In this document: positions 1 to 64,000 of the stretch, in pieces
How the letters are laid out: each line of letters starts with the position of its first letter
How positions within the stretch are numbered: the first letter of the stretch is position 1
Virus record (IMG/VR): IMGVR_UViG_3300021399_000145
Span: 1-64,000 of that record
Length of the DNA: 64,000 nt
Direction: 5' to 3' (one strand)
DNA from: a virus
The notes under the pieces: model-generated
Database searches by the model: none
Told to the model about the DNA's origin: nothing
Seen by the model: only the letters and a program-made list of their open reading frames with translations
Translations under genes and position numbers: made by a program

Positions 1-11
1 GTGAAAATGCG

Positions 12-296
12 TTGTTTAAGAAGGAACTTCAAAAACAGAATGACGCTTTCAAGGCGGATATAGATAATATAACGAAAGCAACTTGCGAAGAACTTGGAGA
101 CAAAATAAATCTTAAATTTAAACAATACTTTGAATTAGGTTATATACCCGCTGATGAATTTGATGAATTTGTAAATCTTCATAACGCTTATAAATTGGTC
201 GGGGGAAATCATACAGGTGATGCAAAGTACAATAAATGTATTAGTTCTTTAAAGGTAAAAGATGATTCTACGCCAGAATCAAGGGTTATCTTATAA
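12..296 (+). CDS. Hypothetical protein, possibly 5'-partial at window edge
   Basis: ORF track ORF. The upstream sequence is in-frame, so the true start may lie outside the window. No recognisable motif. Confidence 0.3.
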   Translation: MFKKELQKQNDAFKADIDNITKATCEELGDKINLKFKQYFELGYIPADEFDEFVNLHNAYKLVGGNHTGDAKYNKCISSLKVKDDSTPESRVIL

Positions 297-321
297 TATA
301 TATTTTTGGAGGTATTTTTTT

Positions 322-585
322 ATGGAAACTTTTGGAATTGCAACGGTCGCTTCTATTTCTCTTATTTGTTACTGTATTGGTATGGTTATTAAGTCTGTTG
401 AAGTTATTGACAACAAATACATTCCCGCTATCGTGCTTATTATGGGTGCTGTTCTCGGCGGAGTTGGTATGTATGTCATTCCTGAATATCCCGCAAGCGA
501 TATTATTACAGCTATTGCTGTTGGATTTGCTTCTGGCGGAACGGCTACAGCGATTGACCAGACCATTAAACAACTTGGAGAATAA
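322..585 (+). CDS. Phage holin, two TM helices; start reassigned to the METFGIA methionine
   Basis: Small protein with two hydrophobic helices and a charged C-terminus. A GGAGG RBS sits 8 nt upstream of the internal ATG at 322. It lies immediately upstream of the lysins. Confidence 0.55.
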   Translation: METFGIATVASISLICYCIGMVIKSVEVIDNKYIPAIVLIMGAVLGGVGMYVIPEYPASDIITAIAVGFASGGTATAIDQTIKQLGE

Positions 586-597
586 TAACTTTCGTGT

Positions 598-630
598 CGG
601 GAGAGCTTAACTGCTCTCCCATTTTCTTTT
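598..630 (+). terminator. Rho-independent terminator (CGGGAGAGC-ttaact-GCTCTCCC followed by a T-run)
   Basis: Perfect 9-bp GC-rich hairpin followed by attttctttt, read directly from the sequence. Confidence 0.7.
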
Positions 631-647
631 GAGGGAGTTTTAAAAAA

Positions 648-1559
648 ATGAAAATAAGTGAATTTACAGAAATACTAAAGGCGGGTAAGGATTCAATTAT
701 CCCTATAGTAGTTGGCAAAATAAATCGGAAAATAACGGTTGATAATCTCAAAAAAAGTATGGAATTATCAGGCGATGATATATCTTACACAAGTCAAAAT
801 AATTTAGACGGTGGCAATAGTGTTCAAGATGCTATAGCTAGTATTGCAACGGCTGTTAATCAGCTTGCTAGGGACGGTATTGCGATTGCGGATATTAAGC
901 AAGCGGTCAAAGATTACTTCACTGAAAACCCAATAGCAACATATTCATATACACTCGACAAAGATGATTCTTCTGGCGTTTATACATTAAAAAATATTAC
1001 TGGTGATGATTGCGGAACTATTACACCCGCAACATCAATAAGTGCCAATTCTGTTGACGTTCCAACTTCGAAAGCTGTTAATACATTTGTTACAAGTAAA
1101 ACGAAAATGGCGAACGGCGGTAGAGTTGTTGTATCTAATTCTAGTGGAAATATTATATCTTCCAGTATAGAAACCGCGACATTAAATAGAGTTGTAACTG
1201 ACTCTGGTTGGAAAGATGCAAATAGCGTTGGTTATCGTTTCGACTTATTTAACAGTGAACTAAATGTTCAATACAGAAAAGTCGGACAAACTGTATATAT
1301 TCGTGGCGTTGTAACACCTAATAGAGTATTAAAATCGTCTGACATGACTGATACGATGATAATTTTTAATTTAACAAGTGGATATATGCCATCTAGGGCT
1401 TGTCAATTTGTATGCCAAGGAGCGGGAAGTAGACATTGGCTGTTGAGCGTACAGACAACAGGCGAAGTAACATTTAGTAGATATAGTAAAGGTGATGCGT
1501 TTGATGATTGCCCTGTTGGAGCATGGCTACCATTTAATGTTTCTTTTTTAATTAATTAA
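648..1559 (+). CDS. Hypothetical structural protein, possibly tail fiber or receptor-binding
   Basis: 303 aa, rich in S/T/N/G with beta-strand-like composition, in the lysis/late arm. No catalytic motif recognised. Confidence 0.3.
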   Translation: MKISEFTEILKAGKDSIIPIVVGKINRKITVDNLKKSMELSGDDISYTSQNNLDGGNSVQDAIASIATAVNQLARDGIAIADIKQAVKDYFTENPIATYSYTLDKDDSSGVYTLKNITGDDCGTITPATSISANSVDVPTSKAVNTFVTSKTKMANGGRVVVSNSSGNIISSSIETATLNRVVTDSGWKDANSVGYRFDLFNSELNVQYRKVGQTVYIRGVVTPNRVLKSSDMTDTMIIFNLTSGYMPSRACQFVCQGAGSRHWLLSVQTTGEVTFSRYSKGDAFDDCPVGAWLPFNVSFLIN

Positions 1560-1570
1560 GGGGGAAGTTT

Positions 1571-3346
1571 ATGAACGAGCATAATAAGTTAGTTATGGCT
1601 AACGTAATCTCTGGCGTAGAAACTGGTGGTCAGAGATACGGATACGGAAGATGGAATGACTACACAAGACCTTACAAAAACACAAGCGGCGAACATACTT
1701 GTACACTCGGTGCTTTTCAATTTTACGGCGGAGAAGCAAGAGAATTATGTAATTTAATTTTCAATACCGACAAAGCATTGTTTAGAAAAATTGATACATG
1801 TTCGCCAAGCATTGAATCCATGTTGGGTAAAGATTGGGTTGGTATGCGTTGGAATCCGTCTTCTTCTCAGGCGGCTACACTCTCCGCTTTGATTTCTACG
1901 GATGTGGGTATTAAATGTCAGAAAGAATTATTTGTAGAGAAACAATTGAACGCATATGTTAAGCGGGCTATTGAGTACGGCGTAAAAGACGTAAAGGCGC
2001 AGATGATGTGGGTCGAAATACAGCATTTAGGCGGCGGCAACGCCCCGAAGAGAATCTTTGCGCGTTGTAATGGAAACTACTCTGTAGACCATATACTTGA
2101 TTGTTTAAATCCGAGATATGCGGATTACAACAGATATAGTAATCCAGTTGAAGCAAGAATCTTCTGGACTCGACATGTATGTTGTGCAACGTGGATTAAG
2201 CAATATGCACAAAATGAGGATGGTAGCCAAACTGGAAGTGTTGAGTTAAAAGTTGGTTCGTCTGGAAACGATGTAAAGAAATTACAGGAAAATCTTATGC
2301 TTGTCGGTTTATGCGATTGCGAAGATTATAGTTATGTTAGCAGATTTGTTGATGGTCAATTTGGAAATAATACAAAGAAATCTGTTATTGCTTTACAGAA
2401 AATTAGCGGACTTGAGCAAGACGGTATTTATGGCGAGAAATCAGCAAAGGCACTCGATAAATTAGTAAAGGTAGCTAAAGAATCTAGTGTGAATTTCACG
2501 TCAGTAGAGTTCTTAGCTAATGCAAAAAAGATATCTGATTTTGTAAGGAAGAATGGATTTAAATATGGGAATGCCGCTTTCTTACCCTCTCTTTATTATC
2601 CAAATGAAAAATATGTATCTTGCGACAGATTTGTCGATATGGTTCTTTGGGAGTCTGGTTTAAAGAATGTCGGTAATAGAAATGTTGGTAATTTAGAATC
2701 TTATTTCAAAAGTATTAATTGTAAGAAAATAACGAAGAAATCTGATGTTGCCGCAGGAGATATCATATTCTTTGACGGGCATATTTTTATTCTTGGAAAT
2801 AAAAAGGGAAATCTATATGAAAGATATGATTGCGGAACTAATGCGAGAATACAGAGTAATCAGCCATTCGTAGAAGGTATTGATGGCTTTATTTTTGCGT
2901 ACAGACTTCCGTTTAAGACCAATAGCGGAACAAAAGATTCAACAGAAACAAGACTTGTTAAGAGCGGTCAGACTCACCTTAATAACTACATTGGGGCGAA
3001 ATTAGAGGTTGACGGTATCTATGGCAATAATACTAGGCGTGCATTTATAAAAGCTCTACAAACGGCGTTAAACAATGATTACAAGTGTAATTTAGAAGTT
3101 AACGGCGAGTGGAATAAGAATCTGGAAACCGCACTTAAAAAGTATTATGTATCCTTGAATCATAATAAATCTAATGTAACATTGGTTCTGGCGATTGGTC
3201 TTTATATTAACAAAATTGAACCTTATGGATTAACAATGAGCGATAAGCTTATTAATGCCGTTAAACAATATCAGAAGAAATATAATCTTGAAGTTGATGG
3301 TATTGCGGGAATCGGTACATTCAAATCTTTAGCAACTATTAAATAA
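1571..3346 (+). CDS. Multidomain cell-wall hydrolase (NlpC/P60-like Cys/His region) with three PG_binding_1 repeats
   Basis: Three repeats match the PG_binding_1 signature (DGqFG..T..av..fQ, EVDGIYG..T..A, LEVDGIAGigT). A Cys...His pair (VSCDRF ... DGHIFI) is typical of NlpC/P60/CHAP amidases. Confidence 0.6.
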   Translation: MNEHNKLVMANVISGVETGGQRYGYGRWNDYTRPYKNTSGEHTCTLGAFQFYGGEARELCNLIFNTDKALFRKIDTCSPSIESMLGKDWVGMRWNPSSSQAATLSALISTDVGIKCQKELFVEKQLNAYVKRAIEYGVKDVKAQMMWVEIQHLGGGNAPKRIFARCNGNYSVDHILDCLNPRYADYNRYSNPVEARIFWTRHVCCATWIKQYAQNEDGSQTGSVELKVGSSGNDVKKLQENLMLVGLCDCEDYSYVSRFVDGQFGNNTKKSVIALQKISGLEQDGIYGEKSAKALDKLVKVAKESSVNFTSVEFLANAKKISDFVRKNGFKYGNAAFLPSLYYPNEKYVSCDRFVDMVLWESGLKNVGNRNVGNLESYFKSINCKKITKKSDVAAGDIIFFDGHIFILGNKKGNLYERYDCGTNARIQSNQPFVEGIDGFIFAYRLPFKTNSGTKDSTETRLVKSGQTHLNNYIGAKLEVDGIYGNNTRRAFIKALQTALNNDYKCNLEVNGEWNKNLETALKKYYVSLNHNKSNVTLVLAIGLYINKIEPYGLTMSDKLINAVKQYQKKYNLEVDGIAGIGTFKSLATIK

Positions 3347-3350
3347 TTAC

Positions 3351-3378
3351 GGGGCGGAAACGCCCCTTTCTTTTTTTT
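3351..3378 (+). terminator. Rho-independent terminator (GGGGCG-gaaa-CGCCCC followed by a T-run)
   Basis: Hairpin and tttcttttttttt read directly from the sequence. A GGAGG RBS follows for the next gene. Confidence 0.7.
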
Positions 3379-3387
3379 GGAGGAAAT

Positions 3388-4590
3388 ATGGGAAGTATTT
3401 ATAATATTATCAAGAAAGAAAGAGAGTATGCTAGTATTCCGTATACAGAAGTTGGCAGTTCTAATAACCAGAAATTTAGTACGATTGTTGACAATGCGGG
3501 ACTTATGGGTTGTCAAAATCAGCCGTGGTGTGCAACGTATCAATTTGCGATGGAGCTTGAAGAGTTTGGGAAGGCACAGGCTTTAAGAAATTGGAATATG
3601 ACAGCAAGTAATTACTGCGGATATAGTGTATTTGAAACCCGTGATAAATTTAGGGCGGCGGGAAAAACTGGTAGTATACCTAAAATCGGTGCGCTTGTAA
3701 TCTTTAGCCAATCTCATATTGGAAGAGTTTTATCTATTAATGAAAGCAATAGAACATTTGAATGCGGAGAAGGTAATACGTCTAATATTCAGTATGACAG
3801 AAATGGAAATACCTGTGCGGTCAAGACGTATAGTTGGAGTAATTCAAGAATAGTATGCTTCTGTTATATCGACTATGACACAAATAAAGATTATCTTTCT
3901 ATTGGCGATACTGGAAGCAAGGTGAAAGACATGCAGACAAAACTTATTGCTTGTGGATTTTCTTGTGGCAGTTATGGCGCGGATGGCGATTTTGGAAGTT
4001 CTACGGAAAATGCTGTTAAAGAGTTTCAGAAGAAAGTCGGTATTGAGGTCGATGGTCAGTTTGGAAAACAGTCTAGCGCGAAACTCGAAGAGCTTTACAA
4101 GAAAGTCAGTAAGAAAGAAACTGGCGGAAAAACAGAAGATATAAAGAAGGTTGACGGAAGCGCAAATGTAAAGAAGGGTCAGCAATATCTCAATGATACA
4201 TATTCTACTACGATTATTGCGGCTAACAAACACAGAATTGCCGTTGATGGCGTTTATGGCGGAGAGTCTAGGAACGCTACTGTCGCAGTGTGGAAATTTA
4301 TTGCGAATAACAAGTTTGGCGCAAATCTCACTATATCGAACGTAAACTTCTTAGGTGCTTGCAAAGCTGTCGCAAGTAAAATGTTTATCCAGTCTGGCGA
4401 TATCAAAGATGAAGTATATCTTCTCAAATTTGTTCTTTCTGGCTTTGGGTATTATAACGGAACTATGAACCGCACATTTGATGATGGTTTAAAGAAAGCT
4501 GTTAAGGCTTGGCAGACTAAACATAATCTTGATGTTGACGGTATATGTGGAGCGGATACGTGGTATTCTCTCTTTAACGATTTAGATTAA
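3388..4590 (+). CDS. Endolysin: N-terminal CHAP amidase/peptidase plus three PG_binding_1 repeats
   Basis: CHAP-like Cys (GCQNQPWCATYQ) and His (FSQSHIGRV). The three C-terminal repeats each carry a DG.FG/DGVYG/DGICG motif typical of the peptidoglycan-binding domain. Confidence 0.7.
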   Translation: MGSIYNIIKKEREYASIPYTEVGSSNNQKFSTIVDNAGLMGCQNQPWCATYQFAMELEEFGKAQALRNWNMTASNYCGYSVFETRDKFRAAGKTGSIPKIGALVIFSQSHIGRVLSINESNRTFECGEGNTSNIQYDRNGNTCAVKTYSWSNSRIVCFCYIDYDTNKDYLSIGDTGSKVKDMQTKLIACGFSCGSYGADGDFGSSTENAVKEFQKKVGIEVDGQFGKQSSAKLEELYKKVSKKETGGKTEDIKKVDGSANVKKGQQYLNDTYSTTIIAANKHRIAVDGVYGGESRNATVAVWKFIANNKFGANLTISNVNFLGACKAVASKMFIQSGDIKDEVYLLKFVLSGFGYYNGTMNRTFDDGLKKAVKAWQTKHNLDVDGICGADTWYSLFNDLD

Positions 4591-4596
4591 TTAATA

Positions 4597-4630
4597 AGGC
4601 TATGATTAATTTCATAGCCTTTACTTTTTG
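4597..4630 (+). terminator. Hairpin terminator between the convergent lysin and integrase genes
   Basis: AGGCTATGA-ttaattt-TCATAGCCT followed by ttactttttg. Confidence 0.55.
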
Positions 4631-4633
4631 CGC

Positions 4634-5980
4634 TCAATTTTCGAATTTATCTTTAAGTTTTAAATATAATTCATATAATTCTTTACTTTTATCATCTAAA
4701 TTTGATTCTTTGTAGTCATCAAGAATAACTTGCGATGGTGTTGCAACGGAACTAATTCCATCTTTCGTTGCGTGTGTATATACGTTTTCTGTATTAATAG
4801 CTTTGTGTCCTACCTTTAGTGCCGTATTTACAATATTTGCATTCGCCTGACTATTAGCAATAGAGATGGCGGTATGTCTTAAAGAGTTGATTGATAAACC
4901 TTTCATTTGTCCTGTTTTTGTTAAATGCACATCTCTGTCTATACCCATCTTATCGCAAACCAAATTGAAGCCAACACGCATGGTTGCGTTACTTCTTCTC
5001 TTGCCATTTCGGAACGTGGGATATAGTAGGTCATCTTGATTGTTCAGACAGTGCAATCTAGTTTGTTCTTGCATATATTCTACACATTCTCGGCACAAAT
5101 CAGACATAACAATAAATCTACTTTCGCCATTCTTAGGTACTTTCACATACTCTTCAATACCGTTATTCTTGTCATTATTTATAAATCTTGTTGAACGTGT
5201 TTCAACAATGTTAATTATGTTCTGTTTAAGGTCAATATTACTATTTCGCAAAGATGCAAACTCGCTTTCTCGCATACCCGTTTCTAAAAGGAATAGTATT
5301 ACAACTGGATACTCGCTAATATTATGTTTGTAAGCGTAATAAAATTTTTGTATGTCCTCGGCGGTAAATACTTCTTTGCGATTTTTTAATTCTTGTTCGC
5401 GTTTGTAGTCGTACTCGTCTGCTACTTCTCGCGGTATTCTTGCAATTTTCGCGTAATTTTCATCTAACAAACTTATATTCGTAAGATATTCACAACACCT
5501 TCTGCATAGCTGAATAGGCAAAGAGCATGTCTTTCTTGATTTCTTTTCAAGAATTGTGTTGTAATAATTTTCAAATTCTACCGATGTAAGCATATGGAGC
5601 TGATAATTTGCAATCGGAAACTGATAGAAATTCACTTTCATGTTTGAACAATAAGTTAAATAGGCACTTTGAGTTATATTCGGCTTAATTTCGTTATCTA
5701 TAAACTCGCTCATATATTCGCCAAAGGTTTTTGTTTTCAAGAATTTTGAATCATTACCTTTTTCAAATTCTTTCTCCCATGCGCGTTTAGCCATCAGCGC
5801 ATTTTTTCTGGCTTCATCTTTTGTAGAACCAACTCTTTTTATTCTTTTTATTTTGCCAGTTTTGGGATTTAAATATTTAGCTGTCATAATACATTCATAT
5901 TTATTGTTATCAATTTTCCTTATACTACCCTCTCCGTTTTTAGCTTTATCTCTTGGCATTTCTTTTGTCTCCTTTATCAC
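4634..5980 (-). CDS. int: Tyrosine site-specific integrase with AP2-like N-terminal DNA-binding domain
   Basis: C-terminal catalytic signature LRHTAIS...HK...Y (R-HxxR-Y family). The N-terminal segment NGEGSIRK...KYE is typical of the integrase AP2/SAM-like arm-binding domain. Confidence 0.85.
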   Translation of the reverse strand: MIKETKEMPRDKAKNGEGSIRKIDNNKYECIMTAKYLNPKTGKIKRIKRVGSTKDEARKNALMAKRAWEKEFEKGNDSKFLKTKTFGEYMSEFIDNEIKPNITQSAYLTYCSNMKVNFYQFPIANYQLHMLTSVEFENYYNTILEKKSRKTCSLPIQLCRRCCEYLTNISLLDENYAKIARIPREVADEYDYKREQELKNRKEVFTAEDIQKFYYAYKHNISEYPVVILFLLETGMRESEFASLRNSNIDLKQNIINIVETRSTRFINNDKNNGIEEYVKVPKNGESRFIVMSDLCRECVEYMQEQTRLHCLNNQDDLLYPTFRNGKRRSNATMRVGFNLVCDKMGIDRDVHLTKTGQMKGLSINSLRHTAISIANSQANANIVNTALKVGHKAINTENVYTHATKDGISSVATPSQVILDDYKESNLDDKSKELYELYLKLKDKFEN

Positions 5981-5989
5981 TTTTTTTAC

Positions 5990-6262
5990 AACGGCAAAAT
6001 CAAACGTGATAAGTGTTAATTTTTAGTGATATTGGAAACATTATAAAACGCCCCGAAACACAATTCAATTGGAACTTTTTACCAATATAAATCGCGTTTT
6101 GAGGCGTTTCGTCATGTTTTATTTGGTTATATTGAACAAAAATTACTTATTTGGCATAGTGGATAACTTCAACAAATTCGGTTGATTTATCCTTTATTTA
6201 TGCGGTTTATTTTAGGTATGTTGCAAAACGTGATAATTAAATGTGATAATCAAAACGTTACG
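5990..6262. promoter_or_regulatory. Integrase-proximal regulatory region with AACGTGATAA / GTGATA repeats (candidate attP arm sites or operator)
   Basis: AACGTGATAA occurs at 6003-6012 and 6227-6236. GTGATAAT occurs at 6244-6251 and GTGATA at 6027-6032. The region is AT-rich and non-coding, lying between int and the next minus-strand gene. Confidence 0.35.
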
Positions 6263-6289
6263 AATCATTATTGTTCCTAGCACTTTTCG

Positions 6290-6484
6290 TTATATTAATA
6301 CTTTTTTACCTTTATATAATTCAAAAAATTTTCTATTGTATTCTTCTGTAGTGTAATATCTGTTACCTAATTTGAATGCGAATTGAATATTATACATACA
6401 TTTTAAAATTCGTAAAGCCTTATCACTTTCGCAACCATACATCTGCATAACATCTTCTTTGCCTATGTATTTTTGCTCAAACAT
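6290..6484 (-). CDS. Small protein, possible excisionase/HTH-like
   Basis: 64 aa, adjacent to int and in the same orientation. The assignment rests on position only. Confidence 0.2.
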   Translation of the reverse strand: MFEQKYIGKEDVMQMYGCESDKALRILKCMYNIQFAFKLGNRYYTTEEYNRKFFELYKGKKVLI

Positions 6485-6493
6485 TTTATGTAA

Positions 6494-7372
6494 TTAATCA
6501 CCCCCTTCTGTTTGCGTATCTGTTAATAATTTTTCTATATACCCTCGCCCTTCCTTTTTAAAGAGCGGAATATTTGAATCAATAAACCATTTGTTCCTAG
6601 TGAACGTATTACTGTCCGAATTGATTGGCGTACAAATTTGTAAAGATTTTATGCAACAACTACCGTAAATATTATATGGTTTATAATTTGATAAATCGTC
6701 ATTTTTTTCTTTAATCATTTTAATCATTTCTGATTTTGTTTTACCATATAATTCTTTATTGGAGTAGTATATTCTTGCAATCATATTTATTGAATTTCTG
6801 TATGCGTCCAATTGTCTCCAATAGAAATAATTTGTGACCTCTTCTTTTGGAATATTAAATACCCTACAATCAAATGTTGGATATCTTGAATCTATATAAC
6901 TCTCGTAGTTAAAATAATCTTTTGGAAGACTTGATAATAATTCTTTGTAACTTGAGCCAGACTGGAAAACTCTTTGTAGTTCATTTTCAATATGTTCTTC
7001 ATATTCATGAGCTACCTCTTCGAAATATTTATAAAATGAAATTGTTGCCATGCTCGAAATTACAGAACAAAGTTTTTGTATACGATAGCCAAAAAACGGG
7101 TCTGATTTTTCATTTAAATAATTTAAAAGTAGAAGTGATATCTCGTCTGATTGAGTGTAACCTAATACGCATTCTTGTATATTTTCGCAAAGATATTGCA
7201 TAGTTTTTCTCATTGTTTTAGATAACACTTCATCAAATGGTTTGTGGAATTTTTTTGCGAACGTATGAAAGCATCTACCGTCAACGCGTACAATAACTGG
7301 CTTGTCTGAATCCAGAGAAACATTAAATAGATGCTCATAAGCCTTCATTCTTTTATCAAATTCTGTATACAT
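6494..7372 (-). CDS. Thg1-like protein (tRNA-His guanylyltransferase family, 3'-5' nucleotidyltransferase)
   Basis: VIVRVDGRCFHTFAKKFHKPFDE and GYTQSDEISLL closely match the Thg1/TLP N-terminal catalytic motifs (VVRLDGRNFHRF...KPND and YGQSDEYSF). Confidence 0.75.
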   Translation of the reverse strand: MYTEFDKRMKAYEHLFNVSLDSDKPVIVRVDGRCFHTFAKKFHKPFDEVLSKTMRKTMQYLCENIQECVLGYTQSDEISLLLLNYLNEKSDPFFGYRIQKLCSVISSMATISFYKYFEEVAHEYEEHIENELQRVFQSGSSYKELLSSLPKDYFNYESYIDSRYPTFDCRVFNIPKEEVTNYFYWRQLDAYRNSINMIARIYYSNKELYGKTKSEMIKMIKEKNDDLSNYKPYNIYGSCCIKSLQICTPINSDSNTFTRNKWFIDSNIPLFKKEGRGYIEKLLTDTQTEGGD

Positions 7373-7605
7373 TAATTTTTCGCTTTCATTGAATTAAAAT
7401 ATTCTTCTATATATTCAGCCATCTTATCATCTTCTACATAAAACATATCTTCAATTCCCTTTTGAGAATATAGCCAACTAGAAAAATTAATTATAAGTTG
7501 ACCGAATCGCCAGTCTGGAATATAAAGTTTATGTAGCTCCGCAAGTCTTTCATAGAACGGTTGTAATCTGTTTGAATCTCTCAATCTTTCTAACCCCCTT
7601 TTCAT
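7372..7605 (-). CDS. Hypothetical protein
   Basis: ORF translationally coupled (ATGA overlap) to the Thg1-like gene, with a promoter-family motif upstream. Confidence 0.4.
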   Translation of the reverse strand: MKRGLERLRDSNRLQPFYERLAELHKLYIPDWRFGQLIINFSSWLYSQKGIEDMFYVEDDKMAEYIEEYFNSMKAKN

Positions 7606-7615
7606 TTTTATTGAG

Positions 7616-7644
7616 ATATTTTACTACTTATATGCTCCTTTGCC
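7616..7644 (-). promoter_or_regulatory. Promoter family copy (TTGGCA-N17-TAAAAT with conserved spacer GGAGCATATAAGTAG)
   Basis: Member of the conserved-spacer promoter family described in the findings. Confidence 0.45.
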
Positions 7645-7735
7645 AATAGTCAAATAAACGCATACATTATATGTAGATAATGGATTTTTCGCTAATTTTT
7701 CTTTTACATTTTTTTATTTTTTTAATATTTTTCCT

Positions 7736-8311
7736 TTAAAATTCACGTTTTATCGATTCTTTAAAATTTCGATATGTTTTATATTTTCTTTTCCATGATG
7801 ATTGAATGTCGCCCAAATTAAGTCCTAATTTATTTGTAACAAAATTTATGTATTCAAAATCATAAAGCTTTCTTCTACGTTTGTTTTTCTTTTTAATATC
7901 TTCAAATACTTCATCCTTTGAAATTTTGTATTTTGTTAATAAATAATTAGCCATATCTTTAGAAGAATACTCTTCGAATTGGCAAATAGGGCAGAATTCT
8001 TCTGGAACTTCACCGTAACACCATTCCGACAATATTTCATCAATCATGTCATCATTACTCATTTCAGAAAGTTCTTCTTCCGTTAATGGTTCAATAGATG
8101 AATAAGAGGACTCTATTTCTCGCATGAATTCTAACAATTTTTCTCGTGGTGGAGTTAACGCATGTTCATTACAAATAATATGACAATTTACACATTCAAA
8201 CATTTCTCCATCTTTTACTGAACAATCCCATCCAGAAATTTCATTACCACAAATATCACATACAAAACTTGATGAACTAGAATTGGTTACAAAATCTTTT
8301 CTGTATTTCAT
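7736..8311 (-). CDS. TNSSSSSF-motif family protein 1 with CxxC...CxxC zinc ribbon
   Basis: The N-terminus MKYRKDFVTNSSSSSFV is shared with two neighbouring paralogs. Four Cys lie in two CxxC pairs. Confidence 0.5.
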   Translation of the reverse strand: MKYRKDFVTNSSSSSFVCDICGNEISGWDCSVKDGEMFECVNCHIICNEHALTPPREKLLEFMREIESSYSSIEPLTEEELSEMSNDDMIDEILSEWCYGEVPEEFCPICQFEEYSSKDMANYLLTKYKISKDEVFEDIKKKNKRRRKLYDFEYINFVTNKLGLNLGDIQSSWKRKYKTYRNFKESIKREF

Positions 8312-8323
8312 AGCAATCTCCTT

Positions 8324-8806
8324 TTAGTGATGGCTAAATCGAATTAATGTGCAATCAAGATTCGGCATAATATCTTGTTCTAATGCGCTATTAACATGGT
8401 CGTCATATTCAACTTCCGCAAGAAACTCATAATCTGCTATAACAGATTCGAACGTTTTACACCTTTTTTCAACTTGTTTATTAACTTCATCTTCTATTTT
8501 ATTTTTATTATCATCTAGCCATTTTAAAAAATCTTTAAAATTTAAACCAAGTTTATACTCATATTTATTTTCTATTTTCCATCTTATAGGAAATTCTATT
8601 TCTTCACGGTATATGGCAACTGCTTTGTTTTTTGTTAAGTGGTTTTCTTTTTTCTTTATATCGCGTAAAACAATATCATAAGCATATCCACCGAAACGCG
8701 GGACAATAGAATCATATAGTTGCTTTTCGATATTATCTTTATTTTTAAATCCAACGATAAAACTACTTGAACTACTATTGGTTATATAATCAGTTCTTAT
8801 TTTCAT
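8324..8806 (-). CDS. TNSSSSSF-motif family protein 2
   Basis: The N-terminus MKIRTDYITNSSSSSFIV resembles those of the two paralogs. The C-terminus is unrelated. Confidence 0.5.
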   Translation of the reverse strand: MKIRTDYITNSSSSSFIVGFKNKDNIEKQLYDSIVPRFGGYAYDIVLRDIKKKENHLTKNKAVAIYREEIEFPIRWKIENKYEYKLGLNFKDFLKWLDDNKNKIEDEVNKQVEKRCKTFESVIADYEFLAEVEYDDHVNSALEQDIMPNLDCTLIRFSHH

Positions 8807-8898
8807 TTCATTTTATCCTTTTCGTATTATTATAAGTGTATAAATATATTGCATTATCTATTGTTGCGAATAACGCACCTAATAGCATTCCGTCAAGT

Positions 8899-9183
8899 TT
8901 AATCTTCTTCATTTGTCATGTGTTCACGTTCCATATCTTCACAACTGTCAGCCCTTTGTTTATCTCCATGCTTATAGTTGTGCTTACCGTTCCACTCGCT
9001 ATTGGTTTTACGATACTCTTCATGGTCGTGTATTTTCCCGTCAATATATTTACCTAGAATGCCATCATTATACTCTTTAGCGTCACCCCATATACTCTCA
9101 CAGAGTTTATATTTTCTTATAGCTTTGCGATAATTCTTTTTTCTTCTATCGCCCCTAGTTTTCTTTCTTCTGTCTTCACTCAT
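8899..9183 (-). CDS. Highly basic, His-rich small protein; start reassigned to MSEDRRKK
   Basis: A Lys/Arg/His-rich ORF. The upstream part of the ORF-track ORF overlaps the preceding gene, so an internal ATG was chosen. Confidence 0.3.
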   Translation of the reverse strand: MSEDRRKKTRGDRRKKNYRKAIRKYKLCESIWGDAKEYNDGILGKYIDGKIHDHEEYRKTNSEWNGKHNYKHGDKQRADSCEDMEREHMTNEED

Positions 9184-9538
9184 ATTGTGACACCTTCTTA
9201 AAATATTCACCATCATAATCTCGCGATGAGTATAAGAAATAGCTACCGTAATCACTTTGATTTTCTGCAACGCCACTAAAAATTTTCCAATCACCAAGCG
9301 TCAAATTAGGACTAATTAATTCATCTTCAAGATAATTTATTGCTATATCACGCAATTTTTCTGGCGTATAACCATTTTTAACGTAATATGAATATGAATA
9401 TTTAAATTCATTATCAATTATATGATAGTTTTTATTTACAAATTTTTTAATTTCATTAGTTAAATCAGCATCTTTATGAACCGCAATAATAAACGAACTT
9501 GACGAACTATTTGTTACAAAATCACATCTTACTTTCAT
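9176..9538 (-). CDS. TNSSSSSF-motif family protein 3
   Basis: N-terminus MKVRCDFVTNSSSSSFII. Confidence 0.5.
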   Translation of the reverse strand: MKVRCDFVTNSSSSSFIIAVHKDADLTNEIKKFVNKNYHIIDNEFKYSYSYYVKNGYTPEKLRDIAINYLEDELISPNLTLGDWKIFSGVAENQSDYGSYFLYSSRDYDGEYFKKVSQYE

Positions 9539-9768
9539 AACTCTTCCTCGTTGATTTTCTCAATATATCCACAATGTTCTAATAATTCTAAAAAGTCTTG
9601 AGCCATATGTTCGCCCATTTTAGGAGTAATATGTGAAAAATTAATAGCATAATCTGATAATACGCTTGATAAACACCCCCATTCCGTTAAAGTAAATACC
9701 GCTTCCTCGTCAATATCTTCTTCATTAATATAAAAAATTTCATCATCTATATCTTTATTTAATTCCAA
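9535..9768 (-). CDS. Small acidic hypothetical protein
   Basis: ORF with overlapping stop/start, strongly acidic. Confidence 0.35.
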   Translation of the reverse strand: MELNKDIDDEIFYINEEDIDEEAVFTLTEWGCLSSVLSDYAINFSHITPKMGEHMAQDFLELLEHCGYIEKINEEEL

Positions 9769-9825
9769 TTTTTAAAATCTCCTTTACTTTGTCACCATAA
9801 ATGTATATTAATCGGGACAAAATTA

Positions 9826-10935
9826 TCATTTTAAACTCTTATCTTTCTTTTCGCATAACACAATTTCTCTTCTTATTGGACAACCACCCATACATTCTCT
9901 TCGCCTAGAACAGCCAGAGCATGAATTTCTAAAGTGATTTCTAAAATCTTCAAATACATCGCTATCCCATGCGTTCTGAATCGTATCATTTGATATATCA
10001 TAAGCCCACTTCAAGTCCTGATTATCAAAGCTACACGGTAATGCTTTCATGTCAGATGTGATATACATACTCCATCTACCGCCCTCACATGTATCATAGC
10101 TATCTGGATTTATTTTTGTAGTATAGTTGATAAGCGCGGGAACTGTACAACTATCAAATCCGATTTTAAAGTTATGGTCTACATTTTCAATAGCTTCAAA
10201 AAATCTCTTTACTCGCGGGTCATATTCGCATAATATATTTGCCTGTGTACCTAATCCGACTGGTTTATGAAGCAAAAAGATTACTGCGTTTATGCCATTC
10301 GGAAAATCGTTATTCTTAACTCTTTCGATTGCTTCATCAATAGAGTTATTACCAAGAACATAATGGATATTTGTTTTAACACCCGCGTCAAGTAACATCT
10401 GAATTGCTCTCAGTGTATGAGGTTGTCTATACCAACTGATTGCTACCGCGCCGCAATACTTTTTACAAATATCAACAATCTCCTTATTGAATCCAAGTCC
10501 AGATGATGTAAAGTTGGGAACAATATTGTTATCGCGGCAGTATTTAAGAATTTCTTCAAAATTTTCATGTTGGTCTACGTCACCTCGACCTCCGAGCGCA
10601 AATTGGTAACATTTTCCTTTACACTCGTCAACAATTCTTTTAAAATTCTCAAATGTCATGTTTGGATATTTTGTTTCGAGTCCGTTTTGATAGCACTGAA
10701 CGCCAGACTTTATACATAATCCGCTCCTGCCGTGTTTGCAAAAACCCATTACGCCAACGTCAATTAATTCTGGAAATGAAGACATGAATGGGTCTATACC
10801 AGTATCTACGCCGTTTTCTATAATTCCTGTTCTGGCGTAAAATCCTGTTTCAGTATCGAAGGTTGATATAAAATTATGTTTGGTATCTTTCTTTGTAATA
10901 ATCATAAAACCTTTATATTCTCCATTGTCTCGCAA
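9826..10935 (-). CDS. Radical-SAM-like TIM-barrel protein with C-terminal SPASM/twitch-like Cys cluster and a non-canonical N-terminal Cys triad
   Basis: C-terminal CSGCSRRRECMGGC resembles SPASM CxxCx5Cx3C. An LGGRGD GGE-like motif is present. The N-terminal cysteines are spaced Cx7Cx6C rather than CxxxCxxC. The start overlaps the PurA-like gene stop. Confidence 0.4.
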   Translation of the reverse strand: MRDNGEYKGFMIITKKDTKHNFISTFDTETGFYARTGIIENGVDTGIDPFMSSFPELIDVGVMGFCKHGRSGLCIKSGVQCYQNGLETKYPNMTFENFKRIVDECKGKCYQFALGGRGDVDQHENFEEILKYCRDNNIVPNFTSSGLGFNKEIVDICKKYCGAVAISWYRQPHTLRAIQMLLDAGVKTNIHYVLGNNSIDEAIERVKNNDFPNGINAVIFLLHKPVGLGTQANILCEYDPRVKRFFEAIENVDHNFKIGFDSCTVPALINYTTKINPDSYDTCEGGRWSMYITSDMKALPCSFDNQDLKWAYDISNDTIQNAWDSDVFEDFRNHFRNSCSGCSRRRECMGGCPIRREIVLCEKKDKSLK

Positions 10936-12065
10936 TTTGATAAATAAACATGGTCAATTAATCGTTCATTTTTAATATTTAATATATCTTTATCAGTGAT
11001 TGATACCTCATTATTATGTGTTATATATAAAGAGAAATATCTATTGGCATCATTTTTTATTCTTGTTAATAAATTGTTATAATCAAGATATCCATATCTT
11101 AATTTACCTTGGTGCGGGTTAGGTATATTTGTTTTGTCGTATTCTATATTACCTAAATTCTCTTTTTTACATTCAGTTTCAAACTGTCCCGCGCCATGCC
11201 TTGTCATATATGTTCTAGTTACATAATATGGTTCTACATAAAATTCGCCAGAAAAGGATTTTTCAAACTCTATTATATTATGCATTCCAGTGTAACTCGG
11301 TGTTGTGTGTACGTTGTTCTTATCTCTATTCAAAAGCAATCCCTGTCCATTCTCAAAAATTATCGAATCATAACGTCTTACAATTTCTGCGTCTGTTTCA
11401 ATTGTATTTTCGAGCATAAACGTCAAGTCGTCTAAAAAGTGAAATCTTATCTTGTAATCATTGATTATTGAGAACCATTCGACCAAAACTTTTTTAGATA
11501 TTGTTCCACTTCTACGATACCTATTTAAGTTATAGATAAATAGATTTTCGCGGACTTTCATTTCTTGCATTATCTTGTAAGTATCTGCACTTTTAAAATC
11601 TTTATAGTGCCAAATATTATTATCTCTGTATACCTTTTCCGTTTCCCATATACCTAACCCGCAACTACCATGTTTATTATCGCGACTTTGCTCTAACATT
11701 TGATTGAGAATCATTTCGTAAAATGTAGAAACTCTGCAACCTTTATCAATATAAACTTTTGGTTTAAACCCTAATCTTTCAAGTTCTTGAAATTCCTCTC
11801 GGAATATAATGGGATTTAGAATGAAATGTTCGGATAAGTATGTATCTGCTTTCCTAAATGTTCCGCTTCCAAAATGTCTAAAAGCATGGCGCGTTCCATC
11901 TTCTAAAACAACAGTATGGGAACGTTGCGCTCCGCCGTTATTGCAAATTACAAGACAATTACTATATTTATTCATGGCTTCATTCGCCAGAAAATCAGTA
12001 ACAAGACCTTTTCCTTCATCGCCATAATTAGCACCAATAACTGCTTTAGCTTCAATCGTTCCCAT
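10902..12065 (-). CDS. Adenylosuccinate-synthetase family protein (PurA-like; candidate PurZ of the 2-aminoadenine pathway)
   Basis: GDEGKG P-loop, GGAQRSHT, SCGLG, FENGQGLLLN and TRHGAGQF match the PurA motifs GDEGKGK, GGHNAGHT, GTTGRGIGP, FEGAQGTLLD and TRVGAGPF. Confidence 0.7.
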   Translation of the reverse strand: MGTIEAKAVIGANYGDEGKGLVTDFLANEAMNKYSNCLVICNNGGAQRSHTVVLEDGTRHAFRHFGSGTFRKADTYLSEHFILNPIIFREEFQELERLGFKPKVYIDKGCRVSTFYEMILNQMLEQSRDNKHGSCGLGIWETEKVYRDNNIWHYKDFKSADTYKIMQEMKVRENLFIYNLNRYRRSGTISKKVLVEWFSIINDYKIRFHFLDDLTFMLENTIETDAEIVRRYDSIIFENGQGLLLNRDKNNVHTTPSYTGMHNIIEFEKSFSGEFYVEPYYVTRTYMTRHGAGQFETECKKENLGNIEYDKTNIPNPHQGKLRYGYLDYNNLLTRIKNDANRYFSLYITHNNEVSITDKDILNIKNERLIDHVYLSNCETMENIKVL

Positions 12066-12085
12066 ATCTTAAAACCCCTTATAAA

Positions 12086-12952
12086 TTACCAAGAAATACC
12101 ATCGGAAGAATTTTCTTGATTTGTGTTGTTACTACTTGCTTTAATAATGATTTCGGATATTACGTCTGGCAAAGAATTAAGTGTTGACTCATAATAATTA
12201 TCTCCGATAACGTTTTTAAAACTTGATGGTATATCATCATCGAGAAGCCATTTGTAACTTCTGTGATTTACATTAACGTGGTAAATGTGAAACTTCTTTG
12301 ACGCTTCATTATATAGAAAATCCGTTTTAATATCAGCCTGACAAGTATCGCCAGTGACAGCGTTCAACTTATCTTTCTGTAAATAAGGATTAAGAGTTTC
12401 ATCACCAAGCGTGATAATAATGCCTTTTTTGCCACGTTTCCAACAGTCTAGTTTTGTGTGATAAAGACCCATATACCAAGCGGCGGTATATGACTCATAA
12501 GCGTTACCACCACCGCCAAACTCGAAATATACCTTATCAAGATGCTCCGCAATTCTTATATCTGATTCAAACTGTGACATCTGAATTGGTGCATGGTCAC
12601 AATATAAATCACCGATACCCATAATACAAAACTCAACATCTTTTATTTCGCTGTAAAGTTTCGTCATAATAAGATTTAAACTTTTAGCAACTTCTACAGC
12701 CGCAGAACCCATTGAACCAGTAACGTCAAGCGCAAGGATTACTGGAATTGTATTTTGGTGTTCTTCTGTATCACAACATTCTCGCATAATATCTTTCGGG
12801 AAAAGGTCTGCGTGAATCTGAGATTGTTTATAAATACTCTGATTCGATGCAACACCAGAGCCAGTTAGCTTGCCGAGACTATCAAGAGTAGCCCCTTTCG
12901 TTGTACTTGAGTAACTGCAAAAACTTGAACTTGTCCAACTTCCACTACCCAT
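12086..12952 (-). CDS. von Willebrand factor A (vWA) domain protein
   Basis: MIDAS motif LALDVTGSMG (DxSxS) at the start of a Rossmann-like domain. Confidence 0.55.
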   Translation of the reverse strand: MGSGSWTSSSFCSYSSTTKGATLDSLGKLTGSGVASNQSIYKQSQIHADLFPKDIMRECCDTEEHQNTIPVILALDVTGSMGSAAVEVAKSLNLIMTKLYSEIKDVEFCIMGIGDLYCDHAPIQMSQFESDIRIAEHLDKVYFEFGGGGNAYESYTAAWYMGLYHTKLDCWKRGKKGIIITLGDETLNPYLQKDKLNAVTGDTCQADIKTDFLYNEASKKFHIYHVNVNHRSYKWLLDDDIPSSFKNVIGDNYYESTLNSLPDVISEIIIKASSNNTNQENSSDGISW

Positions 12953-12963
12953 ATAATTACCTC

Positions 12964-13554
12964 TTACTCTTCTTCGCTCTCGGCAGATTCTTCTGCGTCA
13001 TTATCGCCAAAATCAAAATCAAACATTTCTCCAAACGGATTTGCTCCGCCGTTCATCATAAGCATAAGCGGGAACATATTGTTATTGCCGCTGTGACTGC
13101 CATCCTTAAACATTTCAGTCATAGCCATATATTTAAATATGTTACCAATACCTTTACCACCCTTCTTAATACTGTCACCGAACATAGAAATAATCTTACC
13201 GTAAAAATATGTATTCCCCATAAACACATGCCGTTCTGGAATAACCGTTTTAATCTCTCCGCCCTCATAATCGATAACGGTAATCTTATTTTTGTCTGTT
13301 TCAATGACACATTTTGGTGTTCCGCCAATAAGGATAATATCGCCCTTCTCTACCTTGTTAGTTGGAAAAACAAAGAAAAATTCTTCGCCAATATCAAAAA
13401 CAAAGTTATCCTGATTCGTAAGCCTACCAGTCTTGACGTTATATGTTTTATAACCGTTACTTGTTTTCACAGCAATTCCGCCATTCATGGAAAGTCTGCA
13501 CATACCAGAGGCGAGCTTACCAAACATCTTCCCGAACATATTATTAAAGTCCAT
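12964..13554 (-). CDS. Hypothetical protein, Gly/Met/Phe-rich with acidic C-terminal tail
   Basis: ORF with an unusual composition. No motif recognised. Confidence 0.35.
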   Translation of the reverse strand: MDFNNMFGKMFGKLASGMCRLSMNGGIAVKTSNGYKTYNVKTGRLTNQDNFVFDIGEEFFFVFPTNKVEKGDIILIGGTPKCVIETDKNKITVIDYEGGEIKTVIPERHVFMGNTYFYGKIISMFGDSIKKGGKGIGNIFKYMAMTEMFKDGSHSGNNNMFPLMLMMNGGANPFGEMFDFDFGDNDAEESAESEEE

Positions 13555-13563
13555 ATTCTCTCC

Positions 13564-13890
13564 TTAGTTAAAATATTCTATCTTACATCCTGCTTTTTTA
13601 TTATTATGAATTATATGATTGAACGCGACAGAGCTTGTATTTTTGATGCTTTCATTATCGAATAAACATCTATCCCATTTATCACATCCTCTCGCTCTAT
13701 ACACATAGGGTTTATAGCAAACCCATCTACTACAATCATCAAACTCGATTTCAATTTGGTCGATTGTGGAGTTGCGATTTAACACCGCAACCCCCTTAGA
13801 TTTCTTTTCAATCTCAATCTTCTGCAACATTACTTCGCCAAGATTGAAGTTAAAAGTGTAAATGATATTAAGACTCTGATTCTGGCTCAT
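13564..13890 (-). CDS. Hypothetical protein
   Basis: ORF track; no recognisable motif. Confidence 0.35.
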   Translation of the reverse strand: MSQNQSLNIIYTFNFNLGEVMLQKIEIEKKSKGVAVLNRNSTIDQIEIEFDDCSRWVCYKPYVYRARGCDKWDRCLFDNESIKNTSSVAFNHIIHNNKKAGCKIEYFN

Positions 13891-14012
13891 CCTTTTTACC
13901 TTTCCTCTTTCTTTCCTGCTCTTCTTTTTTAATTTCGTTGTCGAGCTTGCGCATAATACTTTCCCACTTTGCCATCTGTTTGGCGGTAATAAGAATTCTC
14001 TGCCCAGTCTTT

Positions 14013-14891
14013 TTACTCATTTTTGCTTTCCTCTCTGCTGTCGGCAATCACTGAATCTGCTCCCTGTACTGTTACCCAACCATGTTCAAGTCTTGCCTCA
14101 GCTTCTTTCATACGGATAAGTTCTTCTGTGATTGACTCAGATATAATTTTGTTTGCTTCGGCTTCTGCTTCTGCTTTAGTTACTTCAATATCAGCTTCGT
14201 TTTGCGCCTTAATAAGATTTGTCTCTGCTTCAACCTGAACTGTTTTCTGCTTTGCTTCTGCTTGCGCTCTGGCTTGCTGTGCCTTTACACGTTCGTCAAT
14301 AGTTTCTTGAAGCTTTTCATCGGGGTGAGCATCAATAATTGAAGCATCGATAACCTCAATACCATATGCATCTTTGAATTCATTATTAAGATATTCTGTA
14401 AGTTCATTGTTAATCTGGCTACGATTGCCAGAATAAATATCCATCAGAGAATAATTGGTTGTAATCTCAGACACTTTAGATTTAAGAACTGTGCGAACCC
14501 TGCCCTGTACAATATCGTCTCCGTCCATTCCCTTAAAACGCTTATAAGTATCAACCAGTTTTTCAGGAATAAATCTATAAGACATTTGAAAGTCGATACC
14601 AATACTCGCATCATCCGATGTAGCAACTCGAAAAGATTCATCTTCTTCCGAACCCTCTCTCGAATCCTGAGTGAGAATAAGCTGTTCGTTTGAAACGGTA
14701 AATTCTTTTACTTTGATTGTCGGCGCAACAATATGCCAACCCTGACTTAATGTTTCGTCTTTTACTCCGCCAGAGATTGAATACTGAACACCCGCATAAC
14801 CGACAGGAATCTTTTCAATACAAATGATTGCACTAAACAAACCGATTATAAGAATCGCACCAACAATAACGCTACCGATAAATCCTTTCAT
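14013..14891 (-). CDS. SPFH/band-7 (stomatin/prohibitin/HflK-like) membrane protein
   Basis: N-terminal TM helix, then IPVGYAGVQYSISGGV...GWHIVAP typical of the SPFH core, then an Ala/Glu/Gln-rich coiled coil (QARAQAEAKQ). Confidence 0.6.
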   Translation of the reverse strand: MKGFIGSVIVGAILIIGLFSAIICIEKIPVGYAGVQYSISGGVKDETLSQGWHIVAPTIKVKEFTVSNEQLILTQDSREGSEEDESFRVATSDDASIGIDFQMSYRFIPEKLVDTYKRFKGMDGDDIVQGRVRTVLKSKVSEITTNYSLMDIYSGNRSQINNELTEYLNNEFKDAYGIEVIDASIIDAHPDEKLQETIDERVKAQQARAQAEAKQKTVQVEAETNLIKAQNEADIEVTKAEAEAEANKIISESITEELIRMKEAEARLEHGWVTVQGADSVIADSREESKNE

Positions 14892-15139
14892 TACTTACTT
14901 TCTCCTTTTTCGTTGTTGTAAAGTTTAGATATATATGAATTAATTTCTTTCTCGATGGAATCTAAATCAAACTCTTCGTGATACACTTCTTCTTCTGGTG
15001 GTTCTTCGTCATTTAAAATGCGTGTGATTTTTTCTTTCTTATTAAATACGAAATCACCAATTATCCTAAAGAGTCCACTGAGCAGATACCATACGAGAAA
15101 TAAAATTAAACAAATAATTAGCCAAAAAACTATATTCAC
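14891..15139 (-). CDS. Small single-TM membrane protein coupled to the SPFH gene (NfeD-like partner?)
   Basis: Hydrophobic N-terminus, with an ATGA overlap to the downstream SPFH gene. Confidence 0.35.
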   Translation of the reverse strand: MNIVFWLIICLILFLVWYLLSGLFRIIGDFVFNKKEKITRILNDEEPPEEEVYHEEFDLDSIEKEINSYISKLYNNEKGESK

Positions 15140-15816
15140 TTTTTTACCTCTACCTCTAGCAAATGTGTTGCTTCCATATCGGCTTCATGTAGAGCCATCG
15201 CAAGCGGAAACTTTTCAAAGGCATTTCCTAATGAGTTCCAGATATTTTGTCCTTCATAAGCTCCCATGTGAAATCTAATTGCGACCGCTTCTTCATCTGT
15301 GAGTGTAATATATTTATTTACAAGATATACACTCTTATCACCATGTCCAAATGGAAACTGTTCATCAGCTTTATAATAAGGTACTGTTTCCCATATAAAG
15401 CTACCATTATTATCAGACTTAATCTGCCAACGTGCGGCGGCACTTACCTTTTCCTCATCATATGTTTTCTGATTTCTAAAGTCTACCGTGTAGAAATTCG
15501 CTTTGCAAACATCATGAAGTAAAGCGGCGAGAGCAAGTGATTCATCTGGCGTTTCAGATAAATATTTAACCCATAGCGGATTTTTCTTCTTTTTAACAAG
15601 ACAAGTGTAAACATTCAAACTGTGAGAGACAAGTCCGCCCTCGTAATCACAGTGGAATCTTGACGATGCGGGAGCTGTATAAAAATCAGTAGATTCAAGA
15701 TAATCGATTAATTTATCAATACCCTCACGCTTTGTATCTCTCAAAATCATATTGAAAATTTCATGATTTGATAAGTCCTCAGTTTCTTTAAGAAGTGGTT
15801 CGCTGTTCAAATTCAA
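15136..15816 (-). CDS. HD-domain phosphohydrolase (DatZ-like dNTP hydrolase candidate)
   Basis: H...H (RFHCDYEGGLVSHSL), HD (LLHDVCK) and a downstream D (HEADME) form the HD metal-binding signature. Confidence 0.55.
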   Translation of the reverse strand: MNLNSEPLLKETEDLSNHEIFNMILRDTKREGIDKLIDYLESTDFYTAPASSRFHCDYEGGLVSHSLNVYTCLVKKKKNPLWVKYLSETPDESLALAALLHDVCKANFYTVDFRNQKTYDEEKVSAAARWQIKSDNNGSFIWETVPYYKADEQFPFGHGDKSVYLVNKYITLTDEEAVAIRFHMGAYEGQNIWNSLGNAFEKFPLAMALHEADMEATHLLEVEVKK

Positions 15817-15954
15817 TTCCTCCTTTTTAAAATAAATTCATAGTCGAGCCAGTAAATTAAATATACATCTGGACAAATGTATAATCGCGGCTTAATTCGC
15901 CACAAAATTTTTTTGATTTGTTCTAGCAGTTGTATCACCTCCAATCTGGTATAT

Positions 15955-15983
15955 ATTTTACTACTTACATTCCCGTATGTCAA
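15955..15983 (-). promoter_or_regulatory. Promoter family copy (TTGACA-N17-TAAAAT, spacer TACGGGAATGTAAGTAG)
   Basis: The -35 and -10 boxes and the conserved spacer were read on the minus strand. Confidence 0.55.
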
Positions 15984-15998
15984 GCGTAAATTTAGCGG

Positions 15999-16631
15999 TT
16001 AATCCCAACCATACTTCTCACCATCAGCTAGAAAACTTTTATAGTCAGAGATAAACTCTTTATTATCATGCGCTTTCCACATTTCTATGAATTGATATAT
16101 AGCTTCTTTATAATTCGAGAAGTCATATTCGATAGTTATCTGTTCGCCAAAACAATAATTCTTTATATCTTTATGATGCCCACGAATCTGTATACCTCCC
16201 GCATGAACGTCAAAGAAATCTATTCCTTCAAAGTTTGGGTAATCTTTCAGCCCCTTATGAATCTCATTTTCTATGTAACGCAACTGCCCTTTATGCTTTT
16301 CTAAGATACTTGAGTCAACATAAGGTTTTACACGAAATCCTTTATACAATCTTTTAATGTGTTTGTGGTGCTTTTGTGCCTCTTCGTAAGTTTCAAATAG
16401 TGAAGATAATGATACATATTGTGAGCGATTGCATAAATTCCAGTTTTCATCAAAAAAATATACCAATACATCTTGCCATATATCATCCCAATGTTTAATA
16501 TACCTATAACTATTATCACAATCAATAATACATGGTTTTATTTTATTGAGATAATGATAATAAAAAACTCTATTTGAAAAGTTGCGTTTAAATTGCTCTT
16601 TTGTCGTACCTTTTTTCGGTAATTTAACCAA
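15999..16631 (-). CDS. Hypothetical protein
   Basis: ORF track; no motif. Confidence 0.35.
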   Translation of the reverse strand: MVKLPKKGTTKEQFKRNFSNRVFYYHYLNKIKPCIIDCDNSYRYIKHWDDIWQDVLVYFFDENWNLCNRSQYVSLSSLFETYEEAQKHHKHIKRLYKGFRVKPYVDSSILEKHKGQLRYIENEIHKGLKDYPNFEGIDFFDVHAGGIQIRGHHKDIKNYCFGEQITIEYDFSNYKEAIYQFIEMWKAHDNKEFISDYKSFLADGEKYGWD

Positions 16632-16689
16632 ATTATAACTCCTTATTGCAATTTATTTGTACATATTGCACAAGTTTTAACAGTAGATT

Positions 16690-16857
16690 TTAGTCCTCTT
16701 TCGCCAGAAAATCGTCTAGCGAAATTGTAACTGTTAATCCATCGTTTTTATTAAAGTTATTAAATACTGTTTCAAGAATATGCTTTAATTTATCGCTGTC
16801 TTCCGCTTTAGCATAAAGTTTGTTGTAGCTATCATCACAAATTTTTAAATAATACAT
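16690..16857 (-). CDS. Small hypothetical protein (start reassigned to MYYLK)
   Basis: The upstream portion of the ORF-track ORF overlaps the Cys-rich ORF in another frame. Confidence 0.3.
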   Translation of the reverse strand: MYYLKICDDSYNKLYAKAEDSDKLKHILETVFNNFNKNDGLTVTISLDDFLAKED

Positions 16858-16858
16858 G

Positions 16859-17014
16859 TTATTCCCCTTCCTCAATGTTTGAATATTTATAACCACCGCA
16901 ACCATATGAATTTAAAGACTTAACCCACTTTTCGTGATAGTCGCAAAATCCGTATCCATCATCATCGTACTGGTCGAAATATAAACAACCCTCACAACCT
17001 TTGCCTTCCTCCAT
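16859..17014 (-). CDS. Small Cys-rich protein (53 aa, CxxC...C...CGG), below the ORF-track size cutoff
   Basis: Translated manually as MEEGKGCEGCLYFDQYDDDGYGFCDYHEKWVKSLNSYGCGGYKYSNIEEGE. The stop lies 1 nt from the next ATG. Confidence 0.3.
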   Translation of the reverse strand: MEEGKGCEGCLYFDQYDDDGYGFCDYHEKWVKSLNSYGCGGYKYSNIEEGE

Positions 17015-17029
17015 GCCCTAATACCCCCT

Positions 17030-17674
17030 TTAAGTGAAATCGCAAACCTTGATTTTTGTAATAATTCTGTTGTGCTGTCTATCATAAAGGTCTATTATTG
17101 GCTTACCGACTACACCTTCCATTTCGTGATTCGGGTTAATAAGTGAACAAGGGCGAGTCTTAATAAATTCAACAGCTTCCTTAATCGTTCCAGTCATAAC
17201 CAATGGTACGATTTTAATACCGAATGCTTTTGCAATATCCTGAATGTCCCGATATTTAAGCCAAGTATCTGAGCCAACCATATACACATCGAACAAGATA
17301 AAATCACAGCCATCAGGAATGTAATTACCGCCGCCTTTCTGGATTTTCGCGCCGTAACCTTCGCCAAAGAGAACCACTTCTTTCTCGCCAAACAGTTGTT
17401 CAAACATTTCTTCGGCTTCGTTCGTGCCAAAAATCTCAATTAATCTATTCATTAGATGCGCGGGAATCTGCGCTCTTTCTGTTCTGCCCTGATAGTTTAC
17501 TTTGTGTCCATCCCAGTATATACCCGTATTTGCTCCGTCGCATTTTTCGCTAAAAAACCAGAGATTATCAGACAAAAATTTAATAGCTTCGTTTCTATAC
17601 TCTCCCTCAATGAGTTTCTTACTTCCTTCCATGTCTCTGACAAATGGCGTTTCAATTTTGGTATATTTATACAT
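17030..17674 (-). CDS. ATP-dependent RNA-ligase-like nucleotidyltransferase (KxDG family)
   Basis: Motif I EKCDGAN (KxDGxN) with a downstream FGEGYG (motif IV-like) and a KIK motif. Its 214 aa size fits the minimal Rnl-type ligases. Confidence 0.5.
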   Translation of the reverse strand: MYKYTKIETPFVRDMEGSKKLIEGEYRNEAIKFLSDNLWFFSEKCDGANTGIYWDGHKVNYQGRTERAQIPAHLMNRLIEIFGTNEAEEMFEQLFGEKEVVLFGEGYGAKIQKGGGNYIPDGCDFILFDVYMVGSDTWLKYRDIQDIAKAFGIKIVPLVMTGTIKEAVEFIKTRPCSLINPNHEMEGVVGKPIIDLYDRQHNRIITKIKVCDFT

Positions 17675-17700
17675 ATCAATCTCCTTTATTTATTTTAAAT

Positions 17701-17729
17701 ATTATACTACTTATATTCTCTTTTGTCAA
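17701..17729 (-). promoter_or_regulatory. Promoter family copy (TTGACA-AAAGAGAATATAAGTAG-TATAAT)
   Basis: A perfect sigma70 consensus with a 17-nt spacer, 25 nt upstream of an RBS and the ligase ATG. Confidence 0.65.
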
Positions 17730-18280
17730 TTACAAATAAGTACGTCATTTACAATACATTCTATATCTGAATCTGAATGATATAAAAAATCGTAATATTC
17801 ATTTAAATAACTTGTTAATGAAATATATATTCCATCACTGCCTTTTTTCATAAGTTTAACACTATTATCTTTTTTTACTTCTACAATAACCGCCAGTTCT
17901 TTGTTATTTTTTCTAGTGTAAATATCGCCAACCTTTGGTTTGTGTTCTTCGTTGACTCGCTCAATTTGTTTAATTATTTCTTCTGCGGAAAATTTACTAA
18001 GTATATCACCCAAAAAACATTCTCCGTTGAATAATTCGTTATATAAATTATTATGAGCTTCGTCAATATCATCTAACATTATCACTAATGCTTTTCTTAA
18101 CTTATCCGCTCCAATCATTTCAGCCTCTTTAATATTGACAAGATTTTCGTTATCCTTCGAACACATAATATTTACTTTAGAAAGCGGATTATATATCTCG
18201 TAAAAATTATCTACTGAACTATCGTTAGCAATAACTTTTATATACATTTCTTTTCCCATAATGATTTTCTCCTTATTCAA
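17726..18280 (-). CDS. Hypothetical protein
   Basis: ORF track. Confidence 0.35.
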   Translation of the reverse strand: MNKEKIIMGKEMYIKVIANDSSVDNFYEIYNPLSKVNIMCSKDNENLVNIKEAEMIGADKLRKALVIMLDDIDEAHNNLYNELFNGECFLGDILSKFSAEEIIKQIERVNEEHKPKVGDIYTRKNNKELAVIVEVKKDNSVKLMKKGSDGIYISLTSYLNEYYDFLYHSDSDIECIVNDVLICN

Positions 18281-18470
18281 AATTATTTAATAATTGACGT
18301 AACTTTTCTTCTATATCTGGCGAATCTAAGCTACTCACCGTTAGTGTATACCACTCGTTGTCTCTTATTGCTATTAATTTGCATGAATCTCCAAATTTCC
18401 CATCTACTGAAATATATACCGACGGGTTTATCTTTTTCGCAAGTTCACGAATTTGATATATCGTTTTCAT
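18273..18470 (-). CDS. Hypothetical protein
   Basis: ORF track. Confidence 0.3.
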   Translation of the reverse strand: MKTIYQIRELAKKINPSVYISVDGKFGDSCKLIAIRDNEWYTLTVSSLDSPDIEEKLRQLLNNFE

Positions 18471-18525
18471 TCAAATGAATACTTATCTATCCTTTCTACA
18501 TTGTCTATATATCTTGTTTTTCTAC

Positions 18526-18957
18526 TTATTTTAATATATCATCTGCGTTTTCTCCATATCCATTTTCGACAAACCAACTGGCGCGGCGTTTCGCGGTATC
18601 TAAATTATTAATCATTTCGTTGTATGTTTTTATATATATACTAGCAAGATACTCTTCGCACCAACGTTTAATGTCTTTTACGGTGTGTGTGCAGACCCCG
18701 TTATAACCATACATACGCTTGCCATATTCATCTCTATGATTACGATATGCGCTATCGTAGTCAAAACCCTTCCTTGAACCACCAAAGCTAACCTCGAATG
18801 AATACGCGTTGTAAATGTGATATTCGTTAGCATTTTCCTGTTGAAATGCATTTGTAAAATCTTTGAATGAAATTTTGTTTATGGTAACATCTTCGTCTAT
18901 TAATACACAATCATACCACCCTATATCGGCATCGGTATCATCCCAAACAAATTTCAT
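18526..18957 (-). CDS. Hypothetical protein
   Basis: ORF track. Confidence 0.35.
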   Translation of the reverse strand: MKFVWDDTDADIGWYDCVLIDEDVTINKISFKDFTNAFQQENANEYHIYNAYSFEVSFGGSRKGFDYDSAYRNHRDEYGKRMYGYNGVCTHTVKDIKRWCEEYLASIYIKTYNEMINNLDTAKRRASWFVENGYGENADDILK

Positions 18958-18969
18958 ATAACTCTCCTT

Positions 18970-19272
18970 TTATTCTTCTTTGATAACATTCTTGTCGAAA
19001 ACGACTTTAATAACCTTATCTTTAATGGCTTCTCTAACGGCTTGTTTTACCCAATAACTTCCTAAAATATCGGTTACTTTATATTTTATATATTCTTTAA
19101 ATCCACCACTATAAGACTCACCTATCTTTTCTAATTCTTGTACTATTGCGCGTTTAATTTTATTATCTATCTCTTCTTTAACCATTTCTTTTAATGTTTG
19201 TTGATTAATTCCCGCGTCTGCTAAAAGTTGACTTATTTGTCTTTTTATTTCTCTTCTCTCTTCGTAGTACAT
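18970..19272 (-). CDS. Hypothetical protein (Lys/Glu-rich helical)
   Basis: ORF track. Confidence 0.35.
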   Translation of the reverse strand: MYYEERREIKRQISQLLADAGINQQTLKEMVKEEIDNKIKRAIVQELEKIGESYSGGFKEYIKYKVTDILGSYWVKQAVREAIKDKVIKVVFDKNVIKEE

Positions 19273-19280
19273 ATACCCAA

Positions 19281-19613
19281 TTATACTCCTTTTTCTTTAA
19301 TCATTTTGTACCCACAATGCGGACAATAATCACTCAATACTGTCTTATGTCTTAGCCAATCTCTCATTGCCCATCCGTCACAATTAGAACAGTAATAATG
19401 TCCAAAATGTTCTGGCGGCATCATACCTTTAGCCTTAACCCAATAAGCTGTTTCGCAATTTATATTTTTATTTAAAGGTTTAATCATTTCATCTTTTGCT
19501 GTTGGTATTTTTCGTATTTCTTGTACTTTTTGACAATTATAATTACAGTCCCATCTATCACAAAATGAACAGATTAAACTTATTACATTATCTTCATTAA
19601 TTAATCTTCCCAA
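19281..19613 (-). CDS. Zinc-ribbon array member (CxxC...CSNCDGW...CPHCGYKM)
   Basis: Cys pairs with the CPHCG terminal ribbon shared with the downstream paralogs. Confidence 0.45.
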   Translation of the reverse strand: MGRLINEDNVISLICSFCDRWDCNYNCQKVQEIRKIPTAKDEMIKPLNKNINCETAYWVKAKGMMPPEHFGHYYCSNCDGWAMRDWLRHKTVLSDYCPHCGYKMIKEKGV

Positions 19614-19881
19614 TTGTTAATCCTTTCATATTAGAACCGCAATGTCTGCAATAATTATCATAATTATCTAAGTCATAAACATCTTTAAAATATCGACCAC
19701 AGTTTGAACATCGCGCTTCATCGCCCCACTTGCGAATAATCCAAATAGCGGTCTTTTGTTCTTGTTGTACTGGTGGTAAAGCTTTTACGGCATCAACAGC
19801 GCAGTCTAACCATGCATTAGGTTTTTCGTGTAATTCATTTATTGTATCTATAACAACTTGTTTATTAATTAATTCAACCAT
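19597..19881 (-). CDS. Zinc-ribbon array member (ALPPVQQE ... CSNCG ... CRHCGSNM)
   Basis: Shares the LPxxQxE linker and the terminal C-x-x-CG ribbon with the array. Confidence 0.45.
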   Translation of the reverse strand: MVELINKQVVIDTINELHEKPNAWLDCAVDAVKALPPVQQEQKTAIWIIRKWGDEARCSNCGRYFKDVYDLDNYDNYCRHCGSNMKGLTIGKIN

Positions 19882-19888
19882 CGTTACA

Positions 19889-20128
19889 TCATTCCATCTT
19901 TGCCCCGCAGTTTGGGCAGAAGTCTGTTATCTCTCCGTTCTTCGGCTCAGACTTACACTCAGAGCAGTAAGGATAGTAGCCATCAGAGCTGATAATCCAG
20001 TGCGGTCGATTACGATTAGGCTGTACCTCACGGTTCAGCGGCGCAATCATCTGTTCGTACTCTCCAAGTGTGATATCTCCATTATCAAGCTTGCGGTCTG
20101 CGTCTCTTATCAGGTCAAGATATGTCAT
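19889..20128 (-). CDS. Zinc-ribbon array member (CSEC...CPNCGAKM)
   Basis: Terminal CPNCGA-K/D-M motif. Confidence 0.45.
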   Translation of the reverse strand: MTYLDLIRDADRKLDNGDITLGEYEQMIAPLNREVQPNRNRPHWIISSDGYYPYCSECKSEPKNGEITDFCPNCGAKME

Positions 20129-20352
20129 TCATTCTCACCTCCACGATACGACTCTGGTTCTTCTCGATTGCATATTTCCAAAAAATCCTCTTTTGACTTT
20201 TCTTCAATTTCTTTTTGGATGCCTTTGTCTGACAGTTCGTGAGTGAATACTGGTCTGCCGAGTTTTTTCTGGATATATTTATGAACATCATCAAAGTCGC
20301 ACATCAATACTCCAGTGTATGCTGATACTATTATCTTTTCTCGCTTAGTCAT
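20125..20352 (-). CDS. Small hypothetical protein within the array
   Basis: ORF with overlapping stops/starts. It lacks the ribbon. Confidence 0.3.
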   Translation of the reverse strand: MTKREKIIVSAYTGVLMCDFDDVHKYIQKKLGRPVFTHELSDKGIQKEIEEKSKEDFLEICNREEPESYRGGENE

Positions 20353-20659
20353 TTTCCGTACCTCTCATATCCGCTCCGCAGTTCGGACAGAACTTCAAAT
20401 CATCTACCGTAAACCCTATATCGCACCATCTGTACGCATCCACCGTAAATCTCTGTTTGCAATTAGAACACATAATGTCATCATATTTTTCAGTGTCAGA
20501 ATCAAGGTCTATCCACTCGCCCTTCGGACGTTCTGGTTGTGCGGGTGGCAATGCTATTATTTTACTCGCATACCAATCAGGATAGTGTGCATCGGGATAT
20601 TCTCCCATAATCGCATCAATCGCCGCCTGTCTGTTTATAGTGTCATTCATCCTGTTCAT
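20345..20659 (-). CDS. Zinc-ribbon array member (RQAAIDAI ... ALPPAQPERPKGEW ... CSNC ... CPNCGADMR)
   Basis: Full family architecture. Confidence 0.5.
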   Translation of the reverse strand: MNRMNDTINRQAAIDAIMGEYPDAHYPDWYASKIIALPPAQPERPKGEWIDLDSDTEKYDDIMCSNCKQRFTVDAYRWCDIGFTVDDLKFCPNCGADMRGTEND

Positions 20660-20831
20660 TCCTTTCTATCGGACATATTGGTAACAACCATTTTACCAAC
20701 GTGTCGCATCCATCAATCTGAACACTTAGTTTATTACATACATATGTCCAATCATCGATAGACATATCCCACGCTTGTAAATACGGGCAGTCAATAGGGC
20801 AATCAATCGGAAATTGAATCATTTTGTTCAC
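20643..20831 (-). CDS. Small Cys-rich protein within the array
   Basis: CPIDCP..C..C..C. Confidence 0.3.
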   Translation of the reverse strand: MNKMIQFPIDCPIDCPYLQAWDMSIDDWTYVCNKLSVQIDGCDTLVKWLLPICPIERNEQDE

Positions 20832-21084
20832 CTATCATATCTGCTCCGCACATCGGGCAAGTATCGAACGCATAGCTTCGTCCTTCTCCACAACTCGGAC
20901 ACTCGTACCTGACTATCCACCGTCCCATCTTGTGTTTTGGCTGTACAGATGGCAATTCCATAATCTCATCTTCGAACACGTCACTTGGAATGCCGTAATT
21001 CGCAGTCCAATAATCTGTTGACATATCCTGCGTGTATTTGTCTATGAGGTCAATAACCGCAGAACGTTCAATTAAATCGTTCAT
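20803..21084 (-). CDS. Zinc-ribbon array member (MNDLIERSAVIDLI ... LPSVQPKHKMGRW ... CPSCG ... CPMCGADM)
   Basis: Full family architecture. Confidence 0.5.
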   Translation of the reverse strand: MNDLIERSAVIDLIDKYTQDMSTDYWTANYGIPSDVFEDEIMELPSVQPKHKMGRWIVRYECPSCGEGRSYAFDTCPMCGADMIGEQNDSISD

Positions 21085-21406
21085 CCTGTTCTCTTCTCAT
21101 ATCTGCTCCGCAGTTCGGGCAAAACGCTGTTTGATGCTTACCAACACCATATCCACACTCAGAACAATACCACGGCATCCAACCTAATAATTGTCCGTTA
21201 TGTTTTGCTCGTTCCTCTTCTTCGTTTATATGTTTCCAATACCCTTTCTTTCGTTCTGGCTGTGCGGATGGAATGGCGATTACAATGCTTTTTGCAATGT
21301 CCATTATATTGACCATATCATTCTCAAAGCCAAAACAATAAATCAACTTTCTCTGCCGTTCGTTGATTTCATTAATTACCGTCTGTCTGCTTATCAAATC
21401 ATTCAT
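21068..21406 (-). CDS. Zinc-ribbon array member (MNDLISRQTVINEI ... IPSAQPERKKGYW ... CSECG ... CPNCGADMR)
   Basis: Full family architecture. Confidence 0.5.
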   Translation of the reverse strand: MNDLISRQTVINEINERQRKLIYCFGFENDMVNIMDIAKSIVIAIPSAQPERKKGYWKHINEEEERAKHNGQLLGWMPWYCSECGYGVGKHQTAFCPNCGADMRREQDERFN

Positions 21407-21737
21407 CCTCTATACATCTCATATCTGCCCCGCAGTTCGGGCAGAAATTATATAATGGCTGTCCATCTTCCACCCGATAACCGCAAGCATCACAAAACCA
21501 ATAGTCATACGTTACATATACCAAAGTTGCCCCAATGTATTCACAGCTTTTTTCTCTATGCGGTGTCCACCTTCCCCTCATCCTATTTGGCTGTGCAGAT
21601 GGTAGTTCTTCCAATGCATCACGGATAAACCGCTCTCGCTCTTTACTGAATCCGCCGTCCCAATCGTCAGCCGCTTCTATTGCCGCATCAATCGCCGCCT
21701 GTCTGGAAATTAAATCATCCTCTTTTTCACCTCTCAT
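21399..21737 (-). CDS. Zinc-ribbon array member (DLISRQAAIDAAI ... LPSAQPNRMRGRW ... CDACG ... CPNCGADMR)
   Basis: Full family architecture. Confidence 0.5.
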   Translation of the reverse strand: MRGEKEDDLISRQAAIDAAIEAADDWDGGFSKERERFIRDALEELPSAQPNRMRGRWTPHREKSCEYIGATLVYVTYDYWFCDACGYRVEDGQPLYNFCPNCGADMRCIEDE

Positions 21738-22023
21738 ATCGAATATCTCCGTGTTTGATAATGCTACGAATCATCCAATCGTAACCACAGAATCCTTTTG
21801 ACTTCCTCTCTAGTTTTCTAGCCTCATTAGCCGACATTCGTGTGGTTGTAACGCAAGCAGTCCAACCGTCATCCCAACTGTGGTAGAATGACTTATTCCA
21901 ATACTCTTTTGGTACATCGCATTCTCTGCGTGTTCGCACAAACAACTGTCCTTCTTGAGACCATTTACTATTCCACGAGCCTTTATTCGGCATTGATAAT
22001 TTAAACACTATCATCCTGTTCAC
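21727..22023 (-). CDS. Hypothetical protein interrupting the array (Trp-rich, no ribbon)
   Basis: ORF track. It is distinct from its neighbours. Confidence 0.35.
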   Translation of the reverse strand: MNRMIVFKLSMPNKGSWNSKWSQEGQLFVRTRRECDVPKEYWNKSFYHSWDDGWTACVTTTRMSANEARKLERKSKGFCGYDWMIRSIIKHGDIRYER

Positions 22024-22504
22024 CTCTCCATTTCTTCACCATTACGGAAATATGTGCCGCCGCCAGATTTGCGAATTCATTATCGAGACTTTTTAGCCAC
22101 TCGATATGTTCCTTAATCCACGATAGCGAAATTGACGGTTCGGGTTGTGAAATAACAACATCTGGATTCTGATATTCGCAAGGGCTTCCGAGATAACACG
22201 GCGTCTCTGACTGTGCGGATGGCACTCTTTGTAATATATAAACTTCCTCGCACCAATTATCTCCTTTTTGGATTGTTGAACAAGTTTCTGGTTTGTCAAC
22301 TGTACATTTAGAACATAATGTATTAATAGCGGTCTGTCTGCTGATTATGTCACCGACATTTGTGTCGGTCGCAACGGGCTGTGCGGATTCAAGCATATCC
22401 TTTATTTCGGTTAATGCTTGTTCATAATGCCACAAATCACTGTGTTCTGCCTTGCCAATATCAGCTGAGATATTGATTAACCAATTAACGGCTTCTCTGT
22501 TATC
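22001..22504 (-). CDS. Divergent array member (DIISRQTAINTLCSKC ... RVPSAQSE); start reassigned to MDNREAV
   Basis: Carries the family helix and the PSAQ linker, with a different Cys arrangement. Confidence 0.4.
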   Translation of the reverse strand, partial: DNREAVNWLINISADIGKAEHSDLWHYEQALTEIKDMLESAQPVATDTNVGDIISRQTAINTLCSKCTVDKPETCSTIQKGDNWCEEVYILQRVPSAQSETPCYLGSPCEYQNPDVVISQPEPSISLSWIKEHIEWLKSLDNEFANLAAAHISVMVKKWRGEQDDSV

Positions 22505-22820
22505 CATCGGTTCTCCTTTCCGCAAGACCACAATAAAAATCATCTTTGACCGTGACTCCAAAAATTGTAGCCCACGCATTTGCCACGCAATTCTTCGTTC
22601 CTTTGTGCTTGCAGTCCTTACATTTGATTATCTCTGGCTGTTTGCGTCTTTCCTTCAGCTCTCTCAGCCATTCCGCAAATTGTTTGTATTCATTTGCACT
22701 TTTATACAATTTTTGTGAATGGAGGGCAGAATTATCTGCCATGCCCTCATAAGTATTTGCTACTTCCTCGAACTGTTCGATAGTTTCTTCAAGTGTCATC
22801 ATCTGTTCTCCTTTCTGCAT
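22500..22820 (-). CDS. CKDCKH / DDFYCGxAERRTD small protein, paralog A (start uncertain)
   Basis: The C-terminal half is near-identical in pattern to the 22789-23124 product. Confidence 0.4.
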   Translation of the reverse strand: MQKGEQMMTLEETIEQFEEVANTYEGMADNSALHSQKLYKSANEYKQFAEWLRELKERRKQPEIIKCKDCKHKGTKNCVANAWATIFGVTVKDDFYCGLAERRTDG

Positions 22821-23124
22821 ATCCGCAGTAAAAATCATCGTCTGTATCGATGTGCGACACATCGTATGTTTCTCCGTATAGTGAACGCCACATATCATCA
22901 CTTTCGCAAAACCCAAACGACAACAGAACACCTTTATAATTGGTCTGTTGCTTCCAGTGCTTGCAGTCCTTGCACAGAATTATCTCTGGCTGTTCCAATG
23001 CTTCGATTGCCATTTCGAGAGCTTCCACAATGTTGTCATCTTCAACCTTCATGGTAATGTTCGCATAGTCCACGAATGAGTCTAGGATTGGTTTTAGAAT
23101 TTTAATTGCTTCTTCTCTGCTCAT
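22789..23124 (-). CDS. CKDCKH / DDFYCGxAERRTD small protein, paralog B
   Basis: PEIILCKDCKHW ... DDFYCGYAERRTD matches paralog A. Confidence 0.45.
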   Translation of the reverse strand: MSREEAIKILKPILDSFVDYANITMKVEDDNIVEALEMAIEALEQPEIILCKDCKHWKQQTNYKGVLLSFGFCESDDMWRSLYGETYDVSHIDTDDDFYCGYAERRTDDDT

Positions 23125-23408
23125 TCGTTCATCATCCCCAAGCTATCTCTGAACACATCCAATATCATTTTTGCCCTGTCAATATCTGGATAGCGCACAT
23201 CGGGTGTTGGGTGTGTCAGAATCCGCCACGCTTCGTCATACTCAAACTTTGCAGACTTGAGGATTTTCAGCCATGCGAGCATATACCTGCATTTCTCTGC
23301 ACTTTCGAGATAATACGCCTTTACCGTAGGATACACACTTGTCTCAGCAAGCTCCTTGTTCATTCTTTCGGAATTTTCGTATTGCTCAATCGCCTGCTCA
23401 ATCGTCAT
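23121..23408 (-). CDS. Hypothetical protein
   Basis: ORF track. Confidence 0.35.
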   Translation of the reverse strand: MTIEQAIEQYENSERMNKELAETSVYPTVKAYYLESAEKCRYMLAWLKILKSAKFEYDEAWRILTHPTPDVRYPDIDRAKMILDVFRDSLGMMNE

Positions 23409-23590
23409 TCGTCCTCACCTTCCTTACTGTTGTGTTTAGTATATTCTTTCTCAAAATTTTTAATACCTTCAATTAGACGTTCACAATATTCTTGTGCTAA
23501 ACACTTTTTACAATGATTAAGATGTTTATGTTCTTGAATATATTTTTAAAGTGATTTAAATTCCGTACCGTCGTTCATCAGTACATTCGT

Positions 23591-23800
23591 TTATCCTCTC
23601 CTATCCTTTTTTTCGTTAAGTAATTCACAAAACCAGTTATAAAATATTTGCAAAGATTCTGTTAATTCATATTCAGTAACATAGACTGGACACGTACCAT
23701 CACAGCATCCATGACTCTTACAGTAGGGTTCTTTGTCGTTACGACATGTCAGTTCTTTTTCGATATTGGCTATTGCTTCTTCTCTGGTCATCCATCCCAT
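23591..23800 (-). CDS. Small Cys-rich protein (CxxxxxxCxxxxCCxxxC)
   Basis: ORF track; 7 Cys in 69 aa. Confidence 0.35.
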   Translation of the reverse strand: MGWMTREEAIANIEKELTCRNDKEPYCKSHGCCDGTCPVYVTEYELTESLQIFYNWFCELLNEKKDRRG

Positions 23801-23967
23801 TCATCCTCATCCTCTATCTTTTTGTCAAGCCAGTCAGTAAAGCCGATACGTCCTGAATGACAGTATTCTCTCGCAACGCATATAAAGCAATCCGTTTTAA
23901 GTTCCGCACAAAGCAGGTTTGCAAGCTCTTCCTTCGTGCAAGACTGGATGTATTCCATGTTTGTCAT
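23788..23967 (-). CDS. Small Cys-containing protein (about 59 aa), manually translated
   Basis: MTNMEYIQSCTKEELANLLCAELKTDCFICVAREYCHSG... The stop overlaps the next ATG (ATGGGATGGATGA). Confidence 0.25.
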   Translation of the reverse strand: MTNMEYIQSCTKEELANLLCAELKTDCFICVAREYCHSGRIGFTDWLDKKIEDEDEWDG

Positions 23968-24106
23968 TCGTCCACCTCACTTATACTTCCCCAATCGTCT
24001 TGCTCATACCCCAAAAGCATTGTAATTAATTCCTTTTATTCTTCAATGTCACCATTAAACTTAAAAATCAGTTCATTTCCGTATAGGTCAGTGCTTTTAA
24101 ACTCTA

Positions 24107-24466
24107 TCATTCGTCATCACATTCTTCCGCTTCGATTACTGTTGGTATTTTTGCTATGTACGGCATAACTCCAAGCAAATCAATATCTCCATGCTTTTTG
24201 ATAAATTCTTTGTGTGTTCGAAGCGTCTGTAACCTTTCGTGTATTGCATCAATGACATTATCCTCGTCTATCAGCCGACCATGCGGAGTAGGCACTTCGA
24301 CAAGCGTACACCAGTCAGGTCTTTCGTCATCAAGCCCAAGACCAGTTCCTCTGTATGCACAAAAAGGAGTATCATCATGATTGCAGAAAAAACAAAATTT
24401 TGTTTTTCCATTTTCTTCGTATATACAGTTTATTGGCATTTCCATATCCTTAATCAACACACTCAT
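24107..24466 (-). CDS. Hypothetical protein
   Basis: ORF track. Confidence 0.35.
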   Translation of the reverse strand: MSVLIKDMEMPINCIYEENGKTKFCFFCNHDDTPFCAYRGTGLGLDDERPDWCTLVEVPTPHGRLIDEDNVIDAIHERLQTLRTHKEFIKKHGDIDLLGVMPYIAKIPTVIEAEECDDE

Positions 24467-24609
24467 TTAATCACCCCCTGCCATTCCGCCTGCAACCGCA
24501 ATAGCCATACACAACAGAACTACATCGTCTGAAACAATCATCCCATGTGCTTTTCCATATGAAATAAACCAAGCCATTATGATAAATGCAAGCGCTCCAT
24601 ATAAAAATC

Positions 24610-24963
24610 TCATTCGTCCTCACCTGCCCTTCTCTCTCGTATTGTATATATTTCGCCTTCTTGCTCGACGACCTCGTATTTCTTATTGAACTCATTAAAG
24701 CTGACATCGTCAGAGATTGTGACCTTGTATTCCGGAGCTTCGTACATTGTTTGGCGATAAGATATGCAAGCAATTGTTACGGAAGCAACAAAGAGAAAAA
24801 CAAATGCGAGTAAAATTCCAGGATGTTCGCCGTATTTATCATCTTCAAAGATTATTATTGCAATAATTGCGAAAAACAATGACGCAAGGGCGAAGACAAA
24901 ACTTAGCATACTATCACACCCACGGTACATCGACTCGCTTAAAATCGTTATTCCGTCAATCAT
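24610..24963 (-). CDS. Two-TM membrane protein
   Basis: Two hydrophobic helices followed by an acidic tail. Confidence 0.35.
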   Translation of the reverse strand: MIDGITILSESMYRGCDSMLSFVFALASLFFAIIAIIIFEDDKYGEHPGILLAFVFLFVASVTIACISYRQTMYEAPEYKVTISDDVSFNEFNKKYEVVEQEGEIYTIRERRAGEDE

Positions 24964-25369
24964 CTTCTTTCTCCTTGATTTCCTTAACGGCGTCTATGAT
25001 GTAGTCAGCTACGTCTTGAATCGTTTCTTTTGCCGTTCCGATGTTTTCCGTCGTGACCTGCGATGCAATCATCATCTTGTAGATGGTGTCCGATGATTGA
25101 ACGAATATCAAAAATGCAATAGAAAATATAAGTGGTATCATAAATTTCCTTAATATGCTTTTGGGATTAGGATAATTTTCTTCATCACATTCTCCTTTTA
25201 TTTCAATTAACCAGACAAATGTATATGCACCAAAAGCAAGTGCAAAGATAATTACAAACGATAAACAAATAAGTATTAGACTTGTGGTTACGTCTAATAG
25301 GTAAAATAGCCACGGATTAATTATGTAATGCATCATTATTCCCCCTCTCTCTCGCCACAACAAAGACAC
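24956..25369 (-). CDS. Multi-TM membrane protein
   Basis: Three hydrophobic segments. Confidence 0.35.
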   Translation of the reverse strand: MSLLWRERGGIMMHYIINPWLFYLLDVTTSLILICLSFVIIFALAFGAYTFVWLIEIKGECDEENYPNPKSILRKFMIPLIFSIAFLIFVQSSDTIYKMMIASQVTTENIGTAKETIQDVADYIIDAVKEIKEKEDD

Positions 25370-25410
25370 GCAAGATAATAACTATTTTGTAACTTAATTT
25401 TAATCATTAT

Positions 25411-25710
25411 TCAAAACGACTCACACGTTAACCTATATTTGACAATTCTATAATTCGTTCCAAGTTCTTTTACTTTTCTCTTTGCCACTTCTTTTTCTTT
25501 ATAGCATCCTCCACGAGCGTTAAAAATAATTTCGCCAGTCGTAATGTTTTCTATGGCATATAATTCTGTTGGTCGCTTTATCTGTAAAGCCTTGAGTTGT
25601 TTATACTCTTCAAGCCATTTGATAAGCTGTGCATTTTTATATTCCGATTCTAAATCACATAAATTTCCGTTTAATAATTTAAGTTCGTTTATTCTCTCGT
25701 CAAGAGTCAT
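25411..25710 (-). CDS. Hypothetical protein
   Basis: ORF track. Confidence 0.35.
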   Translation of the reverse strand: MTLDERINELKLLNGNLCDLESEYKNAQLIKWLEEYKQLKALQIKRPTELYAIENITTGEIIFNARGGCYKEKEVAKRKVKELGTNYRIVKYRLTCESF

Positions 25711-25732
25711 TTTATATTCTCCACTTTATATC

Positions 25733-25945
25733 TCAAAAAAGTTCAAACTGGTCACCTGTTTCAATGTCTGTTACAAATGGGTCTCCGTCAATATCATACG
25801 GGCAATTTTGCGCCACAATATCGGCGGCTTCTTCTGGTGAATCAGCTTCTACTACATCAGAATATACACACATATATGCTACATGGTATTTACTCATATT
25901 TTTAATCCTTATTATGTTTGTGAAACCACGTTGTTTGAAACTCAA
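25733..25945 (-). CDS. Small acidic hypothetical protein
   Basis: ORF track. Confidence 0.3.
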   Translation of the reverse strand: MSFKQRGFTNIIRIKNMSKYHVAYMCVYSDVVEADSPEEAADIVAQNCPYDIDGDPFVTDIETGDQFELF

Positions 25946-25958
25946 TTATTCATTTAAA

Positions 25959-26441
25959 TTATTCGATTATTTCAATATTATTTGAAAGCCTTGTAACTGT
26001 ATTATTAACAGCCTTTTGCAGTATATCTGTACTTATTTCTATTGGTCTTACTTCACCAGTTCGTGCCATTCCCGCGCAAACACAATCGCAAATCATTTCG
26101 ATAACATCTATAAGGTCTACATCATCTGGACAATTTTTATTTAAATGGTGTCGCTCACAAATACAATGATTTGGATACCATTGTGCATTTTCAAAATTAT
26201 CTATCTTTCCTTCGATTGTCGCGCATAACTCTCTGTAAAATAAACTTCTGTGTGGCTCTGCTGTTTTTGTAAAGTCGTGTAATCGACCCCTATCTTTTAT
26301 TTCTTCTGAAATAGATAGCATCATGTCTTTTACATCTTCGATATGCCATACGTTAGCTGAATTAAATTCAGGAAAAGTAGGAACTCTCTTCGCTGTTCTG
26401 GTATCACCCAATGTATTTGTTCGTATCTTTATCTTTCTCAT
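25959..26441 (-). CDS. Hypothetical protein (His/Cys-rich)
   Basis: ORF track. Confidence 0.35.
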   Translation of the reverse strand: MRKIKIRTNTLGDTRTAKRVPTFPEFNSANVWHIEDVKDMMLSISEEIKDRGRLHDFTKTAEPHRSLFYRELCATIEGKIDNFENAQWYPNHCICERHHLNKNCPDDVDLIDVIEMICDCVCAGMARTGEVRPIEISTDILQKAVNNTVTRLSNNIEIIE

Positions 26442-26453
26442 TTTTATAATCCT

Positions 26454-26711
26454 TTACAAACGGTTATCGATATAATCACTGAGATTGGTAATTTCTGAAT
26501 TAATAGACTCAATTTTTTTATTAATTCGATTTATATCTTTGTTGATTTTCGCTATCTGCTCCTTCTGATATATCAACATCCTTTTTACGTGGTCGAGCGA
26601 ATGAAAAAATTCAACAACTTTACTAACAAATACGCTGACACAAAGACTCATTAAATATATTAATGAAATAATTCCAACTATTAACAAAAGTGTTTTAAAG
26701 AAATCCCACAT
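26454..26711 (-). CDS. Small TM and coiled-coil protein
   Basis: N-terminal hydrophobic helix. Confidence 0.3.
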   Translation of the reverse strand: MWDFFKTLLLIVGIISLIYLMSLCVSVFVSKVVEFFHSLDHVKRMLIYQKEQIAKINKDINRINKKIESINSEITNLSDYIDNRL

Positions 26712-26725
26712 TACTTATTTTCTCC

Positions 26726-27037
26726 TTACTCAATAATTTCGTATACTCTGCCGCGATACCAGAACGGCATTGTTTTTGGTTCGCCATTCTTATCAGGAAC
26801 ATAACTCACCATCTTCTTCTTAGTAATAAATTCTGAATCAGTATTTCTCCATGCGATTTCTGATTCTTTCGCACTCAATCTTGTTAGAAAAAATTCCATA
26901 TCATTAAAATCGTGCGCATAAACTACATATGTTTTATTATTTTTAAGCGTTACAGTATACGCTTGAACTGTTAGCGCACATTTCAGAATCCATTTATATT
27001 CCAAATCTTTTCGCCGTTTAGTTCGTATCTTTTCCAC
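26726..27037 (-). CDS. Hypothetical protein
   Basis: ORF track. Confidence 0.35.
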   Translation of the reverse strand: MEKIRTKRRKDLEYKWILKCALTVQAYTVTLKNNKTYVVYAHDFNDMEFFLTRLSAKESEIAWRNTDSEFITKKKMVSYVPDKNGEPKTMPFWYRGRVYEIIE

Positions 27038-27282
27038 TACTTATTATCTCCTTTTTCAGTAATTATAAGTTCGCAATTATATTTGTCGCAATCTTCTATT
27101 AATAAAACTTTAAGTAATGCATTACCATCAAGTTCCTTTATATAATGGTCGTGTCCTAAAGCTATTCGCTTTTGATAATTTTTGTTTTGCGCGGCTTCAT
27201 CTTCGGAAGATGCAATAGCATATTCGGCTCTCACGCCTCCCAAATAACCGTTATTTGTTATTAAAATATACAATTTTTTCAT
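27037..27282 (-). CDS. Hypothetical protein
   Basis: ORF track, with a promoter-family copy upstream. Confidence 0.35.
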   Translation of the reverse strand: MKKLYILITNNGYLGGVRAEYAIASSEDEAAQNKNYQKRIALGHDHYIKELDGNALLKVLLIEDCDKYNCELIITEKGDNK

Positions 27283-27315
27283 TTTGCAACTCCTTTCATT
27301 TGATTTTACTATATA

Positions 27316-27344
27316 ATTATATACTACTCACATTCTCCTGTCAA
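27316..27344 (-). promoter_or_regulatory. Promoter family copy (TTGACA-GGAGAATGTGAGTAGTA-TATAAT)
   Basis: A perfect -35 and -10 with a 17-nt conserved spacer. Confidence 0.65.
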
Positions 27345-27351
27345 TAATAAG

Positions 27352-27392
27352 TTTTAATAATAAAGGGAGATATAATTTAAATATCCCCCCTT
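27352..27392 (-). terminator. Hairpin terminator downstream of 27417-27809 (GGGGGGATAT-ttaaat-TATATCTCCC then a T/A-run)
   Basis: The inverted repeat around 27365-27390 has T-runs on both sides, so it may act bidirectionally. Confidence 0.45.
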
Positions 27393-27416
27393 TTTAAAAT
27401 TTATATATAATTTTGA

Positions 27417-27809
27417 TTAATCAACTTCACCTAATTCTTTTAACTTCTTTAAAAGTTCCTCTTCGGAAAGATTCTCAAGTGCTTCTTCCTTTTTCTTTGC
27501 GAGAATATCAAGAAGTTTTTGTCTATCGCGGCTTCTCTCAGCCGCTTTTTTACGCTTATCTAGCACCGAATCTTTATATTCATAAACCTGTGCCACAATA
27601 GAAATTTTCTCGTCAAGTTCAACATCGCCAACTTCGCGAGGGGAAAGTAAACTCTTCTTCGGTTTAGAATCTTTCTGTTCACAGAGAGTTCCATAAATCT
27701 TATCAAGACTCTTCATGTCGAGGTCAAAAAGATGCTCCACAGTAAGGTTTCCACGTTCAGACGGGAATCTATATTTGTTCTTCGCCGCGTTAAAAAATAA
27801 ATCTGCCAT
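27417..27809 (-). CDS. Hypothetical Lys/Glu-rich protein
   Basis: ORF track. Confidence 0.35.
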   Translation of the reverse strand: MADLFFNAAKNKYRFPSERGNLTVEHLFDLDMKSLDKIYGTLCEQKDSKPKKSLLSPREVGDVELDEKISIVAQVYEYKDSVLDKRKKAAERSRDRQKLLDILAKKKEEALENLSEEELLKKLKELGEVD

Positions 27810-27832
27810 TACCTATTTTCTCCTTTCTATTT

Positions 27833-29893
27833 TTAAAACTTTACTTTGTATACTCGCCGTTTATCTGACGATTTTACACGAACAATCACATCATTTCTTT
27901 GCGTTTCGGAAAAACCAACGCCAGAAAGCTGATTATCACTATCTTTAACTTTTGCTCTATTACCTAGTGCTTCAAATACTCTCTTGTGATTTGTTACTAA
28001 ATCAGAGTTGAGGTATTCGTTGTACCATCCATTCGGCGTATCTGGATTCTTGCACCCGTCAAGCATAAAGAATAAGTGTTTGTTGCCTATCGCATTATCT
28101 CCCCAGTAATTTGGACTCAACATGATAGCCGTGACTGGAACAAACGTGTTGGTTTTAACTCCCCAAATATCGCCAGAAGAAAAATGGGTATCAACTGGTT
28201 CGATGCAATGTTTAATATTTATATTTCCTTTACCATCACAGGTTAATTCAGCAACTTTTATTGTACGTTTACCACGCACATCACTATAGTTATAATTATA
28301 CACTTCACCATCAATTTCGATTTCCGCTCTAAATCCGCTTCGTCCATTACGATAACTATAAACATCAACAAAGAAAAGATATTTTCCCTTTCTCATTTTC
28401 ATCTTATCTTTGTAAATAATATTTTCCACAGCCGCAACATTGAATAATGGATGTATAATGTCAACATCAAGTTTCCCGCCGTTAGGTGACGTTTTTTCTC
28501 TGTTGGCAAAATATATTTCATAATTCGGTTCTTTGCAATGCGCATCAAGGTCATTTCTGTCGTGGTCATTTCCGTCATTCCACTGAATACTGAAACGAAC
28601 ATCACCGTCTGTATCCCCACCCGCTTTCTTCACGTTTTGCTTAATATCGGAATCAGCAATATTACCGTTATAAGCCCATGAAAAAGCGTTGTTCCATTTG
28701 AACATTGTCGGAGCATCTTCATTTACTGGCGCAATAAGCGAAACGAGATTTTTACCATGTCTACCTTCCATTAATACGTCTATGGATTCAGACTTTGGAA
28801 TGATATGCTTGATAAATTCGTCAATACCTATTTCTGCTACTTTAATCTTTTTCGGATTAACAATTGTTTCTTTCTCTAACTCGCCAAACAAATCATTGGT
28901 TAAATCAACATTCGCTGACGCATCAGTATTTGTAAACAGAACATTATTTACATTTATATCGTCAAGTGTGGCGAAACGCCTAGCAAGTGAATTGGTATAT
29001 CCAAGCTCTTCAACTGTTTTCTTCGCATCTTCTAACATCCTCTTTGTAAAGATTGCTTTCGGACGCTTGTAATTATACGGCGCAACAATTTCTTCATATT
29101 TTCTCACGGCTCTCTCAAGGTCTACACCATCAGTTATGTCTTTGAGCAGTACGCCAATACTACTATTTCTTATATGCCGAAGAGATACAACGCTGTAATT
29201 CTCCCATGAAAAAAGTTTCTTTAACTCGTCTGTATTCAAAGAGTCAAATGTAGTCTTAAATTTTTTAAGAGTTTTTAGGTTCTCTTTATATTCGTTACCT
29301 CTGTAAAGAGAGTTATCAGCAATAAGTTCGAGAACTGTATCAATTGCTTCCAGTGAAATATCGGTGAATGTCTTGTATAAATTTTCAGCGGCGGCTCTAC
29401 TCTCCGCACGTTTTGTTTCGAGCATGTCTTTCTGCCAGATGTAAGCGTTAGGTATATCCACGTAAAAATGTTGCCATACCCAGACCTTACCATTTTCGTC
29501 AAGTTCTTTATTAGACTCTATACCTACTCTGTTCTGGCGATAGAAGTAAGCATGACTTATTTTGGCGTGATTATAAACATATTCTGCAAGTTTGTCCGCC
29601 ACAACTTGATATATATTGTTACCGTCACCAACCTTAAAGTCCCAAATAGATTTTAACTTACCATCTTTTAACGCAACAACAAGACCGATATCTTTGATGA
29701 ATTTGCGACACTCTGAACAATCATGTTCCGTTCTGGTTCTGAAAACTTTATTACTGCCAGACGGATAGCTGTCAAGATAATACTGATAAAACTCATCCTT
29801 ATCGGCATCAATCTCATACAGATGTAAATGATACTCTTCAAACATTTTGTCGATGTTCTTTTTTAACGCTTCTCTAAACTCTAAAAATTTCAT
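27833..29893 (-). CDS. Large hypothetical protein (686 aa); the largest unassigned ORF in the window
   Basis: Long uninterrupted ORF; no motif could be assigned. Confidence 0.5.
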   Translation of the reverse strand: MKFLEFREALKKNIDKMFEEYHLHLYEIDADKDEFYQYYLDSYPSGSNKVFRTRTEHDCSECRKFIKDIGLVVALKDGKLKSIWDFKVGDGNNIYQVVADKLAEYVYNHAKISHAYFYRQNRVGIESNKELDENGKVWVWQHFYVDIPNAYIWQKDMLETKRAESRAAAENLYKTFTDISLEAIDTVLELIADNSLYRGNEYKENLKTLKKFKTTFDSLNTDELKKLFSWENYSVVSLRHIRNSSIGVLLKDITDGVDLERAVRKYEEIVAPYNYKRPKAIFTKRMLEDAKKTVEELGYTNSLARRFATLDDINVNNVLFTNTDASANVDLTNDLFGELEKETIVNPKKIKVAEIGIDEFIKHIIPKSESIDVLMEGRHGKNLVSLIAPVNEDAPTMFKWNNAFSWAYNGNIADSDIKQNVKKAGGDTDGDVRFSIQWNDGNDHDRNDLDAHCKEPNYEIYFANREKTSPNGGKLDVDIIHPLFNVAAVENIIYKDKMKMRKGKYLFFVDVYSYRNGRSGFRAEIEIDGEVYNYNYSDVRGKRTIKVAELTCDGKGNINIKHCIEPVDTHFSSGDIWGVKTNTFVPVTAIMLSPNYWGDNAIGNKHLFFMLDGCKNPDTPNGWYNEYLNSDLVTNHKRVFEALGNRAKVKDSDNQLSGVGFSETQRNDVIVRVKSSDKRRVYKVKF

Positions 29894-29908
29894 ATAAAAC
29901 TCCCGTTA

Positions 29909-30214
29909 TTATTCAGTATATGCAAGCCTATCAGCTTTTACCTCGTACTTTTCTCTCATTTCATCGATAAATTTGTTAAGTTCATTCGGATTTTCGCTTG
30001 TCATTTCAACTTCAAGAAGATGACCCGCCGCATATGCATATACACCCATTGCGCTTTTTGCGTCAACGATATAATGTCTGTCAATGATAAGGTCAATTGG
30101 CGACTTATAGGTTGAACAAATATTAACAAACTCGATTGCTTTAGAAATGTTGTCGTTGAATGAAATTACCATAATATTTTCTCCTTTTCTTAAAAAATAA
30201 AAGCCACTACTCAA
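29909..30214 (-). CDS. HPr-like domain protein lacking the phospho-accepting His
   Basis: AKSAMGVYAYAAGHLLEV aligns with the HPr core (LKSIMGVMSLGVAKGAEI), but the N-terminal His15 position is absent. Confidence 0.3.
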   Translation of the reverse strand: MSSGFYFLRKGENIMVISFNDNISKAIEFVNICSTYKSPIDLIIDRHYIVDAKSAMGVYAYAAGHLLEVEMTSENPNELNKFIDEMREKYEVKADRLAYTE

Positions 30215-30591
30215 TAAAGAACTATGTTAATCAATTTCGTAAAAATAAATTTACGTTATTAACTAGAAATATCAAAGCTGAACCGTATAGGTGAATATTG
30301 AATATCGAAATTACGAATACCTGCGTTAAATGAAATGATGAACGAATGATGCTTAGTGAGTCGAATATCACGATATCGTTTGTCATCTTCTCTCAAATAA
30401 TATTTTCAAATATAACCTAGAAAACGGTCTTTCTTGTATAAGTAATAAGTTTAAATAATAAACATACTATCGTTCGAATACTATATATTCTATTTGATAT
30501 TATGTACCTATTTTAGAATTAGGTAATTCCGCAAGACTACACTTCGTTTGCGATGAAGCGATTAACTATAGTTCTTTACTGAATAGTGGCT
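30202..30591. repeat. Pair of 33-bp imperfect inverted repeats (30202-30234 / 30559-30591) bracketing a 325-bp AT-rich non-coding island with GAATAT iteron-like repeats
   Basis: agccactactcaataaagaactatgttaatc compared with the reverse complement of the second arm, cagccactattcagtaaagaactatagttaatc, shows 3 mismatches and 1 indel. Confidence 0.6.
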
Positions 30592-30607
30592 GATTTTAAA
30601 GCCGTAT

Positions 30608-31291
30608 TTATTTATTTAAATATCTCTCAAAAGCCTCTTCGAAAGATTCTCCTGTCTCGAAAATAGTATCAAACTCAACAAGATTTTGCACAAGTAACAA
30701 ATCAATTGCTTCTGATGTACTATTGCATTCCGAACGTAATTTTAATGCCAGTTTTTTAGTTTCGTTTCTGTCGAAGTCAATAGTTTTAATTCTCTTAACA
30801 TCGTAATTATATGTTACCTGTTCGCCATCTATATTAAATTTCCTACCACTGCCAACAGAAAATTCTTCTTTGCTTTTAATCTTGTTGGTTGCACTGATTG
30901 AATAAAGCAAGTCTCTGTCTTGGCTATTCTTTGTAATTAAAGTATCGTATCTTGAAAGCGGTTCGCGTGTTTTCGCCGCGGTAATAGCTTCCGACAACCT
31001 GTTACATTCATTATTAATATAAATAACAAAATCGATTAACTGATTAGGCGTTATAAAGCTATAAATATTTCTCTTTAGACTAATGATATTCTCAACCTTA
31101 TCATCTTCATCCTTATTCACTTTGTTAATGTAATGCTCTTCGATAGTTTTTGTCATAAATGAATCGTCTATCAATAGTGAGCAACATTCGTTAAAGAGAT
31201 TTTTGAAATAGTTTTTGTACTCAAAGCTCTTTTTTAAAGAAATCACTTCTTTGATTCTCCTTTCATTTTTGCTATTCGCGCAGTCGAACAA
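30608..31291 (-). CDS. Hypothetical protein
   Basis: ORF track. Confidence 0.4.
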   Translation of the reverse strand: MFDCANSKNERRIKEVISLKKSFEYKNYFKNLFNECCSLLIDDSFMTKTIEEHYINKVNKDEDDKVENIISLKRNIYSFITPNQLIDFVIYINNECNRLSEAITAAKTREPLSRYDTLITKNSQDRDLLYSISATNKIKSKEEFSVGSGRKFNIDGEQVTYNYDVKRIKTIDFDRNETKKLALKLRSECNSTSEAIDLLLVQNLVEFDTIFETGESFEEAFERYLNK

Positions 31292-31433
31292 TCCCTAAAA
31301 CCCTATCATTCAACTGCGCATTATAGTTACCTGTACAGGTTGGTTATTTTGCCTACTTAGACCTTTCACGGATTCGCACCGCACCTCTTCTCACCAGACC
31401 TCAACCACCGAGCGGGAATCGAACCCGCCTTCG

Positions 31434-31508
31434 TTGTGAGTTCGGGACTCGAACCCGAAACCTTTGGTTTATAAGACCACTGCGCTCACCTAGTTGCGCC
31501 AACTCACA
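31434..31508 (-). tRNA. tRNA, probable anticodon UAU (Ile, AUA decoder); 75 nt
   Basis: Folded manually: acceptor TGTGAGT/ACTCACA 7 bp, D-stem GCGC/GCGC, T-arm TCGGG-TTCGAGT-CCCGA, anticodon loop CTTATAA. The anticodon stem has a G:A mismatch at position 27:43. Confidence 0.55.
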
Positions 31509-31513
31509 ATAAG

Positions 31514-31585
31514 CAGGGGTAGTTGGATTCGAACCAACGAATACAGCAGTCAAAGTGCTGTGCCTTACCGCTTGGCGATACCCCT
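31514..31585 (-). tRNA. tRNA-Gln (anticodon UUG); 72 nt
   Basis: Acceptor AGGGGTA/TACCCCT, T-arm GTTGG-TTCGAAT-CCAAC, anticodon stem CAGCA/TGCTG with loop CTTTGAC. Confidence 0.7.
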
Positions 31586-31700
31586 AATTTTATTATACTG
31601 TGCCTTTCGCAATAAATGATTTCGTGACGCATCACTACTTTCCACACTTCCGTAAAAGCTGTCTTTCACCGTCAATCCGTAAATTTCGGAGGGCATTTAT

Positions 31701-32498
31701 TTATTCTTCTACCAATTTGATAAATTTTGCTGTACCACTATTTAAATCTTCGAAAGATTCAAATTTTCTTCCGTCCGTCGGTCGTGTATCTCCATCATCA
31801 TCTATGAGTTTGCCGTCGGAAATTTCATAAATCTTTCCAAGTGTGTATCCTTCGCCTTCTTTTGTGCAAACAACCTTCATATTAAACTTTTTATTGTGAA
31901 TCTCTTTATCCTTTGATTCAGTGTATAAATCGAAGCAATTGCAATCTACCCACCAGTAATCACAACAATCATCTTCTTTATACACCTTCATTTCACATTT
32001 GAATTCTGGTGTCGTTCTAATACTTATTTCTGAAACAACACCAATCCAACCTTTATTTGTTATAGCGTAATGATTCTTGTCATTACCTATAACTTTATCT
32101 CCAACAGTGAATCCTAAAACAAGGCGACTGAAAGCGATGATTGCACCAGTTTTAAAATCATACTTATCCTTTGTGTTACACCTTACTGTACACTTTTCAT
32201 TTGTGTTTTTATTAAGAGCGGTGACAACGCGTTCATCACTGTAAATTACAATAGATTCCTTCTTAAGCTCTTTACTCATAGCACGTTCATCCCAAGTCCA
32301 ATGATCCCCATTCTTTAATTTAATACAGTAACCATTTGAAATATTATCTATACCAGTAATCTCCGCCATTTCTCCAACATAATCTTCCATTGGAGAGTAT
32401 GGAATCCAACCGCCCGCAAAATTTGGAATTTTAGAACCATTAAGTAAATATACATTATCACCAACTTTAAACTTACCAGTAAACTTTTCTTCTTTCAT
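31701..32498 (-). CDS. Hypothetical protein with internal repeats (start reassigned to MKEEKF to avoid the tRNA-like element)
   Basis: The N-terminal 29 codons of the ORF-track ORF read through the tRNA-like element. The internal ATG lies just downstream of it. Confidence 0.4.
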   Translation of the reverse strand: MKEEKFTGKFKVGDNVYLLNGSKIPNFAGGWIPYSPMEDYVGEMAEITGIDNISNGYCIKLKNGDHWTWDERAMSKELKKESIVIYSDERVVTALNKNTNEKCTVRCNTKDKYDFKTGAIIAFSRLVLGFTVGDKVIGNDKNHYAITNKGWIGVVSEISIRTTPEFKCEMKVYKEDDCCDYWWVDCNCFDLYTESKDKEIHNKKFNMKVVCTKEGEGYTLGKIYEISDGKLIDDDGDTRPTDGRKFESFEDLNSGTAKFIKLVEE

Positions 32499-32529
32499 TT
32501 TAAAACCCTTTTTATTATTTTTAAATATT

Positions 32530-32605
32530 GGGGCGGCGGGACTCGAACCCGCACCACGGAACTGTCTTACCGCGCTCTTCCACACTGGTTAAGCTACACC
32601 CCTTA
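32530..32605 (-). pseudogene. Degenerate tRNA-like element (canonical T-arm and acceptor 3' strand, non-canonical anticodon arm)
   Basis: GTGCGGG-TTCGAGT-CCCGC-CGCCCCA at the 3' side and GGGGTG-TA-GCTT... at the 5' side fold as tRNA. The middle gives only a 16-nt arm with a 6-nt loop. This may be a pseudo-tRNA or may reflect a sequence error. Confidence 0.3.
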
Positions 32606-32890
32606 CTGGCGACCCCCTTGTACTTCGGGAATACTTTAATGCTCATTAACACACCAGTCTTATATACGTTTGCGAATATCACCATTCATATCTCACAATA
32701 AATCAACCGTTTCGAACCAGTTGAAACGCATACGTTTTCGCAAGTCTCACGCACGAAGCATTATCAGTTTGCGCGAAGATAATGCTATATTAACTTGCGA
32801 AACGCTACCGAAACATTTGAAGTTTCTTTAATCACAGCCTTTCGCCGTAGTAGCGCGGAGGGCAATTTGTCAACAAACAAAATTACCGAA

Positions 32891-32973
32891 TGCGGGTAGT
32901 GGGATTCGAACCCACACGGTATATAACCAAAGGATTTTAAGTCCTTTGCGTCTGCCAGTTCCACCATACCCGC
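32891..32973 (-). tRNA. tRNA-Leu (anticodon UAA), type II with long variable arm; 83 nt
   Basis: Acceptor GCGGGTA/TACCCGC, anticodon stem AAGGA/TCCTT with loop CTTAAAA, variable stem GGT-TATAT-ACC, T-arm GTGGG-TTCGAAT-CCCAC. Confidence 0.7.
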
Positions 32974-33160
32974 TTATAAATTCTGGCGACTATAGAATAC
33001 AGCATATATAAAGAAAGGAAGGAGATAAAGATGAACCAATTATGAACAACTTTGTGTACTTCCATAGCCGCCAGTGAAAGGAAGAAAAAATATGAAAAAC
33101 TGTGCCGAATGCACAAGTATTTGTTTGTCGTTTGTGGTCTATCTCTCAACCACTACGTGT

Positions 33161-33189
33161 ATTATACTACTCACGTTCCCCTTTGTCAA
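33161..33189 (-). promoter_or_regulatory. Promoter family copy upstream of the tRNA cluster (TTGACA-AAGGGGAACGTGAGTAGTA-TATAAT)
   Basis: Read on the minus strand, about 190 nt upstream of the tRNA-Leu 5' end. Confidence 0.6.
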
Positions 33190-33199
33190 CAAATATTTT

Positions 33200-33736
33200 T
33201 CAATTTTTTTCATCTGTTGAGCCGATTCCGCCTTTTCTCTCGCCAGAAGCCGAATCATTGTCTGTTGTTAAGTAAGGAATAAATATGCCCTGAGCATAAC
33301 CTTTTCCAGTTTCTAATAAGAACTCTTTATTACCGTCATTGATTAGCTTAATAAAGATATGTCCTTCATTCTGTTCATTATTATAATAGTCAGCGTCAAT
33401 AATCCCCATTGTATTGGCAAGCATTACCTTATATTTAAAGCCAATACTGCTTCTCGGCAAAATACCAAGGAAAGTCCCGGTATGAACGCCATCCATACGT
33501 ACTTTTATGCCAGTTGGGATAACTAAGCTCTCTCCGCTAGGAAAACTCGTATTTTCGAACTGCCAAATGAAGTCATATCCGGCAGATTGCACAGTTTTTC
33601 GCTCTGGAATGGCTATTTTTTTGTAACTTTTGACGATTTTTTCTCTTATTAAATTTGAATTTAATCGGTGCTCCCCAAAAGCCATTATACACCCCTCTGC
33701 ATACTTGTCAAAAGACACTTTTTCAAACCTAATCAT
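33200..33736 (-). CDS. dut: dUTP diphosphatase (dUTPase family)
   Basis: All five dUTPase motifs are present: SAGYDF, LPRSSIG, GIIDADYY, GYAQGIF and RKGGIGSTD. Confidence 0.75.
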   Translation of the reverse strand: MIRFEKVSFDKYAEGCIMAFGEHRLNSNLIREKIVKSYKKIAIPERKTVQSAGYDFIWQFENTSFPSGESLVIPTGIKVRMDGVHTGTFLGILPRSSIGFKYKVMLANTMGIIDADYYNNEQNEGHIFIKLINDGNKEFLLETGKGYAQGIFIPYLTTDNDSASGERKGGIGSTDEKN

Positions 33737-33753
33737 GAAATATCCTCCTAAAA

Positions 33754-34488
33754 TTAATCAGTCTGAATACTAAGAATGAATTCTTTAGTGAACCACGGCA
33801 TCATTTTCTCTAACTGCTCCTGTATAGATTCAGCAAGCTCTTTAACTTCTGGATTTGCTGTGCTATTTGCGTTACGCTCCCTGTATACATGCGCCCACTC
33901 AGTAAGATTGACTTTAAATATGAAAGAACTGGGTATGCTCTCCATATATAAACCGCGCTTTACATCTTTATTATTCTTTAAATCGTCCAGAATGTAGCCG
34001 TTTACTGTTTTAACATATGTTTTACCATTCACAATGACAGAAGTAGGTAATTCAATTTTAAACCTTTCGCAAACTGCATCGGTCGGGATAATTTTTTCTT
34101 TATAATAATCTGACATTTCGCCAGAAGAGAAATTTGCTAACCTTGTACTGGCTCTAATAATCCTATTGTCGAATCGTTTCGCGTGACTATCCCAATCATC
34201 TTGCCCCGCCCTATGGATATCTTTTACTGTCACAGACAAATCAACAAAACGCAACATTGTGGAATGTATTCTTCCCCACTTGCAGAGTTTCTTCATATAA
34301 TTATCAAATTCGTTTCTATCCACTTCATACGCATAGTCAGCTTCATACTTTCCATTATAGGCATTTGTACAGCTATAAACCAAATCTCGTATATTCTCTT
34401 CCTTGTCTCGCGTCCATGAACGTTTAGAAAAATACATTGACGTTATAGCATCATCAATTCCAGAAATTTTATTTAAATACACATTCAT
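33754..34488 (-). CDS. ThyX-like protein (flavin-dependent thymidylate synthase family, tentative)
   Basis: IHRAGQDDWDS resembles the ThyX RHR-x7-S signature with the first Arg replaced. It is about 240 aa and sits in the nucleotide-metabolism block. Confidence 0.3.
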   Translation of the reverse strand: MNVYLNKISGIDDAITSMYFSKRSWTRDKEENIRDLVYSCTNAYNGKYEADYAYEVDRNEFDNYMKKLCKWGRIHSTMLRFVDLSVTVKDIHRAGQDDWDSHAKRFDNRIIRASTRLANFSSGEMSDYYKEKIIPTDAVCERFKIELPTSVIVNGKTYVKTVNGYILDDLKNNKDVKRGLYMESIPSSFIFKVNLTEWAHVYRERNANSTANPEVKELAESIQEQLEKMMPWFTKEFILSIQTD

Positions 34489-34510
34489 TTAATTGAATTC
34501 CTCTCTATAA

Positions 34511-35092
34511 TCATTCATTTAATAACTCTTTTTTCACAGTCTCGATACTTTTGAGCGGCAAACAAGACATTTCTTCAACAATTCTATCTGTATTATAATC
34601 ATGTTTTAAAAATCTATATGTTATATTTTCCAACTGTTTTAAGGTATCGCCGTAAATAACTTTATACATTTTTTGGTTTGTATTTTTATTATTAAGTCCG
34701 CCGCGAGACTCTATATAACTTCCGATTTTAATATAATCAATGCAAACGTTATCATAAAATATACTAAATTTAGATATATTACAACTACCACTATATATAC
34801 AAACTTTATATCCGCGCTTCTTTACAATTTTGCATAAATTTAATAATTCATTTAAGTTTTGGTCGCCACCCATAAAGCATACACAAGTGATAAGCGAGTT
34901 ATATTTATCTATTAGTTTATCCAAATCATCAGAAATATAATTACCTGTATATTCCCAAAGATATTTTGAGTGGCAACCCTTACATTTGTAAGGGCAACCA
35001 CTTATATTAATAGCAAGAGAAATTTCATCTGGTACTTCTTCGCAAACTATAGCATAGCTAACATATTTAAGTTTCTGTTTCTGCATTATCAC
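34511..35092 (-). CDS. nrdG: Anaerobic ribonucleotide reductase activating protein (radical SAM)
   Basis: CPYKCKGC is a CxxxCxxC radical-SAM motif. It lies immediately downstream of nrdD and overlaps it by 26 nt. Confidence 0.7.
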   Translation of the reverse strand: MIMQKQKLKYVSYAIVCEEVPDEISLAINISGCPYKCKGCHSKYLWEYTGNYISDDLDKLIDKYNSLITCVCFMGGDQNLNELLNLCKIVKKRGYKVCIYSGSCNISKFSIFYDNVCIDYIKIGSYIESRGGLNNKNTNQKMYKVIYGDTLKQLENITYRFLKHDYNTDRIVEEMSCLPLKSIETVKKELLNE

Positions 35093-35537
35093 TCCAATAA
35101 TAACGCTTATGTTCTTCTTCCTGTCTCTTTTCGGAGAACTTTGATACGCGCTTTAAATAACCGATAACTCTTGTTGCATAATCAACATTCTCAGAGCCGC
35201 AAACAGGACACTCAGAGTATCTATGCTTGCTAATATTCCCGCAATCATTACAGATTGTATTCGGTACATTAAACGTAAAATATGAACAGCCAGTCTTAAT
35301 AGCTACGTTCATTAAGTGACGATACTGTTCTTTGCTCAAATGTTCTTGCAGATTCGCATGAAGCGCAGAGCCACCATCGAGCCACTTAGTTGTCTTATCG
35401 CCGTGAAGAATAAATTTATCTAACAGCGAACAAGTTTCGTCTTCTGGCTTATAGAAATATGAATTATAGCAATCGCGAGGTGAGAAGTATCCGTCTTCCT
35501 TATCCCACTTTGCATTTTTTACGCCGAGATTTTCAGC
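35067..35537 (-). CDS. nrdD: Anaerobic ribonucleoside-triphosphate reductase NrdD, exon 2 (C-terminal Zn ribbon plus glycyl-radical motif)
   Basis: CNDC...CPVCGS Zn ribbon followed by RVIGYL, which is the glycyl-radical loop. The 22 ORF-track codons upstream of AENLG are read-through of the intervening sequence. Confidence 0.7.
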   Translation of the reverse strand, partial: AENLGVKNAKWDKEDGYFSPRDCYNSYFYKPEDETCSLLDKFILHGDKTTKWLDGGSALHANLQEHLSKEQYRHLMNVAIKTGCSYFTFNVPNTICNDCGNISKHRYSECPVCGSENVDYATRVIGYLKRVSKFSEKRQEEEHKRYYWSDNAETET

Positions 35538-35785
35538 CAATCTGTTACTTTTATGACCAGTTAATAACTGGCGGTCAAGGTTCTTCGACCCCAACTCATG
35601 CATTTCATTTAAGGTTATTGTGCATGTTCAGACTATCACATCCCCATCGAAATGGAGTCCTCTTATTTAGTCGTTCACGGTGTATTTAAACTTCCGCCCT
35701 GTTGTCCACCTCTGGATTTCCAAGTCAATTAAAGAGGATTGCTATAGCGGATTATGTATTATGCCGCTAAATGCCCACATAGTTT
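35538..35785 (-). other. Candidate group I intron (about 248 nt) interrupting nrdD
   Basis: The exon-1 end GUGCCU can pair with intron GGGCAU 10-15 nt downstream, giving a P1 helix with a U:G at the splice site. The intron ends in G. Joining the flanks gives an in-frame TEYVP/AENLGVKNA. Confidence 0.45.
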
Positions 35786-37180
35786 AGGCACGTACTCAGT
35801 ATTAAACATGTAATGTTCAGTTTTTGCCGCTTTATTCTCTTCGTAAATTGGTTTTAAGCAACGTGTACAGTATTCGAAATACTCTTCGTTTGGCGAGATA
35901 TCAATACCTAAGAATTCCGCACCCTCGACAAGTCCGTTAATACCAACTGTCAAGAATTGCTTATCCATATTGATGAATCCTGCGTCATAAATCGGAAGCA
36001 TCTTTGTTTTCAAGAAATCACGCAGATTATCATCATAAGCGATTTGATACTTGTGTACTAATCTCACCTGTTCTCTGATTTTGCTATCTAAATAGTTATA
36101 AAACTCTTCTTTATCTCTCCACTCCTTATACTTATATGCGTCCTGTACAAGTCGATTGAAGTTAATTGTGATAACACTCTTGCTACCTGTTGATACGCCG
36201 CCCGCTCCGAGAGTATACGAGAATGTATTATCTTGCAGTTCGTTTCTAAGTCTGCAACAGCTCGCCAACGAATCAACTGAATTACTACGATACATAAAGA
36301 ACGAATGTCCTTTAGCCCACATTTCTGCGACAAAATCGGCAAATTCTTTATCTACATAATCAACTCCATCATCTAAAAGATTTACTGTTTCAACAGGGAA
36401 AGTGAGAATTGTTCTCAGACGTTCTCTATTGAACCAATTCATAAACTTTTTCTGTAACCACAGCACTGATTCATACTGTGGTTCTGTGCCATCTGGGAAT
36501 ACAAAATCCTCGAAGATACTTTCAAAGTACGGTCTGTCAAAATAAGCGATATTCCAAAATACGCTCTGGTAGTTTCTCGCCGCCGCAGGTTGATTTAAAC
36601 TGTAAACAACTTCTTGAAAACACTGACTAATTACACTATCAATATCTCTGCGTCTTTTTGACAAATCAACAACTTCATTGCTTCTTAAATAATAGTCATC
36701 TCCGTATTCTTTGCGGATAAAGTAATCCATATAAGTTAAAAACTCTGGCGTACTTACCGCACCTGCAAACTGCGATGCAACCGCAAAAACAAGATTCACG
36801 AATGACCCGCAAAATGACTGTAAATTCTTCGGCGGTTCTGAAATGCCGCCAATATTTTTCATCCCTTTAAACAAATACGGATACATTGTGATGCTAACGC
36901 AGTAGGGGAAAATACTTGTTTCATCATGTTTGTAGATTTGATGTTTATCTAACTGCTCAATGTATTTTTCTGCTACTTCTTCGCCAAATAATTCCTTCTG
37001 CTTGTCATACATTAATGTACGGTTAATACCAATCATTAACTTTTTCGGAATCTCACCAGTTAAGGTTGTAATATTTTTGTTTTCTACATTAGCGTTCGAA
37101 TCTACCGCGCTACCAGTTGCGGCGTTCGATGCTCTCGTATACTTCTTAATAAATTTTATATCGCTATCATACCTCTTCAA
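35786..37180 (-). CDS. nrdD: Anaerobic ribonucleoside-triphosphate reductase NrdD, exon 1
   Basis: SCCRLRN, GAGGVSTGS and TFPV are class III RNR motifs. The ORF-track ORF continues 8 codons into the intervening sequence before its stop. Confidence 0.75.
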
Positions 37181-37181
37181 A

Positions 37182-37394
37182 TCAATTTTTTACCTCCACA
37201 TTATTCAGCCATTTAACCGCTTCGGGAAATGTCATTACTTTATTGTCTACTTCTAACAACGGTACGGTTTGGAATCCGAGTTTCCGCGCCTCATTAACAT
37301 CGGTAGTTGACTCGTAATCGAGTCCGAGACTATCCATTTTTTCCTTAATGAATTCACACTTAGGACAGCCAACATTAGAGTAAAGTTTAATCAT
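37182..37394 (-). CDS. nrdH: Glutaredoxin-like NrdH-redoxin
   Basis: CPKC active site in a 70-aa thioredoxin-fold-sized protein. Confidence 0.65.
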   Translation of the reverse strand: MIKLYSNVGCPKCEFIKEKMDSLGLDYESTTDVNEARKLGFQTVPLLEVDNKVMTFPEAVKWLNNVEVKN

Positions 37395-37478
37395 TCACAT
37401 CTCTCCTTTATTATTTAGTAAACAACTATTTGAAATTCGGCAGTTTTAAATTTTGCCGAAATTCACACAATTCCACGA

Positions 37479-38237
37479 TTATATTATTCTGATAATTTTT
37501 TCATATAAAATATTAAATTTACCGAATATTTGTTTTTCGCAATGATAATGACCGCAATACCATTTATTAAACTTTAAACCGTTGATTAGTAGTAAATCAT
37601 TAAAATATTGTGTTAAGCAATCTCCGTCCATACATCCTATATAAACAGAAACGTCCTGTGGAAGACAATGTGTTATAACATAATCCACTTCGTAATTAAC
37701 GTCTTCAAGCGATTGTATACCGCGCTTCATTTCTTCCTCTGATGGAAGTTCCTCTTCCCACCACGAAACGCCTTTAACGCGGAACATCTTATTATGTTTT
37801 CGCCACGAATTATAAACTCTTTTAAATTCTTCTTTGGTTTCAAATTCCTTCGGGTCTAAAATTCCATCTTGAATATCATGCGAACTTGCGCCGCCGAACG
37901 CGAAAAACTTTTTGCCGCAAAGATTGAAAACATAACCGCGCATCAGGTGATAAATGTTATCAGTTATCTTGTGCGCTTTCCCACCACAAAAATCAACAAC
38001 TGGAAACGTATTTAATAAATTGAAGCCTTCATGGTTGCCATCGACAAATAATGTCGTAAACGGCTTATCATTCAGCCAATCAAGCCAGTATTTTTCTTCT
38101 TTGGAGTTAGACCAAATTCCACCAAAATCGCCTAATATAATAACAAAATCATTTCTTGCCATTTCTTTTTGCTCTGGAAATATTGAAGTAGAAAATCTCC
38201 TAAAATCCCCGTGGCAATCTCCTGTAACGTATACCAT
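37479..38237 (-). CDS. Calcineurin-like metallophosphoesterase
   Basis: GDCHGD, ILGDFG and GNHE are metallophosphatase motifs I to III. Confidence 0.65.
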   Translation of the reverse strand: MVYVTGDCHGDFRRFSTSIFPEQKEMARNDFVIILGDFGGIWSNSKEEKYWLDWLNDKPFTTLFVDGNHEGFNLLNTFPVVDFCGGKAHKITDNIYHLMRGYVFNLCGKKFFAFGGASSHDIQDGILDPKEFETKEEFKRVYNSWRKHNKMFRVKGVSWWEEELPSEEEMKRGIQSLEDVNYEVDYVITHCLPQDVSVYIGCMDGDCLTQYFNDLLLINGLKFNKWYCGHYHCEKQIFGKFNILYEKIIRII

Positions 38238-38254
38238 ATTACCTACATTCCCCT

Positions 38255-38734
38255 TTAGAACTTGATGATAGTTTCAAGGAACATATATTTTCTCACGTAT
38301 TCTACCAATAAATCAGCTTCGTCTGCATAGAATATTTTATCGCTCATATACCTAACAAACGGATGCATATCATAATGAGCCACATCGAACGCTTTGTCAT
38401 CATCACGTTTTGTGTCATACAAGTATATAATAATAGGAATCTTGTTAATATAAGCCGCCGTAAGCTCCGCCATAGTTCCAAGCGAATCTTGCTCTTTATT
38501 CCAACCAACTATGATAACAGAACAGTCTTGCGCTTGTCTTAATTCCCATCGTATATATTCCTTGTCCGTATCATAGTTATCTTCAACTGTATTATAATAA
38601 TCTACTGGATTGACAACTTTAGCGTAGTAAATTTGTATCCTTAACTTATCTGTTATGGTTGAACGCCACGAATTCATATCGTCTTTCGATAGTCCAGACA
38701 TTTTTCCAGAAAGGTAAATTGTGAAATTTTTCAA
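38255..38734 (-). CDS. Nucleoside 2-deoxyribosyltransferase-like protein (NDT/Rcl family)
   Basis: N-terminal IYLSGKMSG resembles the NDT/DNPH1 glycine-rich motif (IYLAGP/IYFCGS). The size and a conserved Glu region are consistent. Confidence 0.4.
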   Translation of the reverse strand: MKNFTIYLSGKMSGLSKDDMNSWRSTITDKLRIQIYYAKVVNPVDYYNTVEDNYDTDKEYIRWELRQAQDCSVIIVGWNKEQDSLGTMAELTAAYINKIPIIIYLYDTKRDDDKAFDVAHYDMHPFVRYMSDKIFYADEADLLVEYVRKYMFLETIIKF

Positions 38735-38739
38735 AAATT

Positions 38740-39006
38740 TTACTCCCTTTTAAAATAATATACTGAATTTTCTGTATGAAGTTTTACTGTTGAAGATGAT
38801 TTATCACTCTCGACTGCGGTAACATGCGAAGTGATTAATGACTTTAGAAAACTTGGATACACACATTCCAAATAAACACTTCTGTTTTCAGATGACAGCA
38901 AATCTTCAATTGTAAAATCGAATATTCTACCTATTCTGTTTAATGATGCTTCGTCAGTTTTATCATTGCCATTCTTATCTTCAACTTTATAGAGTTTATA
39001 ATACAT
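38740..39006 (-). CDS. Hypothetical protein
   Basis: ORF track. Confidence 0.35.
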   Translation of the reverse strand: MYYKLYKVEDKNGNDKTDEASLNRIGRIFDFTIEDLLSSENRSVYLECVYPSFLKSLITSHVTAVESDKSSSTVKLHTENSVYYFKRE

Positions 39007-39009
39007 ATT

Positions 39010-39234
39010 TTATATCAATGCCTCCGTAAAAATATGGATTATATCAAGGTCAATAGGTTTGCTATTTTCTAAACAATGTTCAATATATAGATTATTAATT
39101 AAAAGAACTGTATCTGCTCTTATTAAACTATCATATGTTGCTTGAGAAATCTTAAACGTTTTTTCGTCACTCGAAGTAGGCATCACATTCTCCTTTCTTA
39201 TTTTGCGACCAATTATGTGTATTAATAGGGACAT
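39010..39234 (-). CDS. Hypothetical protein
   Basis: ORF track. Confidence 0.3.
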   Translation of the reverse strand: MSLLIHIIGRKIRKENVMPTSSDEKTFKISQATYDSLIRADTVLLINNLYIEHCLENSKPIDLDIIHIFTEALI

Positions 39235-39358
39235 TCCACGGCTGTTTTAAGTGGTGTCTCCCGCATTCGTATTTGTTACATTTCCAGTTGCCGCAAAAAA
39301 TAAAATTTTCGCAGTTTGTTTTGTCGCATTTTAAATTACAACATTCAATACCCTTCAC
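39167..39358 (-). CDS. Small Cys-rich protein (12 Cys in 63 aa)
   Basis: ORF track, overlapping its neighbour. Confidence 0.3.
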   Translation of the reverse strand: MKGIECCNLKCDKTNCENFIFCGNWKCNKYECGRHHLKQPWNVPINTHNWSQNKKGECDAYFE

Positions 39359-39693
39359 TTTAAAACCTCTCTCATGTTCTGTGGTATCGTGTTTAGTATA
39401 TCGTCTGCGTTTGCGTTAATAATTCTTTTTATTTCTCCTATATACCATTTTGACTTTTCTACATCTTCATCGCCGTTCTTATCTTCGCAACGCCAAAGGT
39501 ATTTAAAAACATTACATAGACAAAAGTTTATAACGGCTTTATCTCCAAACAAGTATCTCATTGCGTCTATGCATTGCACTTTCTCCTGTCTATAATGAGA
39601 AGGGTTTATTGCGTCTATCTTTTCTTTTTGTTTATTAAACTCTTGCATACTCTTTAAGCTTATATCTTCTTTCGGTGTATTTAAATTCATCAT
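39355..39693 (-). CDS. Hypothetical protein
   Basis: ORF track. Confidence 0.35.
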   Translation of the reverse strand: MMNLNTPKEDISLKSMQEFNKQKEKIDAINPSHYRQEKVQCIDAMRYLFGDKAVINFCLCNVFKYLWRCEDKNGDEDVEKSKWYIGEIKRIINANADDILNTIPQNMREVLK

Positions 39694-39725
39694 AATCCAT
39701 TCTAAATAATTTCATAATCTTTAAC

Positions 39726-39932
39726 TTATTCCACAATAACTTTCGTGCCAAAAAATACAGGTTTTAAATCATATACTTCGCACAGATTATCAAACTCTGT
39801 TTTAAATTCATTGCAATCTGTAAGTCTATATAATTCGCTCAATATGTTTGCCAACATGTATAAATTGTCTCTGTCTGTGGAATCACCATACTTATCAAAT
39901 AACGCTTCTATTATCTCGTATGAATATTCCAC
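39726..39932 (-). CDS. Small hypothetical protein (GTG start)
   Basis: ORF track, with a promoter-motif copy and an AGGAGG RBS upstream. Confidence 0.3.
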   Translation of the reverse strand: MEYSYEIIEALFDKYGDSTDRDNLYMLANILSELYRLTDCNEFKTEFDNLCEVYDLKPVFFGTKVIVE

Positions 39933-39977
39933 TTAATAGTATTCACCTCCTTCCTTTTTGCTACTTATATTCTCCTT

Positions 39978-40226
39978 TTATTCTTGTATTATACCACTTT
40001 TAGGGTCATATTTCAACCCCGAAAACATACTTTCTATCTCTTCTTTTGCGACATAACTAAACTTAAAATCTGAATTATTAATTATATCAGCTATTTCTTT
40101 TTGATTTTCGGCAAAAGATACTAATTCTGCGGTTTTTCCACAAACGCTACATACTAAATCTTTGTCCGCCAATTTAAAATCTGTAACAACTGGGTCGCCC
40201 ATGCAAGACTTATAGATATAATACAA
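39978..40226 (-). CDS. Small protein with CSVCGK zinc-ribbon-like motif
   Basis: ORF track. Confidence 0.3.
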   Translation of the reverse strand: MYYIYKSCMGDPVVTDFKLADKDLVCSVCGKTAELVSFAENQKEIADIINNSDFKFSYVAKEEIESMFSGLKYDPKSGIIQE

Positions 40227-40235
40227 TATATCACC

Positions 40236-40778
40236 TCACTTCATTAAATGCGACCTTAAAGCACTGAAACATATTTCATAAATAATTTTGCCAGTAGTTT
40301 CTTTTTTCATGAACAGCGGTGTAATACCATTCTTAACTTGCAAAGATAAGATTGTTCTTAATACGGCTGTCGAGTTCATACTACTTCTATAATTTCCTCG
40401 CAGTATATCCTCTATGGCTGTATCCTCTATAATAAGATAGTTTCTCACCCCGCCATACATCCTTCTAAACTCACGGAAAACACGACCCTCATCTTTTGAA
40501 GCATTAGTAAAATTACCAACGAGTTCGCTAAGATTCGCTTTTCTTTCTATACATAATTCATCGGTCAGATACCAGTCTCTTGTAATCCCTAACTCTTCAC
40601 ACTTAGTAATCAGTAATGAATAATCGCCAGTCTCAAGAGCTTTGTTTTTCCATAGTATTTTATGTTCATCAAAGTAGTCTGTTATATGTGAATTAACTTT
40701 CTCTTGCGTATCAACAAGTATTACAAAGTGTTCCGACATTAATTTATCTTGTTCTTTTTGTGTAAATCTTAATTGCAT
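40236..40778 (-). CDS. ERCC4-type (XPF/Mus81/Hef-like) nuclease domain protein, tentative
   Basis: VILVDTQEK ... GDYS ... IERKANLSEL matches the ERCC4 pattern of acidic strand, GDF/Y, ERK-x3-D/E. Confidence 0.35.
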   Translation of the reverse strand: MQLRFTQKEQDKLMSEHFVILVDTQEKVNSHITDYFDEHKILWKNKALETGDYSLLITKCEELGITRDWYLTDELCIERKANLSELVGNFTNASKDEGRVFREFRRMYGGVRNYLIIEDTAIEDILRGNYRSSMNSTAVLRTILSLQVKNGITPLFMKKETTGKIIYEICFSALRSHLMK

Positions 40779-40780
40779 TA

Positions 40781-43700
40781 TTAGTACATATTATTCCCTT
40801 CTATTACTCTATATCTATTTATCCACAACTCCTTTTCTTTATAGTCCTTAATCCATTTTCCATCTTCGCCCATTTTATACTTTGGCGAATATTTGTATGA
40901 CTCGATAATAACCAAATCACCAGTCTTTATTTTCTGACCATTAAACAACTTTTTCTGGACTTTAACATCTAATACACTGCCATTTGCAAGGCAATAAACC
41001 TGTAATCTCGGTGAATAGGTGGTGACGCATGATGTAACAAACACTAAATTTGCGTACTTCCACTTATCTATAATATCTATATAACCAAGATATTCTCTCT
41101 GGTCTGATATCTTATCCTTTAAACCTCTTCGCGGACAGTTGTCCTTATAGTTCTTTTCAAAACGGCGAAGCAAAGCGAACATATCAACACGCATGTATGT
41201 CTTGTCTGTTTTTCTCTCGCAATAATCTTCAAGCAAACTTTCTGGTATACATAACTTCTTTGCGGAAGTAGCTTTTACATTCCTAAACTGTTTCACCTCG
41301 CCAGATTTATAGACGTTATAAAACATATCTACTACATGGAGTAATGCGTTTGTCTCACCAAAACTCTTGAAGAAATCTAACTTTGTCAAAATTTTTATAT
41401 GTTCTGATGTTACATCACCCTTGCAGTTTTCTTTAACAGCCACAAGCAAGTCTGTAAATGTATCAAAATCCCTGTCATAAAGTTGCGATAAACTATTTCC
41501 AGTATTTTTTCCTATACTTTTTATTGAACGCAACCCTTTAACAACAGCATTTTCTTCTTTAATGAAAGAATAACCATTCATAGACTCGCCAAACTGAATT
41601 TGTTTAATTTTTATACCGTGTTTCTTTGCATACGTAGTAATATTTTTTGTCTTTTCTATGTCGCCATCAAACGTTTCGAGAGCCGCCGCAACCCATTCAA
41701 GCGGATAATAATGTCTATACCACGCTGAAATATAAGCAATTGCATGATATGACATGCTGTGAATCTTAGAAAACGAGTAGTCAGACGCATCAAGGATTGT
41801 CTGTAAGAATGGTTCAATTGTAATTTCCGCTTCTTCTCTCGCAACCCCATATTCATTAACCATCGTGTCTATAAAACGTTTCTTAATCTCTGGCAGTAAT
41901 GATTCTGTACCTTTCTTTTTAGCGATTGCTCTACGGACTACATCAGCTTCACCCGCCGAATACCCCGCAAATTTCTGTAACCACTCGCTAATTTCCTCCT
42001 GAAATAACAGTCTACCAAAAGTCGGGTCTAAGAAATCTTGCAACGGCTTTAATTCGTAATCTACATATTCGCCCTCTGCAATAGAGTCACGATAAGACGT
42101 TCCTGACGGTCTAAGTGCGGCGTTACAAATCGCTCCTAAGTTAAAAAGGTCTAAGTCTCCACGCCTTTTCAGTACCTTTGCCATTGTTTCGTCAGAGAAA
42201 AATCTGCGAATGAAAGCGAAAGCCATAGAGGATTCATATTGGAAAATCATAGTGGTATCTTGTCTCATATCCCTAATGACTTCAAAATCTTCCATATCCT
42301 GAAATCTTTCACTGTCTGGCGTAGGCTTCTCGTGACCGCAATACTCCGCAACAAGATTAATCAGTTTAAGATTATTAAGACCCAACAAATCAAACTTAAC
42401 CCAATTGTAAGCATCGAGCGACTTCATTTGTACCTGCGTAGATATATAATCTGAACTTCCAGATTTTGCAGTTCCAAGCTCTCTTTCAATGTTTCTATCA
42501 GATATAAGAATACCACTCGCGTGAATCCCAGTATTAACAACAACACCAATAACAAGATTGACAATTTCGCACAAGCTAGGATATTTCTTTTCCATTTCTG
42601 GCGTAATCTCGTCTTTATCGCCAAGCATAGACTTGATACAATCTATCTCTTTTAAGTTATATTTAAGACCTTTTCCGACATACTCTATAGCCTTTCTAGC
42701 TTTCATTGTACCGAATGTTATAATCTGCGCGGCTTTCATATTCGGTAATCCTAAATGGTCTTCAATCATAAATTTTGTGACTCTCGCTTTTGATTCGTCA
42801 TCATAATCCGTGTCGATATCAGCAAGATTAACGCGCTCTCTTGACATGAATCGCGAAAACGGAAGGTCATATTTAATTGAATCCATTTCTGTTATTCTAT
42901 TTACATATGCCAACATAGAACCGCCGACAGAACCACGCCCAAATCCATAGTTAATTCCATTGGCGTTCTCATAATCTCTAATATGCATCTGTAAAAGCAT
43001 GAAATCCTGCGCATTATTGTCGCACATTACTTCATACTCTTCTCTTAAACGAGGCTCTATTTCTTCCCAAGTGTACCTTTTACTTGCGTAAGGATGATTC
43101 TTGTACGCTTTAACTGTTTTATCCCACAAAACCTTTTTACCATCTTCATAAATTTTAGGATATTTATAGTTCTTATCAAGCGTAAATTCTTCTATCCTGT
43201 CAGCCATAACGTTTGTTTCTTCAATAGCTTTTAAGTAAACATCTTCTGGAAACACGTCTTGCTTCTTATATTCTCCTACGAGATTATTGTAACTCAGCAT
43301 ACATAAATTAAATTCTTCTTCGTCTGGATATGATTTGCCCGCGCCACGTTCAACAATTAGTCTTGCACATGCATACTCTTTATTGAAAGAATGTGTATCA
43401 GTACCCGCTATAAGAGGAACGCCGATTGATTTATGTATATCATAAACGTATTTATTATATTCAATTTGACTTGCGCAATTATGATGCTGTATCTCTAAGT
43501 AACACCTGTCCCTATTCTGGCTTAAAAAATTAATTGTTCTTTCTCTAACATCTTCATTAGATTTAGTTCCCAATAATCCGCCAATACAAGCTGTTGTTAT
43601 AATAATATTGTCGCTCGTAGAGAATAATTCGTCCATTGTTATGCGCGGCTGATAATACATATGTTCTTTATCGAAAGATTTTGAGCTTAATTCATTTAAT

Positions 43701-44035
43701 TCAAGTACACCATCATAATTCTTAGCTATAAGCATTACATGATAATTATCACGTATCTTATCTTCGCCAATCTTATTTGCCGTAACATACGCTTCTATTT
43801 CATGAATATACTTCATGCCAGATGCTTCAATCATTTCTTTTTTGGCAATCCAGTCGAAAAGATTTCCATGTTCAGAGAACCCAATCGCTTTCATTCCCCA
43901 CTCTTTAGCCTGTTTGACGTATAATCCTATCGGAGTAAGACAATCCATTCCCGCTATCGGATTACTATATGGACTATGTAAATGGTATATTGTATAATTA
44001 TTACTCATTCTCTTCCTCTTCATCTTTATACTCAC
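40781..44035 (-). CDS. dnaE: DNA polymerase III alpha subunit (DnaE-type, with N-terminal PHP domain)
   Basis: YTIYHLHSPYSN is PHP motif I. The fingers/palm region carries FGRGSVGGS and YVNRIT. The 1084-aa length fits. Confidence 0.8.
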   Translation of the reverse strand: MSIKMKRKRMSNNYTIYHLHSPYSNPIAGMDCLTPIGLYVKQAKEWGMKAIGFSEHGNLFDWIAKKEMIEASGMKYIHEIEAYVTANKIGEDKIRDNYHVMLIAKNYDGVLELNELSSKSFDKEHMYYQPRITMDELFSTSDNIIITTACIGGLLGTKSNEDVRERTINFLSQNRDRCYLEIQHHNCASQIEYNKYVYDIHKSIGVPLIAGTDTHSFNKEYACARLIVERGAGKSYPDEEEFNLCMLSYNNLVGEYKKQDVFPEDVYLKAIEETNVMADRIEEFTLDKNYKYPKIYEDGKKVLWDKTVKAYKNHPYASKRYTWEEIEPRLREEYEVMCDNNAQDFMLLQMHIRDYENANGINYGFGRGSVGGSMLAYVNRITEMDSIKYDLPFSRFMSRERVNLADIDTDYDDESKARVTKFMIEDHLGLPNMKAAQIITFGTMKARKAIEYVGKGLKYNLKEIDCIKSMLGDKDEITPEMEKKYPSLCEIVNLVIGVVVNTGIHASGILISDRNIERELGTAKSGSSDYISTQVQMKSLDAYNWVKFDLLGLNNLKLINLVAEYCGHEKPTPDSERFQDMEDFEVIRDMRQDTTMIFQYESSMAFAFIRRFFSDETMAKVLKRRGDLDLFNLGAICNAALRPSGTSYRDSIAEGEYVDYELKPLQDFLDPTFGRLLFQEEISEWLQKFAGYSAGEADVVRRAIAKKKGTESLLPEIKKRFIDTMVNEYGVAREEAEITIEPFLQTILDASDYSFSKIHSMSYHAIAYISAWYRHYYPLEWVAAALETFDGDIEKTKNITTYAKKHGIKIKQIQFGESMNGYSFIKEENAVVKGLRSIKSIGKNTGNSLSQLYDRDFDTFTDLLVAVKENCKGDVTSEHIKILTKLDFFKSFGETNALLHVVDMFYNVYKSGEVKQFRNVKATSAKKLCIPESLLEDYCERKTDKTYMRVDMFALLRRFEKNYKDNCPRRGLKDKISDQREYLGYIDIIDKWKYANLVFVTSCVTTYSPRLQVYCLANGSVLDVKVQKKLFNGQKIKTGDLVIIESYKYSPKYKMGEDGKWIKDYKEKELWINRYRVIEGNNMY

Positions 44036-44777
44036 AACTCAATCTAAAATCGCAAAGCTGATTACACATTATAAAGCTCTTCTTCGGAAGAAACTCTTCA
44101 TCATTTTCGATATTATGAATTGTATTAATCGCCCACTGTTGCACTGTTTTGCACTCTTCTTCGTTAAAATCTATACTGACAACTTGTTGGTCGCGAAATA
44201 ATAACCATTTTAGAGTTTTTGGATATGTTTTGTATTGCTGATATATACCGCAAGCATAAAGTAACGCTTGTTTCTTATATCCTTCCCATGTGTCAACACT
44301 CTGCTTTTTAGGTTCACCATTCTTTTTTAAAGTTCCACTCGCAGACTTATAATCAACAATGATGTGATTGTCGTTGTCATCCTTTAAATGCAAGTCGATA
44401 AATCCGTGAAAATTATAATCGCCAATAGAGAAATTAATCTCTTCTTCCGCATCAACTATCTGATAATCTTTGAACAGCGAAAAGTCGTACTCCGCAAAAA
44501 AGTCTAAACATTGGTTCTCAGTTTTATCTCGCGTTGATTCTCTTACATACTCGCTATTAGATTGTGCTAAATCAAGATAATATTCTCCCGCATCTTCAAT
44601 ATCTATTATGCCTTTGGCTACATTTTCTAATGTTTGATGGACTGCGCTACCATTTTCCGCATACCAATTAGAACACCCGTCCCTATTCTCTATATAGTTC
44701 AAATACCATTGATATGGACAACTTTCGTATGATGACAGCCGACTATAGCTCCATATAAAGTTATTATATTTTTGCAA
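44001..44777 (-). CDS. Cas4/RecB-like PD-(D/E)xK nuclease with 4-Cys Fe-S cluster
   Basis: N-terminal CPYQWY plus C-terminal CNQLCDFRLSC cysteines, with IIVDYKS forming the catalytic D/E-x-K core. Confidence 0.6.
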   Translation of the reverse strand: MQKYNNFIWSYSRLSSYESCPYQWYLNYIENRDGCSNWYAENGSAVHQTLENVAKGIIDIEDAGEYYLDLAQSNSEYVRESTRDKTENQCLDFFAEYDFSLFKDYQIVDAEEEINFSIGDYNFHGFIDLHLKDDNDNHIIVDYKSASGTLKKNGEPKKQSVDTWEGYKKQALLYACGIYQQYKTYPKTLKWLLFRDQQVVSIDFNEEECKTVQQWAINTIHNIENDEEFLPKKSFIMCNQLCDFRLSCEYKDEEEENE

Positions 44778-44780
44778 CTA

Positions 44781-45812
44781 TTACCTCCACCTTCTTTTAT
44801 TTTTATATAAAAACTCCCAATTTTCCTCGCCCATATCGGCAGGACTATCCTTCTCCCCAAGAATATTTGTCTGGTCATATATATAATATAGGTTTGAGAA
44901 GATTTTTAATTTGTTCATTTGCCTCCGCATTTCTCTCTCTTTTGCGGAGTAAAATTCAACATCTTTATCAAACGCTACGACAACATTACTACATCCAAGC
45001 TGTAATATTTCCTTAATTTGACCATCCGTTAAAGCGTGTGTTTCTGCGGAAACTACATTTTTTATTCCCCAATCGTAACATTTCATCACGCTTTTAATAC
45101 TTTCAAATATAATTATTTCATCAGCTTTCAGAATATAAGGCTTTGCTCTATCAAGATTCTGAAAATAATCAAGACCGTTAACAGGATAATAATTTTTATA
45201 TTTTGCAATCCTCATCTTTTTATAGTCTTGATATCTCGTTCTACCTTTTATATTTATTAAATTTCCGTCGGAATCTCTTACTGGATAGATAATTCTGTTT
45301 GCACCCTTATCTATACGTATATCAAACTCTCTTATAGTCTCCTGAGATATCCCCTCTGCTTCCCATTCTGGTACTCTCTCGATGCTATATTTGTCTAGCG
45401 TAGATTCGGGGATAAAAGTATGTTGTATATCTTTCCTATTTATAATTTTTTTCTGTTCACGGCTCTGATTCCGCAACATAATAACAGTCGGTGACTGACA
45501 CATCTTTGACATATCCATATCAGCCAGTTCAGAAGCTTTCTTTACTGCGTCATTAAAACTTATTTGTTCAATCACTACAAGCCACTTAATTATTCCTCCG
45601 CCTTGCTTACATGAATGACAATAAAAATTCCTATGCAATCCGTCCTCATCTTCTGAAATTGCAAGGCTCGGAGTGTTGTCTGTGTGTAAAGGACAGTGAG
45701 TAAAATAATCTTTTCCGCTTCTTTTAAATTCAAACCCTTTGCTTTCCGCGTACTCTAGCAAGTCAATTTTATCTCTCAATTCGTCTAAAAAATTCTGGTC
45801 AATATTTATCAA
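44781..45812 (-). CDS. dnaG: DnaG-like primase (CHC2 zinc finger plus TOPRIM)
   Basis: CPLHTDNTPSLAI...YCHSCKQGG zinc finger, and a TOPRIM region with E...DxD (IIFES...AFDKD). Confidence 0.7.
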   Translation of the reverse strand: MINIDQNFLDELRDKIDLLEYAESKGFEFKRSGKDYFTHCPLHTDNTPSLAISEDEDGLHRNFYCHSCKQGGGIIKWLVVIEQISFNDAVKKASELADMDMSKMCQSPTVIMLRNQSREQKKIINRKDIQHTFIPESTLDKYSIERVPEWEAEGISQETIREFDIRIDKGANRIIYPVRDSDGNLINIKGRTRYQDYKKMRIAKYKNYYPVNGLDYFQNLDRAKPYILKADEIIIFESIKSVMKCYDWGIKNVVSAETHALTDGQIKEILQLGCSNVVVAFDKDVEFYSAKEREMRRQMNKLKIFSNLYYIYDQTNILGEKDSPADMGEENWEFLYKNKRRWR

Positions 45813-47152
45813 GTAAATACCCCTTCTTCCTGACTATGCTGTTTAGCTTGCTCTATCCGCATCTTTCCGCCGTAAAAGCAAAAATCAAAGTAATCCGATT
45901 CATCCGTCATATCGTGCTGTTCACCAAGTCTATTCGCAGAAATTTTCATGAAAGCATTTCCACATTCAACGCCATCTTGTTCAACCATTTCGCGACTCTT
46001 GACTTGCCACTTAGCGGAGAATGACACATACCTTTCAATCTTATCGGAGTCAGCAACTTCGTTTTGGCGATTAAGCTGTACGGCAGAAATAACCACCATA
46101 TTTAAAGACCCCGCGATTTTATTTTTTAAAAAGTCAGCCATTGCTCCAAGCTTGTTATAATTAAGTTCTGTTGTGTCGGAGTTATTCTTAATATAATCAT
46201 ATACAAGAACTTCAAGACCAAACCTGTCTCGCAGTATCCTGCATGTGTTATACAGTTTTAATTCGTCATATTCTGGTCTATATATATGCCAAAACTTTCT
46301 TGATTTAAGCCAAGACAAAGCTCGATTAATCTTTTCTGATTCTTCTGGCGAATAGCTACCGTCTTTAATTTTCTTTACATCTATATTTGTCAGGTTGGCA
46401 AGCATACGGCGGATAAATAACTTATCAGACATTTCAGAATCTATATATAATACTGGAATATCATTCCTTAAAAGAAACATAGCCTGTTCCATGAGTAATA
46501 CGCTCTTACCCGCTTTTCTTCTACCGCCGAATATATACATTTCCGTTGGTTCTAATGGGGCATAATCATTCAATATGTCCCATTTCCAACGAACTTTACT
46601 TGAGTTGTCACGCTCTCTATCCTTTTCAATATCATTCCATAGACTATCAATTTTAGAACTAAACTCGTCCAAGTCATCTTCTATAACAAATTTTTTAGAT
46701 AAATCTTCTATTGTCGTGTATACTTCCGTATTAATTGTATCTAGCGGAACTTTCACATCTTTACACTTGTCTATTATCTTGTTTAATTTACTGCTTAATT
46801 GTCGCTTATATGCGTTAGACTGTACGATTTTTGCAAGCTGTATATAATCTTCTACTTTTTCTCTGGCGATTACTTCTGATATATCTTTAAGCTCCTGCAA
46901 ATCTGGCATGTTAGAGCTTTCATATATTTTATTTATCTGTGGATTATTCCTAATCTCAGAACTAATTGAAAATATATCAACTTGATTACCGCGAGTAAAA
47001 AGTGTTCTTATGGCATGGTAAATACAACCCATAGCCGTATCATAAAAGTGCGATGGCTGTAAAAAATCTGACTCTAACGCAAAATGCGGCTTATAAAGGA
47101 GCGTTGCGATAACGCCCCCTTCCGCCGAAGAATCATAAATTGGTTCACTCAA
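45809..47152 (-). CDS. dnaB: DnaB-like replicative helicase
   Basis: Walker A GGRRKAGKS and SAVQLNRQ (DnaB H4-like), with RecA-fold spacing. Confidence 0.7.
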   Translation of the reverse strand: MSEPIYDSSAEGGVIATLLYKPHFALESDFLQPSHFYDTAMGCIYHAIRTLFTRGNQVDIFSISSEIRNNPQINKIYESSNMPDLQELKDISEVIAREKVEDYIQLAKIVQSNAYKRQLSSKLNKIIDKCKDVKVPLDTINTEVYTTIEDLSKKFVIEDDLDEFSSKIDSLWNDIEKDRERDNSSKVRWKWDILNDYAPLEPTEMYIFGGRRKAGKSVLLMEQAMFLLRNDIPVLYIDSEMSDKLFIRRMLANLTNIDVKKIKDGSYSPEESEKINRALSWLKSRKFWHIYRPEYDELKLYNTCRILRDRFGLEVLVYDYIKNNSDTTELNYNKLGAMADFLKNKIAGSLNMVVISAVQLNRQNEVADSDKIERYVSFSAKWQVKSREMVEQDGVECGNAFMKISANRLGEQHDMTDESDYFDFCFYGGKMRIEQAKQHSQEEGVFT

Positions 47153-47170
47153 AATGTTCCCCTTTTATTA

Positions 47171-47656
47171 TTAATTAAACGGGAGATAATCTTCACTTCC
47201 CGCTAAAGAATCAGGAATATTTACAAAACTGCTATCAGATGAAGCTGTATTTGACTTCGTATTATTTCCGCCGCCGTTACCATCACTGAAATCAAAATCA
47301 AAAATACTCAGTGATTTATAATCGACAGTGGCTTGAACGTCCTTACCATCACGCCCTTTGAATGTAATCGCATTACCATCTTTGTCCTTGCGTGGTAATT
47401 TGGTAATACTAAAGTCGGCTCGAAGTACGTTAATTCTGATACGTCCATCTTTCATACCGTTCGGATAACTCTGCTTAATCTTATTCAGTGCATCGCCAAT
47501 AAAGAATACATTAAAGCTAAAGTTTTCATATGTTCCGTCAGCTCTCTTTGATGATGCAGAACCCTGTGCATGAATCCTTTTGCCATTCTGTTCATCGATA
47601 CTCCAAAGTGTTACTGTCGGGTCATAACTAACATTTCTTCCTACTGCTAATCCCAT
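47171..47656 (-). CDS. ssb: Single-stranded DNA-binding protein
   Basis: OB-fold-sized N-terminal domain, Gly/Asn-rich linker, and acidic C-terminal tip EDYLPFN resembling the SSB DDDIPF tail. Confidence 0.6.
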   Translation of the reverse strand: MGLAVGRNVSYDPTVTLWSIDEQNGKRIHAQGSASSKRADGTYENFSFNVFFIGDALNKIKQSYPNGMKDGRIRINVLRADFSITKLPRKDKDGNAITFKGRDGKDVQATVDYKSLSIFDFDFSDGNGGGNNTKSNTASSDSSFVNIPDSLAGSEDYLPFN

Positions 47657-47670
47657 TTGTCTAATCTCCT

Positions 47671-48396
47671 TTAATTATTATTTGCTTTTACTCTTACTGT
47701 TTTCAGTTTCTTAACAAGTGCATTAAGTGTTTCTTCATCTTCGCAAAGTCGCGGGTCGCCGTTACATTCCTTCGGAAGATTTGTTAAAAGAATTTCATCA
47801 ATTTTTGCGCTTGCCCTTTCATCTTTGTTTTCTGATGCGGCTTTCTTCTTCTGTGCGATAAGACCCATAGCTTCTGTCGCGGCTTTCTGTACGCTTACAA
47901 TCGCATCAGGAACATCTTCGCCAGTCCAAAGATTAATCGCTAAACCAAACATAGCAATATTCTTTGCAAGGCAACGCATAGTCGCTTTATTGATATCGTT
48001 CATATTTGCGGCTGATACTTTGTTTTTTCCAACCTGTCTTTCTTCAAGAGCCATACTTGTGTTGCGGAAATCCATAACGGGTAACTGCATATATCTTGTA
48101 TGACCTTCTACCGTTACGCTTGTCGCAACCATAAGACCCGCCTTTGTAACAAGGTAAGGGTCATCCATACCGCCCATGATTTTTTCACCACTATCTGTTA
48201 CACCTACTATTGTCTGACTATTGTCGAATGTTATAAATTCGTATGATGCATTATAGTGTGAACAAATTTCATCCCAAGCTGTAGCCCAAGGCATATAATC
48301 TAATCCGTTTTTACTTTTTGTTCTGTCTGATACAGTAATCTTTCTAAGGTTGTTATAAATTTCCTTAAAAGAAATAAAATCTTTTTCGGTTTCCAA
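47671..48396 (-). CDS. Single-strand annealing protein (Sak/Rad52-like), TTG start
   Basis: NGLDYMPWATAWDEI and NIAMFGLAINLW resemble the Rad52/Sak family motifs. It sits adjacent to ssb. Confidence 0.45.
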   Translation of the reverse strand: METEKDFISFKEIYNNLRKITVSDRTKSKNGLDYMPWATAWDEICSHYNASYEFITFDNSQTIVGVTDSGEKIMGGMDDPYLVTKAGLMVATSVTVEGHTRYMQLPVMDFRNTSMALEERQVGKNKVSAANMNDINKATMRCLAKNIAMFGLAINLWTGEDVPDAIVSVQKAATEAMGLIAQKKKAASENKDERASAKIDEILLTNLPKECNGDPRLCEDEETLNALVKKLKTVRVKANNN

Positions 48397-48474
48397 TCTT
48401 ATACTCCTTTTCTACTTACATTCTCCTTTAGTTACTATATATAAAAGCAGAATTTCTTCTGCTATTATAAAGAA

Positions 48475-48765
48475 TTAATATACAGAGATAATTTTCATTA
48501 TAGAATCATAATACCTTATAGTGAACATATCGAGTTTCTCTGAATAAAGAATATTTGGTTTGCAAGAACAGTTAATTGTTATTATCGGCGTAATATCCTC
48601 TCCCCAAACTGTGATATTTTTTACCATATTTACATCTACTTCTCTAATGGTTACGCTAGGTGATGATACCATCATGTACCCATTTTCAAAAGAATATCCT
48701 ATAGTTTTTCCTCGTTTTTCGTTCAACCAATTTATTAATACATCATCAGTAACAGTATTAAACAA
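48475..48765 (-). CDS. Hypothetical protein
   Basis: ORF track. Confidence 0.35.
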   Translation of the reverse strand: MFNTVTDDVLINWLNEKRGKTIGYSFENGYMMVSSPSVTIREVDVNMVKNITVWGEDITPIITINCSCKPNILYSEKLDMFTIRYYDSIMKIISVY

Positions 48766-48850
48766 TTTGTAGTTCCTCCTTGCTTACCTGTGTTAAGTAT
48801 TATACCACACTTAGCAAGAAAAAGCAAACACTTGTTCGGAAAATTTGTTC

Positions 48851-49876
48851 TTATTTTTTCGCATTCGATTCTAACTCTCGCTTCAACCTGACAGCGTGAT
48901 ATCTATATGACGTTTTAAATTTATCTATAGCAAGCTCATTATCGAAGTCCCACCCGTATGTATTACGCAACATAGCGTTTAATTCATCATGTTCTGCCTT
49001 GTCAGTAGTTGGATTCAGCATAACATCAATAAAGCGTTCTTTACCAAGGTTTTCAACAACTCTATTTATAAGTCCGCTCTCCCATAACCTTTGTTGCGAG
49101 AAATCAGTTCCGTTGTTATGGTTGAATCTTTCTAACAATTTATACATGCTTTTCTGTATACGATGCCGACCTTCATCTACAGTTACAAAGTGTTCTATAT
49201 CACTTTTATTTATCATGATATAAGGGACTACGCGGTCTTCGACCGCTACCAGAACGCCTTTCTTATAAGTATATAAAAATTCATTTTCGTCCTTTAATTT
49301 GTAGATACTGTCTAATAATCTTTTTGACGGTATCCTGTCGCCAAACTTAGTATGAATTACACCGTCTGAATCAATATCCGAATATCGAAAATTAGATAAC
49401 AACTTGTACGAGGAAAATATACCCTCATAAATCGACAAAGTAATTACGTTGTAGTAATCTTTATTATCAATATTTTGGTCAATCGCATTACAAATATATT
49501 CTCTTGTATACGGCTTCAACGAATCGTTCATCGATATATAGTTTGTAAACGCATCCAATGTTAAAGCAAGTCCATAGCAAGGGTTATTACTTACAATCCC
49601 CTTGTCAAGCAAAAAATTAAAAAGTTTTGTATAAGCTCCGCGACCAACGTGAAAACTAGACACGGACGTTGTATTTATTCTTTCGTATAGTAGTTCCGCT
49701 ATATCTATATCTTTAAACTCCGCAAAAGATTTATAACCACGCTCTTCTGCTATGTTGTCTATGGACTCGCTACGTAAAAACTTTAACTCTGTTTTCGTAA
49801 GTTCGTTATTGTTAATAAATTCTTTTAAGTAATTATTATATTCTTGTTTAGTTAATGTATACATATTATTTACCAT
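48851..49876 (-). CDS. Hypothetical protein downstream of the recombinase (possible accessory/DNA-binding)
   Basis: ORF track. Confidence 0.4.
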   Translation of the reverse strand: MVNNMYTLTKQEYNNYLKEFINNNELTKTELKFLRSESIDNIAEERGYKSFAEFKDIDIAELLYERINTTSVSSFHVGRGAYTKLFNFLLDKGIVSNNPCYGLALTLDAFTNYISMNDSLKPYTREYICNAIDQNIDNKDYYNVITLSIYEGIFSSYKLLSNFRYSDIDSDGVIHTKFGDRIPSKRLLDSIYKLKDENEFLYTYKKGVLVAVEDRVVPYIMINKSDIEHFVTVDEGRHRIQKSMYKLLERFNHNNGTDFSQQRLWESGLINRVVENLGKERFIDVMLNPTTDKAEHDELNAMLRNTYGWDFDNELAIDKFKTSYRYHAVRLKRELESNAKK

Positions 49877-49928
49877 CCTTTCATGGTAATAATATACTAT
49901 TTCTTAACAAAAGTACAATAATTTTTTA

Positions 49929-50657
49929 TTACTTATTTATTAAATTAGAATAAAAGTCACTCACATCACTATAGAGTTCTCTATTGTTATCTTCATCGAT
50001 GCCACAATACGCAAGTGTAATTCTTTCTGATGTATGTCCAAACAATCTCATTAACGTTGCAAGAAACATAGCATCATCCTGATGTGTTTTCATTGATGTA
50101 TACCCGAATGTCTTGCGCAGACCATGATTGCCGATACTCAATTCAATCCCCGCATACGCCGCACCCTCATTACACCACTTCCAAGCACCTTGTCTTGTCA
50201 TGTAACCTGTTGAACTTTTATTAGACGGGAAAAGATACCATTCAAGATTGAACTCGCCATAGTAATTTCTCAGAGCCGCCTTGTATTCATCAAGAACAGA
50301 CTGTAAAAGTGGGTTGATACCAAACTCACCATATTTAGATGTTTTCTTCTGGTGGACTCTAATAAACTCCCTATATCTATAATTACCCTGCAATACATCG
50401 CTCCACTTCCTACATATTACATCTGATACACGAAGTCCAGTACAAAGTTCGAACATTACAAGAGCATATTTCTCCATGTCCGTAATAGAATTATTCTTTT
50501 TGCTGTTATAATAAGAGATATAAAGTTTGAGTTTATTTTCATCTTTGATAGCGTATGTTTTGCAAGACTCACCCGCCGCATGAGTCTTACGTTCTTTCGT
50601 TGGAAACTGAACAAATTTGCATTTTTCGTCTGGAATCGGAACTGCAACTGCTGTCAT
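49929..50657 (-). CDS. Short tyrosine recombinase (catalytic domain only)
   Basis: TGLRVSDV (Arg I), HGLRKTF (HxxR) and LFGHTSERITLAYCG (His/Tyr), with an AAAGGAGGG RBS. Confidence 0.65.
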   Translation of the reverse strand: MTAVAVPIPDEKCKFVQFPTKERKTHAAGESCKTYAIKDENKLKLYISYYNSKKNNSITDMEKYALVMFELCTGLRVSDVICRKWSDVLQGNYRYREFIRVHQKKTSKYGEFGINPLLQSVLDEYKAALRNYYGEFNLEWYLFPSNKSSTGYMTRQGAWKWCNEGAAYAGIELSIGNHGLRKTFGYTSMKTHQDDAMFLATLMRLFGHTSERITLAYCGIDEDNNRELYSDVSDFYSNLINK

Positions 50658-50743
50658 AACTAAACCCTCCTTTATTTTGTGCTACTTATGTTCTCTATTC
50701 TTCTTTAATTATAAGCCCTAACAGTTAACACTGTCAAGGCTAA

Positions 50744-51016
50744 TTATTCTTCGCCAACTTGTTCTTCCCATATATCAAAGTATTCATCGAGGATTTCATT
50801 AATCTTATGAATTCCATGCAAACCAACATGGTCTACAACTTCACCTCTGAATCCTTTAATATCGATGTTATTAACGTTTCTAACGTTTAAAGACCATAAT
50901 GCACGAGCATAAAGATAACAATTAGTATCCCAATCACTTACCTTTTCTGGATTCATTGTAACCATATCATCAGAAACTTTCATCTTGTTGCCCTCCTTTA
51001 TCTGAACATTGGACAA
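50744..51016 (-). CDS. Hypothetical protein
   Basis: ORF track. Confidence 0.35.
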   Translation of the reverse strand: MSNVQIKEGNKMKVSDDMVTMNPEKVSDWDTNCYLYARALWSLNVRNVNNIDIKGFRGEVVDHVGLHGIHKINEILDEYFDIWEEQVGEE

Positions 51017-51092
51017 ATTGTATCACAATTCCGACACGCTGTCAACAGGAACTTTTCTGAAATCTCGTTGTTTGTGTTTCGCCTAGCCTGTT

Positions 51093-51524
51093 TTACCACC
51101 ATAAAACATAAAAAATGTCTGCGAGAATGTGAAGAGCTTTTTTAGCTTCCTCTTGTGATAACTCAATTTCCGATAAAGAACTATCCAATCCGACATCATT
51201 ATTCACTATTATGTATCGTCTTAACTTCGGGATAATTGTATCAAGACATTCTTCTATGGTTCGTTCGACTCCATCATAGCACTTGATATGGTTATAGTTT
51301 AAATCAACTACCTTTTCTGCACGCTTTTTATATTCCATTAAATGAGTATACACCCATTCAATAAGTATACAGCCAAAGTCAAATGTTTCGGCGGGATTAA
51401 TACCCCACTTCTTCTCATATTTTATATATTCCTTTTCGTATTCAAGACCTTTTAAGAAATTCACGCTATGATTTTTTCTTTTAACACCAAGCTTTTCAAG
51501 ATATTTATTCTTTTTAAGTTTCAT
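51093..51524 (-). CDS. Hypothetical protein
   Basis: ORF track. Confidence 0.35.
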   Translation of the reverse strand: MKLKKNKYLEKLGVKRKNHSVNFLKGLEYEKEYIKYEKKWGINPAETFDFGCILIEWVYTHLMEYKKRAEKVVDLNYNHIKCYDGVERTIEECLDTIIPKLRRYIIVNNDVGLDSSLSEIELSQEEAKKALHILADIFYVLWW

Positions 51525-52279
51525 AAATCCCTCTCGTTAATTGTATTCCATTTTTTATTATTCCAATATTTCCACTGAAATTCTCCGCCAGAAATACGTG
51601 TTTCGATATCTACAACTTTCTTGTCGCTTTTTAAAAAGTTTAATATCTTATTAGCTTCTTCATCTGGAACGCCGTATAGCTTCTTATACCTTGCGATATC
51701 ATGCTCAATCTGCTCTATACTCCATTCTTCGTCTGTTAGCGTAGCTTGACGTTCAATCTCCGCATTAAGACTTTCAGCCTCCATCTCTGCTGATTTAAAG
51801 TCGTGATACAGCTTGTGATATGGTACTGTTGCACTTTTTTGTTTCAATCTACGCCACATCGGATAAGTCTTTATAATCCTATATCCTTCTTTTGTTATCT
51901 CAGCTTGAATTTCACCGTCAAATATTTCTCTTGTGCGAACAAGTATTCCTTTATCTAATAGTTTTTTTACATTTTCCGCATCAGTTAGAGATAAATAATC
52001 ATCACCTGTCCATTTATCAAAATTATCAAATGTAATTTCGAATAGTTCTGTATTCCAAGTCCAACCCTTTGGTAATTTCTTAAATTTTGTTTCTGATTTA
52101 AATTCGTTAATTGGTATTCCGTTTACTCTTCTTCTTTCGTATACAGATAATAAATCAATCATCGCGCCAGAGTCGGATAAGCAATCGATTACCCCGTATG
52201 TAACATAATAATTAGAATAATAATCTTTCGTTACCCAATAAACAATATCGTCATGTTTAAAATCTTTAATTGTATTCAT
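51521..52279 (-). CDS. Hypothetical protein
   Basis: ORF track. Confidence 0.4.
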   Translation of the reverse strand: MNTIKDFKHDDIVYWVTKDYYSNYYVTYGVIDCLSDSGAMIDLLSVYERRRVNGIPINEFKSETKFKKLPKGWTWNTELFEITFDNFDKWTGDDYLSLTDAENVKKLLDKGILVRTREIFDGEIQAEITKEGYRIIKTYPMWRRLKQKSATVPYHKLYHDFKSAEMEAESLNAEIERQATLTDEEWSIEQIEHDIARYKKLYGVPDEEANKILNFLKSDKKVVDIETRISGGEFQWKYWNNKKWNTINERDL

Positions 52280-52283
52280 AAAA

Positions 52284-52622
52284 TCAAAACCTTTCTGGCA
52301 AAGCTAAAATCTCACTTATTGGGGCGTTTTTATATATTTCTCCTCCAATACCTTTATATTGAGAGCAACAGTTATCTTTTCCATCATCACTAAGGCTCTC
52401 CCAAACTATTGGGCAATTACTACACATCATATCAGAATACTGCTCATCAAATTCACAAAGAAAGCAACAACACGCTATCGATTGCCCTGAAAATCTTTCT
52501 TTACACCAATTTATTTTAAATTCTTCTCTGTCATAACCTTTCGGACAGTCACCAAGTTCTCTCTGCATATCGCTCCACATTTCTCTATGTAATTTCAATG
52601 CTTCTTCTAATGTTAATTTCAT
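52284..52622 (-). CDS. Cys-rich hypothetical protein (14 Cys)
   Basis: ORF track. Confidence 0.35.
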   Translation of the reverse strand: MKLTLEEALKLHREMWSDMQRELGDCPKGYDREEFKINWCKERFSGQSIACCCFLCEFDEQYSDMMCSNCPIVWESLSDDGKDNCCSQYKGIGGEIYKNAPISEILALPERF

Positions 52623-52637
52623 TTTTAATCCCCTTTC

Positions 52638-52856
52638 TTAATAATACTTTTGGAATTTTTCAGCTAAATAATAATCGTACTCTCTCTTTATTTTATTTTT
52701 GATTTTTCGTTCGTCCATCATTCTTTTGAACTCGATGTATTTCTCACATTTCGAATGGCAACCGACATTTCTATCCGCACAATCTTTACATGGTGATGAT
52801 GTGTTAAAATATTTTGGTTTTGTTATTGGTTTAAAATTTGTAGTAATAATCACCAT
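52638..52856 (-). CDS. Small Cys-rich protein (CKDCADRNVGCHSKC)
   Basis: ORF track. Confidence 0.3.
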   Translation of the reverse strand: MVIITTNFKPITKPKYFNTSSPCKDCADRNVGCHSKCEKYIEFKRMMDERKIKNKIKREYDYYLAEKFQKYY

Positions 52857-52889
52857 AAAATATTACCTACATTCACCTTTCTTTGAATA

Positions 52890-53135
52890 CTATTTTTTAT
52901 TTACAATAAATGTTTCCTTATATTCTTCGCGATACCTTCTTTCCGCCTCGCGTTTTGTGTATCCGTAATACTGTTTTACTCCCGCCAACCCGTAAACCAC
53001 CCATGCACCATGTATATTCTTTTCAGAAAAGTAAATCACGCCAGTATTATACATCTTACATTCTCCTTTCTTAGTGTGGTAATTTTGTATTCGGGTTAAA
53101 CTTCTTTCCCTCTTTGAATCCCTCGCCGTAAACAT
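52890..53135 (-). CDS. Hypothetical protein
   Basis: ORF track. Confidence 0.3.
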   Translation of the reverse strand: MFTARDSKRERSLTRIQNYHTKKGECKMYNTGVIYFSEKNIHGAWVVYGLAGVKQYYGYTKREAERRYREEYKETFIVNKK

Positions 53136-53739
53136 TATAATCCATTTCCTTATGTTTCAGTTTATGGTTTTTCGTTACAAAACCTGTCTTCATGTATTCG
53201 GAAACTTCCGAGGGCATTTGCATTACTAATCCCCATCCTGCTTCTTTTCCATCCTTCTGCTCTTTAAAAGCGTCACGTATACCATTAACAAATCCTGTGG
53301 CGTAGGAATTTTTAACGGTGTTTTCAACTTTCCGCGAGTTACAGCGGTATTTATAAATGTGGTCAAGGTAATACTGACTACAACTATTCGCAGAATCAAC
53401 AGCGTATTTGAAAATGTTTGCGCAAACATCTACATCGCCATCAAGACCGATAAATAAAACTTCCAACGTCTGCCGCCCGTTTACGGCACAGCCACAACAA
53501 TAATTCTCAGCTATCGTACAAGCGAGAGTGCCGACCCAACGGCTACCGCGATTGGTATATGTAATTCCAGTCATAACTCTGCGCACTTCTTTGTTTTTAG
53601 TTTCCGCAAGGTCAATTTCTGATATTTTATGAGCCGCCATTAACTCTTTTGCTTTAAGTAACGCGGCTTTTGCCTCGTGTTCGTTGTTGCTTTCAGCGAG
53701 AGCAAGAAGTTTCTTGATTTTTTCTTTGTAGTCTTTCAT
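53071..53739 (-). CDS. DUF2786-like protein (N-terminal KKLLALAESNNEHEAKAA helix)
   Basis: The N-terminal motif matches a family common on plasmids and phages. Function unknown. Confidence 0.35.
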   Translation of the reverse strand: MKDYKEKIKKLLALAESNNEHEAKAALLKAKELMAAHKISEIDLAETKNKEVRRVMTGITYTNRGSRWVGTLACTIAENYCCGCAVNGRQTLEVLFIGLDGDVDVCANIFKYAVDSANSCSQYYLDHIYKYRCNSRKVENTVKNSYATGFVNGIRDAFKEQKDGKEAGWGLVMQMPSEVSEYMKTGFVTKNHKLKHKEMDYNVYGEGFKEGKKFNPNTKLPH

Positions 53740-53939
53740 ATTTTTCCTTCCTTTATATTAACATTCACCGCAATTCTATTTAAGTATCTTATTATAGAAT
53801 CTATCGGCAATATAGCAATTTCTATTTCATCATCTTTTAATTTTTGATTTAATATGTGTTGCCGCGCTTTTTTTATATCTTCTATGTGTTTATCAACATC
53901 ATATACTATTCTCATTAATAACCATTTTCCTCCTCCCAT
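53736..53939 (-). CDS. Small hypothetical protein
   Basis: ORF track. Confidence 0.3.
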   Translation of the reverse strand: MGGGKWLLMRIVYDVDKHIEDIKKARQHILNQKLKDDEIEIAILPIDSIIRYLNRIAVNVNIKEGKI

Positions 53940-54214
53940 TCGCGCAGTTCTTTATCATCGACACTAATTAATAACGGGTCATCCCAGTGACAACCATCCC
54001 AACCATTACGATACGCTTCTTTACGTATAGCTATTCTCAGCTTTTCGCTATGCGGAACAAGCATGTATTTATAAACTGGTGGTCTGCCATCCGTGTAAGC
54101 CTGATATGGTTCTTCTATAATGTGTCCTATTCTATTAGCTGTCATTATTGGTACTTTCCCGCCATTAATAATTTTTCTGGAATATTCTTTAATTTTTCTT
54201 GATTTAAGTTTCAT
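53915..54214 (-). CDS. Hypothetical protein
   Basis: ORF track. Confidence 0.3.
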   Translation of the reverse strand: MKLKSRKIKEYSRKIINGGKVPIMTANRIGHIIEEPYQAYTDGRPPVYKYMLVPHSEKLRIAIRKEAYRNGWDGCHWDDPLLISVDDKELREWEEENGY

Positions 54215-54229
54215 ATTCTTTTCCTTCCT

Positions 54230-54601
54230 TTATTCCTCGCTGTAAATCTCAACGGTAATATCGTCAAATGCCTGAATCAGAGCCGTTGTTATGTCTTTGA
54301 AATGTTTGCATTTCTTTTTATTAAGCCGTATCTTTACAAGTTTTCTATATTCCTTGTTAAGAATATTTTCCGTATATCCTTCTTTCTTGTTAAGTCCAAG
54401 ACAATTTTTCATATGCGACTTATCAATCCAGAAATCAGAAAGTGAATACTTATCTACACCATCCTCTGTATATTCATTAATAAAGATTAAGTAGGCGTTA
54501 CCAACGTAAAGATTTACTGTATATTCTCTGTTATCTCCATCGTAGGTATCACGAAACGTAGCTTCTCCGCATTTTTCATTCCACAACCAATTAAGTGCCA
54601 T
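54230..54601 (-). CDS. Hypothetical protein
   Basis: ORF track. Confidence 0.35.
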   Translation of the reverse strand: MALNWLWNEKCGEATFRDTYDGDNREYTVNLYVGNAYLIFINEYTEDGVDKYSLSDFWIDKSHMKNCLGLNKKEGYTENILNKEYRKLVKIRLNKKKCKHFKDITTALIQAFDDITVEIYSEE

Positions 54602-54638
54602 ATTATTTCCTTCCTTTCTTGTGAATTACTTATGTTAA

Positions 54639-54827
54639 TTAGTCTACTTTAAACGAACAATCTTCGTCAAGTTCTCTTTCACACCATTCAGATACTTCCG
54701 ACATGAATTTATAAAGTTTTTCCGACTCTATATTATTCTTTCTACCGTATCGTTTAATGTAATCAGGATTGTCGCACACCACAATAACATAAGAGCTGTC
54801 ATACCCTTCGTAAATTTCAACCGTCAT
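54639..54827 (-). CDS. Small hypothetical protein
   Basis: ORF track. Confidence 0.3.
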   Translation of the reverse strand: MTVEIYEGYDSSYVIVVCDNPDYIKRYGRKNNIESEKLYKFMSEVSEWCERELDEDCSFKVD

Positions 54828-54838
54828 ATTTTCCTCAC

Positions 54839-55126
54839 TTATTTAATCCCGTTTTCATCCATATAATTCATAGCTTTTTTGGTATTTTTGAGAGTTTCGA
54901 TTAATTTTTCTCCACATTCAATCATGTATTCCACATCTTCTGTATCTCCACCATACGTTAAAAAGCAATTAAATGCATTATCAATATCCCTCAATTTTTT
55001 CTGGATTTGACTACGCCATTCTACAATAGTTTGTTCTCTTCGTGTCATATCATCTCTCCTTAGTTGCGCTATAAATGTAAGAACCTCTGCTACCAATAAC
55101 AACAATATCTCCGCAACCACTTGCAA
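54839..55126 (-). CDS. Hypothetical protein
   Basis: ORF track. Confidence 0.3.
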   Translation of the reverse strand: MQVVAEILLLLVAEVLTFIAQLRRDDMTRREQTIVEWRSQIQKKLRDIDNAFNCFLTYGGDTEDVEYMIECGEKLIETLKNTKKAMNYMDENGIK

Positions 55127-55244
55127 TTTGTCTTTTTATGTTTTTATACCCCAACTTTTTTAATGCTTCAATCGGTGAACTTGCTTCGACGACAGGCGGC
55201 TTATCAAAAATAGGTAATCTTAAATCGTTTATTTTATATTTCAT
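55050..55244 (-). CDS. Small hypothetical protein
   Basis: ORF track. Confidence 0.25.
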   Translation of the reverse strand: MKYKINDLRLPIFDKPPVVEASSPIEALKKLGYKNIKRQIASGCGDIVVIGSRGSYIYSATKER

Positions 55245-55286
55245 ATTTCCCTCTTTATTTACAAGGCGGCGTAAAGCCGCCCGCCA

Positions 55287-56567
55287 TCATGCCATCAGAT
55301 TTTTAAACTTAGGGATTGCCCGTGTGATTTCCGTCTGCGGCACTCCATTATATTCTGTATGTTTTTTAACTGTAAATGTAATTGTATCAATAGTATACAT
55401 TTCCAGTTTTATATTTCCCCAATCCCATTCTTTTATCTGGTCGCTAATCATTTCAATTTGTGATTTTGCAGTTTTCCAGATAAGAATTTCACCAGATTTA
55501 AGGATTATTCTATAAGCATATCCACCGCCAAACTGATTATCAAAGCTATACAAATAATCAAATGCGATAGCTTCAACATCTTTATAACGCTTCTTTTCCT
55601 CGCCAAAGTGTTTTGATGCGGCATCAGCTTTCTTCCGCTCCGCTCTTGCCTTTTCATCGGCAATATGCTTATTGTATCCCTGCGGCAAGTAGCAAAGATA
55701 TCCGATATTATTATATGTTACATAACCGTCTTTAAGAATAACACCCATATTGTTAATAAATTCGTTATCCCTCTTCGTTTCATACATATTGAGATAATAA
55801 CCAATAATTTTCTCAACCTTTTCCGCCGTTTCTTCCTTATTAAAATCGCTTTTTAAAACTCTTTCGTCATAACGATTTTCTTTAAGATTGTTATTTATTC
55901 TTGTAATTCTATCTTCAATGGTCGTTTTGTCGTTTCTGACAATTAACTCTCTAACATATTTCTTAGTGGAAGGTAATGAATAATCTTCCCATGCTTTCAT
56001 ATAGCCGAGTTTGTCGATGAGTTCACTTGCGTATGCAAGTACATCCTCTACTTCATAGTAGATTTCTCCGCCAGAAGGAAAGAACCCATCAAATTCTTCC
56101 AGTTCCGCAATTCCGTCATACCAACTTGTAACGTACTCCGCATTAAGACCGCCAGTATAAAGTATCAAGCACTGTTTACCGACCTGTTTCCACTCGTCTG
56201 TTTTGACGTTGTGGATTATGTACAAGTTTTTTCTATCACGGCGTGTTCCGCAATGTTCACAGATATTATCCGTTGTCCAAAATCTCTGAGGAATATCAAT
56301 ATCCGCGAACTTCTTAACAACATTTCCTTCTTTATGATTTTCGAGAGTTGCTACACACTCCCAATCATCAATCCGCGCCGTTCCTTCTACTTTAACAACA
56401 AGAAACTTATATGTAACTTCCTCTCCATTCTCGTCTTTTCCATTCTTAATTGTTTCCCCGACCACTTCAAATGCGAACGGGTTTCCGTACTTAGCACATT
56501 TCTTTGCGATGCGGTTAAGTTTCTTCTCTACCTTATCAAAAAGTCCTTCGTAAATTTCATACGTCAT
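55287..56567 (-). CDS. Hypothetical protein (426 aa)
   Basis: Long ORF with a promoter-family copy upstream. Confidence 0.45.
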   Translation of the reverse strand: MTYEIYEGLFDKVEKKLNRIAKKCAKYGNPFAFEVVGETIKNGKDENGEEVTYKFLVVKVEGTARIDDWECVATLENHKEGNVVKKFADIDIPQRFWTTDNICEHCGTRRDRKNLYIIHNVKTDEWKQVGKQCLILYTGGLNAEYVTSWYDGIAELEEFDGFFPSGGEIYYEVEDVLAYASELIDKLGYMKAWEDYSLPSTKKYVRELIVRNDKTTIEDRITRINNNLKENRYDERVLKSDFNKEETAEKVEKIIGYYLNMYETKRDNEFINNMGVILKDGYVTYNNIGYLCYLPQGYNKHIADEKARAERKKADAASKHFGEEKKRYKDVEAIAFDYLYSFDNQFGGGYAYRIILKSGEILIWKTAKSQIEMISDQIKEWDWGNIKLEMYTIDTITFTVKKHTEYNGVPQTEITRAIPKFKNLMA

Positions 56568-56604
56568 CTGTTTCGCCCTCCTAAAACCGTTATCCTACTG
56601 TTAC

Positions 56605-56633
56605 AGTATACTACTTATATTCTCTTTTTGCAA
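56605..56633 (-). promoter_or_regulatory. Promoter family copy (TTGCAA-AAAGAGAATATAAGTAG-TATACT)
   Basis: Read on the minus strand. Confidence 0.55.
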
Positions 56634-56641
56634 GAGTAAAA

Positions 56642-57043
56642 TTAAAACGTTTCCTTTGATTCAATAATTGCTTTCTTTGCTTTATCTGTAAGCGTGATGT
56701 TATATCCTTTATTCGGAGTCTTGCATCTTTTTCTTTCTATATTAGTAATAACCCACCCGCTGTTTGTTCTTTCCATTGTGAACTGCGTTGACTGCGGAGT
56801 TCCGCGATACGCATTAGGAAAATGCTGTGCAAAATAATCCACATCAACAATAACTCCAACCATATTTTTCTTACTTATTCCAAGTTTATCTTCTACTCTA
56901 TTTATTGCGGAATATACTTCATATAAATCAATCTTCCTTGCCGATGCTCTTTTCTGTACAACGCTAAGTGCTTCTTCGATTCTTTTGTTATTACTTTCTT
57001 TTCCATTAACAAGAATTCTAACCTTCATTATACATTCCTCCAT
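56642..57043 (-). CDS. Hypothetical protein
   Basis: ORF track. Confidence 0.35.
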   Translation of the reverse strand: MEECIMKVRILVNGKESNNKRIEEALSVVQKRASARKIDLYEVYSAINRVEDKLGISKKNMVGVIVDVDYFAQHFPNAYRGTPQSTQFTMERTNSGWVITNIERKRCKTPNKGYNITLTDKAKKAIIESKETF

Positions 57044-57303
57044 TATATATTTCTTACTGCGTATGTTTTTCCGTTATACTCAAACCAAAGATGCTTACCA
57101 CTTTCTGTTTTGTGGATTTTAGGCTCACATTCGCTTGCGAGATTTAACGTGTAAATCATTTTCCGCATTGCTTCAAACGGAGTCGCGGCGATGAACACAT
57201 ATTCTTTTCTATCATCCATACAAATCACATAGAACATTTTTCCAGTGATATAATTCTTTCCATCGAACATCTCAATTTCTTTCCCTTGCGGCAATCTTCC
57301 CAT
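57043..57303 (-). CDS. Hypothetical protein
   Basis: ORF track. Confidence 0.3.
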   Translation of the reverse strand: MGRLPQGKEIEMFDGKNYITGKMFYVICMDDRKEYVFIAATPFEAMRKMIYTLNLASECEPKIHKTESGKHLWFEYNGKTYAVRNI

Positions 57304-57388
57304 TATTTTTTTCTCCTTCTTATTTTGAATTTTACTTTATTCGCGAAACTTTCTTATTCTATGAATCATTATACATCTTATATTCTCC

Positions 57389-57652
57389 TTACCATCTACC
57401 ATTCTTTTCTACATATTCCTCATACGTAATATCGAATGGCTTGCCTTTCATATCTTTATCATAAATGTATCCGTACTTTTTATGCATTTTCTCGCGCTTA
57501 GGCGTATTACAAACGTCATATCCCGCACGCTTTGACTGTAGAAATCTTATTTTCTGCCAGTCGGCATCCTTCCACTCTTTTTCTTCCTCATATCTACTTA
57601 TAGTTTCTCCGATTCCAAATGTAAACAAGTATGCAAATAACGTGGCAAACAA
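57389..57652 (-). CDS. Hypothetical protein
   Basis: ORF track. Confidence 0.3.
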   Translation of the reverse strand: MFATLFAYLFTFGIGETISRYEEEKEWKDADWQKIRFLQSKRAGYDVCNTPKREKMHKKYGYIYDKDMKGKPFDITYEEYVEKNGRW

Positions 57653-57688
57653 ATTATTTTCCCTCCTTTATTTATATTCCGTGCATTC

Positions 57689-58063
57689 TTAATTCTTCTT
57701 TAAATATATCGGAATGAGTATTTTTATTTTATCCGCGATACTCAAATTATTTCCCTTTGTAAATTCACAAAATTCTGCGGCGGAAAGTTCTTCTAACATT
57801 TTTCTATAAACCCTTGACGGATTTGCCTTTATATCCGCCTTGAGTTTTGTTACGAAATTTTTTCTACTGTTTTCCGCAACTTCTTTAATACGTTCCATAT
57901 CTTCGCGAGGTATATAACTCTCTTTTACGTAGAGTTTTATATTTCCCGCGTTGGATATATGCGCAACTGTCTTGTAATCGCCGTTTACTTCCACGGCTTT
58001 ATTACAAACTGTAATTCCATTTCCAAAGCACCCCATCCAAAGTTCGAAGTTTTTTGCTGACAT
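57689..58063 (-). CDS. Hypothetical protein (start reassigned to MSAKNF)
   Basis: The ORF-track start ATGTATAAT is the promoter -10 box. An internal ATG with a GGAAAGGAG RBS was chosen. Confidence 0.35.
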   Translation of the reverse strand: MSAKNFELWMGCFGNGITVCNKAVEVNGDYKTVAHISNAGNIKLYVKESYIPREDMERIKEVAENSRKNFVTKLKADIKANPSRVYRKMLEELSAAEFCEFTKGNNLSIADKIKILIPIYLKKN

Positions 58064-58084
58064 ATTAATTCTCCTTTCCATAAT

Positions 58085-58114
58085 ATTATACATTACTTAC
58101 GTTCTCCTATGCAA
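58085..58114 (-). promoter_or_regulatory. Promoter family copy (TTGCAT-N18-TATAAT, spacer AGGAGAACGTAAGTAATG)
   Basis: Read on the minus strand. Confidence 0.5.
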
Positions 58115-58472
58115 GCAAATCATTTATGATATCATCAATACATCCGAGTTGATAATCAAAATCAGACACCAAATCAAATAACCTGTTGTATATTTTTAAC
58201 ATAATTTTCCCAAAATTATTATTCCTTTTTGTATATTTTTCAAGTAGTGTGCAGAGATTATACAATCTATTATGAGTGACACAAAGTTCGTCATATCGTT
58301 TCTGGATTTCATTTCCGATATTTACTTTTTGATTATCTATAATATAGTTCTTTAAATCAGTTCCGCATCTTTCCTCTACAATCTTCATGGCTTCCTCATA
58401 AGAGAAAACCATATCGCTTTTTCCATCTGGATAATAAAAATGTAAACTACTCATAACTTTCCTCCTTAACAA
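58107..58472 (-). CDS. Hypothetical protein
   Basis: ORF track. Confidence 0.3.
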   Translation of the reverse strand: MLRRKVMSSLHFYYPDGKSDMVFSYEEAMKIVEERCGTDLKNYIIDNQKVNIGNEIQKRYDELCVTHNRLYNLCTLLEKYTKRNNNFGKIMLKIYNRLFDLVSDFDYQLGCIDDIINDLLA

Positions 58473-58834
58473 TATACTAATTCACCAAACACTGTGTACT
58501 GGATAATCATGTCGGCAATTTCCGCATCACATTCATCAATATCAAAGTGTCCTACATCTTCTATATATTTTTCTAAACCTTTCAGCAAGTCAGATAAATC
58601 AAACGTATATGTTTCAGAGTTTTCATCATCAAACGGTTCTCCGATATACAACCGTAACTTTCCGCCACGGCTTATCTGGTCTGATGCAAATTCTCCTAAA
58701 TATTTCCCTCCAACTACTTCCGCTTTATAGCACCAATAATTAATTCCACCTTCAAAGGCTGTACAAATAATATCATCAATATCCTGCGCGGTAACAGCTA
58801 CTTCCGAATTGCTTACATATTTTACTTTGCTCAT
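58466..58834 (-). CDS. Hypothetical protein
   Basis: ORF track. Confidence 0.3.
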   Translation of the reverse strand: MSKVKYVSNSEVAVTAQDIDDIICTAFEGGINYWCYKAEVVGGKYLGEFASDQISRGGKLRLYIGEPFDDENSETYTFDLSDLLKGLEKYIEDVGHFDIDECDAEIADMIIQYTVFGELVYC

Positions 58835-59223
58835 TATTTTTCCTCCTTTACATATTTTGCAATGAACATATTATCTTTATATTCCTCTACCCCAGTCTTC
58901 CAAATATCTGAAAGGTAAGCACCTATTTCCAGATATCCGTCTGAAATTCTAGCTGTTGCTGAAATATAAACATCCAAATCGTGAGAACCTTCAAAGTATC
59001 TGTCCCACTCAATACGGCGATTGTTATAAACTTCCGCTTTCGCCAGAAGAATATCTTCCAACCACGATTTACTATCCTTTAATGCTTCGCGTACTGCGTA
59101 TTCCGCCCAATCTTTTTCTGTGTTGATATCGTTCTCTCTCTCATACTTAATAATATCTTTTCCAATTTCATATTCCTCGACCGTAAATAATCTCTTATAC
59201 TCTTTCGGCAATACAACTTTCAT
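58834..59223 (-). CDS. Hypothetical protein
   Basis: ORF track. Confidence 0.3.
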   Translation of the reverse strand: MKVVLPKEYKRLFTVEEYEIGKDIIKYERENDINTEKDWAEYAVREALKDSKSWLEDILLAKAEVYNNRRIEWDRYFEGSHDLDVYISATARISDGYLEIGAYLSDIWKTGVEEYKDNMFIAKYVKEEK

Positions 59224-59311
59224 TTAATTTTCCTCCTTTATCTTTACCAATTAATTTCGAAAGCGATGATTTTATAAATTCTATCCACCCCTCATTACTT
59301 TGATTCTCCTT

Positions 59312-60064
59312 TTATTTCTTTTTTTCTTTTATATAAAAAGTTCCATTGTTACGATAACAAAGCTGACAGGTGAGACAATGTTTCCCGCCGCAATTTATTT
59401 CAATACCATTCTCTTTTATAAAGTCTTTTGTATATACGGTAAATATTTTGTCCGCATACTTTCCGATATTAGCAAGAGACAATGGTTTGTTCATCATAAG
59501 AGATGAAATAACTAAACTGAGATTTTTCGGTTTTCCATATTTATCGAAAACACTTTTTGCAATGTTGTAATTCTTCGTCCACCAACCGAATTGCGTATTT
59601 GGATTTGCGTTGATAAGATTTACATAATTTTTAGCTTGCGTTTCGTTTTCGATATCTCCGAATGATTCAATTCTAAATATTGAGTAATTCAGAATTGGCA
59701 TAAGTGTCTGCGGAATTTCCACGGATGTAAGAATTCTGTAATTGCGCACGAAACACTCTTCGAAAGAATTTCCGTACATTCTAAAATTCCGTTCCGCGAA
59801 ACATGCCTGACAGATACTTCCTTCAACATTTCGGTGTTTAAGGCAATGCGTATTTACTATACAAGCCGTGGAAATTGATGCCATTCCTGACATTTTTCCA
59901 TTATGCTTTACAGTGAAATGAATTCCAGTAAAACTTTCAAATTCCTCAATTATTAACGGCTCTTCTTTTTCCGCACGATAGACTGTCATATCATTAATCA
60001 TTGTGTTATAATCCATCTGTGCTGTGCCTCCATTCGTTTTGGTGGTTGTGAAGAGAGCCGTCAT
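59312..60064 (-). CDS. Cys-rich hypothetical protein (250 aa)
   Basis: ORF track. Confidence 0.35.
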   Translation of the reverse strand: MTALFTTTKTNGGTAQMDYNTMINDMTVYRAEKEEPLIIEEFESFTGIHFTVKHNGKMSGMASISTACIVNTHCLKHRNVEGSICQACFAERNFRMYGNSFEECFVRNYRILTSVEIPQTLMPILNYSIFRIESFGDIENETQAKNYVNLINANPNTQFGWWTKNYNIAKSVFDKYGKPKNLSLVISSLMMNKPLSLANIGKYADKIFTVYTKDFIKENGIEINCGGKHCLTCQLCYRNNGTFYIKEKKK

Positions 60065-60095
60065 GTCGGAAAACTAACGGCTCTCTTATCTCAAA

Positions 60096-60845
60096 TTAAA
60101 ATGTCGCCGTTCTGTAATATTCATCGCGAGCGGCGCGATACGCTTTCCGCTGAACTTCCGTAAATTTTGCGTCATCAAAACATTGTTCCAAAGTATTGTT
60201 GTTGTATCCAATGCTTGCGAAACATGAGATGACAGTGTAATCAGCGTCCCATGCGATTCCGTATTCGTGGTTGAACATCTCAGAAAGAAATGCTTTTTTC
60301 CAGTATTCAAAATTATCATTGGATGCGGATTCTTTTGCGGACTCCAATTTTCCAAAAAGTTCCGCCTGTGTTTTACAAAACTCCTTGTACTTCTGTTCTA
60401 CATAACAGAAAGAAATAGGATTATAAAACATACCTTTTATTTTCCGTTTAAACGCCTTTTCTTCATCGTCATTATGGAAAATGTGGAAAGCTGTTTCGTA
60501 CGGAATTCTTTGAATGTAGTAGTTCCGCAAGAAATAATTTTTTCTATCATAATCATCATAATCATCTACCACCTCCAAATCTTTATCCGTAAAGATTTCA
60601 TTTGGTAATGTTTCCATATACCATGCTTTCAATTCTTCCTTACTTTTTCCCTTGTGGTGTAATTCATAATCATTAGCGTAATATATATGTGCTCCGTCCT
60701 TAAAGACGAGCGCAGAGTATCCGAAATATCCGCCAAAGTCTACAAAGTATATGTCGTGTCCGTTAATTTCCATACAATCTTCCTTCATTGCTTTTACTTC
60801 CGCGAGTGTAAGAGCCTCAATTTCATTAATATTCCAGTTTTTCAT
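60096..60845 (-). CDS. Hypothetical protein
   Basis: ORF track. Confidence 0.35.
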   Translation of the reverse strand: MKNWNINEIEALTLAEVKAMKEDCMEINGHDIYFVDFGGYFGYSALVFKDGAHIYYANDYELHHKGKSKEELKAWYMETLPNEIFTDKDLEVVDDYDDYDRKNYFLRNYYIQRIPYETAFHIFHNDDEEKAFKRKIKGMFYNPISFCYVEQKYKEFCKTQAELFGKLESAKESASNDNFEYWKKAFLSEMFNHEYGIAWDADYTVISCFASIGYNNNTLEQCFDDAKFTEVQRKAYRAARDEYYRTATF

Positions 60846-60868
60846 AATACTTATTTTCTCCTTTCTAA

Positions 60869-61465
60869 TTAAAAGTTTCTTACAAAATACTTGTCATCGT
60901 TAAATGTTCCAACTTCGCAAGTTCCGCAGTCGTACATATCGTCGAATACATTTGCGATTTCGTCAGCATCCTCACGACTCTCGCATATTATTATTCCGTA
61001 TCCTTCATTCCAAGAGTATCTTTCATTGCGAACATCGAGGGTTTTTCCGACACTTTTAAATAATTCATCAACCTCATCAATCGTCCCCGTTTTTTTATGT
61101 TCGAAAATCTCAATAAGTTTCCCGATTGCATACACCGCTGAAAGTCTATCAATCGGATTATCTATTCCATGCCGTAACTGGTCATCGTTATACATCGAAT
61201 AGCCGCAATGTCTTGTGAGTATTCCGCCGAATCTCCAATTTGGCATTGTGAAACAGTAACTATTGTTCCCGTCCTTATCTGTGTAGTATTTAGTAAGAAC
61301 GATATCAAATCTCGTACACTCCGCGCTTGCGGTAGCGATAATACAGTTTTCCGTTGCTGATTCAATTTTAATTTTCCCGTTCCACGAGTCTTTATATTTA
61401 AAGTATTTAGCATATTCATTGCTGTAAATTGGATTTAATACTTCAAATGTATATTCTTTATTCAT
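60869..61465 (-). CDS. Hypothetical protein
   Basis: ORF track. Confidence 0.35.
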   Translation of the reverse strand: MNKEYTFEVLNPIYSNEYAKYFKYKDSWNGKIKIESATENCIIATASAECTRFDIVLTKYYTDKDGNNSYCFTMPNWRFGGILTRHCGYSMYNDDQLRHGIDNPIDRLSAVYAIGKLIEIFEHKKTGTIDEVDELFKSVGKTLDVRNERYSWNEGYGIIICESREDADEIANVFDDMYDCGTCEVGTFNDDKYFVRNF

Positions 61466-61466
61466 A

Positions 61467-62105
61467 TTATTTTCTCCCTTCCATAAACTTTTTAATTTCC
61501 TCTTCCTCGTTGTATCCGTTCGTCAGAAGTTCAGTTTGTAATGACTCTTCTGTTTCAACACCGCACCATTTAAGGTCTGCAATTTTTAAATTTCCAAGAC
61601 TTATATTACTACGAATCATATTTCCGTATTTCATAGTCGGATATAATCTGCAATAATCTAAATCTCTAAATATATTCTGAAACATTTCATACGAAAGATT
61701 TCCAATGTGTTTAGACTTTATATAACATGAGTCTATATATTCTACAGCTATGCTAAAGTTTTCCGACCTGTAAAACGTTTCCCATTTTTCATTAGCTTCT
61801 ACTCCGTAGTGTTTGCATATCTTCTCAATAATATCTAACTTTCTTGCAAGACTCCAATCCCTTCCTGCGTAATAATCATTTCTGTCTGGTTCTTTTTCCG
61901 CCCATTCTTTATTAAGTTTTACGGCAAGTTCACTGGGTTTTCCGTTAAGTATCTCTATTTTTCTATGGTAGAGATGCATTTCTTTTTCGTGTTCTAACAT
62001 TTCTTCTTCCGTAGGTTCATATCTTTCTCTTTTTTCTTCCATACATCTATAATATTCCTGAACGCAACCATAGTTCGCTTCGATTCTTGCTAAATCATCC
62101 CACAT
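61467..62105 (-). CDS. Hypothetical protein
   Basis: ORF track. Confidence 0.35.
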   Translation of the reverse strand: MWDDLARIEANYGCVQEYYRCMEEKRERYEPTEEEMLEHEKEMHLYHRKIEILNGKPSELAVKLNKEWAEKEPDRNDYYAGRDWSLARKLDIIEKICKHYGVEANEKWETFYRSENFSIAVEYIDSCYIKSKHIGNLSYEMFQNIFRDLDYCRLYPTMKYGNMIRSNISLGNLKIADLKWCGVETEESLQTELLTNGYNEEEEIKKFMEGRK

Positions 62106-62145
62106 TTTTATCCCTCCTGTTTTAAAATGTTCTTTATTTATGCTT

Positions 62146-62445
62146 TCAGATTTCCCCGTTTTCTCTTCCTTCCACTATGAAAGCAAGTCCCGCTTTAAGT
62201 TCCATAAAATTATCATATTCATCGTAGCGTTCGCGTTCGCCCCTTTCGTAAATTCCTATACACTGCCTATTTAATACCTCATTGCTAAGTACAACATGAT
62301 TGTGTGAGCCGTCATGAAGTTTTTCTCCGTCAAAGTAGAATATCCACCCGTTACCGTCTTCTGTTCCGATTGTCCACGGTGTTGTTCCTTTTGCCAACGG
62401 TTCTCCATCTAATACCTTCATTGCTTTCCAAAGTGCAATAAACAT
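62146..62445 (-). CDS. Hypothetical protein
   Basis: ORF track. Confidence 0.3.
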   Translation of the reverse strand: MFIALWKAMKVLDGEPLAKGTTPWTIGTEDGNGWIFYFDGEKLHDGSHNHVVLSNEVLNRQCIGIYERGERERYDEYDNFMELKAGLAFIVEGRENGEI

Positions 62446-62521
62446 ATTGTTCTCCTTTCATATAAAGTTGTAGGACTGGATATTATTTTCCAGTCCTACA
62501 TAGTGTCGTGTGGTGACTTGA

Positions 62522-63997
62522 TTACGCAAGCTTGTTAAGTTCAGCTTCCAGTTCCGCAAACTCTTCTTCGCTGATGATATCATCACCCTCGTCAATCGGG
62601 GCGTTGATAGCATTTTCAATTTCCTGTTCTACTTCCTTTTCTGCTTCCGCTTCTGCTTTAGCCTTTTCCTTTTCGGCTTTCTTAGCTTCTTTCTCAGCTT
62701 TCTTTGCTTCGCGCTCTGCTCTCTTCTTAGCCTTTTCCTTCTCAGCCTTAGCTTTAGCCTTTTCCTTCTCAGCTTTTTCCTTAGCCTTAGCTTTTTCCTC
62801 GGCTTCCTTTGCGGCTTTCGCCTCGGCTTCGGCTTTGGCTTTCGCCTCTGCCTCTGCCGCGAGAATCTTGTCTACTTCTTCCTGACTGCGGAACTCACCC
62901 TTGCAAGCGTTGTATACTTTTTCCAGTACCTCCCAACGCTTTACAACCTGTGCATGGTGGTTACTGCCAGAAGAAGCATTTCCGCGATAGATGCTGTAGT
63001 CATCCGTATTTGTTTCGAAGAACTCAGCGCAGAACTTATCCGCAAAATCTTCCGCCGCGTATCCATTGGTGATTGCATCGTACATGAACGGCACAAGGGA
63101 GATAAAGTGTGTTCTCACAGTAACCTTTTTCCCGATGCGCTTCATACGCTTTGCATTGTCGCCAGTTGCGGAATTGAGATGTTTTGCAACCCTCAGTCCG
63201 AATGTGAAGATACTGTTGAGTTCATCAATATTTTCCTGTTCAAAGTGTACCGTTTCGTAGTACGGACGAACAACCTTGTTGTCAAGGCAGATTTCCGACT
63301 TCGGCATATTGAGCATCATCATTGTCTTAATGATAATGTCCTCGTTCGTGTATTTCCGCAGAGCGTTTTCCGTAAGGGTATCATGGAAGAACTGATGTTT
63401 TCCAATCTCGATGATTGTTTCCAGTTCCTTACTTGCGACACGTGTCTTTTCAATCGCACTCAGCGGAGTACCATTGTTGAGTCTCTTAAAGATTTCCGCA
63501 ATGGTATCATCATCCGCACCATCAATGCGAATGAAGTTAAATGTTCTGCTGTCAAACTTATCGCGAATCACTTCGGGAAGTTCCTCGAATGTCATTCCAG
63601 AGATATCATATGCCATATCATCAATGACAATCGGCTGAATGTTTCCAAGACGGTGTTCGTTGTTGCGGAACATGCGGAGTGTAGTTGTCCTCTGCTTTCC
63701 GTCAATGAGGTCATCGACCATAATCATCTTGTCATTTTTCCCAACGACCTCAGAGCGGATAGAGATAATCTGCGGAATCGGGAAGCCAGTAAGGATAGAA
63801 TGTACGAACAGGTCACGCTGTTCAGCTTTCCATACGTCCGTTCTCTGTACGGTATTTCCAGACTCCATTTTTCCAGACTTGAAAGCCTGTACAATTCCCT
63901 TTGCGGTCATCTGTGTTGTCGTGGTGCTGATTTCGGGGAATGCCTTTTCCAGAAGTTCTGCCTGCATCTCTGCCATCTTTGCCTCATACATTTCCAT
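62522..63997 (-). CDS. DUF262 (ParB-like nuclease fold, GmrSD N-domain-like) protein with C-terminal Lys/Ala/Glu repeat coiled coil
   Basis: VDDLIDGKQRTTTL matches the DUF262 DGQQR signature. The C-terminal 100 aa are an (AKAEAEKEK)n low-complexity repeat, which also appears as nucleotide repeats at 62590-62870. Confidence 0.55.
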   Translation of the reverse strand: MEMYEAKMAEMQAELLEKAFPEISTTTTQMTAKGIVQAFKSGKMESGNTVQRTDVWKAEQRDLFVHSILTGFPIPQIISIRSEVVGKNDKMIMVDDLIDGKQRTTTLRMFRNNEHRLGNIQPIVIDDMAYDISGMTFEELPEVIRDKFDSRTFNFIRIDGADDDTIAEIFKRLNNGTPLSAIEKTRVASKELETIIEIGKHQFFHDTLTENALRKYTNEDIIIKTMMMLNMPKSEICLDNKVVRPYYETVHFEQENIDELNSIFTFGLRVAKHLNSATGDNAKRMKRIGKKVTVRTHFISLVPFMYDAITNGYAAEDFADKFCAEFFETNTDDYSIYRGNASSGSNHHAQVVKRWEVLEKVYNACKGEFRSQEEVDKILAAEAEAKAKAEAEAKAAKEAEEKAKAKEKAEKEKAKAKAEKEKAKKRAEREAKKAEKEAKKAEKEKAKAEAEAEKEVEQEIENAINAPIDEGDDIISEEEFAELEAELNKLA

Positions 63998-64000
63998 AGC

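Follow-up and report, generated by a model that had tools for sequence, protein, structure and literature searches.

A bacterial-type Thg1-like protein and a minimal RNA ligase, inherited independently, in a large temperate phage of gut Clostridia

Genomic organization of the locus

The analyzed window comprises positions 1 to 64,000 of IMG/VR record IMGVR_UViG_3300021399_000145, and covers roughly half the genome of a large, temperate phage that infects gut Clostridia, with a host that is probably of the Lachnospiraceae type. The genomes of its relatives measure 109 to 133 kb, and at about 110 to 130 kb the phage is therefore not a jumbo phage. Genes encoding a Thg1-like protein (TLP), an HD-domain protein and a minimal ATP-dependent RNA ligase are spread across 11 kb, all on the minus strand, and the tRNA genes lie 14 kb beyond the ligase gene. 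The features named in an initial annotation of this DNA were all recovered in place on the minus strand, with match scores far beyond chance.

A tyrosine integrase gene (4634 to 5980, minus strand; NCBIfam tyrosine-recombinase matches) forms the edge of an accessory island, hypervariable among relatives, in which the Thg1-like gene is located. Unrelated genes for PurA-like, radical-SAM/SPASM, vWA-like and SPFH/Band-7 proteins are interleaved with the three genes. The radical-SAM/SPASM protein (9826 to 10935; PF13186), the PurA homologue, which has its catalytic Asp (10902 to 12065; PF00709, E = 3.1e-31), and the vWA-like protein (12086 to 12952; phrog_2971), all encoded on the minus strand, have no part in any RNA-repair function. 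In this phage lineage, DNA methyltransferase and anti-restriction genes flank the ligase gene.

Thg1-like protein

The 292-aa TLP is encoded at positions 6494 to 7372 (minus strand), and the Thg1 motifs reported earlier, VRVDGRCFHTF, KPFD and GYTQSDE, are all located in this ORF. It matches the Pfam Thg1 family PF04446 (E = 4.8e-31; 107.8 bits, cut-off 29.2), phrog_4717, annotated as tRNA-His guanylyltransferase (E = 3.7e-73), and the solved BtTLP structure 4KGK (E = 8.7e-42), compared with about 1e-10 for eukaryotic Thg1. The product is a bacterial-type TLP and, judged by its family, a predicted templated 3'-5' RNA polymerase.

The alignment with BtTLP (4KGK/4KGM) spans the full length and reveals the same catalytic carboxylates, activation lysine and NTP-binding arginines. 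Residues E13, R29, D31, K44, S75, D76 and E77 are invariant across 20 homologues and map onto BtTLP E12/R28/D30/K43/D75/E76. Every BtTLP catalytic residue is present in the phage protein, including the carboxylates D31, D76 and E77, equivalent to D30, D75 and E76. Unlike BtTLP, the protein is phage-encoded. It exceeds BtTLP by about 47 aa because of a variable, poorly conserved insertion of approximately 40 aa (residues 118 to 156), which Lachnospiraceae TLPs have as well.

The predicted activity is that of BtTLP, templated 3'-5' repair of 5'-truncated tRNAs. By homology, the enzyme would activate a 5'-monophosphate RNA end using ATP or GTP and then add nucleotides in the 3'-5' direction, templated by the acceptor stem's 3' strand, which may rebuild 5'-truncated tRNAs. 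To our knowledge, no anti-phage nuclease that makes such truncated tRNAs has been described.

Minimal RNA ligase

The ORF at positions 17030 to 17674 (minus strand) contains the EKCDGAN motif and, in agreement with the initial annotation, encodes a minimal nucleotidyltransferase (NTase) of the RNA-ligase type, a 214-aa protein consisting of the NTase domain only. It matches the Pfam RNA_ligase family PF09414 (E = 2.2e-19; 70.7 bits, cut-off 27). The best Foldseek matches of its AF2 model (pLDDT 84.8) are NgrRnl (6e-10), T4 Rnl2(1-249) (1S68; 2.5e-9) and TbREL1. DNA ligases do no better than 5e-6, and capping enzymes are absent from the 50 matches listed, placing the fold nearest to RNA ligases, not DNA ligases or capping enzymes. 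Motifs I (E43, K44, G47, N49), III (G104, E105, G106), IIIa (F128, D129), IV (E186, G187) and V (K207, K209) are present, are invariant or nearly so across 33 homologues and align with T4 Rnl2 K35/E99/F119-D120/E204/K225-K227.

On the evidence of the predicted fold, the ligase belongs to the Rnl2/Rnl5-like nick-sealing clade. It shares the NTase fold of T4 Rnl2 (1S68) and Rnl5 (NgrRnl 5COT, DraRnl), with Foldseek values of 6e-10 to 1e-8 and a TM of about 0.6 on the phage ligase as the query, and has the same motifs I, III, IIIa, IV and V, including the EKxxGxN motif I. However, it lacks both the C-terminal domain of Rnl2 and the N-terminal OB module of Rnl5, and we know of no characterised RNA ligase shorter than 214 aa. 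Work from the Shuman laboratory reportedly found that T4 Rnl2(1-249), without its C-terminal domain, cannot complete nick sealing (step 2). Because Rnl2 needs this domain for step 2, the minimal ligase may require a partner or another substrate. Most likely, it would self-adenylylate on K44 and seal folded RNAs, tRNA for example, at 3'-OH/5'-PO4 breaks.

Within this phage lineage, the ligase gene belongs to the conserved core. Elsewhere, a small ligase gene adjoins cRec, with RlaP 1.8 kb further (locus L013), and in Streptomyces phage Coruscant it sits within the tRNA array. tRNA genes occur within 3 kb of 25 of the 80 viral ligase loci (9/50 clusters after de-replication).

HD protein and other candidate end-healing enzymes

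The HD hydrolase assigned to the same toolkit is indeed encoded between the other two genes (15136 to 15816, minus strand; 226 aa), but a part in tRNA repair is unlikely given its YhaM-like fold and the DNA contexts of its homologues. The ORF barely exceeds the threshold of the Pfam HD family PF01966 (22.5 bits versus 22) and clearly matches phrog_28876, 'metal-dependent phosphohydrolase' (E = 1.7e-39). In fold it comes nearest to the HD domain of YhaM, a 3' exonuclease, and it contains an inserted beta-hairpin module. Compared to the 3'-5' exonuclease YhaM (Cbf1; 9H3F), to which it is 16% identical, it has no N-terminal OB fold and carries the extra beta-hairpin insertion at about residues 109 to 150. 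Homologues sit in DNA replication/recombination and mobilisation modules, which makes a tRNA-healing role unlikely. The protein is probably a nuclease or phosphoesterase acting on nucleic-acid 3' ends; trimming or processing the 3' ends of DNA or other nucleic acids during replication or recombination is a more probable role for it than the healing of tRNA ends.

In the window, no polynucleotide kinase, RtcB, CCA-adding enzyme, RlaP or cRec was found, nor were a Pnkp-type kinase, Rnl1, or a HAD or 2H phosphatase. A kinase or further repair genes may be encoded in the remainder of the genome. The set in the window is thus not the canonical one of T4, as had been proposed. Within the window, only one further protein is a candidate for healing RNA ends, a 252-aa calcineurin-type metallophosphoesterase (37479 to 38237, minus strand; PF00149, E = 3.4e-08; phrog_1649, E = 9.9e-39), the gene for which lies 20 kb away from that of the ligase and is not linked to it. 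Homologues of this enzyme lie within 10 kb of 12/82 Thg1 and 10/80 ligase loci.

Phage tRNAs

Three minus-strand tRNA genes, previously noted as reading AUA, CAA and UUA, were confirmed with ARAGORN and Rfam. These are tRNA-Ile(UAU) (31433 to 31508; 64.1 bits), with a perfect 7-bp acceptor stem and no encoded CCA, tRNA-Gln(UUG) (31513 to 31585; 65.2 bits), with a perfect acceptor stem (A1-U72), and tRNA-Leu(UAA) (32891 to 32973; 57.2 bits), also perfectly paired in the acceptor stem. A fourth, degenerate tRNA-like gene (32528 to 32603, minus strand) is mismatched at A1.A72 and has an anticodon loop of 10 nt. It scores 35.5 bits against the Rfam tRNA model (gathering score, 29), is not called by ARAGORN and has a cloverleaf minimum free energy of -28.8 kcal/mol (z = -1.6). 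The window contains no tRNA-His. Relatives L007 and L010 carry the same tRNA species and more, one of them with a U1.C72 mismatch, and the Thg1-like gene was not seen in the stretch examined.

Linkage of the three genes across relatives and viral loci

In the relatives L007/L008 and L010 to L012, the ligase is 70 to 75% identical and the HD protein 78 to 79%, and Thg1 is absent between the HD and integrase genes. The Thg1 of relative L004 is just 60% identical, compared with 88% for the flanking integrase and radical-SAM proteins. The Thg1-like gene is a sporadic accessory gene of the hypervariable island beside the integrase.

Counted in flanks of ±10 kb, which would miss the 9.7-kb spacing in this phage and that of approximately 13.5 kb in its closest relative, a small ligase accompanies viral Thg1 at 0/82 loci and an HD gene at 1/82. 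Conversely, Thg1 lies within 10 kb of the ligase at 1/80 viral and 0/37 genomic ligase loci. HD genes do so at 8/80 viral loci (4/50 clusters), an adjacency mostly restricted to related phages. All three genes are present in the closest relative (L018/L105, one contig), and they fall within 8 kb on another viral contig (L161). The ligase and Thg1-like genes are inherited independently and show no conserved linkage. The counts, together with the relatives that keep ligase and HD without Thg1, do not bear out the proposal that the three form a toolkit.

TLPs can occupy true heal-and-seal neighborhoods. In phage contig L017, a TLP of the same subfamily (46% identical) is encoded 3 kb from a Pnkp-type fusion of an AAA_33 kinase, a metallophosphoesterase and an Rnl1-like ligase, with RlaP about 9.5 kb off, at the locus edge; such a cassette is absent from the window. 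These fusions occur in 8/82 viral Thg1 loci and RlaP in 10/82, and on a Lachnospiraceae chromosome a TLP adjoins an AAA_33 kinase.

Discussion

The Thg1-like, ligase and HD genes constitute no operon, no conserved cassette and no complete heal-and-seal pathway. We consider it somewhat more probable than otherwise that the phage encodes two independently inherited RNA-end repair enzymes, with the YhaM-like HD protein probably acting apart from them. A single non-canonical tRNA-repair pathway against host anticodon nucleases or other tRNA nucleases, in which HD would heal 2',3'-cyclic or 3'-phosphate ends, the TLP restore nucleotides and the ligase seal, is decidedly unlikely. The three genes do lie within 11 kb here, recur in L018/L105 and, within 8 kb, in L161, and Thg1 adjoins HD in L047; HD-domain end-healing enzymes such as Runella HD-Pnk exist. 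Phage kits of ligases, phosphoesterases and Thg1 have also been proposed (PMC7824862). However, the near-absence of linkage (0/82, 1/82 and 1/80 loci), the close relatives that keep ligase and HD without Thg1, the unrelated genes in between, and the YhaM exonuclease-type fold of an HD protein with homologues in DNA replication and mobilisation contexts all argue against it. In addition, no 5'-OH kinase was found in the window, and without one an ATP-dependent ligase could not seal anticodon-nuclease ends. Instead, ligase and HD could both serve DNA transactions, the former sealing nicks with an RNA 3'-OH strand (primer or ribo-patch junctions) and the latter trimming 3' ends, with the TLP unrelated; this, too, is unlikely. 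It would fit Rnl5 (DraRnl), which requires just two 3' ribonucleotides at a nick and the loss of which renders Deinococcus radiation-sensitive (PMC5397189), as well as the DNA methyltransferase and anti-restriction neighbors of the ligase, the replication/recombination modules that hold HD homologues and the 8/80 loci (4/50 clusters) with ligase and HD within 10 kb. Against it, that adjacency is found mostly in related phages, the ligase has no DNA-ligase-type OB domain, and its positions beside cRec, near RlaP and within tRNA arrays point to RNA repair.

In the mitochondria of Dictyostelium and Acanthamoeba, TLPs edit the 5' ends of tRNAs whose acceptor stems are mismatched. Maturation of the phage's own tRNAs had also been suggested, and could proceed by such editing or by adding G-1 onto a phage tRNA-His; the phage does carry tRNA genes, and templated 3'-5' synthesis could correct the A1.A72 mismatch of the degenerate one. 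We regard this as very improbable, as the three bona fide tRNAs are fully paired in their acceptor stems, the window has no tRNA-His, and L007 and L010 have these tRNAs with no Thg1 seen in the stretch examined. Moreover, tRNA-His accounts for 3 of the 97 tRNAs near viral Thg1 genes, and at 66/82 Thg1 loci the 10-kb flanks are free of tRNA genes. Finally, a 2-aminoadenine (Z) genome pathway could be read into the pair, with HD as DatZ, a dATP hydrolase, and the PurA homologue as PurZ, given the match to phrog_1211 ('2-aminooxy adenylosuccinate synthetase'; E = 1.2e-53), the 3 kb between the two genes and the dUTPase-like and NDT-like genes in the window. The chance of this is close to nil. The catalytic Asp is intact in the PurA homologue (GDEGKG), where phage PurZ/PurZ0 carry Ser in 147/147 sequences (PMC12884076), so that the homologue is not PurZ and HD is not DatZ; it scores 36.8 bits against the NCBIfam PurZ model (cut-off, 300), and HD is kept in relatives without it. 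These points effectively refute the DatZ/PurZ reading.

Two independently inherited repair enzymes fit known phage equipment. Iyer, Anantharaman, Krishnan, Burroughs and Aravind catalogued phage RNA-repair repertoires in 2021, including Rnl1/Rnl2-family ATP-grasp-fold RNA ligases, phosphoesterases and tRNAs; Thg1, which would restore 5' nucleotides, is listed as occurring 'sporadically' (PMC7824862). The idea of Thg1 joined with a ligase in phage RNA repair is thus not new. This phage has the same kinds of components, but the window is devoid of RlaP, cRec, a kinase and a CCA-adding enzyme, and its HD protein falls outside the phosphoesterase families assigned there to RNA healing. With T4, in which Pnkp and Rnl1 counter the PrrC anticodon nuclease, it shares a phage ATP-dependent RNA ligase and tRNAs, and the ligase plausibly serves tRNA repair. 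It differs in that the ligase is of the Rnl2/5 rather than the Rnl1 type and that no kinase or HAD/2H phosphatase was found in the window. The earlier interpretation is borne out only in part: both enzymes are as identified, whereas a supplier of 5'-phosphates after anticodon-nuclease cleavage was not found in the window.

Separately inherited accessory genes of catalogued kinds, together with an HD protein that would act as a DNA-end nuclease, do not amount to a new tRNA-repair cassette. In vivo, the TLP and the ligase may act in counter-defence against tRNA-damaging host nucleases. Both belong to kinds of enzymes already catalogued in phages, and the significance of the finding is modest.

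Identification of the Thg1-like protein and the RNA ligase

The genes at 6494-7372, 15136-15816 and 17030-17674, all on the minus strand, had been read as a tRNA repair toolkit of a Thg1-like protein, an HD protein and an RNA ligase, encoded alongside phage tRNAs. The coordinates, motifs and tRNAs of this initial annotation were all correct on re-examination. The 292-amino-acid product of 6494-7372 matches the Pfam Thg1 family (PF04446; E = 4.8e-31, 107.8 bits against a cut-off of 29.2) and phrog_4717 (E = 3.7e-73). Among solved structures, the Bacillus thuringiensis Thg1-like protein (TLP), BtTLP (PDB 4KGK; E = 8.7e-42), matches it best, followed by an archaeal TLP (5AXK; 1.7e-12) and by human, yeast and Candida Thg1 (approximately 1e-10 to 1e-9). 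Sequence comparison thereby assigns the protein to the TLP branch, nearer to bacterial and archaeal TLPs than to the eukaryotic, tRNA-His-specific Thg1 enzymes.

In the BtTLP paper, D30, D75 and E76 are the catalytic carboxylates, and K43, R28 and E12 are also given as key positions. These align, with a one-residue offset, to D31, D76, E77, K44, R29 and E13 of the phage protein, all of which are invariant among 20 Thg1-like homologues. By this alignment, K44 corresponds to the lysine of the activation step and R29 to the NTP-binding arginine. The extra length of the phage protein is due to a poorly conserved insertion (residues 118 to 156) common to a Lachnospiraceae clade. BtTLP prefers 5'-truncated tRNAs, which it repairs by templated 3'-5' addition, and the phage protein would, by analogy, perform the same chemistry. 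TLPs are common in phages: relatives of the protein occur in at least 579 IMG/VR stretches, and 161 phage records in GenBank have a Thg1-family annotation.

The 214-amino-acid product of 17030-17674 matches Pfam RNA_ligase (PF09414; E = 2.2e-19). Sequence searches against solved structures in the PDB gave marginal matches only, so an AlphaFold model (pLDDT 84.8) was compared with the PDB by Foldseek, with 50 matches listed. Naegleria Rnl5 (6e-10) ranks first, followed by the adenylyltransferase domain of T4 Rnl2 (2.5e-9), TbREL1, and then Rnl3 and Rnl1. RNA ligases occupy ranks 1 to 29 throughout (6e-10 to 2e-6), whereas DNA ligases start at 5e-6, and capping enzymes are absent from the 50 matches listed. 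T4 Rnl1 structures (1e-6) rank below those of Rnl5, Rnl2 and Rnl3, and the Pfam search gave no match to PF09511, the test for an Rnl1-type enzyme. With the catalytic carboxylates of the Thg1-like protein retained, and RNA ligases rather than DNA ligases or capping enzymes heading the fold search, both proposed enzyme identities are borne out.

The ligase contains motifs I (EKCDGAN, K44), III (FGE, E105), IIIa (FD, 128-129), IV (EG, 186-187) and V (KxK, 207/209). Residues K44, E105, F128-D129, E186 and K207/K209 are invariant among 33 homologues and align with residues essential in T4 Rnl2. Beyond motif V the protein extends by just 5 residues, and it has about 38 residues ahead of motif I; it thus lacks both the C-terminal domain of the Rnl2 family sensu stricto (T4 Rnl2, TbREL1) and the N-terminal OB-like module of the Rnl5 family (DraRnl, NgrRnl). 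The Rnl2 C-terminal domain is required in step 2 of nick sealing. Scores against TIGR02307 (24.7 bits, cut-off 197, covering only profile positions 22 to 169 of 326) and TIGR02306 (15.6 bits, cut-off 151) are low, and the TM-score of the model normalized to NgrRnl reaches only 0.40 to 0.42. On sequence and model, the protein is predicted to belong to the nick-sealing clade of RNA ligases, yet outside the strict Rnl2 and Rnl5 families.

Judged by its matches, the 212- to 214-amino-acid ligase family is large (4,973 matches) and unusually conserved (62 to 92% identity among the best 120 of the 4,973). As a predicted ligase, it would represent the smallest natural RNA ligase and be of possible biotechnological interest. 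Annotations of the small ligase appear in 66 records, with Streptomyces, crAss-like and Lak phages represented; among Prevotella (Lak) phage records, 15 have a Thg1-family gene and 15 a small ligase.

A probable link of the HD protein to DNA rather than tRNA processing

For the 226-amino-acid product of 15136-15816, the Pfam HD match is borderline and the PHROG match clear, and both the HD-domain fold and the conserved set of metal-binding His/Asp residues are present. Neither Foldseek nor a profile search of the PDB returned a significant match. The model consists of an all-HD domain with a beta-hairpin insertion; it shares the HD fold with YhaM-like nucleases but not their N-terminal OB-fold substrate-binding domain. 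YhaM itself degrades single-stranded DNA and RNA as a 3'-5' exonuclease (PMC12107432; PMC11347170). Homologues with 56 to 58% identity in a related large phage are flanked by ERCC4 and PD-(D/E)XK nuclease genes and adjoin primase-helicase, Pol III alpha and DNA ligase genes; others, in a mobilisable element, have a relaxase gene and a resolvase gene as neighbours. This placement among replication and mobilisation genes favours a role in processing DNA ends over one in tRNA end healing.

Repair-gene content differs from the T4 set

Taken separately, the Thg1-like protein and the ligase each look like RNA repair enzymes. T4-type heal-and-seal repair (Pnkp plus Rnl1) uses a 5'-OH polynucleotide kinase, a 2',3'-cyclic/3'-phosphatase and an Rnl1-type ligase. 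In the window, which is part of a genome, no such kinase/phosphatase pair was found, and the fold of the phage ligase is nearer to Rnl5, Rnl2 and Rnl3, in agreement with the initial annotation that this is not the canonical T4 set. A tblastn search of the window for an AAA_33 kinase gave no match (best E = 7.5), and a Walker-A scan identified one ORF only, a 447-amino-acid protein in the replication-gene region; together, these approaches revealed no Rnl1/Pnkp fusion or RlaP. When 75 other ORFs of the window were searched against Pfam, no kinase family appeared among the hits, and RtcB, CCA-adding enzyme, 2H and PTH are absent from the 25 families listed out of 32 matched. No cRec domain was found among the small ORFs beside the ligase. 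The only other possible healing enzyme in the window is a metallophosphoesterase 20 kb from the ligase.

Elsewhere, both genes occur near other repair genes. In the phage stretch L017 (5122-10873), a Thg1 gene 46% identical to that of the window lies 3 kb from a 735-amino-acid AAA_33-kinase/metallophosphoesterase/Rnl1 fusion, with an RlaP gene about 9.5 kb off at the locus edge. Among 82 viral Thg1 loci, such kinase-phosphoesterase-Rnl1 fusions occur in 8, RlaP in 10 and metallophosphoesterases in 12. A chromosomal Lachnospiraceae TLP (L015, 5414-6828) directly follows an AAA_33 P-loop kinase, an arrangement that suggests a kinase and TLP pair for 5'-OH ends. At another locus, L013, a cRec domain adjoins the small ligase, and RlaP lies 1.8 kb beyond. 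In Streptomyces phage Coruscant (83955-92590), a small ligase homologue (33% identity) resides inside a dense tRNA array together with a vWA-domain protein; no homology was found between the latter and the vWA-like protein of the window.

Phage tRNAs and tRNA-like genes

Rfam confirmed the three tRNAs of the window and detected an additional, degenerate tRNA-like gene at 32528-32603 (minus strand). None of the three real tRNAs has a 5' acceptor-stem mismatch that would need TLP editing, and none is a tRNA-His; a 1-72 mismatch (A1.A72) occurs only in the degenerate gene, which has a 10-nt anticodon loop. Moreover, the related contigs L007 and L010, without a Thg1-like gene in the stretch fetched, encode the same three tRNA species plus others. 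Given these perfect acceptor stems, the lack of tRNA-His and the tRNAs of L007 and L010, the suggestion that the Thg1-like protein matures the phage's own tRNAs is at best weakly supported. After de-replication, tRNAs lie within 3 kb of 6 of 41 Thg1 clusters and 9 of 50 ligase clusters, counts from which, without a baseline, no enrichment is claimed; they are similar for the two genes, and tRNA proximity was dropped as evidence of function.

Genes resembling the degenerate one are present in L007 (3408-3504 and 4499-4595), L010 (3210-3291) and the related contig L002 (19754-19890). These tRNA-like genes, in the window and its relatives, score above the Rfam gathering threshold and are missed by ARAGORN, and some of those in relatives span 97 to 137 nt. 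They might be decoys or pseudogenes, or else non-canonical tRNAs. Directly downstream of tRNA-Ile, at 31400-31432 (minus strand), a T-arm and 3'-acceptor-like fragment (GGCGGGTTCGATTCCCGCTCGGTGG) may be left over from a further tRNA gene.

The three genes are inherited separately

To quantify linkage, flanks of ±10 kb were inspected around the 82 viral Thg1 loci and 80 viral ligase loci, together with 37 genomic ligase loci; these flanks would miss spacing of the type seen in this lineage (9.7 kb in the window and approximately 13.5 kb in its closest relative). The viral Thg1 loci contain the small ligase in 0/82 cases and the HD gene in 1/82. Conversely, viral ligase loci contain Thg1 in 1/80 cases and HD in 8/80 (4 of 50 clusters at 80% identity), and neither is found at the genomic ligase loci (0/37 each). 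Related contigs L007/L008 and L010 to L012 keep the ligase at 70 to 75% identity and the HD gene at 78 to 79%, with no Thg1 and no PurA-like or radical-SAM (rSAM) genes in their HD-to-integrase stretch. In relative L004, the gene order Band7-PurA-like-rSAM-...-Thg1-integrase is preserved; Thg1 is only 60% identical there, compared to 88% for the integrase and rSAM genes, which indicates that Thg1 sits in a fast-changing island.

The three genes therefore do not form a unit, as no conserved cassette is seen across divergent genomes. The features, enzyme identities and non-T4 make-up described in the initial annotation hold, whereas the single toolkit and the maturation of the phage's own tRNAs are not supported. 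Among the viral loci compared, only one other contig, L161 (101.7 kb), has ligase, Thg1 and HD all inside 10 kb. Its 10001-18048 region holds the three genes in 8 kb, with a MazF/PemK-like toxin gene and two recombinase genes in or beside it.

Cooperation of the TLP and the minimal nick-sealing ligase could nevertheless be envisaged as a "reverse gap-filling" repair of tRNA stems. The 5' strand of a helix would lose nucleotides to a host nuclease, the TLP would rebuild the missing part 3'-5' on the intact 3' strand, and the nucleotidyltransferase-only ligase would seal the resulting duplex nick, with the 3'-OH and 5'-PO4 ends that Rnl2 and Rnl5 need. If true, such repair would parallel DNA gap repair at the RNA level, without requiring a kinase or phosphatase. 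The two genes co-occur in the window phage, its closest relative and L161, and the lack of conserved linkage makes such cooperation unlikely as a general system; we consider it very improbable. We lean instead towards a phage with two RNA-end repair enzymes that are independent of each other, plus a YhaM-like HD nuclease unrelated to either.

Genomic neighborhood and lineage

The PurA homologue located between the genes matches a PHROG containing PurZ. It retains the catalytic Asp (Asp13 in PurA) and the GDEGKG P-loop, whereas every phage PurZ/PurZ0 has Ser at that catalytic position (PMC12884076), and its NCBIfam PurZ score is far below the cut-off. The homologue is not PurZ, nor is the HD protein DatZ; a PurZ/DatZ 2-aminoadenine pathway was rejected. 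The homologue is divergent, with NPHQGK in place of the conserved TTTGR stretch of PurA and about 90 C-terminal profile positions missing. At 10902-12952 (minus strand), it is paired with a vWA-like 288-amino-acid protein (phrog_2971), followed by a radical-SAM/SPASM protein at 9826-10935 (minus strand). The vWA and PurA-like pair lies 3 to 7 kb upstream of Thg1-like genes in 13 to 14 of the 82 viral loci. These PurA-like, vWA and rSAM genes may constitute an uncharacterised nucleotide or nucleic-acid modification module. Nearby, three paralogous small proteins (7736-8311, 8324-8806 and 9176-9538, all minus strand) have a common N-terminal motif, D[FY][VI]TNSSSSSF; L004 has at least five copies, and their sole PHROG match is a weak one to phrog_7397 (unknown function).

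Two endolysin-like genes (PG_binding_1/CHAP) and a tyrosine integrase are located at 1.5 to 6 kb, and from approximately 6 kb on all genes are on the minus strand. The rest of the window encodes nucleotide metabolism (a split NrdD, NrdG-like, ThyX, dUTPase, NDT-like and metallophosphoesterase proteins) and, by Pfam, a replication/recombination module with Pol III alpha with PHP, DnaG/DnaB, Sak SSAP, ERCC4 and PD-(D/E)XK. NrdD is divided over two ORFs (35067-35603 and 35759-37180, minus strand) that are 155 nt apart and match Pfam profile positions 12 to 414 and 415 to 561; in Rfam, no intron match scored at or above the gathering threshold. Syntenic relatives are metagenomic contigs of 109 to 133 kb. 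A megablast query of 6000-18500 against 50,697 phage records returned zero matches, so the phage has no close cultured relative at the DNA level. Contigs of the ligase family are binned mostly to gut Lachnospiraceae, Clostridia and Oscillospiraceae, and the nearest named cellular Thg1 homologue derives from a Lachnospiraceae MAG.

Implications for phage RNA repair

Phage RNA ligases, end-healing phosphoesterases and kinases, RlaP and CCA-adding enzymes have been described as RNA-repair repertoires accompanying phage tRNAs, with Thg1 "sporadically" a part of them (Iyer et al. 2021; PMC7824862). In view of this work and of the phage records with Thg1 and ligase, the components of the locus belong to already known kinds. 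The locus is a typical example that adds no new principle and shows these genes travelling separately.

Immunity that targets tRNA is a major anti-phage strategy, exemplified by PrrC, PARIS, Retron-Eco7, bacterial Schlafens and Cas12a3. To our knowledge, phage counter-measures beyond spare tRNAs and T4 Pnkp/Rnl1 are poorly characterised. Our literature search found no defence nuclease that leaves 5'-truncated tRNAs. Since TLPs are nonetheless widespread in phages, finding the substrate of a phage TLP could reveal a new class of host attack.

Follow-up and report, generated by a model that had tools for sequence, protein, structure and literature searches.

The main finding of this study is that, in an uncultured gut phage, the arm with the early genes carries approximately 16 copies of a 15–17-base sequence, all oriented with transcription. 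Our analysis establishes that the motif exists, favors one strand, sits mainly between genes, is associated with promoters and persists in related phages. The best reading, which we put forward tentatively, is that these copies are scattered, asymmetric sites (operators or "stoperators") of a putative phage repressor, comparable to those of mycobacteriophage L5, SPbeta and P1. The asymmetric 15–17-bp element RGRGAAYRTRAGTAG(TA) would be the DNA site of a phage-encoded protein, most likely a repressor, that would silence a ~75-kb unidirectional early/replication arm in a ~130-kb, probably temperate phage, whose host would be a low-GC Gram-positive gut bacterium. Copies that overlap the footprint of polymerase on near-consensus sigma-A promoters, either in the spacer (approximately −30 to −13) or at approximately +6 to +22, would serve as operators, and the remaining sense-oriented intergenic copies may be additional binding sites or elongation blocks ("stoperators").

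A strand-biased motif within and outside promoter spacers

The motif is real. In the window—the whole 64,000-nt stretch of viral DNA that was analyzed—the 15-nt core GGAGAAYRTRAGTAG is matched 17 times with two or fewer mismatches against 0.87 expected, every one on the minus (coding) strand, and 20 of the 21 matches to GGAGAATRTRAGTAGTA with three or fewer mismatches (0.89 expected) are on that strand. TAAGTAG occurs 11 times on the minus strand and once on the plus strand, and GGAGAAYRT 14 times and never, respectively. Of the 13 core copies, all but one are located outside called genes, on an arm where the intergenic share is only ~5–15%. Three more copies are found on the same arm beyond the window, and none in the 14.6 kb of the late arm that were scanned. 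The motif begins with a half (5′, AAAGGAG) that resembles a Shine-Dalgarno sequence and is complementary to the anti-Shine-Dalgarno, which is why the weakest matches are ordinary ribosome-binding site and start codon junctions (AAAGGAGAA..AAGTAATG); we rejected these as family members. The likeness to a Shine-Dalgarno sequence was missed in the first-pass annotation and opens the way to a rival explanation at the RNA level. A second conserved block, TRAGTAG, occupies the 3′ half.

Seven near-consensus sigma-A promoters have a spacer filled by the motif (Table 1), and the flanking hexamers are near consensus at 17 nt, with 12/12 in three promoters. Mean pairwise identity is 0.77 among these seven spacers versus 0.31 among four strong window promoters with motif-free spacers; the unrelated spacers of the latter indicate that the motif is not needed for promoter function. 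The first-pass annotation, which described at least nine sigma70-like promoters with a conserved spacer, was right about the conservation, but the count of full promoters is seven. Although the motif was found at all the coordinates that it named, and its downstream genes (Thg1, HD-domain protein, RNA ligase, tRNAs and SSAP) were confirmed, the copy at ~57369 listed as a full promoter has a perfect −10 and no −35. The copies presented as partial turned out not to be partial promoters: 39959 and 50680 each follow a separate, perfect promoter and start 12 and 11 nt past its −10, respectively, 48410 comes after a terminator hairpin, and 38237 and 52861 are ribosome-binding sites with start codons of called genes. 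The copies at 43260, 53050 and 49585 were absent from its list. Among the 11 best sigma-A-like promoters of the coding strand, the motif is in the spacer in seven, 11–12 nt past the −10 in two and absent in two. The motif is therefore not tied to the spacer, and its offset from the hexamers differs by 0–2 nt inside spacers and by >25 nt overall.

Table 1. Promoters, motif copies and look-alike matches in the window
Position	Strand	Promoter or other element	Motif	Context
7618..7646	−	TTGGCA-17-TAAAAT	7622-7638, GGAGCATATAAGTAGTA, in spacer	70-aa ORF, Thg1-like gene, 64-aa ORF and 441-aa integrase downstream
15955..15983	−	TTGACA-17-TAAAAT	15959-15975, in spacer	HD-domain and SPFH genes downstream
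17701..17729	−	TTGACA-17-TATAAT (12/12)	17705-17721, in spacer	−35 contains stop codon of upstream ORF; RNA ligase start 28 nt past motif
27316..27344	−	TTGACA-17-TATAAT (12/12)	27322-27338, exact match, displaced 2 nt toward −35	Terminator-like hairpin immediately upstream
33161..33189	−	TTGACA-17-TATAAT (12/12)	33165-33181, in spacer	tRNA cluster downstream
56605..56633	−	TTGCAA-17-TATACT	56609-56625, in spacer	Conserved 426-aa gene downstream
58085..58114	−	TTGCAT-18-TATAAT, weak −35	58091-58107	
39959..40016	−	TTGAAA-17-TGgTATAAT (39988-40016), spacer unrelated	39959-39975, from ~+6 of predicted transcript	Motif ends 4 nt ahead of true ribosome-binding site
50680..50737	−	TTGACA-18-TATAAT (12/12; 50708-50737), spacer unrelated	50680-50696	242-aa tyrosine-recombinase-like gene downstream
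57368..57388	−	Perfect TATAAT after motif, no −35	Present	Intergenic; begins at stop codon of upstream ORF
53046..53066	−	TATAAT after motif, no −35	Present	Overlaps start of called 54-aa gene; motif GGAG and ATG 53054..53052 double as its ribosome-binding site and start
48410..48463	−	Terminator-like hairpin (48446-48463)	48410-48426, after hairpin	Immediately upstream of SSAP ribosome-binding site
43260..43276	−		GGAGAATATAAGAAGCA, status uncertain	Within dnaE coding sequence
49585..49608	−	TTGACA, no −10	Variant GGGGATTGTAAGTAATA	Within 341-aa ORF; kept in L035
51017..51045	−	TTGACA-17-TGaTACAAT, strong (contrast)	Neither in nor after promoter	
14889..14905	−		Weak look-alike	Ribosome-binding site and start codon junction
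26709-26725, 27035-27051, 38237-38253, 52861-52877, 60845-60861			Weak look-alikes	Ribosome-binding site and start codon

The motif in relatives and strains

In relatives with 84% and 53% protein identity, the motif is retained at orthologous sites, sometimes displaced with respect to the hexamers. For the ortholog of the 426-aa gene, L035 keeps the motif-in-spacer arrangement, L036 has the motif 4 nt past a different −10, and L037 (51% protein identity) has an ordinary promoter from which it is absent. L035 also retains the motif at the ortholog of 58085..58114 and, at that of 50680, where the promoter spacer has diverged, ATAAGTAG is exact with an offset 4 nt shorter. In L153 and L152, the orthologs of the tRNA-cluster promoter keep a GGAGAA block in the spacer, and the 5′ half is the best conserved part of the motif across L035, L036, L152 and L153. 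At the L035 ortholog of 48410, the hairpin is retained with a compensatory change and the motif has degenerated. Near-identical strains show ~2.8% polymorphic positions in the motif versus ~2.7% in its flanks, by our own tally from a variant listing; changes within the motif are mostly at degenerate positions, and one in the weak ribosome-binding-site copy 38237 (TAG to TGG) leads away from the consensus. Both the decay of the 48410 ortholog and a motif no less polymorphic than its flanks count against a repressor. In three lineages, the 441-aa integrase is located where the two arms meet, which supports a temperate lifestyle.

Proposed repressor operators and competing explanations

For near-consensus promoters (12/12 hexamers, 17 nt), repression is the usual mode of control, not activation, and the location of most copies in or just behind strong host-type promoters resembles that of sites for a phage master repressor. 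The varied offsets fit as well, since the position of an operator can be expected to vary if it lies inside the polymerase footprint. A trans-acting factor, as proposed in the first-pass annotation, is still the best explanation, but its placement between −35 and −10 was too narrow because the element is also found past promoters, after terminators and in one gene. From the list of candidate factors offered there, a repressor fits better than an activator, a phage sigma or an appropriator because the hexamers are near consensus at optimal spacing, several copies have no −10 and the distance between motif and hexamers is variable. We infer that a protein binds the motif and acts negatively, and that the phage can lysogenize its host. 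Only one DNA-binding gene could be recognized on the arm, a tandem HTH_3 gene beyond the window. It is a poor candidate for the binder: a palindromic operator of its own accompanies it, and strains that share the motif set differ in its recognition helices.

The Shine-Dalgarno-like 5′ half and the use of some copies as real ribosome-binding sites (53050, L029 3858, L036 11776, 14725 and 20074) count against a repressor and point to an RNA-level element, the main rival, which we consider rather unlikely. Here, a Shine-Dalgarno-like polypurine leader (AAAGGAG plus the downstream block) preceding the true ribosome-binding site would either hold a 30S subunit or ribosome and shield downstream mRNA from 5′-to-3′ decay, like STAB-SD and the SP82 polypurine stabilizer, or serve as a standby or translational-operator site. 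This would suit the sense orientation of all copies, the better conservation of the half complementary to the anti-Shine-Dalgarno, the hairpins that precede 48410 and L029 3858, and the position of 39959, 50680 and L036 9962 at predicted transcript 5′ ends, 4–25 nt before a true ribosome-binding site. However, seven copies lie 5′ of the predicted start site of the enclosing promoter, so that its own transcripts would lack the motif and only read-through RNA would carry it. Furthermore, weak Shine-Dalgarno variants (AGAG, CGGG and GGGG) are commoner among spacer copies, the conserved TRAGTAG half would be useless to a plain Shine-Dalgarno stabilizer, most of the 117 true translation start regions are unlike the motif, and the motif at the ortholog of the 426-aa gene is predicted to be transcribed in one lineage and untranscribed in another.

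That no trans-acting factor is involved, the copies being a family of promoter and gene-junction sequences that either go back to common descent or gene conversion or are under selection for promoter strength alone, much like T4 and T5 early promoters with their extended consensus or T4 PeSL cassettes, appears improbable. Highly stereotyped promoters do exist among these phages, since L037 has 15 nearly identical ordinary early promoters in 21 kb, none with the motif, and a motif as polymorphic as its flanks among strains is in keeping with this. However, conservation in L037 concerns the hexamers and outer flanks, its AT-rich spacers (identity 0.50) being, by our own estimate, no more alike than AT-richness suggests, while in our window strong promoters can have unrelated spacers and the motif is found without hexamers too. 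Nor do the boundaries of gene-content differences between strains coincide with motif copies. Recent duplication of a promoter cassette, suggested previously, is rejected on the grounds of a similarity that ends within ~25 nt, flanks without common homology, copies that differ at degenerate positions, and persistence of the motif at orthologous positions despite protein identities of only 53–84% between the phages.

About equally improbable, in our opinion, is a positive or polymerase-modifying element, i.e., a site for a phage activator, sigma or appropriator (the T4 MotA box is an example of a site for a polymerase-modifying factor) or a loading site where a Q-like antiterminator would meet polymerase at the promoter, Q-binding elements lying between −35 and −10 in lambda and downstream of the start site in phage 21. 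Its fixed orientation relative to transcription, the two copies with a perfect −10 and no −35 (53050 and 57372) and the terminator-like hairpins before several motif-bearing units are outweighed by −35 hexamers that have not been replaced but stay close to consensus, five copies without any −10 (39959, 43260, 48410, 49585 and 50680), the variable offset, the absence of sigma, MotA, AsiA and Q families from precomputed Pfam hits over ~82 kb of the genome, and the absence, by eye, of SPO1 gp28-type spacing to a TTTNTTT box.

Comparison with known systems

Several known systems share features with the motif. The STAB-SD/SP82 polypurine stabilizers at the 5′ ends of Bacillus mRNAs, which need only complementarity to the anti-Shine-Dalgarno, also consist of a Shine-Dalgarno-like polypurine block 5′ of a separate true ribosome-binding site, and three to five of our copies are similarly near a predicted transcript 5′ end. 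However, the block is linked here to TRAGTAG, and half of the copies lie 5′ of the nearest predicted start site. The T4 (extended consensus) and T5 early promoters are a precedent for many co-oriented early promoters conserved beyond the two hexamers, which in T4 serves promoter strength. T4 PeSL cassettes are mobile, with a stem-loop and longer homology, whereas homology here stops at ~25 nt and the element is present without hexamers.

The operators of P1 C1 (17 bp) and phi105 (14 bp) are asymmetric, dispersed and overlap sigma-70-type promoters of many operons, which parallels the putative asymmetric sites overlapping promoters across the large, probably temperate genome studied here. Sequences and hosts are unrelated, and P1 operators are not known to resemble ribosome-binding sites.

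The repressor sites of mycobacteriophage L5 have the consensus GGTGGMTGTCAAG, unrelated in sequence to our motif, as are host phylum and phage family; the L5 repressor is known, whereas the present sites are putative. L5-type repressors bind 20–30 asymmetric 13–14-bp sites without dyad symmetry, oriented with transcription, a minority of them in promoters and most elsewhere (PMC6550527). The Cluster A repressor (gp71) thus resembles our case in its many asymmetric, transcription-oriented sites in short intergenic regions, some of them in promoters, and L5 is temperate, as the present phage probably is, with an integrase near the arm junction (PMC6550527). The differences are that L5 sites are on both arms, whereas the ~16 seen here are slightly longer (15–17 bp), confined to the early arm and more often in promoters.

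SPbeta offers another parallel in a large temperate phage of a Gram-positive host, with an element of ~15 bp (SPBRE) repeated across promoter regions. MrpR, the master repressor that binds it, has a catalytically dead tyrosine-recombinase fold, whereas the only small recombinase-like protein here, the 242-aa protein encoded behind one copy, keeps all the catalytic residues (R, HxxR, H and Y). Arbitrium genes were not seen in our phage. MrpR binds its 15-bp repeated element in ~10 promoter regions, and SPBRE had been predicted in silico decades ahead of the discovery of MrpR/YopR (PMC10516654).

The element and its placement on the early arm

The central finding of this analysis is that the element is a self-standing, sense-oriented motif of 15-17 bp on the early arm; half of its copies lie within promoter spacers. 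The 17-mer described in the first-pass annotation does recur (21 matches at up to three mismatches, with 0.89 expected; 20 on the minus strand), and a 15-nt core, GGAGAAYRTRAGTAG, is found 17 times with two mismatches or fewer (0.87 expected), each time on the minus strand, which is the coding strand of this arm. The motif is real and goes far beyond chance. The heptamer TAAGTAG occurs 11 times on the minus strand and once on the plus strand, and a RGAG(A/C)AYR block precedes eight of these 11 copies as well as both TGAGTAG copies, so the two halves of the motif are linked. The consensus differs from its own reverse complement and is therefore without dyad symmetry. The window holds 13 core copies, and three more lie beyond it on the same arm (one in a promoter spacer, one after a terminator and one unclassified). 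Twelve of the 13 are between called genes, on an arm of which only ~5-15% is intergenic. Exact-pattern scans of IMG/VR and GTDB genomes for other motif-rich genomes returned single chance hits only; a repeat in one Oscillospiraceae MAG is unrelated to the window.

As first proposed, the motif lies inside sigma-A-type spacers with near-consensus hexamers; seven copies do so, each where it had been placed. Six of these promoters combine a -35 box matching TTGACA at four or more of six positions, a -10 box with A2 and T6, and a spacing of 16-18 nt. Aligned on the motif, the seven spacers share 77% mean identity, against 31% among the window's four other strong promoters, and at five of the seven a start codon follows 25-39 nt past the motif. 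Among the eleven best coding-strand promoter candidates, nine have the motif inside or immediately behind them and two (51045 and 33711) are without it. The suggestion of a regulatory site embedded in promoters is still the best available reading, but it needs restating, since the element occurs independently of the hexamers. Besides the seven spacer copies, two sit just past a -10 and four or five lie outside any full promoter; the copies at 39959, 43260, 48410, 49585 and 50680 are not promoters in themselves.

Motif copies, by window start coordinate, and other loci discussed in the text (window coordinates unless a contig is named)
Feature	Position	Strand	Context
Spacer copy	7622	minus	promoter 7646; start codon follows
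Spacer copy	15959	minus	promoter 15983; annotated HD-gene start ~140 nt downstream
Spacer copy	17705	minus	promoter 17729; start codon follows
Spacer copy	27322	minus	promoter 27344; start codon follows
Spacer copy	33165	minus	promoter 33189; ahead of RNA genes
Spacer copy	56609	minus	promoter 56633; start codon follows
Spacer copy	58091	minus	promoter 58114, only TTG of the -35, spacing 18 nt; start codon follows
Motif copy	39959	minus	12 nt downstream of -10 of separate excellent promoter, whose own spacer is unrelated
Motif copy	50680	minus	11 nt downstream of -10 of separate excellent promoter, whose own spacer is unrelated
Motif copy	48410	minus	behind terminator-like hairpin
Motif copies	53050, 57372	minus	perfect TATAAT next; without -35
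Motif copy	49585	minus	TTGACA before, without -10; within coding sequence
Motif copy	43260	minus	within dnaE
Lysis genes	first 4.6 kb	plus	
tRNA-repair-like gene set	6494-7372, 14013-14891, 15136-15816, 17030-17674, 31434-32973	minus	distal early arm; Thg1-like, HD-domain, RNA ligase and SPFH/Band7 proteins plus four tRNAs (Ile-tat, Gln-ttg, Leu-taa and a fourth)
Fourth tRNA	32528-32603		found by Rfam only, missed by ARAGORN
Small-ORF run	~19600-23400	minus	GC 0.416 vs ~0.35
Hairpin stretch	33095-33160	minus	two hairpins between 33161-33189 promoter and tRNA-Leu; one terminator-like with T run (33116..33100)
Split NrdD	35067-37180	minus	473-aa and 178-aa ORFs, both matching the NRDD family
242-aa recombinase	49929..50657	minus	in replication module, directly behind 50680 copy
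GmrSD-family (DUF262-type) nuclease-like gene	62522-63997	minus	amid early genes
Tandem HTH_3 protein, 130 aa	L029 3380-3860; L030 4341-4760		start of early arm, beyond window
Stretch without called genes, ~1 kb	L029 1-1660		early-arm start, beyond window; behind strong promoter-like sequences near 616-660
AT-rich nested palindromes	L029 180-330		
Early promoter set of a relative	L037 700-18000		
TTGACA/TATAAT-like sites of a relative	L152 3560-3610, 4355-4405		

The 5' half of the motif, AAAGGAG, is a Shine-Dalgarno look-alike that is present in most copies, with AGAG, CGGG or GGGG in its place in six. At three mismatches the hits (14889, 26709, 27035, 60845 and others) fall where a normal ribosome-binding site meets a start codon, as do the weak hits at 27807 and 59293, and a few good copies double as real ribosome-binding sites (53050, and 3858 on L029, a contig that carries the start of the early arm beyond the window). 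That the core copies are simply the ribosome-binding-site consensus of the phage is ruled out by a survey of 117 called gene starts: the prevailing pattern is AAGGAGG with 6-8 variable bases behind it, and only ~9 starts are motif-like.

From 4.6 kb to 64 kb nearly all genes are on the minus strand. They include genes for replication (DnaE, DnaB, DnaG and a Sak-type SSAP), nucleotide metabolism (NrdD, ThyX and dUTPase) and tRNA-related functions (an RNA ligase, a Thg1-like protein and four tRNAs); a 441-aa integrase is encoded at the distal end of the early arm. The GC content (~35%) and the AAGGAGG type of ribosome-binding site suggest a Gram-positive host of low GC. There is no close cultured phage: the best cultured-relative matches are 38% identity for DnaE, to large Clostridioides and Bacillus phages, and 48% for DUF8224, a distance at which there are no annotated homologous promoters for comparison. 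Identical or near-identical contigs are present in several gut-type metagenome assemblies (the longest is 93.6 kb), and hundreds of more distant relatives are found on contigs of 110-160 kb.

Several loci of this arm deserve mention in their own right. Motif-bearing promoters are predicted to drive three units of the tRNA-repair-like gene set, and the two hairpins ahead of tRNA-Leu could represent a small RNA or an attenuating leader. An Rfam search returned tRNAs only. Between the two ORFs of NrdD, the anaerobic ribonucleotide reductase, lies a gap of 155 nt with stops in the translated frame; Rfam gave no intron family there. The run of small ORFs is GC-rich for this genome, and the AACTGCGGAGCAGAT-like sequence that they share ahead of their starts suggests that these small genes are tandem paralogues. 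The GmrSD-family nuclease-like gene, kept in two relatives (L035 and L036), could act in anti-defence or exclusion. The stretch of L029 without called genes, where the arm begins, might represent a large non-coding RNA, a replication origin or an end of the genome; Rfam finds nothing in it at gathering score.

Relatives and the origin of the copies

Recent duplication of a promoter cassette, one of two explanations initially offered for the conserved spacer, is excluded. When 15 copies were aligned with 60-nt flanks, similarity was confined to the motif block and ended by ~25 nt. A mobile promoter cassette of the T4 PeSL type was rejected as well, because there is no flank homology and gene-content differences from strain to strain begin elsewhere than at motif copies. 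Among near-identical strains, a tally of listed variants puts polymorphism of the motif at about that of its flanks, in what is a low-power test; strain-level changes fall mostly at degenerate positions or bring a copy nearer the consensus, and the single exception is at 38237, a weak ribosome-binding-site copy.

In L035, whose 426-aa protein is 84% identical, the motif is kept at the orthologs of 58091, 56609, 50680 and 49585. At the ortholog of 50680 the hexamers are kept, the promoter spacer has diverged and the distance to the -10 is 4 nt shorter, with ATAAGTAG unchanged; at the ortholog of 48410 a compensatory change preserves the hairpin, but the motif has decayed. In L036 (53% identity) the motif takes a form of its own, GGAGAATnnRGGTAG, which recurs eight times on the sense strand within 21 kb, and upstream of its 426-aa ortholog the motif-flanking hexamers are gone and the motif starts 4 nt past the -10 of a different promoter. 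The motif is absent from L037 (51% identity), which has 15 near-identical early promoters, aaACTACTTGACA-N17-TGnTATAATATA, in 21 kb; we estimate that their spacers are no more alike than AT-richness would suggest. This promoter set is much denser and more stereotyped than that of the window phage. L153 and L152 retain the GGAGAA block in the spacer of the promoter before the tRNA cluster; in L152 the 3' half of the motif differs there and the hexamers are 22 nt apart. Two L152 sites read TTGACA-N4-GGAGAATAAGTGATAAG-(G/A)TATAA(T/G), with 22 nt from TTGACA to the TATAAT-like hexamer, which is too wide for promoters of the standard type unless the true -10 is TAAGRT, at 17 nt. From these comparisons, the promoter positions are old and the motif is an addition in some lineages, flexibly placed with respect to the hexamers.

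Possible functions of the element

Four kinds of explanation were weighed, and a DNA site for a repressor accounts for the most facts. The best reading of the element, though with somewhat less than even confidence, is the dispersed operator or stoperator set of a putative phage repressor. This would explain why the motif accompanies strong promoters at offsets that vary within the polymerase footprint, why there are extra intergenic copies, why the copies are sense oriented and why variants are lineage specific, and it would fit a probably temperate lifestyle. The hexamers are near consensus, so no activator is needed, which also fits a repressor. Sense orientation could be favoured because an inverted site would, we infer, put an anti-Shine-Dalgarno-like CUCC run into leaders.

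The main rival is an RNA-level element related to Shine-Dalgarno sequences. A precedent is the STAB-SD type of 5' mRNA stabiliser, whose polypurine block is complementary to the 3' end of 16S rRNA and is located near the 5' end of the transcript, apart from the true ribosome-binding site. Such an element would explain the orientation, the Shine-Dalgarno likeness, the copies used as ribosome-binding sites and those at predicted 5' ends (39959, 50680 and, in L036, 9962). The seven spacer copies are not so placed with respect to their own promoters, and an RNA element leaves these copies, upstream of their own start sites, as well as the conserved 3' half, unexplained; we consider it rather unlikely. 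It is improbable, in our view, that the element is read twice, as a DNA site for a phage factor that engages or remodels host polymerase at a dozen promoters and as RNA whose Shine-Dalgarno half attracts ribosomes. The factor could then be a multi-promoter Q-like antiterminator or an agent of Gram-positive sigma appropriation, and one short sequence would couple transcription control and mRNA fate along a unidirectional gene arm of 75 kb.

A site for an activator, sigma factor or appropriator, as the first-pass annotation had also considered, or for an antiterminator, agrees with the two copies whose only hexamer is a -10, but not with -35 boxes of good quality, with copies that lack a -10 or with the variable offset. 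No such protein family appears in the precomputed Pfam hits over ~82 kb, which include no MotA or AsiA, and PHROGs assigned no polymerase, sigma factor or regulator among ten larger proteins. Aligned copies checked by eye have neither the second element of a SPO1 gp28-type middle promoter (AGGAGA-N17/18-TTTNTTT) nor one matching a sigma-H, sigma-E, sigma-F, sigma-G or sigma-K consensus. Neither the missing flank homology nor the existence of copies with no hexamers agrees with descent or promoter strength alone.

Two proteins were examined as possible binders of the element. The tandem HTH_3 protein is an unlikely one: its gene has a palindrome of its own, a perfect 13-nt inverted repeat spanning the -10 and the start codon, with a terminator hairpin and then a motif copy behind. 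A strain that is otherwise near-identical, and has the same motif set, carries an allele of only 48% identity, a divergence typical of immunity loci, and the protein is thus more likely a separate immunity switch. The 242-aa tyrosine-recombinase-like protein was rejected as an analogue of MrpR, the SPbeta repressor, because alignment with XerD shows R, HxxR, H and Y all retained. It is a second, small tyrosine recombinase with almost no N-terminal DNA-binding domain, is kept in L035, and has dimer resolution as one possible role.

Relation to known repressor systems

If the element is a repressor site, it would mark the immunity regulon of a widespread, never-cultured family of ~130-160 kb gut phages, and the motif could help to predict promoter silencing in lysogens. 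It could also serve as bait for the repressor, by DNA affinity or cross-lineage co-variation, and define immunity groups. Its likeness to ribosome-binding sites is unusual and could reveal a coupling of transcriptional silencing with translation signals. Were it to act at the RNA level only, it would be a phage-wide mRNA leader element.

Repressor systems of this type include P1 C1 and phi105. Repressors of Cluster A mycobacteriophages recognize 20-30 asymmetric sites of 13-14 bp oriented with transcription, some of them true operators in promoters and most of them elongation-blocking "stoperators" (PMC6550527), while MrpR of SPbeta binds a repeated 15-bp element in about ten promoter regions (PMC10516654). 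After actinobacteriophages and SPbeta, the present phages would be a third unrelated group with many transcription-oriented asymmetric sites. The element departs from T4 middle promoters, in which the MotA box replaces the -35, in that the -35 here is present and near consensus and five copies are without a -10. It resembles L5 operators and stoperators in its many copies, lack of dyad symmetry, single orientation, location in short intergenic regions and mixture of promoter and non-promoter sites. However, whereas the L5 type has sites on both arms, the 14.6 kb of late arm read holds no core copy, its single hit being a look-alike ribosome-binding site. The likeness to SPbeta lies in an element of ~15 bp repeated in promoter regions of a large phage with an integrase; unlike MrpR, a repressor with a tyrosine-recombinase fold that has lost catalytic residues, the 242-aa recombinase-like protein keeps them. 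The biology is of a known class, and the phage family in which it occurs is an unstudied one.

Follow-up and report, generated by a model that had tools for sequence, protein, structure and literature searches.

In the 64-kb window (i.e. the whole stretch of viral DNA analysed here), the interval 19281-23124 contains 13 minus-strand genes: seven zinc-ribbon paralogs, three further genes sharing the same modular system and three unrelated genes. The paralogs follow one plan, in which an LPSAQPE linker connects a helical N-module to a CxxC...CPxCG ribbon. Alignment of the seven ORFs revealed four Cys, one Gly and one Met as invariant, with a basic ERKKGxW patch ahead of the ribbon. When the window was searched with a profile of 55 family sequences, the seven window ORFs among them, these seven scored E-values of 1e-16 to 3e-39. 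Alignment and profile thus support a real, tandemly repeated family, as the preliminary description had proposed; its count of 12 or more paralogs was too high, since the profile detected no eighth full member anywhere in the 64 kb (24107-24466 gave a marginal score, E 4e-4). The architecture it assigned to every copy holds in the seven ORFs for the invariant Cys, but the N-motif is degenerate in members 19889, 19597 and 19281 and CPNCGA proper occurs in four of the seven. The co-oriented run with overlapping stops and starts was found as described (21399/21406, 8 nt; 21068/21084, 17 nt; 20345/20352; 20125/20128; 19597/19613).

Member 1 (21399..21737, 112 aa, profile E 4e-32) consists of DDLISRQAAIDA, a helical hairpin, an LPSAQPN linker, RGRW, a long beta hairpin and CDAC...CPNCGADM; in its AF2 model (pLDDT 79), a beta-hairpin zinc ribbon comes after the helical hairpin, and the protein is identical to P0001, present on 6 contigs. 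Member 2 (21068..21406, 112 aa) gave the profile E-value of 3e-39 and holds a perfect copy of the DNA joint M2 described below. Members 3 (20803..21084, 93 aa, CPSCG...CPMCGADM) and 4 (20345..20659, 104 aa) were identified by alignment and profile; in contig L007, the N core of member 3 is joined to the ribbon of member 1. Member 5 (19889..20128, 79 aa, E 1e-16) has the ribbon CSECK...CPNCGAKME, and member 6 (19597..19881, 94 aa, CSNCG...CRHCGSNM), whose GC3 is low (0.22), has orthologs in L006 and L007. Member 7 (19281..19613, 110 aa), also identified by alignment and profile, is a chimera of two L006 genes, the N part coming from one and the C part from the next: nt 1-120 of the gene correspond to L006 7269-7388 (91.7 % identity) and nt 124-333 to L006 7640-7849 (93.8 %).

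The other three modular genes, within 22001-23124, carry non-ribbon C-terminal domains. The protein encoded by 22001..22507 (minus strand, 168 aa, start codon taken from the gene call on L001), previously listed among the zinc-ribbon repeats, matched the family through its N-module only (E 8e-8): a type-1 module, DIISRQTAIN...VPSAQSE, precedes a helical C-terminal domain, SWIKEHIEWLKSL..., without any ribbon, that recurs in L006 4764-5036 and L007 5669-6121. The CKDCKH...FYCGxAERRTD pair does exist as first described, but it is not a separate system, as on other contigs its domain follows DLISRQAAIDA...LPSAQPE modules. In its first protein (22500..22799, minus strand, 99 aa, repeat families D6 and D7), a CKDCKH...FYCGLAERRTDG domain comes after a helical N part, TLEETIEQFE...WLRELKERR. 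The second (22789..23124, minus strand, 111 aa, 294 relatives) combines a type-2 helical hairpin, REEAIKIL...AIEALEQPE, with a CKDCKH...FYCGYAERRTD domain; AF2 modelled the hairpin with a pLDDT of about 90 and the C domain without confidence. An hhalign comparison of type-1 with type-2 N-modules did not reveal homology (probability 6.6 %). One CKDCKH-family relative carries a Lar-type ribbon fused in front. The unrelated interspersed genes, all on the minus strand, encode a DUF7736 protein (20125..20352, 75 aa, E 1e-18), a Cys-rich protein (20643..20822, 59 aa) and a 98-aa protein (21727..22023; 97 % amino acid identity in L007).

The family is large among metagenomic Bacillota phages of rumen and gut, and nearly missing from GenBank phages (50,697 records). 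No Pfam, PHROG, NCBIfam or PADLOC model scored above threshold, the PDB held no relative beyond the generic zinc ribbon, the motif strings were absent from the searched literature, and database members are named only 'hypothetical protein' or 'rubrerythrin'; the family is therefore uncharacterised, in agreement with the preliminary description. Its N-module is a two-helix hairpin of 40-50 aa in which the ends, xDLISRQAAIDA and LPSAQPE, are conserved and the middle is hypervariable, the variable cores forming 62 clusters out of 83. Depending on the protein, it precedes a zinc ribbon, a DUF551-like, a CKDCKH or a helical domain, and it also occurs in 2-5 copies within single proteins and as stand-alone ORFs. 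In the array, the domain after the N part is a ribbon with variable loops (seven genes), a CKDCKH Cys-rich domain (two) or a helical domain (one).

T4 internal proteins bear a capsid-targeting sequence, and by analogy the N-module might be a targeting sequence or pro-peptide, LPSAQPE a protease site, and the C-domains anti-defence effectors that are packaged and injected. Such a scheme would suit a plastic locus in which small domains of high diversity follow a conserved N-terminal motif and a conserved short linker. We nevertheless regard it as extremely improbable, given that the module is a folded hairpin with a variable core rather than a short signal, is repeated within proteins or stands alone, has motifs conserved at the DNA level, and belongs to genes grouped with replication and nucleotide metabolism, not with head genes.

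At both ends of the N-module, conservation extends to the DNA, synonymous codon positions included. Among the matches listed, from 116 viral contigs, DLISRQAAIDA (M1) is almost always encoded by GAT TTA ATC AGC AGA CAG GCG GCG ATT GAT GCG, and PSAQPE (M2) by CCA TCC GCA CAG CCA GAA. Codon statistics, with the same ORFs as background, covered the 132 DLISRQAAIDA and 96 PSAQPE instances among the matches listed, a sample dominated by metagenomes of a single environment type, rumen and gut. In M1, Ser is AGC in 122/132 of these instances (background 0.26), Ala is GCG in 124/132 (0.26) and Leu is TTA in 100/132 (0.16); in M2, Ser is TCC in 88/96 (0.10) and Ala is GCA in 95/96 (0.49). The conserved DNA blocks have sharp edges, and internal M1 copies use the same codons as N-terminal ones, whereas the ribbon peptide CPNCGA shows mixed, free codon choice. 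The window itself contains one perfect M2, CCATCCGCACAGCCAGAA (21254..21271, minus strand, codons fixed across contigs), and no perfect M1, the remaining copies being degenerate. Further M2 copies lie at 20531-20548, 20935-20952, 21585-21602 and 22205-22222, so that the PSAQPE-coding 18-mer has 5 matches at ≤3 mismatches against 0.02 expected. M1 (ISRQAAID, consensus ATCAGCAGACAGGCGGCGATTGAT, repeat family D3) was located at 21687..21710 (minus strand), with a second copy at 20615-20638 and weaker ones within 21370-21409 and 22321-22360.

The limits of shared DNA between contigs mostly coincide with these motifs. Among 182 internal homology blocks, 131 end ≤15 nt from M1 or M2, including 27 that span exactly M1 to M2 and 24 exactly M2 to M1; in a broader block set (60-1500 nt), 50 % of the ends fall ≤15 nt from a motif versus 18 % in shifted controls. 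Some breakpoints lie outside M1 and M2, among them the fusion point of member 7 (19281-19613). Window positions 21705-21589 match L007 5872-5988 at 98.3 %, with the same N core and a different C domain in L007; 21103-20934 match L007 at 95.9 % and 21271-21070 match L006 at 90.8 %. In L006, the array genes show a dS of 0.08-0.12 versus 1.36 for the flanking RNA ligase. Copy number varies among related phages, as does membership.

The locus had first been read as tandemly duplicated and rapidly diverging, i.e. a single ancestral gene duplicated within the phage, its copies diverging fast by point mutation under diversifying selection. Adjacency, common orientation and common architecture agree with this scenario, as do two orthologous pairs with somewhat raised dN/dS (0.64, and 0.31 for member 4 and its L007 ortholog). 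We consider it very unlikely, however, since Tandem Repeats Finder found no gene-sized DNA repeat, DNA similarity among paralogs is confined to motif blocks of 17-54 nt, and GC3 of the members spans 0.20 to 0.53. In addition, related phages differ by whole-cassette swaps (91-98 % DNA identity) and one gene fusion at defined joints, not by scattered substitutions. All dN/dS values of array orthologs are below 1 (0.05-0.64, the lowest being that of member 5 versus L007), so that the genes seem to have diversified by the shuffling of cassettes and not by duplication with fast point mutation. The array looks as if it had been assembled and reshuffled through recombination with an outside gene pool. 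Its segment 19889-23408 has a GC content of 42.7 % versus 35.0 % in the remaining window; typical carriers of the family have a median of 47 %.

A candidate enzyme for recombination at such short joints is encoded in the window: the Sak-type (Rad52-like) single-strand annealing protein (47671..48396, minus strand, PF06378, E 2e-29) could act there together with a PD-(D/E)XK nuclease (44001-44777), also encoded in the window. Phage mosaicism is reportedly driven by Rad52-like recombinases through relaxed homologous recombination (PMC3945230; PMC5499656). The fixed codons could in principle reflect instead a dedicated sequence-specific mechanism or another DNA/RNA role. M1 and M2 would then be, for instance, recognition sites of a site-specific recombinase, nuclease-primed gene conversion or similar, exchanging in-frame cassettes as do integrons, shufflons or pilin mini-cassettes. 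Almost invariant synonymous sites over 18-33 nt with very sharp edges on >100 contigs among the matches listed, motifs that bound cassettes exactly, and two tyrosine-recombinase genes in the window (4634-5980 and 49929-50657) speak for such machinery. It seems decidedly unlikely to us, as no recombinase gene adjoins the array here or among its common neighbours elsewhere, the Pfam matches of the window include no reverse transcriptase, M1 and M2 are not mutual inverted repeats and show no RNA pairing, certain breakpoints lie outside them, and Sak-driven general recombination can already explain the pattern.

Conservation of the motifs as DNA could also suggest that a selfish or recombinogenic DNA repeat gives rise to the ORFs as by-products without function, or else that they are RiPP-like precursor peptides; certain family members are indeed truncated stand-alone N-modules, and the C-terminal parts are Cys-rich. 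On sequence evidence, with the dN/dS range cited above as support, we take the array genes to encode real proteins. The four Cys are invariant although their codons vary freely, AF2 predicted the fold confidently, no modifying enzyme is adjacent, and the sole radical-SAM gene (34511-35092) lies directly downstream of the NrdD gene and probably encodes the NrdD activase, which together make the by-product or precursor explanation highly improbable.

Upstream of the array, a perfect sigma-70 consensus (TTGACA-17-TATAAT; 27316..27344, minus strand), identified as a consensus match only, is likely the promoter of the unit holding it. Inside the array, the best minus-strand promoter match reached 10 of 12 positions and no minus-strand terminator-like site of usual strength was found. 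The array genes sit among replication and nucleotide-metabolism genes, away from head genes, and family neighbours elsewhere include dUTPase, MazZ-like genes, orphan methylases, Lar-like genes and primases. Most members are acidic (family median pI 5.0, net charge -5), two being near neutral or basic (pI 8.4 and 6.3). Acidity and early position are weakly diagnostic of function; a host-takeover or anti-defence role, as initially suggested, would be compatible with the acidic composition, the probable location in an early operon and the orphan methylase and Lar-like neighbours. The proteins might otherwise be nucleic-acid-binding regulators, i.e. zinc-ribbon transcription or translation factors controlling phage or host genes, in line with weak ribbon matches to TFIIB, RNA-polymerase-subunit and ribosomal zinc ribbons, the basic patch ahead of the ribbon and the two less acidic members. 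This appears fairly unlikely in view of the acidity of most members, of ribbon matches that all fall below family thresholds and involve the Cys knuckles only, and of extreme loop and core variability, which is unusual in factors recognising a conserved nucleic-acid target.

Taken together, we give an even chance to the combined reading of an early-region accessory block of in-frame cassettes, shuffled at M1/M2 and encoding acidic binders of host or competitor proteins. The locus would hold accessory early genes of a large uncultured Bacillota phage, organised as interchangeable cassettes, with M1 and M2 serving as short homologous-recombination joints on which the phage's own Sak protein and nuclease probably work. 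Through these joints, N cores and C domains would be exchanged, fused, lost or copied in frame, among paralogs as well as among co-infecting phages, yielding combinatorial diversity without rapid point mutation. The products, mostly acidic, zinc-stabilised small proteins, would be synthesised early, probably from the strong upstream promoter. Their likeliest role would be to bind and inhibit or redirect host or competitor proteins (host takeover or anti-defence), target specificity residing in the ribbon loops and in the variable core of the hairpin, whose conserved base might serve for oligomerisation or as a common docking surface.

The closest known systems share parts of this organisation. 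Ea22 proteins of the lambda and Stx-phage exo-xis region (PMC10834534) are likewise early accessory proteins, with a partner known in neither case, and mosaics in which a common helical N-terminal part is combined with portable C-terminal domains that are unrelated to one another; among these is DUF551, and a DUF551-like domain also occurs on relatives of the N-module described here. The two families showed no relationship in sequence, however: the Ea22 N part is a long coiled coil, whereas the array family has a short hairpin whose core is hypervariable, forms tandem arrays and multi-module proteins, and in the window, from a Bacillota phage, bears zinc-ribbon, CKDCKH or helical domains and not DUF551. 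Generic zinc ribbons (PF13240, PF13248, PF12773) and Lar proteins (PF14354, phrog_6422) have the CxxC...CxxC knuckles in common with the array, whose second knuckle, CPNCGA, is of the kind usual in PF13240-like ribbons. All matches to generic models were below curated cut-offs, the best reaching 21.7 bits where 27 are required, the Lar PHROG matched one member only (E 0.0055), and no functional inference can be transferred from these families. In gp38 adhesins and tail fibres of the T4 superfamily, strictly conserved short motifs also separate hypervariable segments, and exchanges in or beside the motifs produce chimeras from a population-wide library (PMC3157838). Those are virion receptor-binding proteins whose motifs form a structural core, and synonymous-codon fixation is not the evidence there (PMC3157838), whereas the array encodes small early-region proteins. 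In the mobile regulatory cassettes (PeSLs) of T4-type hyperplastic regions (PMC2839356, PMC4122927), small novel ORFs of plastic early regions lie between short DNA motifs that recur and mediate modular shuffling, as proposed here. PeSLs, however, are intergenic, combining a promoter and a stem-loop, while the array shows no recurrent promoter/terminator pattern and its joints are in frame. The shuffling proposed here would thus be a variant of known phage modular shuffling, in which the joints lie inside coding DNA and keep even silent codon positions.

The interval 19281-23124 of the window holds 13 tightly packed minus-strand genes, in which neighbouring stops and starts either share 4-17 nt or leave gaps of 7-8 nt. 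Seven of them are zinc-ribbon members: 21399-21737 and 21068-21406 (112 aa each), 20803-21084 (93 aa), 20345-20659 (104 aa), 19889-20128 (79 aa), 19597-19881 (94 aa) and 19281-19613 (110 aa). A full-family profile, built on 55 sequences including 7 window ORFs, scored these seven at E 1e-16 to 3e-39 and found no further full member in the 64-kb window. A second profile, restricted to the N-module (i.e. the N-terminal helical hairpin with a hypervariable core), matched six of the seven at E 1e-13 to 1e-25 and 19889-20128 at E 1e-5. The N-module also opens 22001-22507 (E 8e-8), where a helical domain follows, and genes 22500-22799 and 22789-23124 form a pair carrying the Cys-rich domain CKDCKH...FYCGxAERRTD. 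The preliminary description had counted 12 or more zinc-ribbon paralogs in tandem; the tandem run and the architecture hold, but alignment and profile reduce the count to seven within a ten-gene modular block, and that observation is thus confirmed in part. Three unrelated minus-strand genes lie inside the interval, at 20125-20352 (DUF7736), 20643-20822 and 21727-22023. The last of these (98 aa, without family match) has a counterpart in L007, a contig stretch from a related phage, with 97 % amino-acid identity and a dN/dS of 0.36; this identity makes it a stable resident among shuffling neighbours. The modular block may reach ~24.5 kb. Just beyond the interval, 24107-24466 gave a marginal N-module match (E 4e-4), and the small minus-strand genes upstream of the array (23121-23408, 23591-23800, 23788-23967 and 24107-24466) have helical starts, such as TIEQAIEQYE, TREEAIANIE and RLIDEDNVIDAI, or are Cys-rich.

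The cysteines C81, C84, C96 and C99 are invariant in the seven-member alignment and across the 55 family sequences. In the AlphaFold2 model of 21399-21737 (mean pLDDT 79), predicted helices at residues 12-25 and 32-44 form a two-helix hairpin, from which a linker leads to a long beta hairpin (57-82) and the zinc knuckles; the four cysteines are placed after the beta hairpin. On the alignment and this one model, the seven members fit the zinc-ribbon structural class, with two CxxC-type knuckles and four conserved cysteines. No member reached the gathering threshold of PF13240, PF13248 or PF12773 by whole-protein score, the best values being 21.7 vs 27 bits for PF13248 (20345-20659) and 20.6 vs 25 bits for PF13240 (21399-21737), and searches of Pfam, PHROGs, NCBIfam, PADLOC and PDB sequence profiles returned only sub-threshold generic zinc-ribbon matches. 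The Lar family (PF14354, phrog_6422) gave no Pfam match and a single PHROG match, at E 0.0055, confined to the ribbon part of one member. Neither an Ead_Ea22/coiled-coil signature nor a DUF551 domain occurs in any window gene, DUF551 being seen only in relatives on other contigs. A hairpin combined with a zinc finger could recall a DksA/TraR-type regulator; this candidate was ruled out since zf-dskA_traR is not among the Pfam matches up to E 1 and no part of the protein varies more than the hairpin interior, where a conserved acidic tip would be expected. The PADLOC candidate PDC-M14A matched 20345-20659 (E 7.6e-5) and 19597-19881 (E 0.0094) and none of the remaining members; its model appears to be a two-module relative. 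Fold searches gave no PDB match at E <0.4 and, in BFVD, just unannotated or automatically named gut-phage relatives. The literature search found no paper with the motif strings and nothing on PF27353, DUF7736 or PDC-M14. Two family members carry the precomputed Pfam accession PF27353, which possibly corresponds to the N-module family (xLISRQAAIDA...LPSAQPE). Profile, fold and literature searches having given no curated match, the family is indeed not a recognised characterised one, as first proposed.

On other contigs, the N-module takes the form xDLISRQAAIDA, 16-89 variable residues, then LPSAQPE, and it is followed by four kinds of C-terminal domain: the zinc ribbon, a DUF551-like domain (QRWIPCSERLPE...AWMPLPEPY), CKDCKH...FYCGYAERRTD and a helical SWIEEHIEWL domain. 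It also occurs in 2-5 copies in one protein, and alone. Many proteins whose N parts differ, some of them with the N-module, share the CKDCKH domain at 83-91 % identity, and this places the CKDCKH genes of the window in the same system and not, as previously described, in a separate pair. The N part of 22789-23124 (type 2, REEAIKIL...AIEALEQPE) is modelled as a hairpin with pLDDT ~90, the AlphaFold2 confidence of the CKDCKH domain being below 50; its equivalence to the N-module of the ribbon genes (type 1) is positional, with an hhalign probability of homology of only 6.6 %. One database relative of 184 aa (P0363) joins a Lar-type restriction-alleviation ribbon (PF14354), a type-1 N-module and a CKDCKH domain, in that order, and is the only family link to a named function. 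A database search for fusion partners with the N-module alone gave just short proteins without Pfam annotation. A 2,552-aa protein with 18 stretches (P0134), matched by the N-module profile, was set aside as an unrelated repetitive protein. The acidic tails RGEQDE-stop and ERRTDG-stop are coded by purine-rich nucleotides of the next gene's ribosome-binding region and ATG (e.g. at 21399-21406 and 21068-21084). This sharing makes unrelated C domains end alike, so that what looks like protein conservation is in part a gene-junction signal.

The two ends of the N-module are conserved as DNA. We sampled the sequence encoding DLISRQAAIDA (M1) with an unbiased degenerate scan of IMG/VR, which gave 132 instances on 116 contigs among the matches listed. 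Among these, the coding is nearly always GAT TTA ATC AGC AGA CAG GCG GCG ATT GAT GCG, and in the same loci PSAQPE (M2) is coded CCA TCC GCA CAG CCA GAA. In M1, Ser is AGC in 122/132 instances and Ala is GCG in 124/132 (background in the same ORFs 0.26 for both), and Leu is TTA in 100/132 (background 0.16); in M2, Ser is TCC in 88 of 96 instances (background 0.10) and Ala is GCA in 95 of 96 (background 0.49). The ribbon peptide CPNCGA has mixed codons, also inside the same ORFs. Conservation falls to zero directly beyond the M1 and M2 blocks, and the cores between them fall into 62 clusters among 83. An effect of translation initiation on the M1 codons was ruled out, since the codons of internal M1 copies do not differ from those of N-terminal ones. 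RNA explanations were likewise rejected: M1-M2 pairing amounts to 4.4 cross pairs vs 4.1 in shuffles (z = -0.17), and no Rfam family reached its gathering score. The window itself carries five M2-like sites, vs 0.02 expected, and two M1-like sites. The two 'protein motifs' are DNA motifs, fixed at synonymous sites.

These motifs mostly bound the segments shared between phage contigs. We compared the window with L007 and L006, two contig stretches from related phages whose flanks are colinear with it (~95 % and ~76-82 % identity, respectively); the array between the flanks is mosaic. In L007, a segment 98.3 % identical to the N core of 21399-21737 (window 21705-21589, from the ISRQ codons to those of PSAQP) precedes the helical C domain, and the L007 gene bearing the ribbon of 21399-21737 has an N part that matches the N core of 20803-21084 at 95.9 % identity. 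The ribbon half of 21068-21406, counted from PSAQPE, shares 90.8 % identity with the C half of an L006 gene whose N part differs. Gene 19281-19613 corresponds to the N part of one L006 gene and the C part of the next (L006 7269-7849); this pair differs by an in-frame fusing or splitting indel of ~250 nt, joined between IPTAK and DEMIKPL and not at M1 or M2. A comparison of 198 loci and part of the window, 199 sequences in all, gave 182 internal homology blocks. Of these, 131 end no more than 15 nt from M1 or M2, including 27 that extend exactly from M1 to M2 and 24 that extend from M2 to M1. Over a broader block set, the share of ends no more than 15 nt from a motif is 50 %, vs 18 % in shifted controls. 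The array genes shared with L006 have dS of 0.08-0.12, far below that of the flanking RNA ligase (1.36), which indicates recent exchange. Base composition points to import of the array segment from a higher-GC gene pool: 19889-23408 is 42.7 % GC (GC3 0.33-0.53), against 35.0 % in the remaining window and a median of 47 % among typical carriers. The preliminary description saw a rapidly diverging array; ortholog dN/dS values of 0.05-0.64 instead indicate purifying selection on the proteins and no race by point mutation, the phages differing by cassette chimeras. Conserved DNA joints, cassette-bounded homology, chimeras and purifying selection on the products thus characterise the locus.

Targeting by a diversity-generating retroelement was considered for the variable cores and rejected. 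The array holds no ~100-nt template/variable repeat pair differing at adenines, and no reverse transcriptase appears in the best 25 of 34 Pfam families among the 65 window ORFs of at least 100 aa. The longest direct repeats of the array are motif blocks of 17-54 nt with 60-88 % identity, and its variable cores differ in length and sequence. Several known systems resemble the array. Like the N-module genes, the Ea22/exo-xis proteins of lambda and Stx phages (PMC10834534) combine a common N part with interchangeable, portable C domains, DUF551 among them; T4 gp38 and tail-fibre genes (PMC3157838) likewise exchange at conserved motifs around hypervariable segments, and PeSL cassettes (PMC2839356, PMC4122927) mediate shuffling in T4-type hyperplastic regions. 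The array belongs to none of these. PeSL consist of a repeated intergenic early promoter and stem-loop, whereas the array genes overlap or sit 7-8 nt apart, and promoter-like and terminator-like counts in the array equal those of shuffled sequence. The joints of the array are in-frame coding motifs with fixed synonymous sites, in small, probably early proteins of uncultured Bacillota phages.

The window (GC ~35 %) is part of a large phage genome and is 100 % identical, across the 10.8 kb compared, to L001, a stretch of a 93.6-kb metagenome contig. Holin and endolysin-type genes lie at its start, and nearly all genes beyond ~4.6 kb are on the minus strand. It encodes two tyrosine recombinases, a DnaE-type polymerase (with only 38 % identity to its counterparts in large Clostridioides and Bacillus phages), DnaB, primase, NrdD, ThyX, dUTPase, a radical-SAM protein just downstream of NrdD that is probably the NrdD activase, an RNA ligase (17030-17674), three tRNAs (31433-32973), a Sak single-strand annealing protein (47671-48396) and a PD-(D/E)XK nuclease (44001-44777). 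Among window ORFs of at least 100 aa, Pfam also matched a Thg1-like tRNA-His guanylyltransferase, a GmrSD_N domain protein, an ERCC4 nuclease and an SPFH/Band 7 protein, which together with the RNA ligase and the tRNAs suggest a tRNA-repair or anti-defence toolkit. An adenylosuccinate-synthetase homolog (10902-12065, minus strand; phrog_1211 E 1e-53, Pfam Adenylsucc_synt E 3e-31) lies near an HD phosphohydrolase (15136-15816, minus strand), a pairing that recalls PurZ/DatZ, genes of phages that substitute 2-aminoadenine for adenine. Upstream of the array, a perfect 12/12 sigma-70 consensus (TTGACA-17-TATAAT) lies on the minus strand at 27316-27344, and no convincing terminator was found between it and the array, which suggests from sequence that the array genes are expressed early. 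A second 12/12 consensus at 17701-17729 (minus strand) brackets with the first a ~9.6 kb block holding the array. Long plus-strand antisense ORFs of 145-170 aa across the array (19730-20242, 20315-20761 and 21191-21628) probably arise as a side effect of GAN-rich codons on the sense strand.

An HMM search, as the preliminary description had suggested, revealed a family that is large in metagenomes. The full profile matched at least 6,568 clusters (90 % identity) at E <=1e-3, a lower bound taken from 8,000 scored candidates, and the N-module alone 3,220 representatives at 50 % identity. Names on the full-profile clusters are uninformative, the few labels being 'hypothetical protein' or 'rubrerythrin'. 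Among species-representative genomes, the family is found mostly in rumen and gut MAGs of Lachnospiraceae, Oscillospiraceae and other Clostridia; its members often lie close together, and a single locus can hold up to 7 profile matches. It is essentially absent from 50,697 GenBank phage records: neither the DNA of the array locus nor protein 21399-21737 had a match there, M1 DNA gave chance partial matches only, and a canonical family member had a single weak match, to an uncultured faecal phage. The family thus seems to be missing from cultured phages.

As to mechanism, the M1 and M2 joints are inferred to serve as short homologies for recombination, the likely enzymes being the phage's Sak (Rad52-like) annealing protein and nuclease, and frequent exchange would itself hold the joints homogeneous. 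Rad52-like recombinases are reported, in the parts of the sources consulted, as drivers of phage mosaicism via relaxed homologous recombination (PMC3945230, PMC5499656). A bolder reading, which we regard as rather improbable, is that M1 (~33 nt) and M2 (~18-21 nt) are DNA signals kept for evolvability, i.e. in-frame joints, possibly read by a specific factor, of a community-wide cassette-exchange system for combinatorial early-protein diversity in rumen and gut Bacillota phages. Such a system would parallel those of integrons or pilin mini-cassettes, but within coding sequence. Regarding function, neighbours in other phages include dUTPase, MazZ-like, methylase, Lar-like and primase genes, and the proteins are mostly acidic (median pI 5.0). 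Together with the suggested early expression, these features, as indirect evidence, lead us to favour a role as small zinc-stabilised protein binders or inhibitors in host takeover or anti-defence. The interpretation first given to the locus is, as a whole, partly supported.

The DNA-level finding exceeds in interest what had been described before. Small early genes that resist interpretation account for a large share of the genes in gut and rumen phages, and this family is among the larger such groups. Protein motifs that double as fixed nucleotide joints offer a testable mechanism by which accessory-protein diversity would arise without hypermutation, and M1 and M2 provide a simple sequence handle to find and catalogue cassettes in metagenomes. 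Finally, should the proteins turn out to inhibit host defence or host machinery, each array would amount to a ready-made library of small zinc-stabilised binders.
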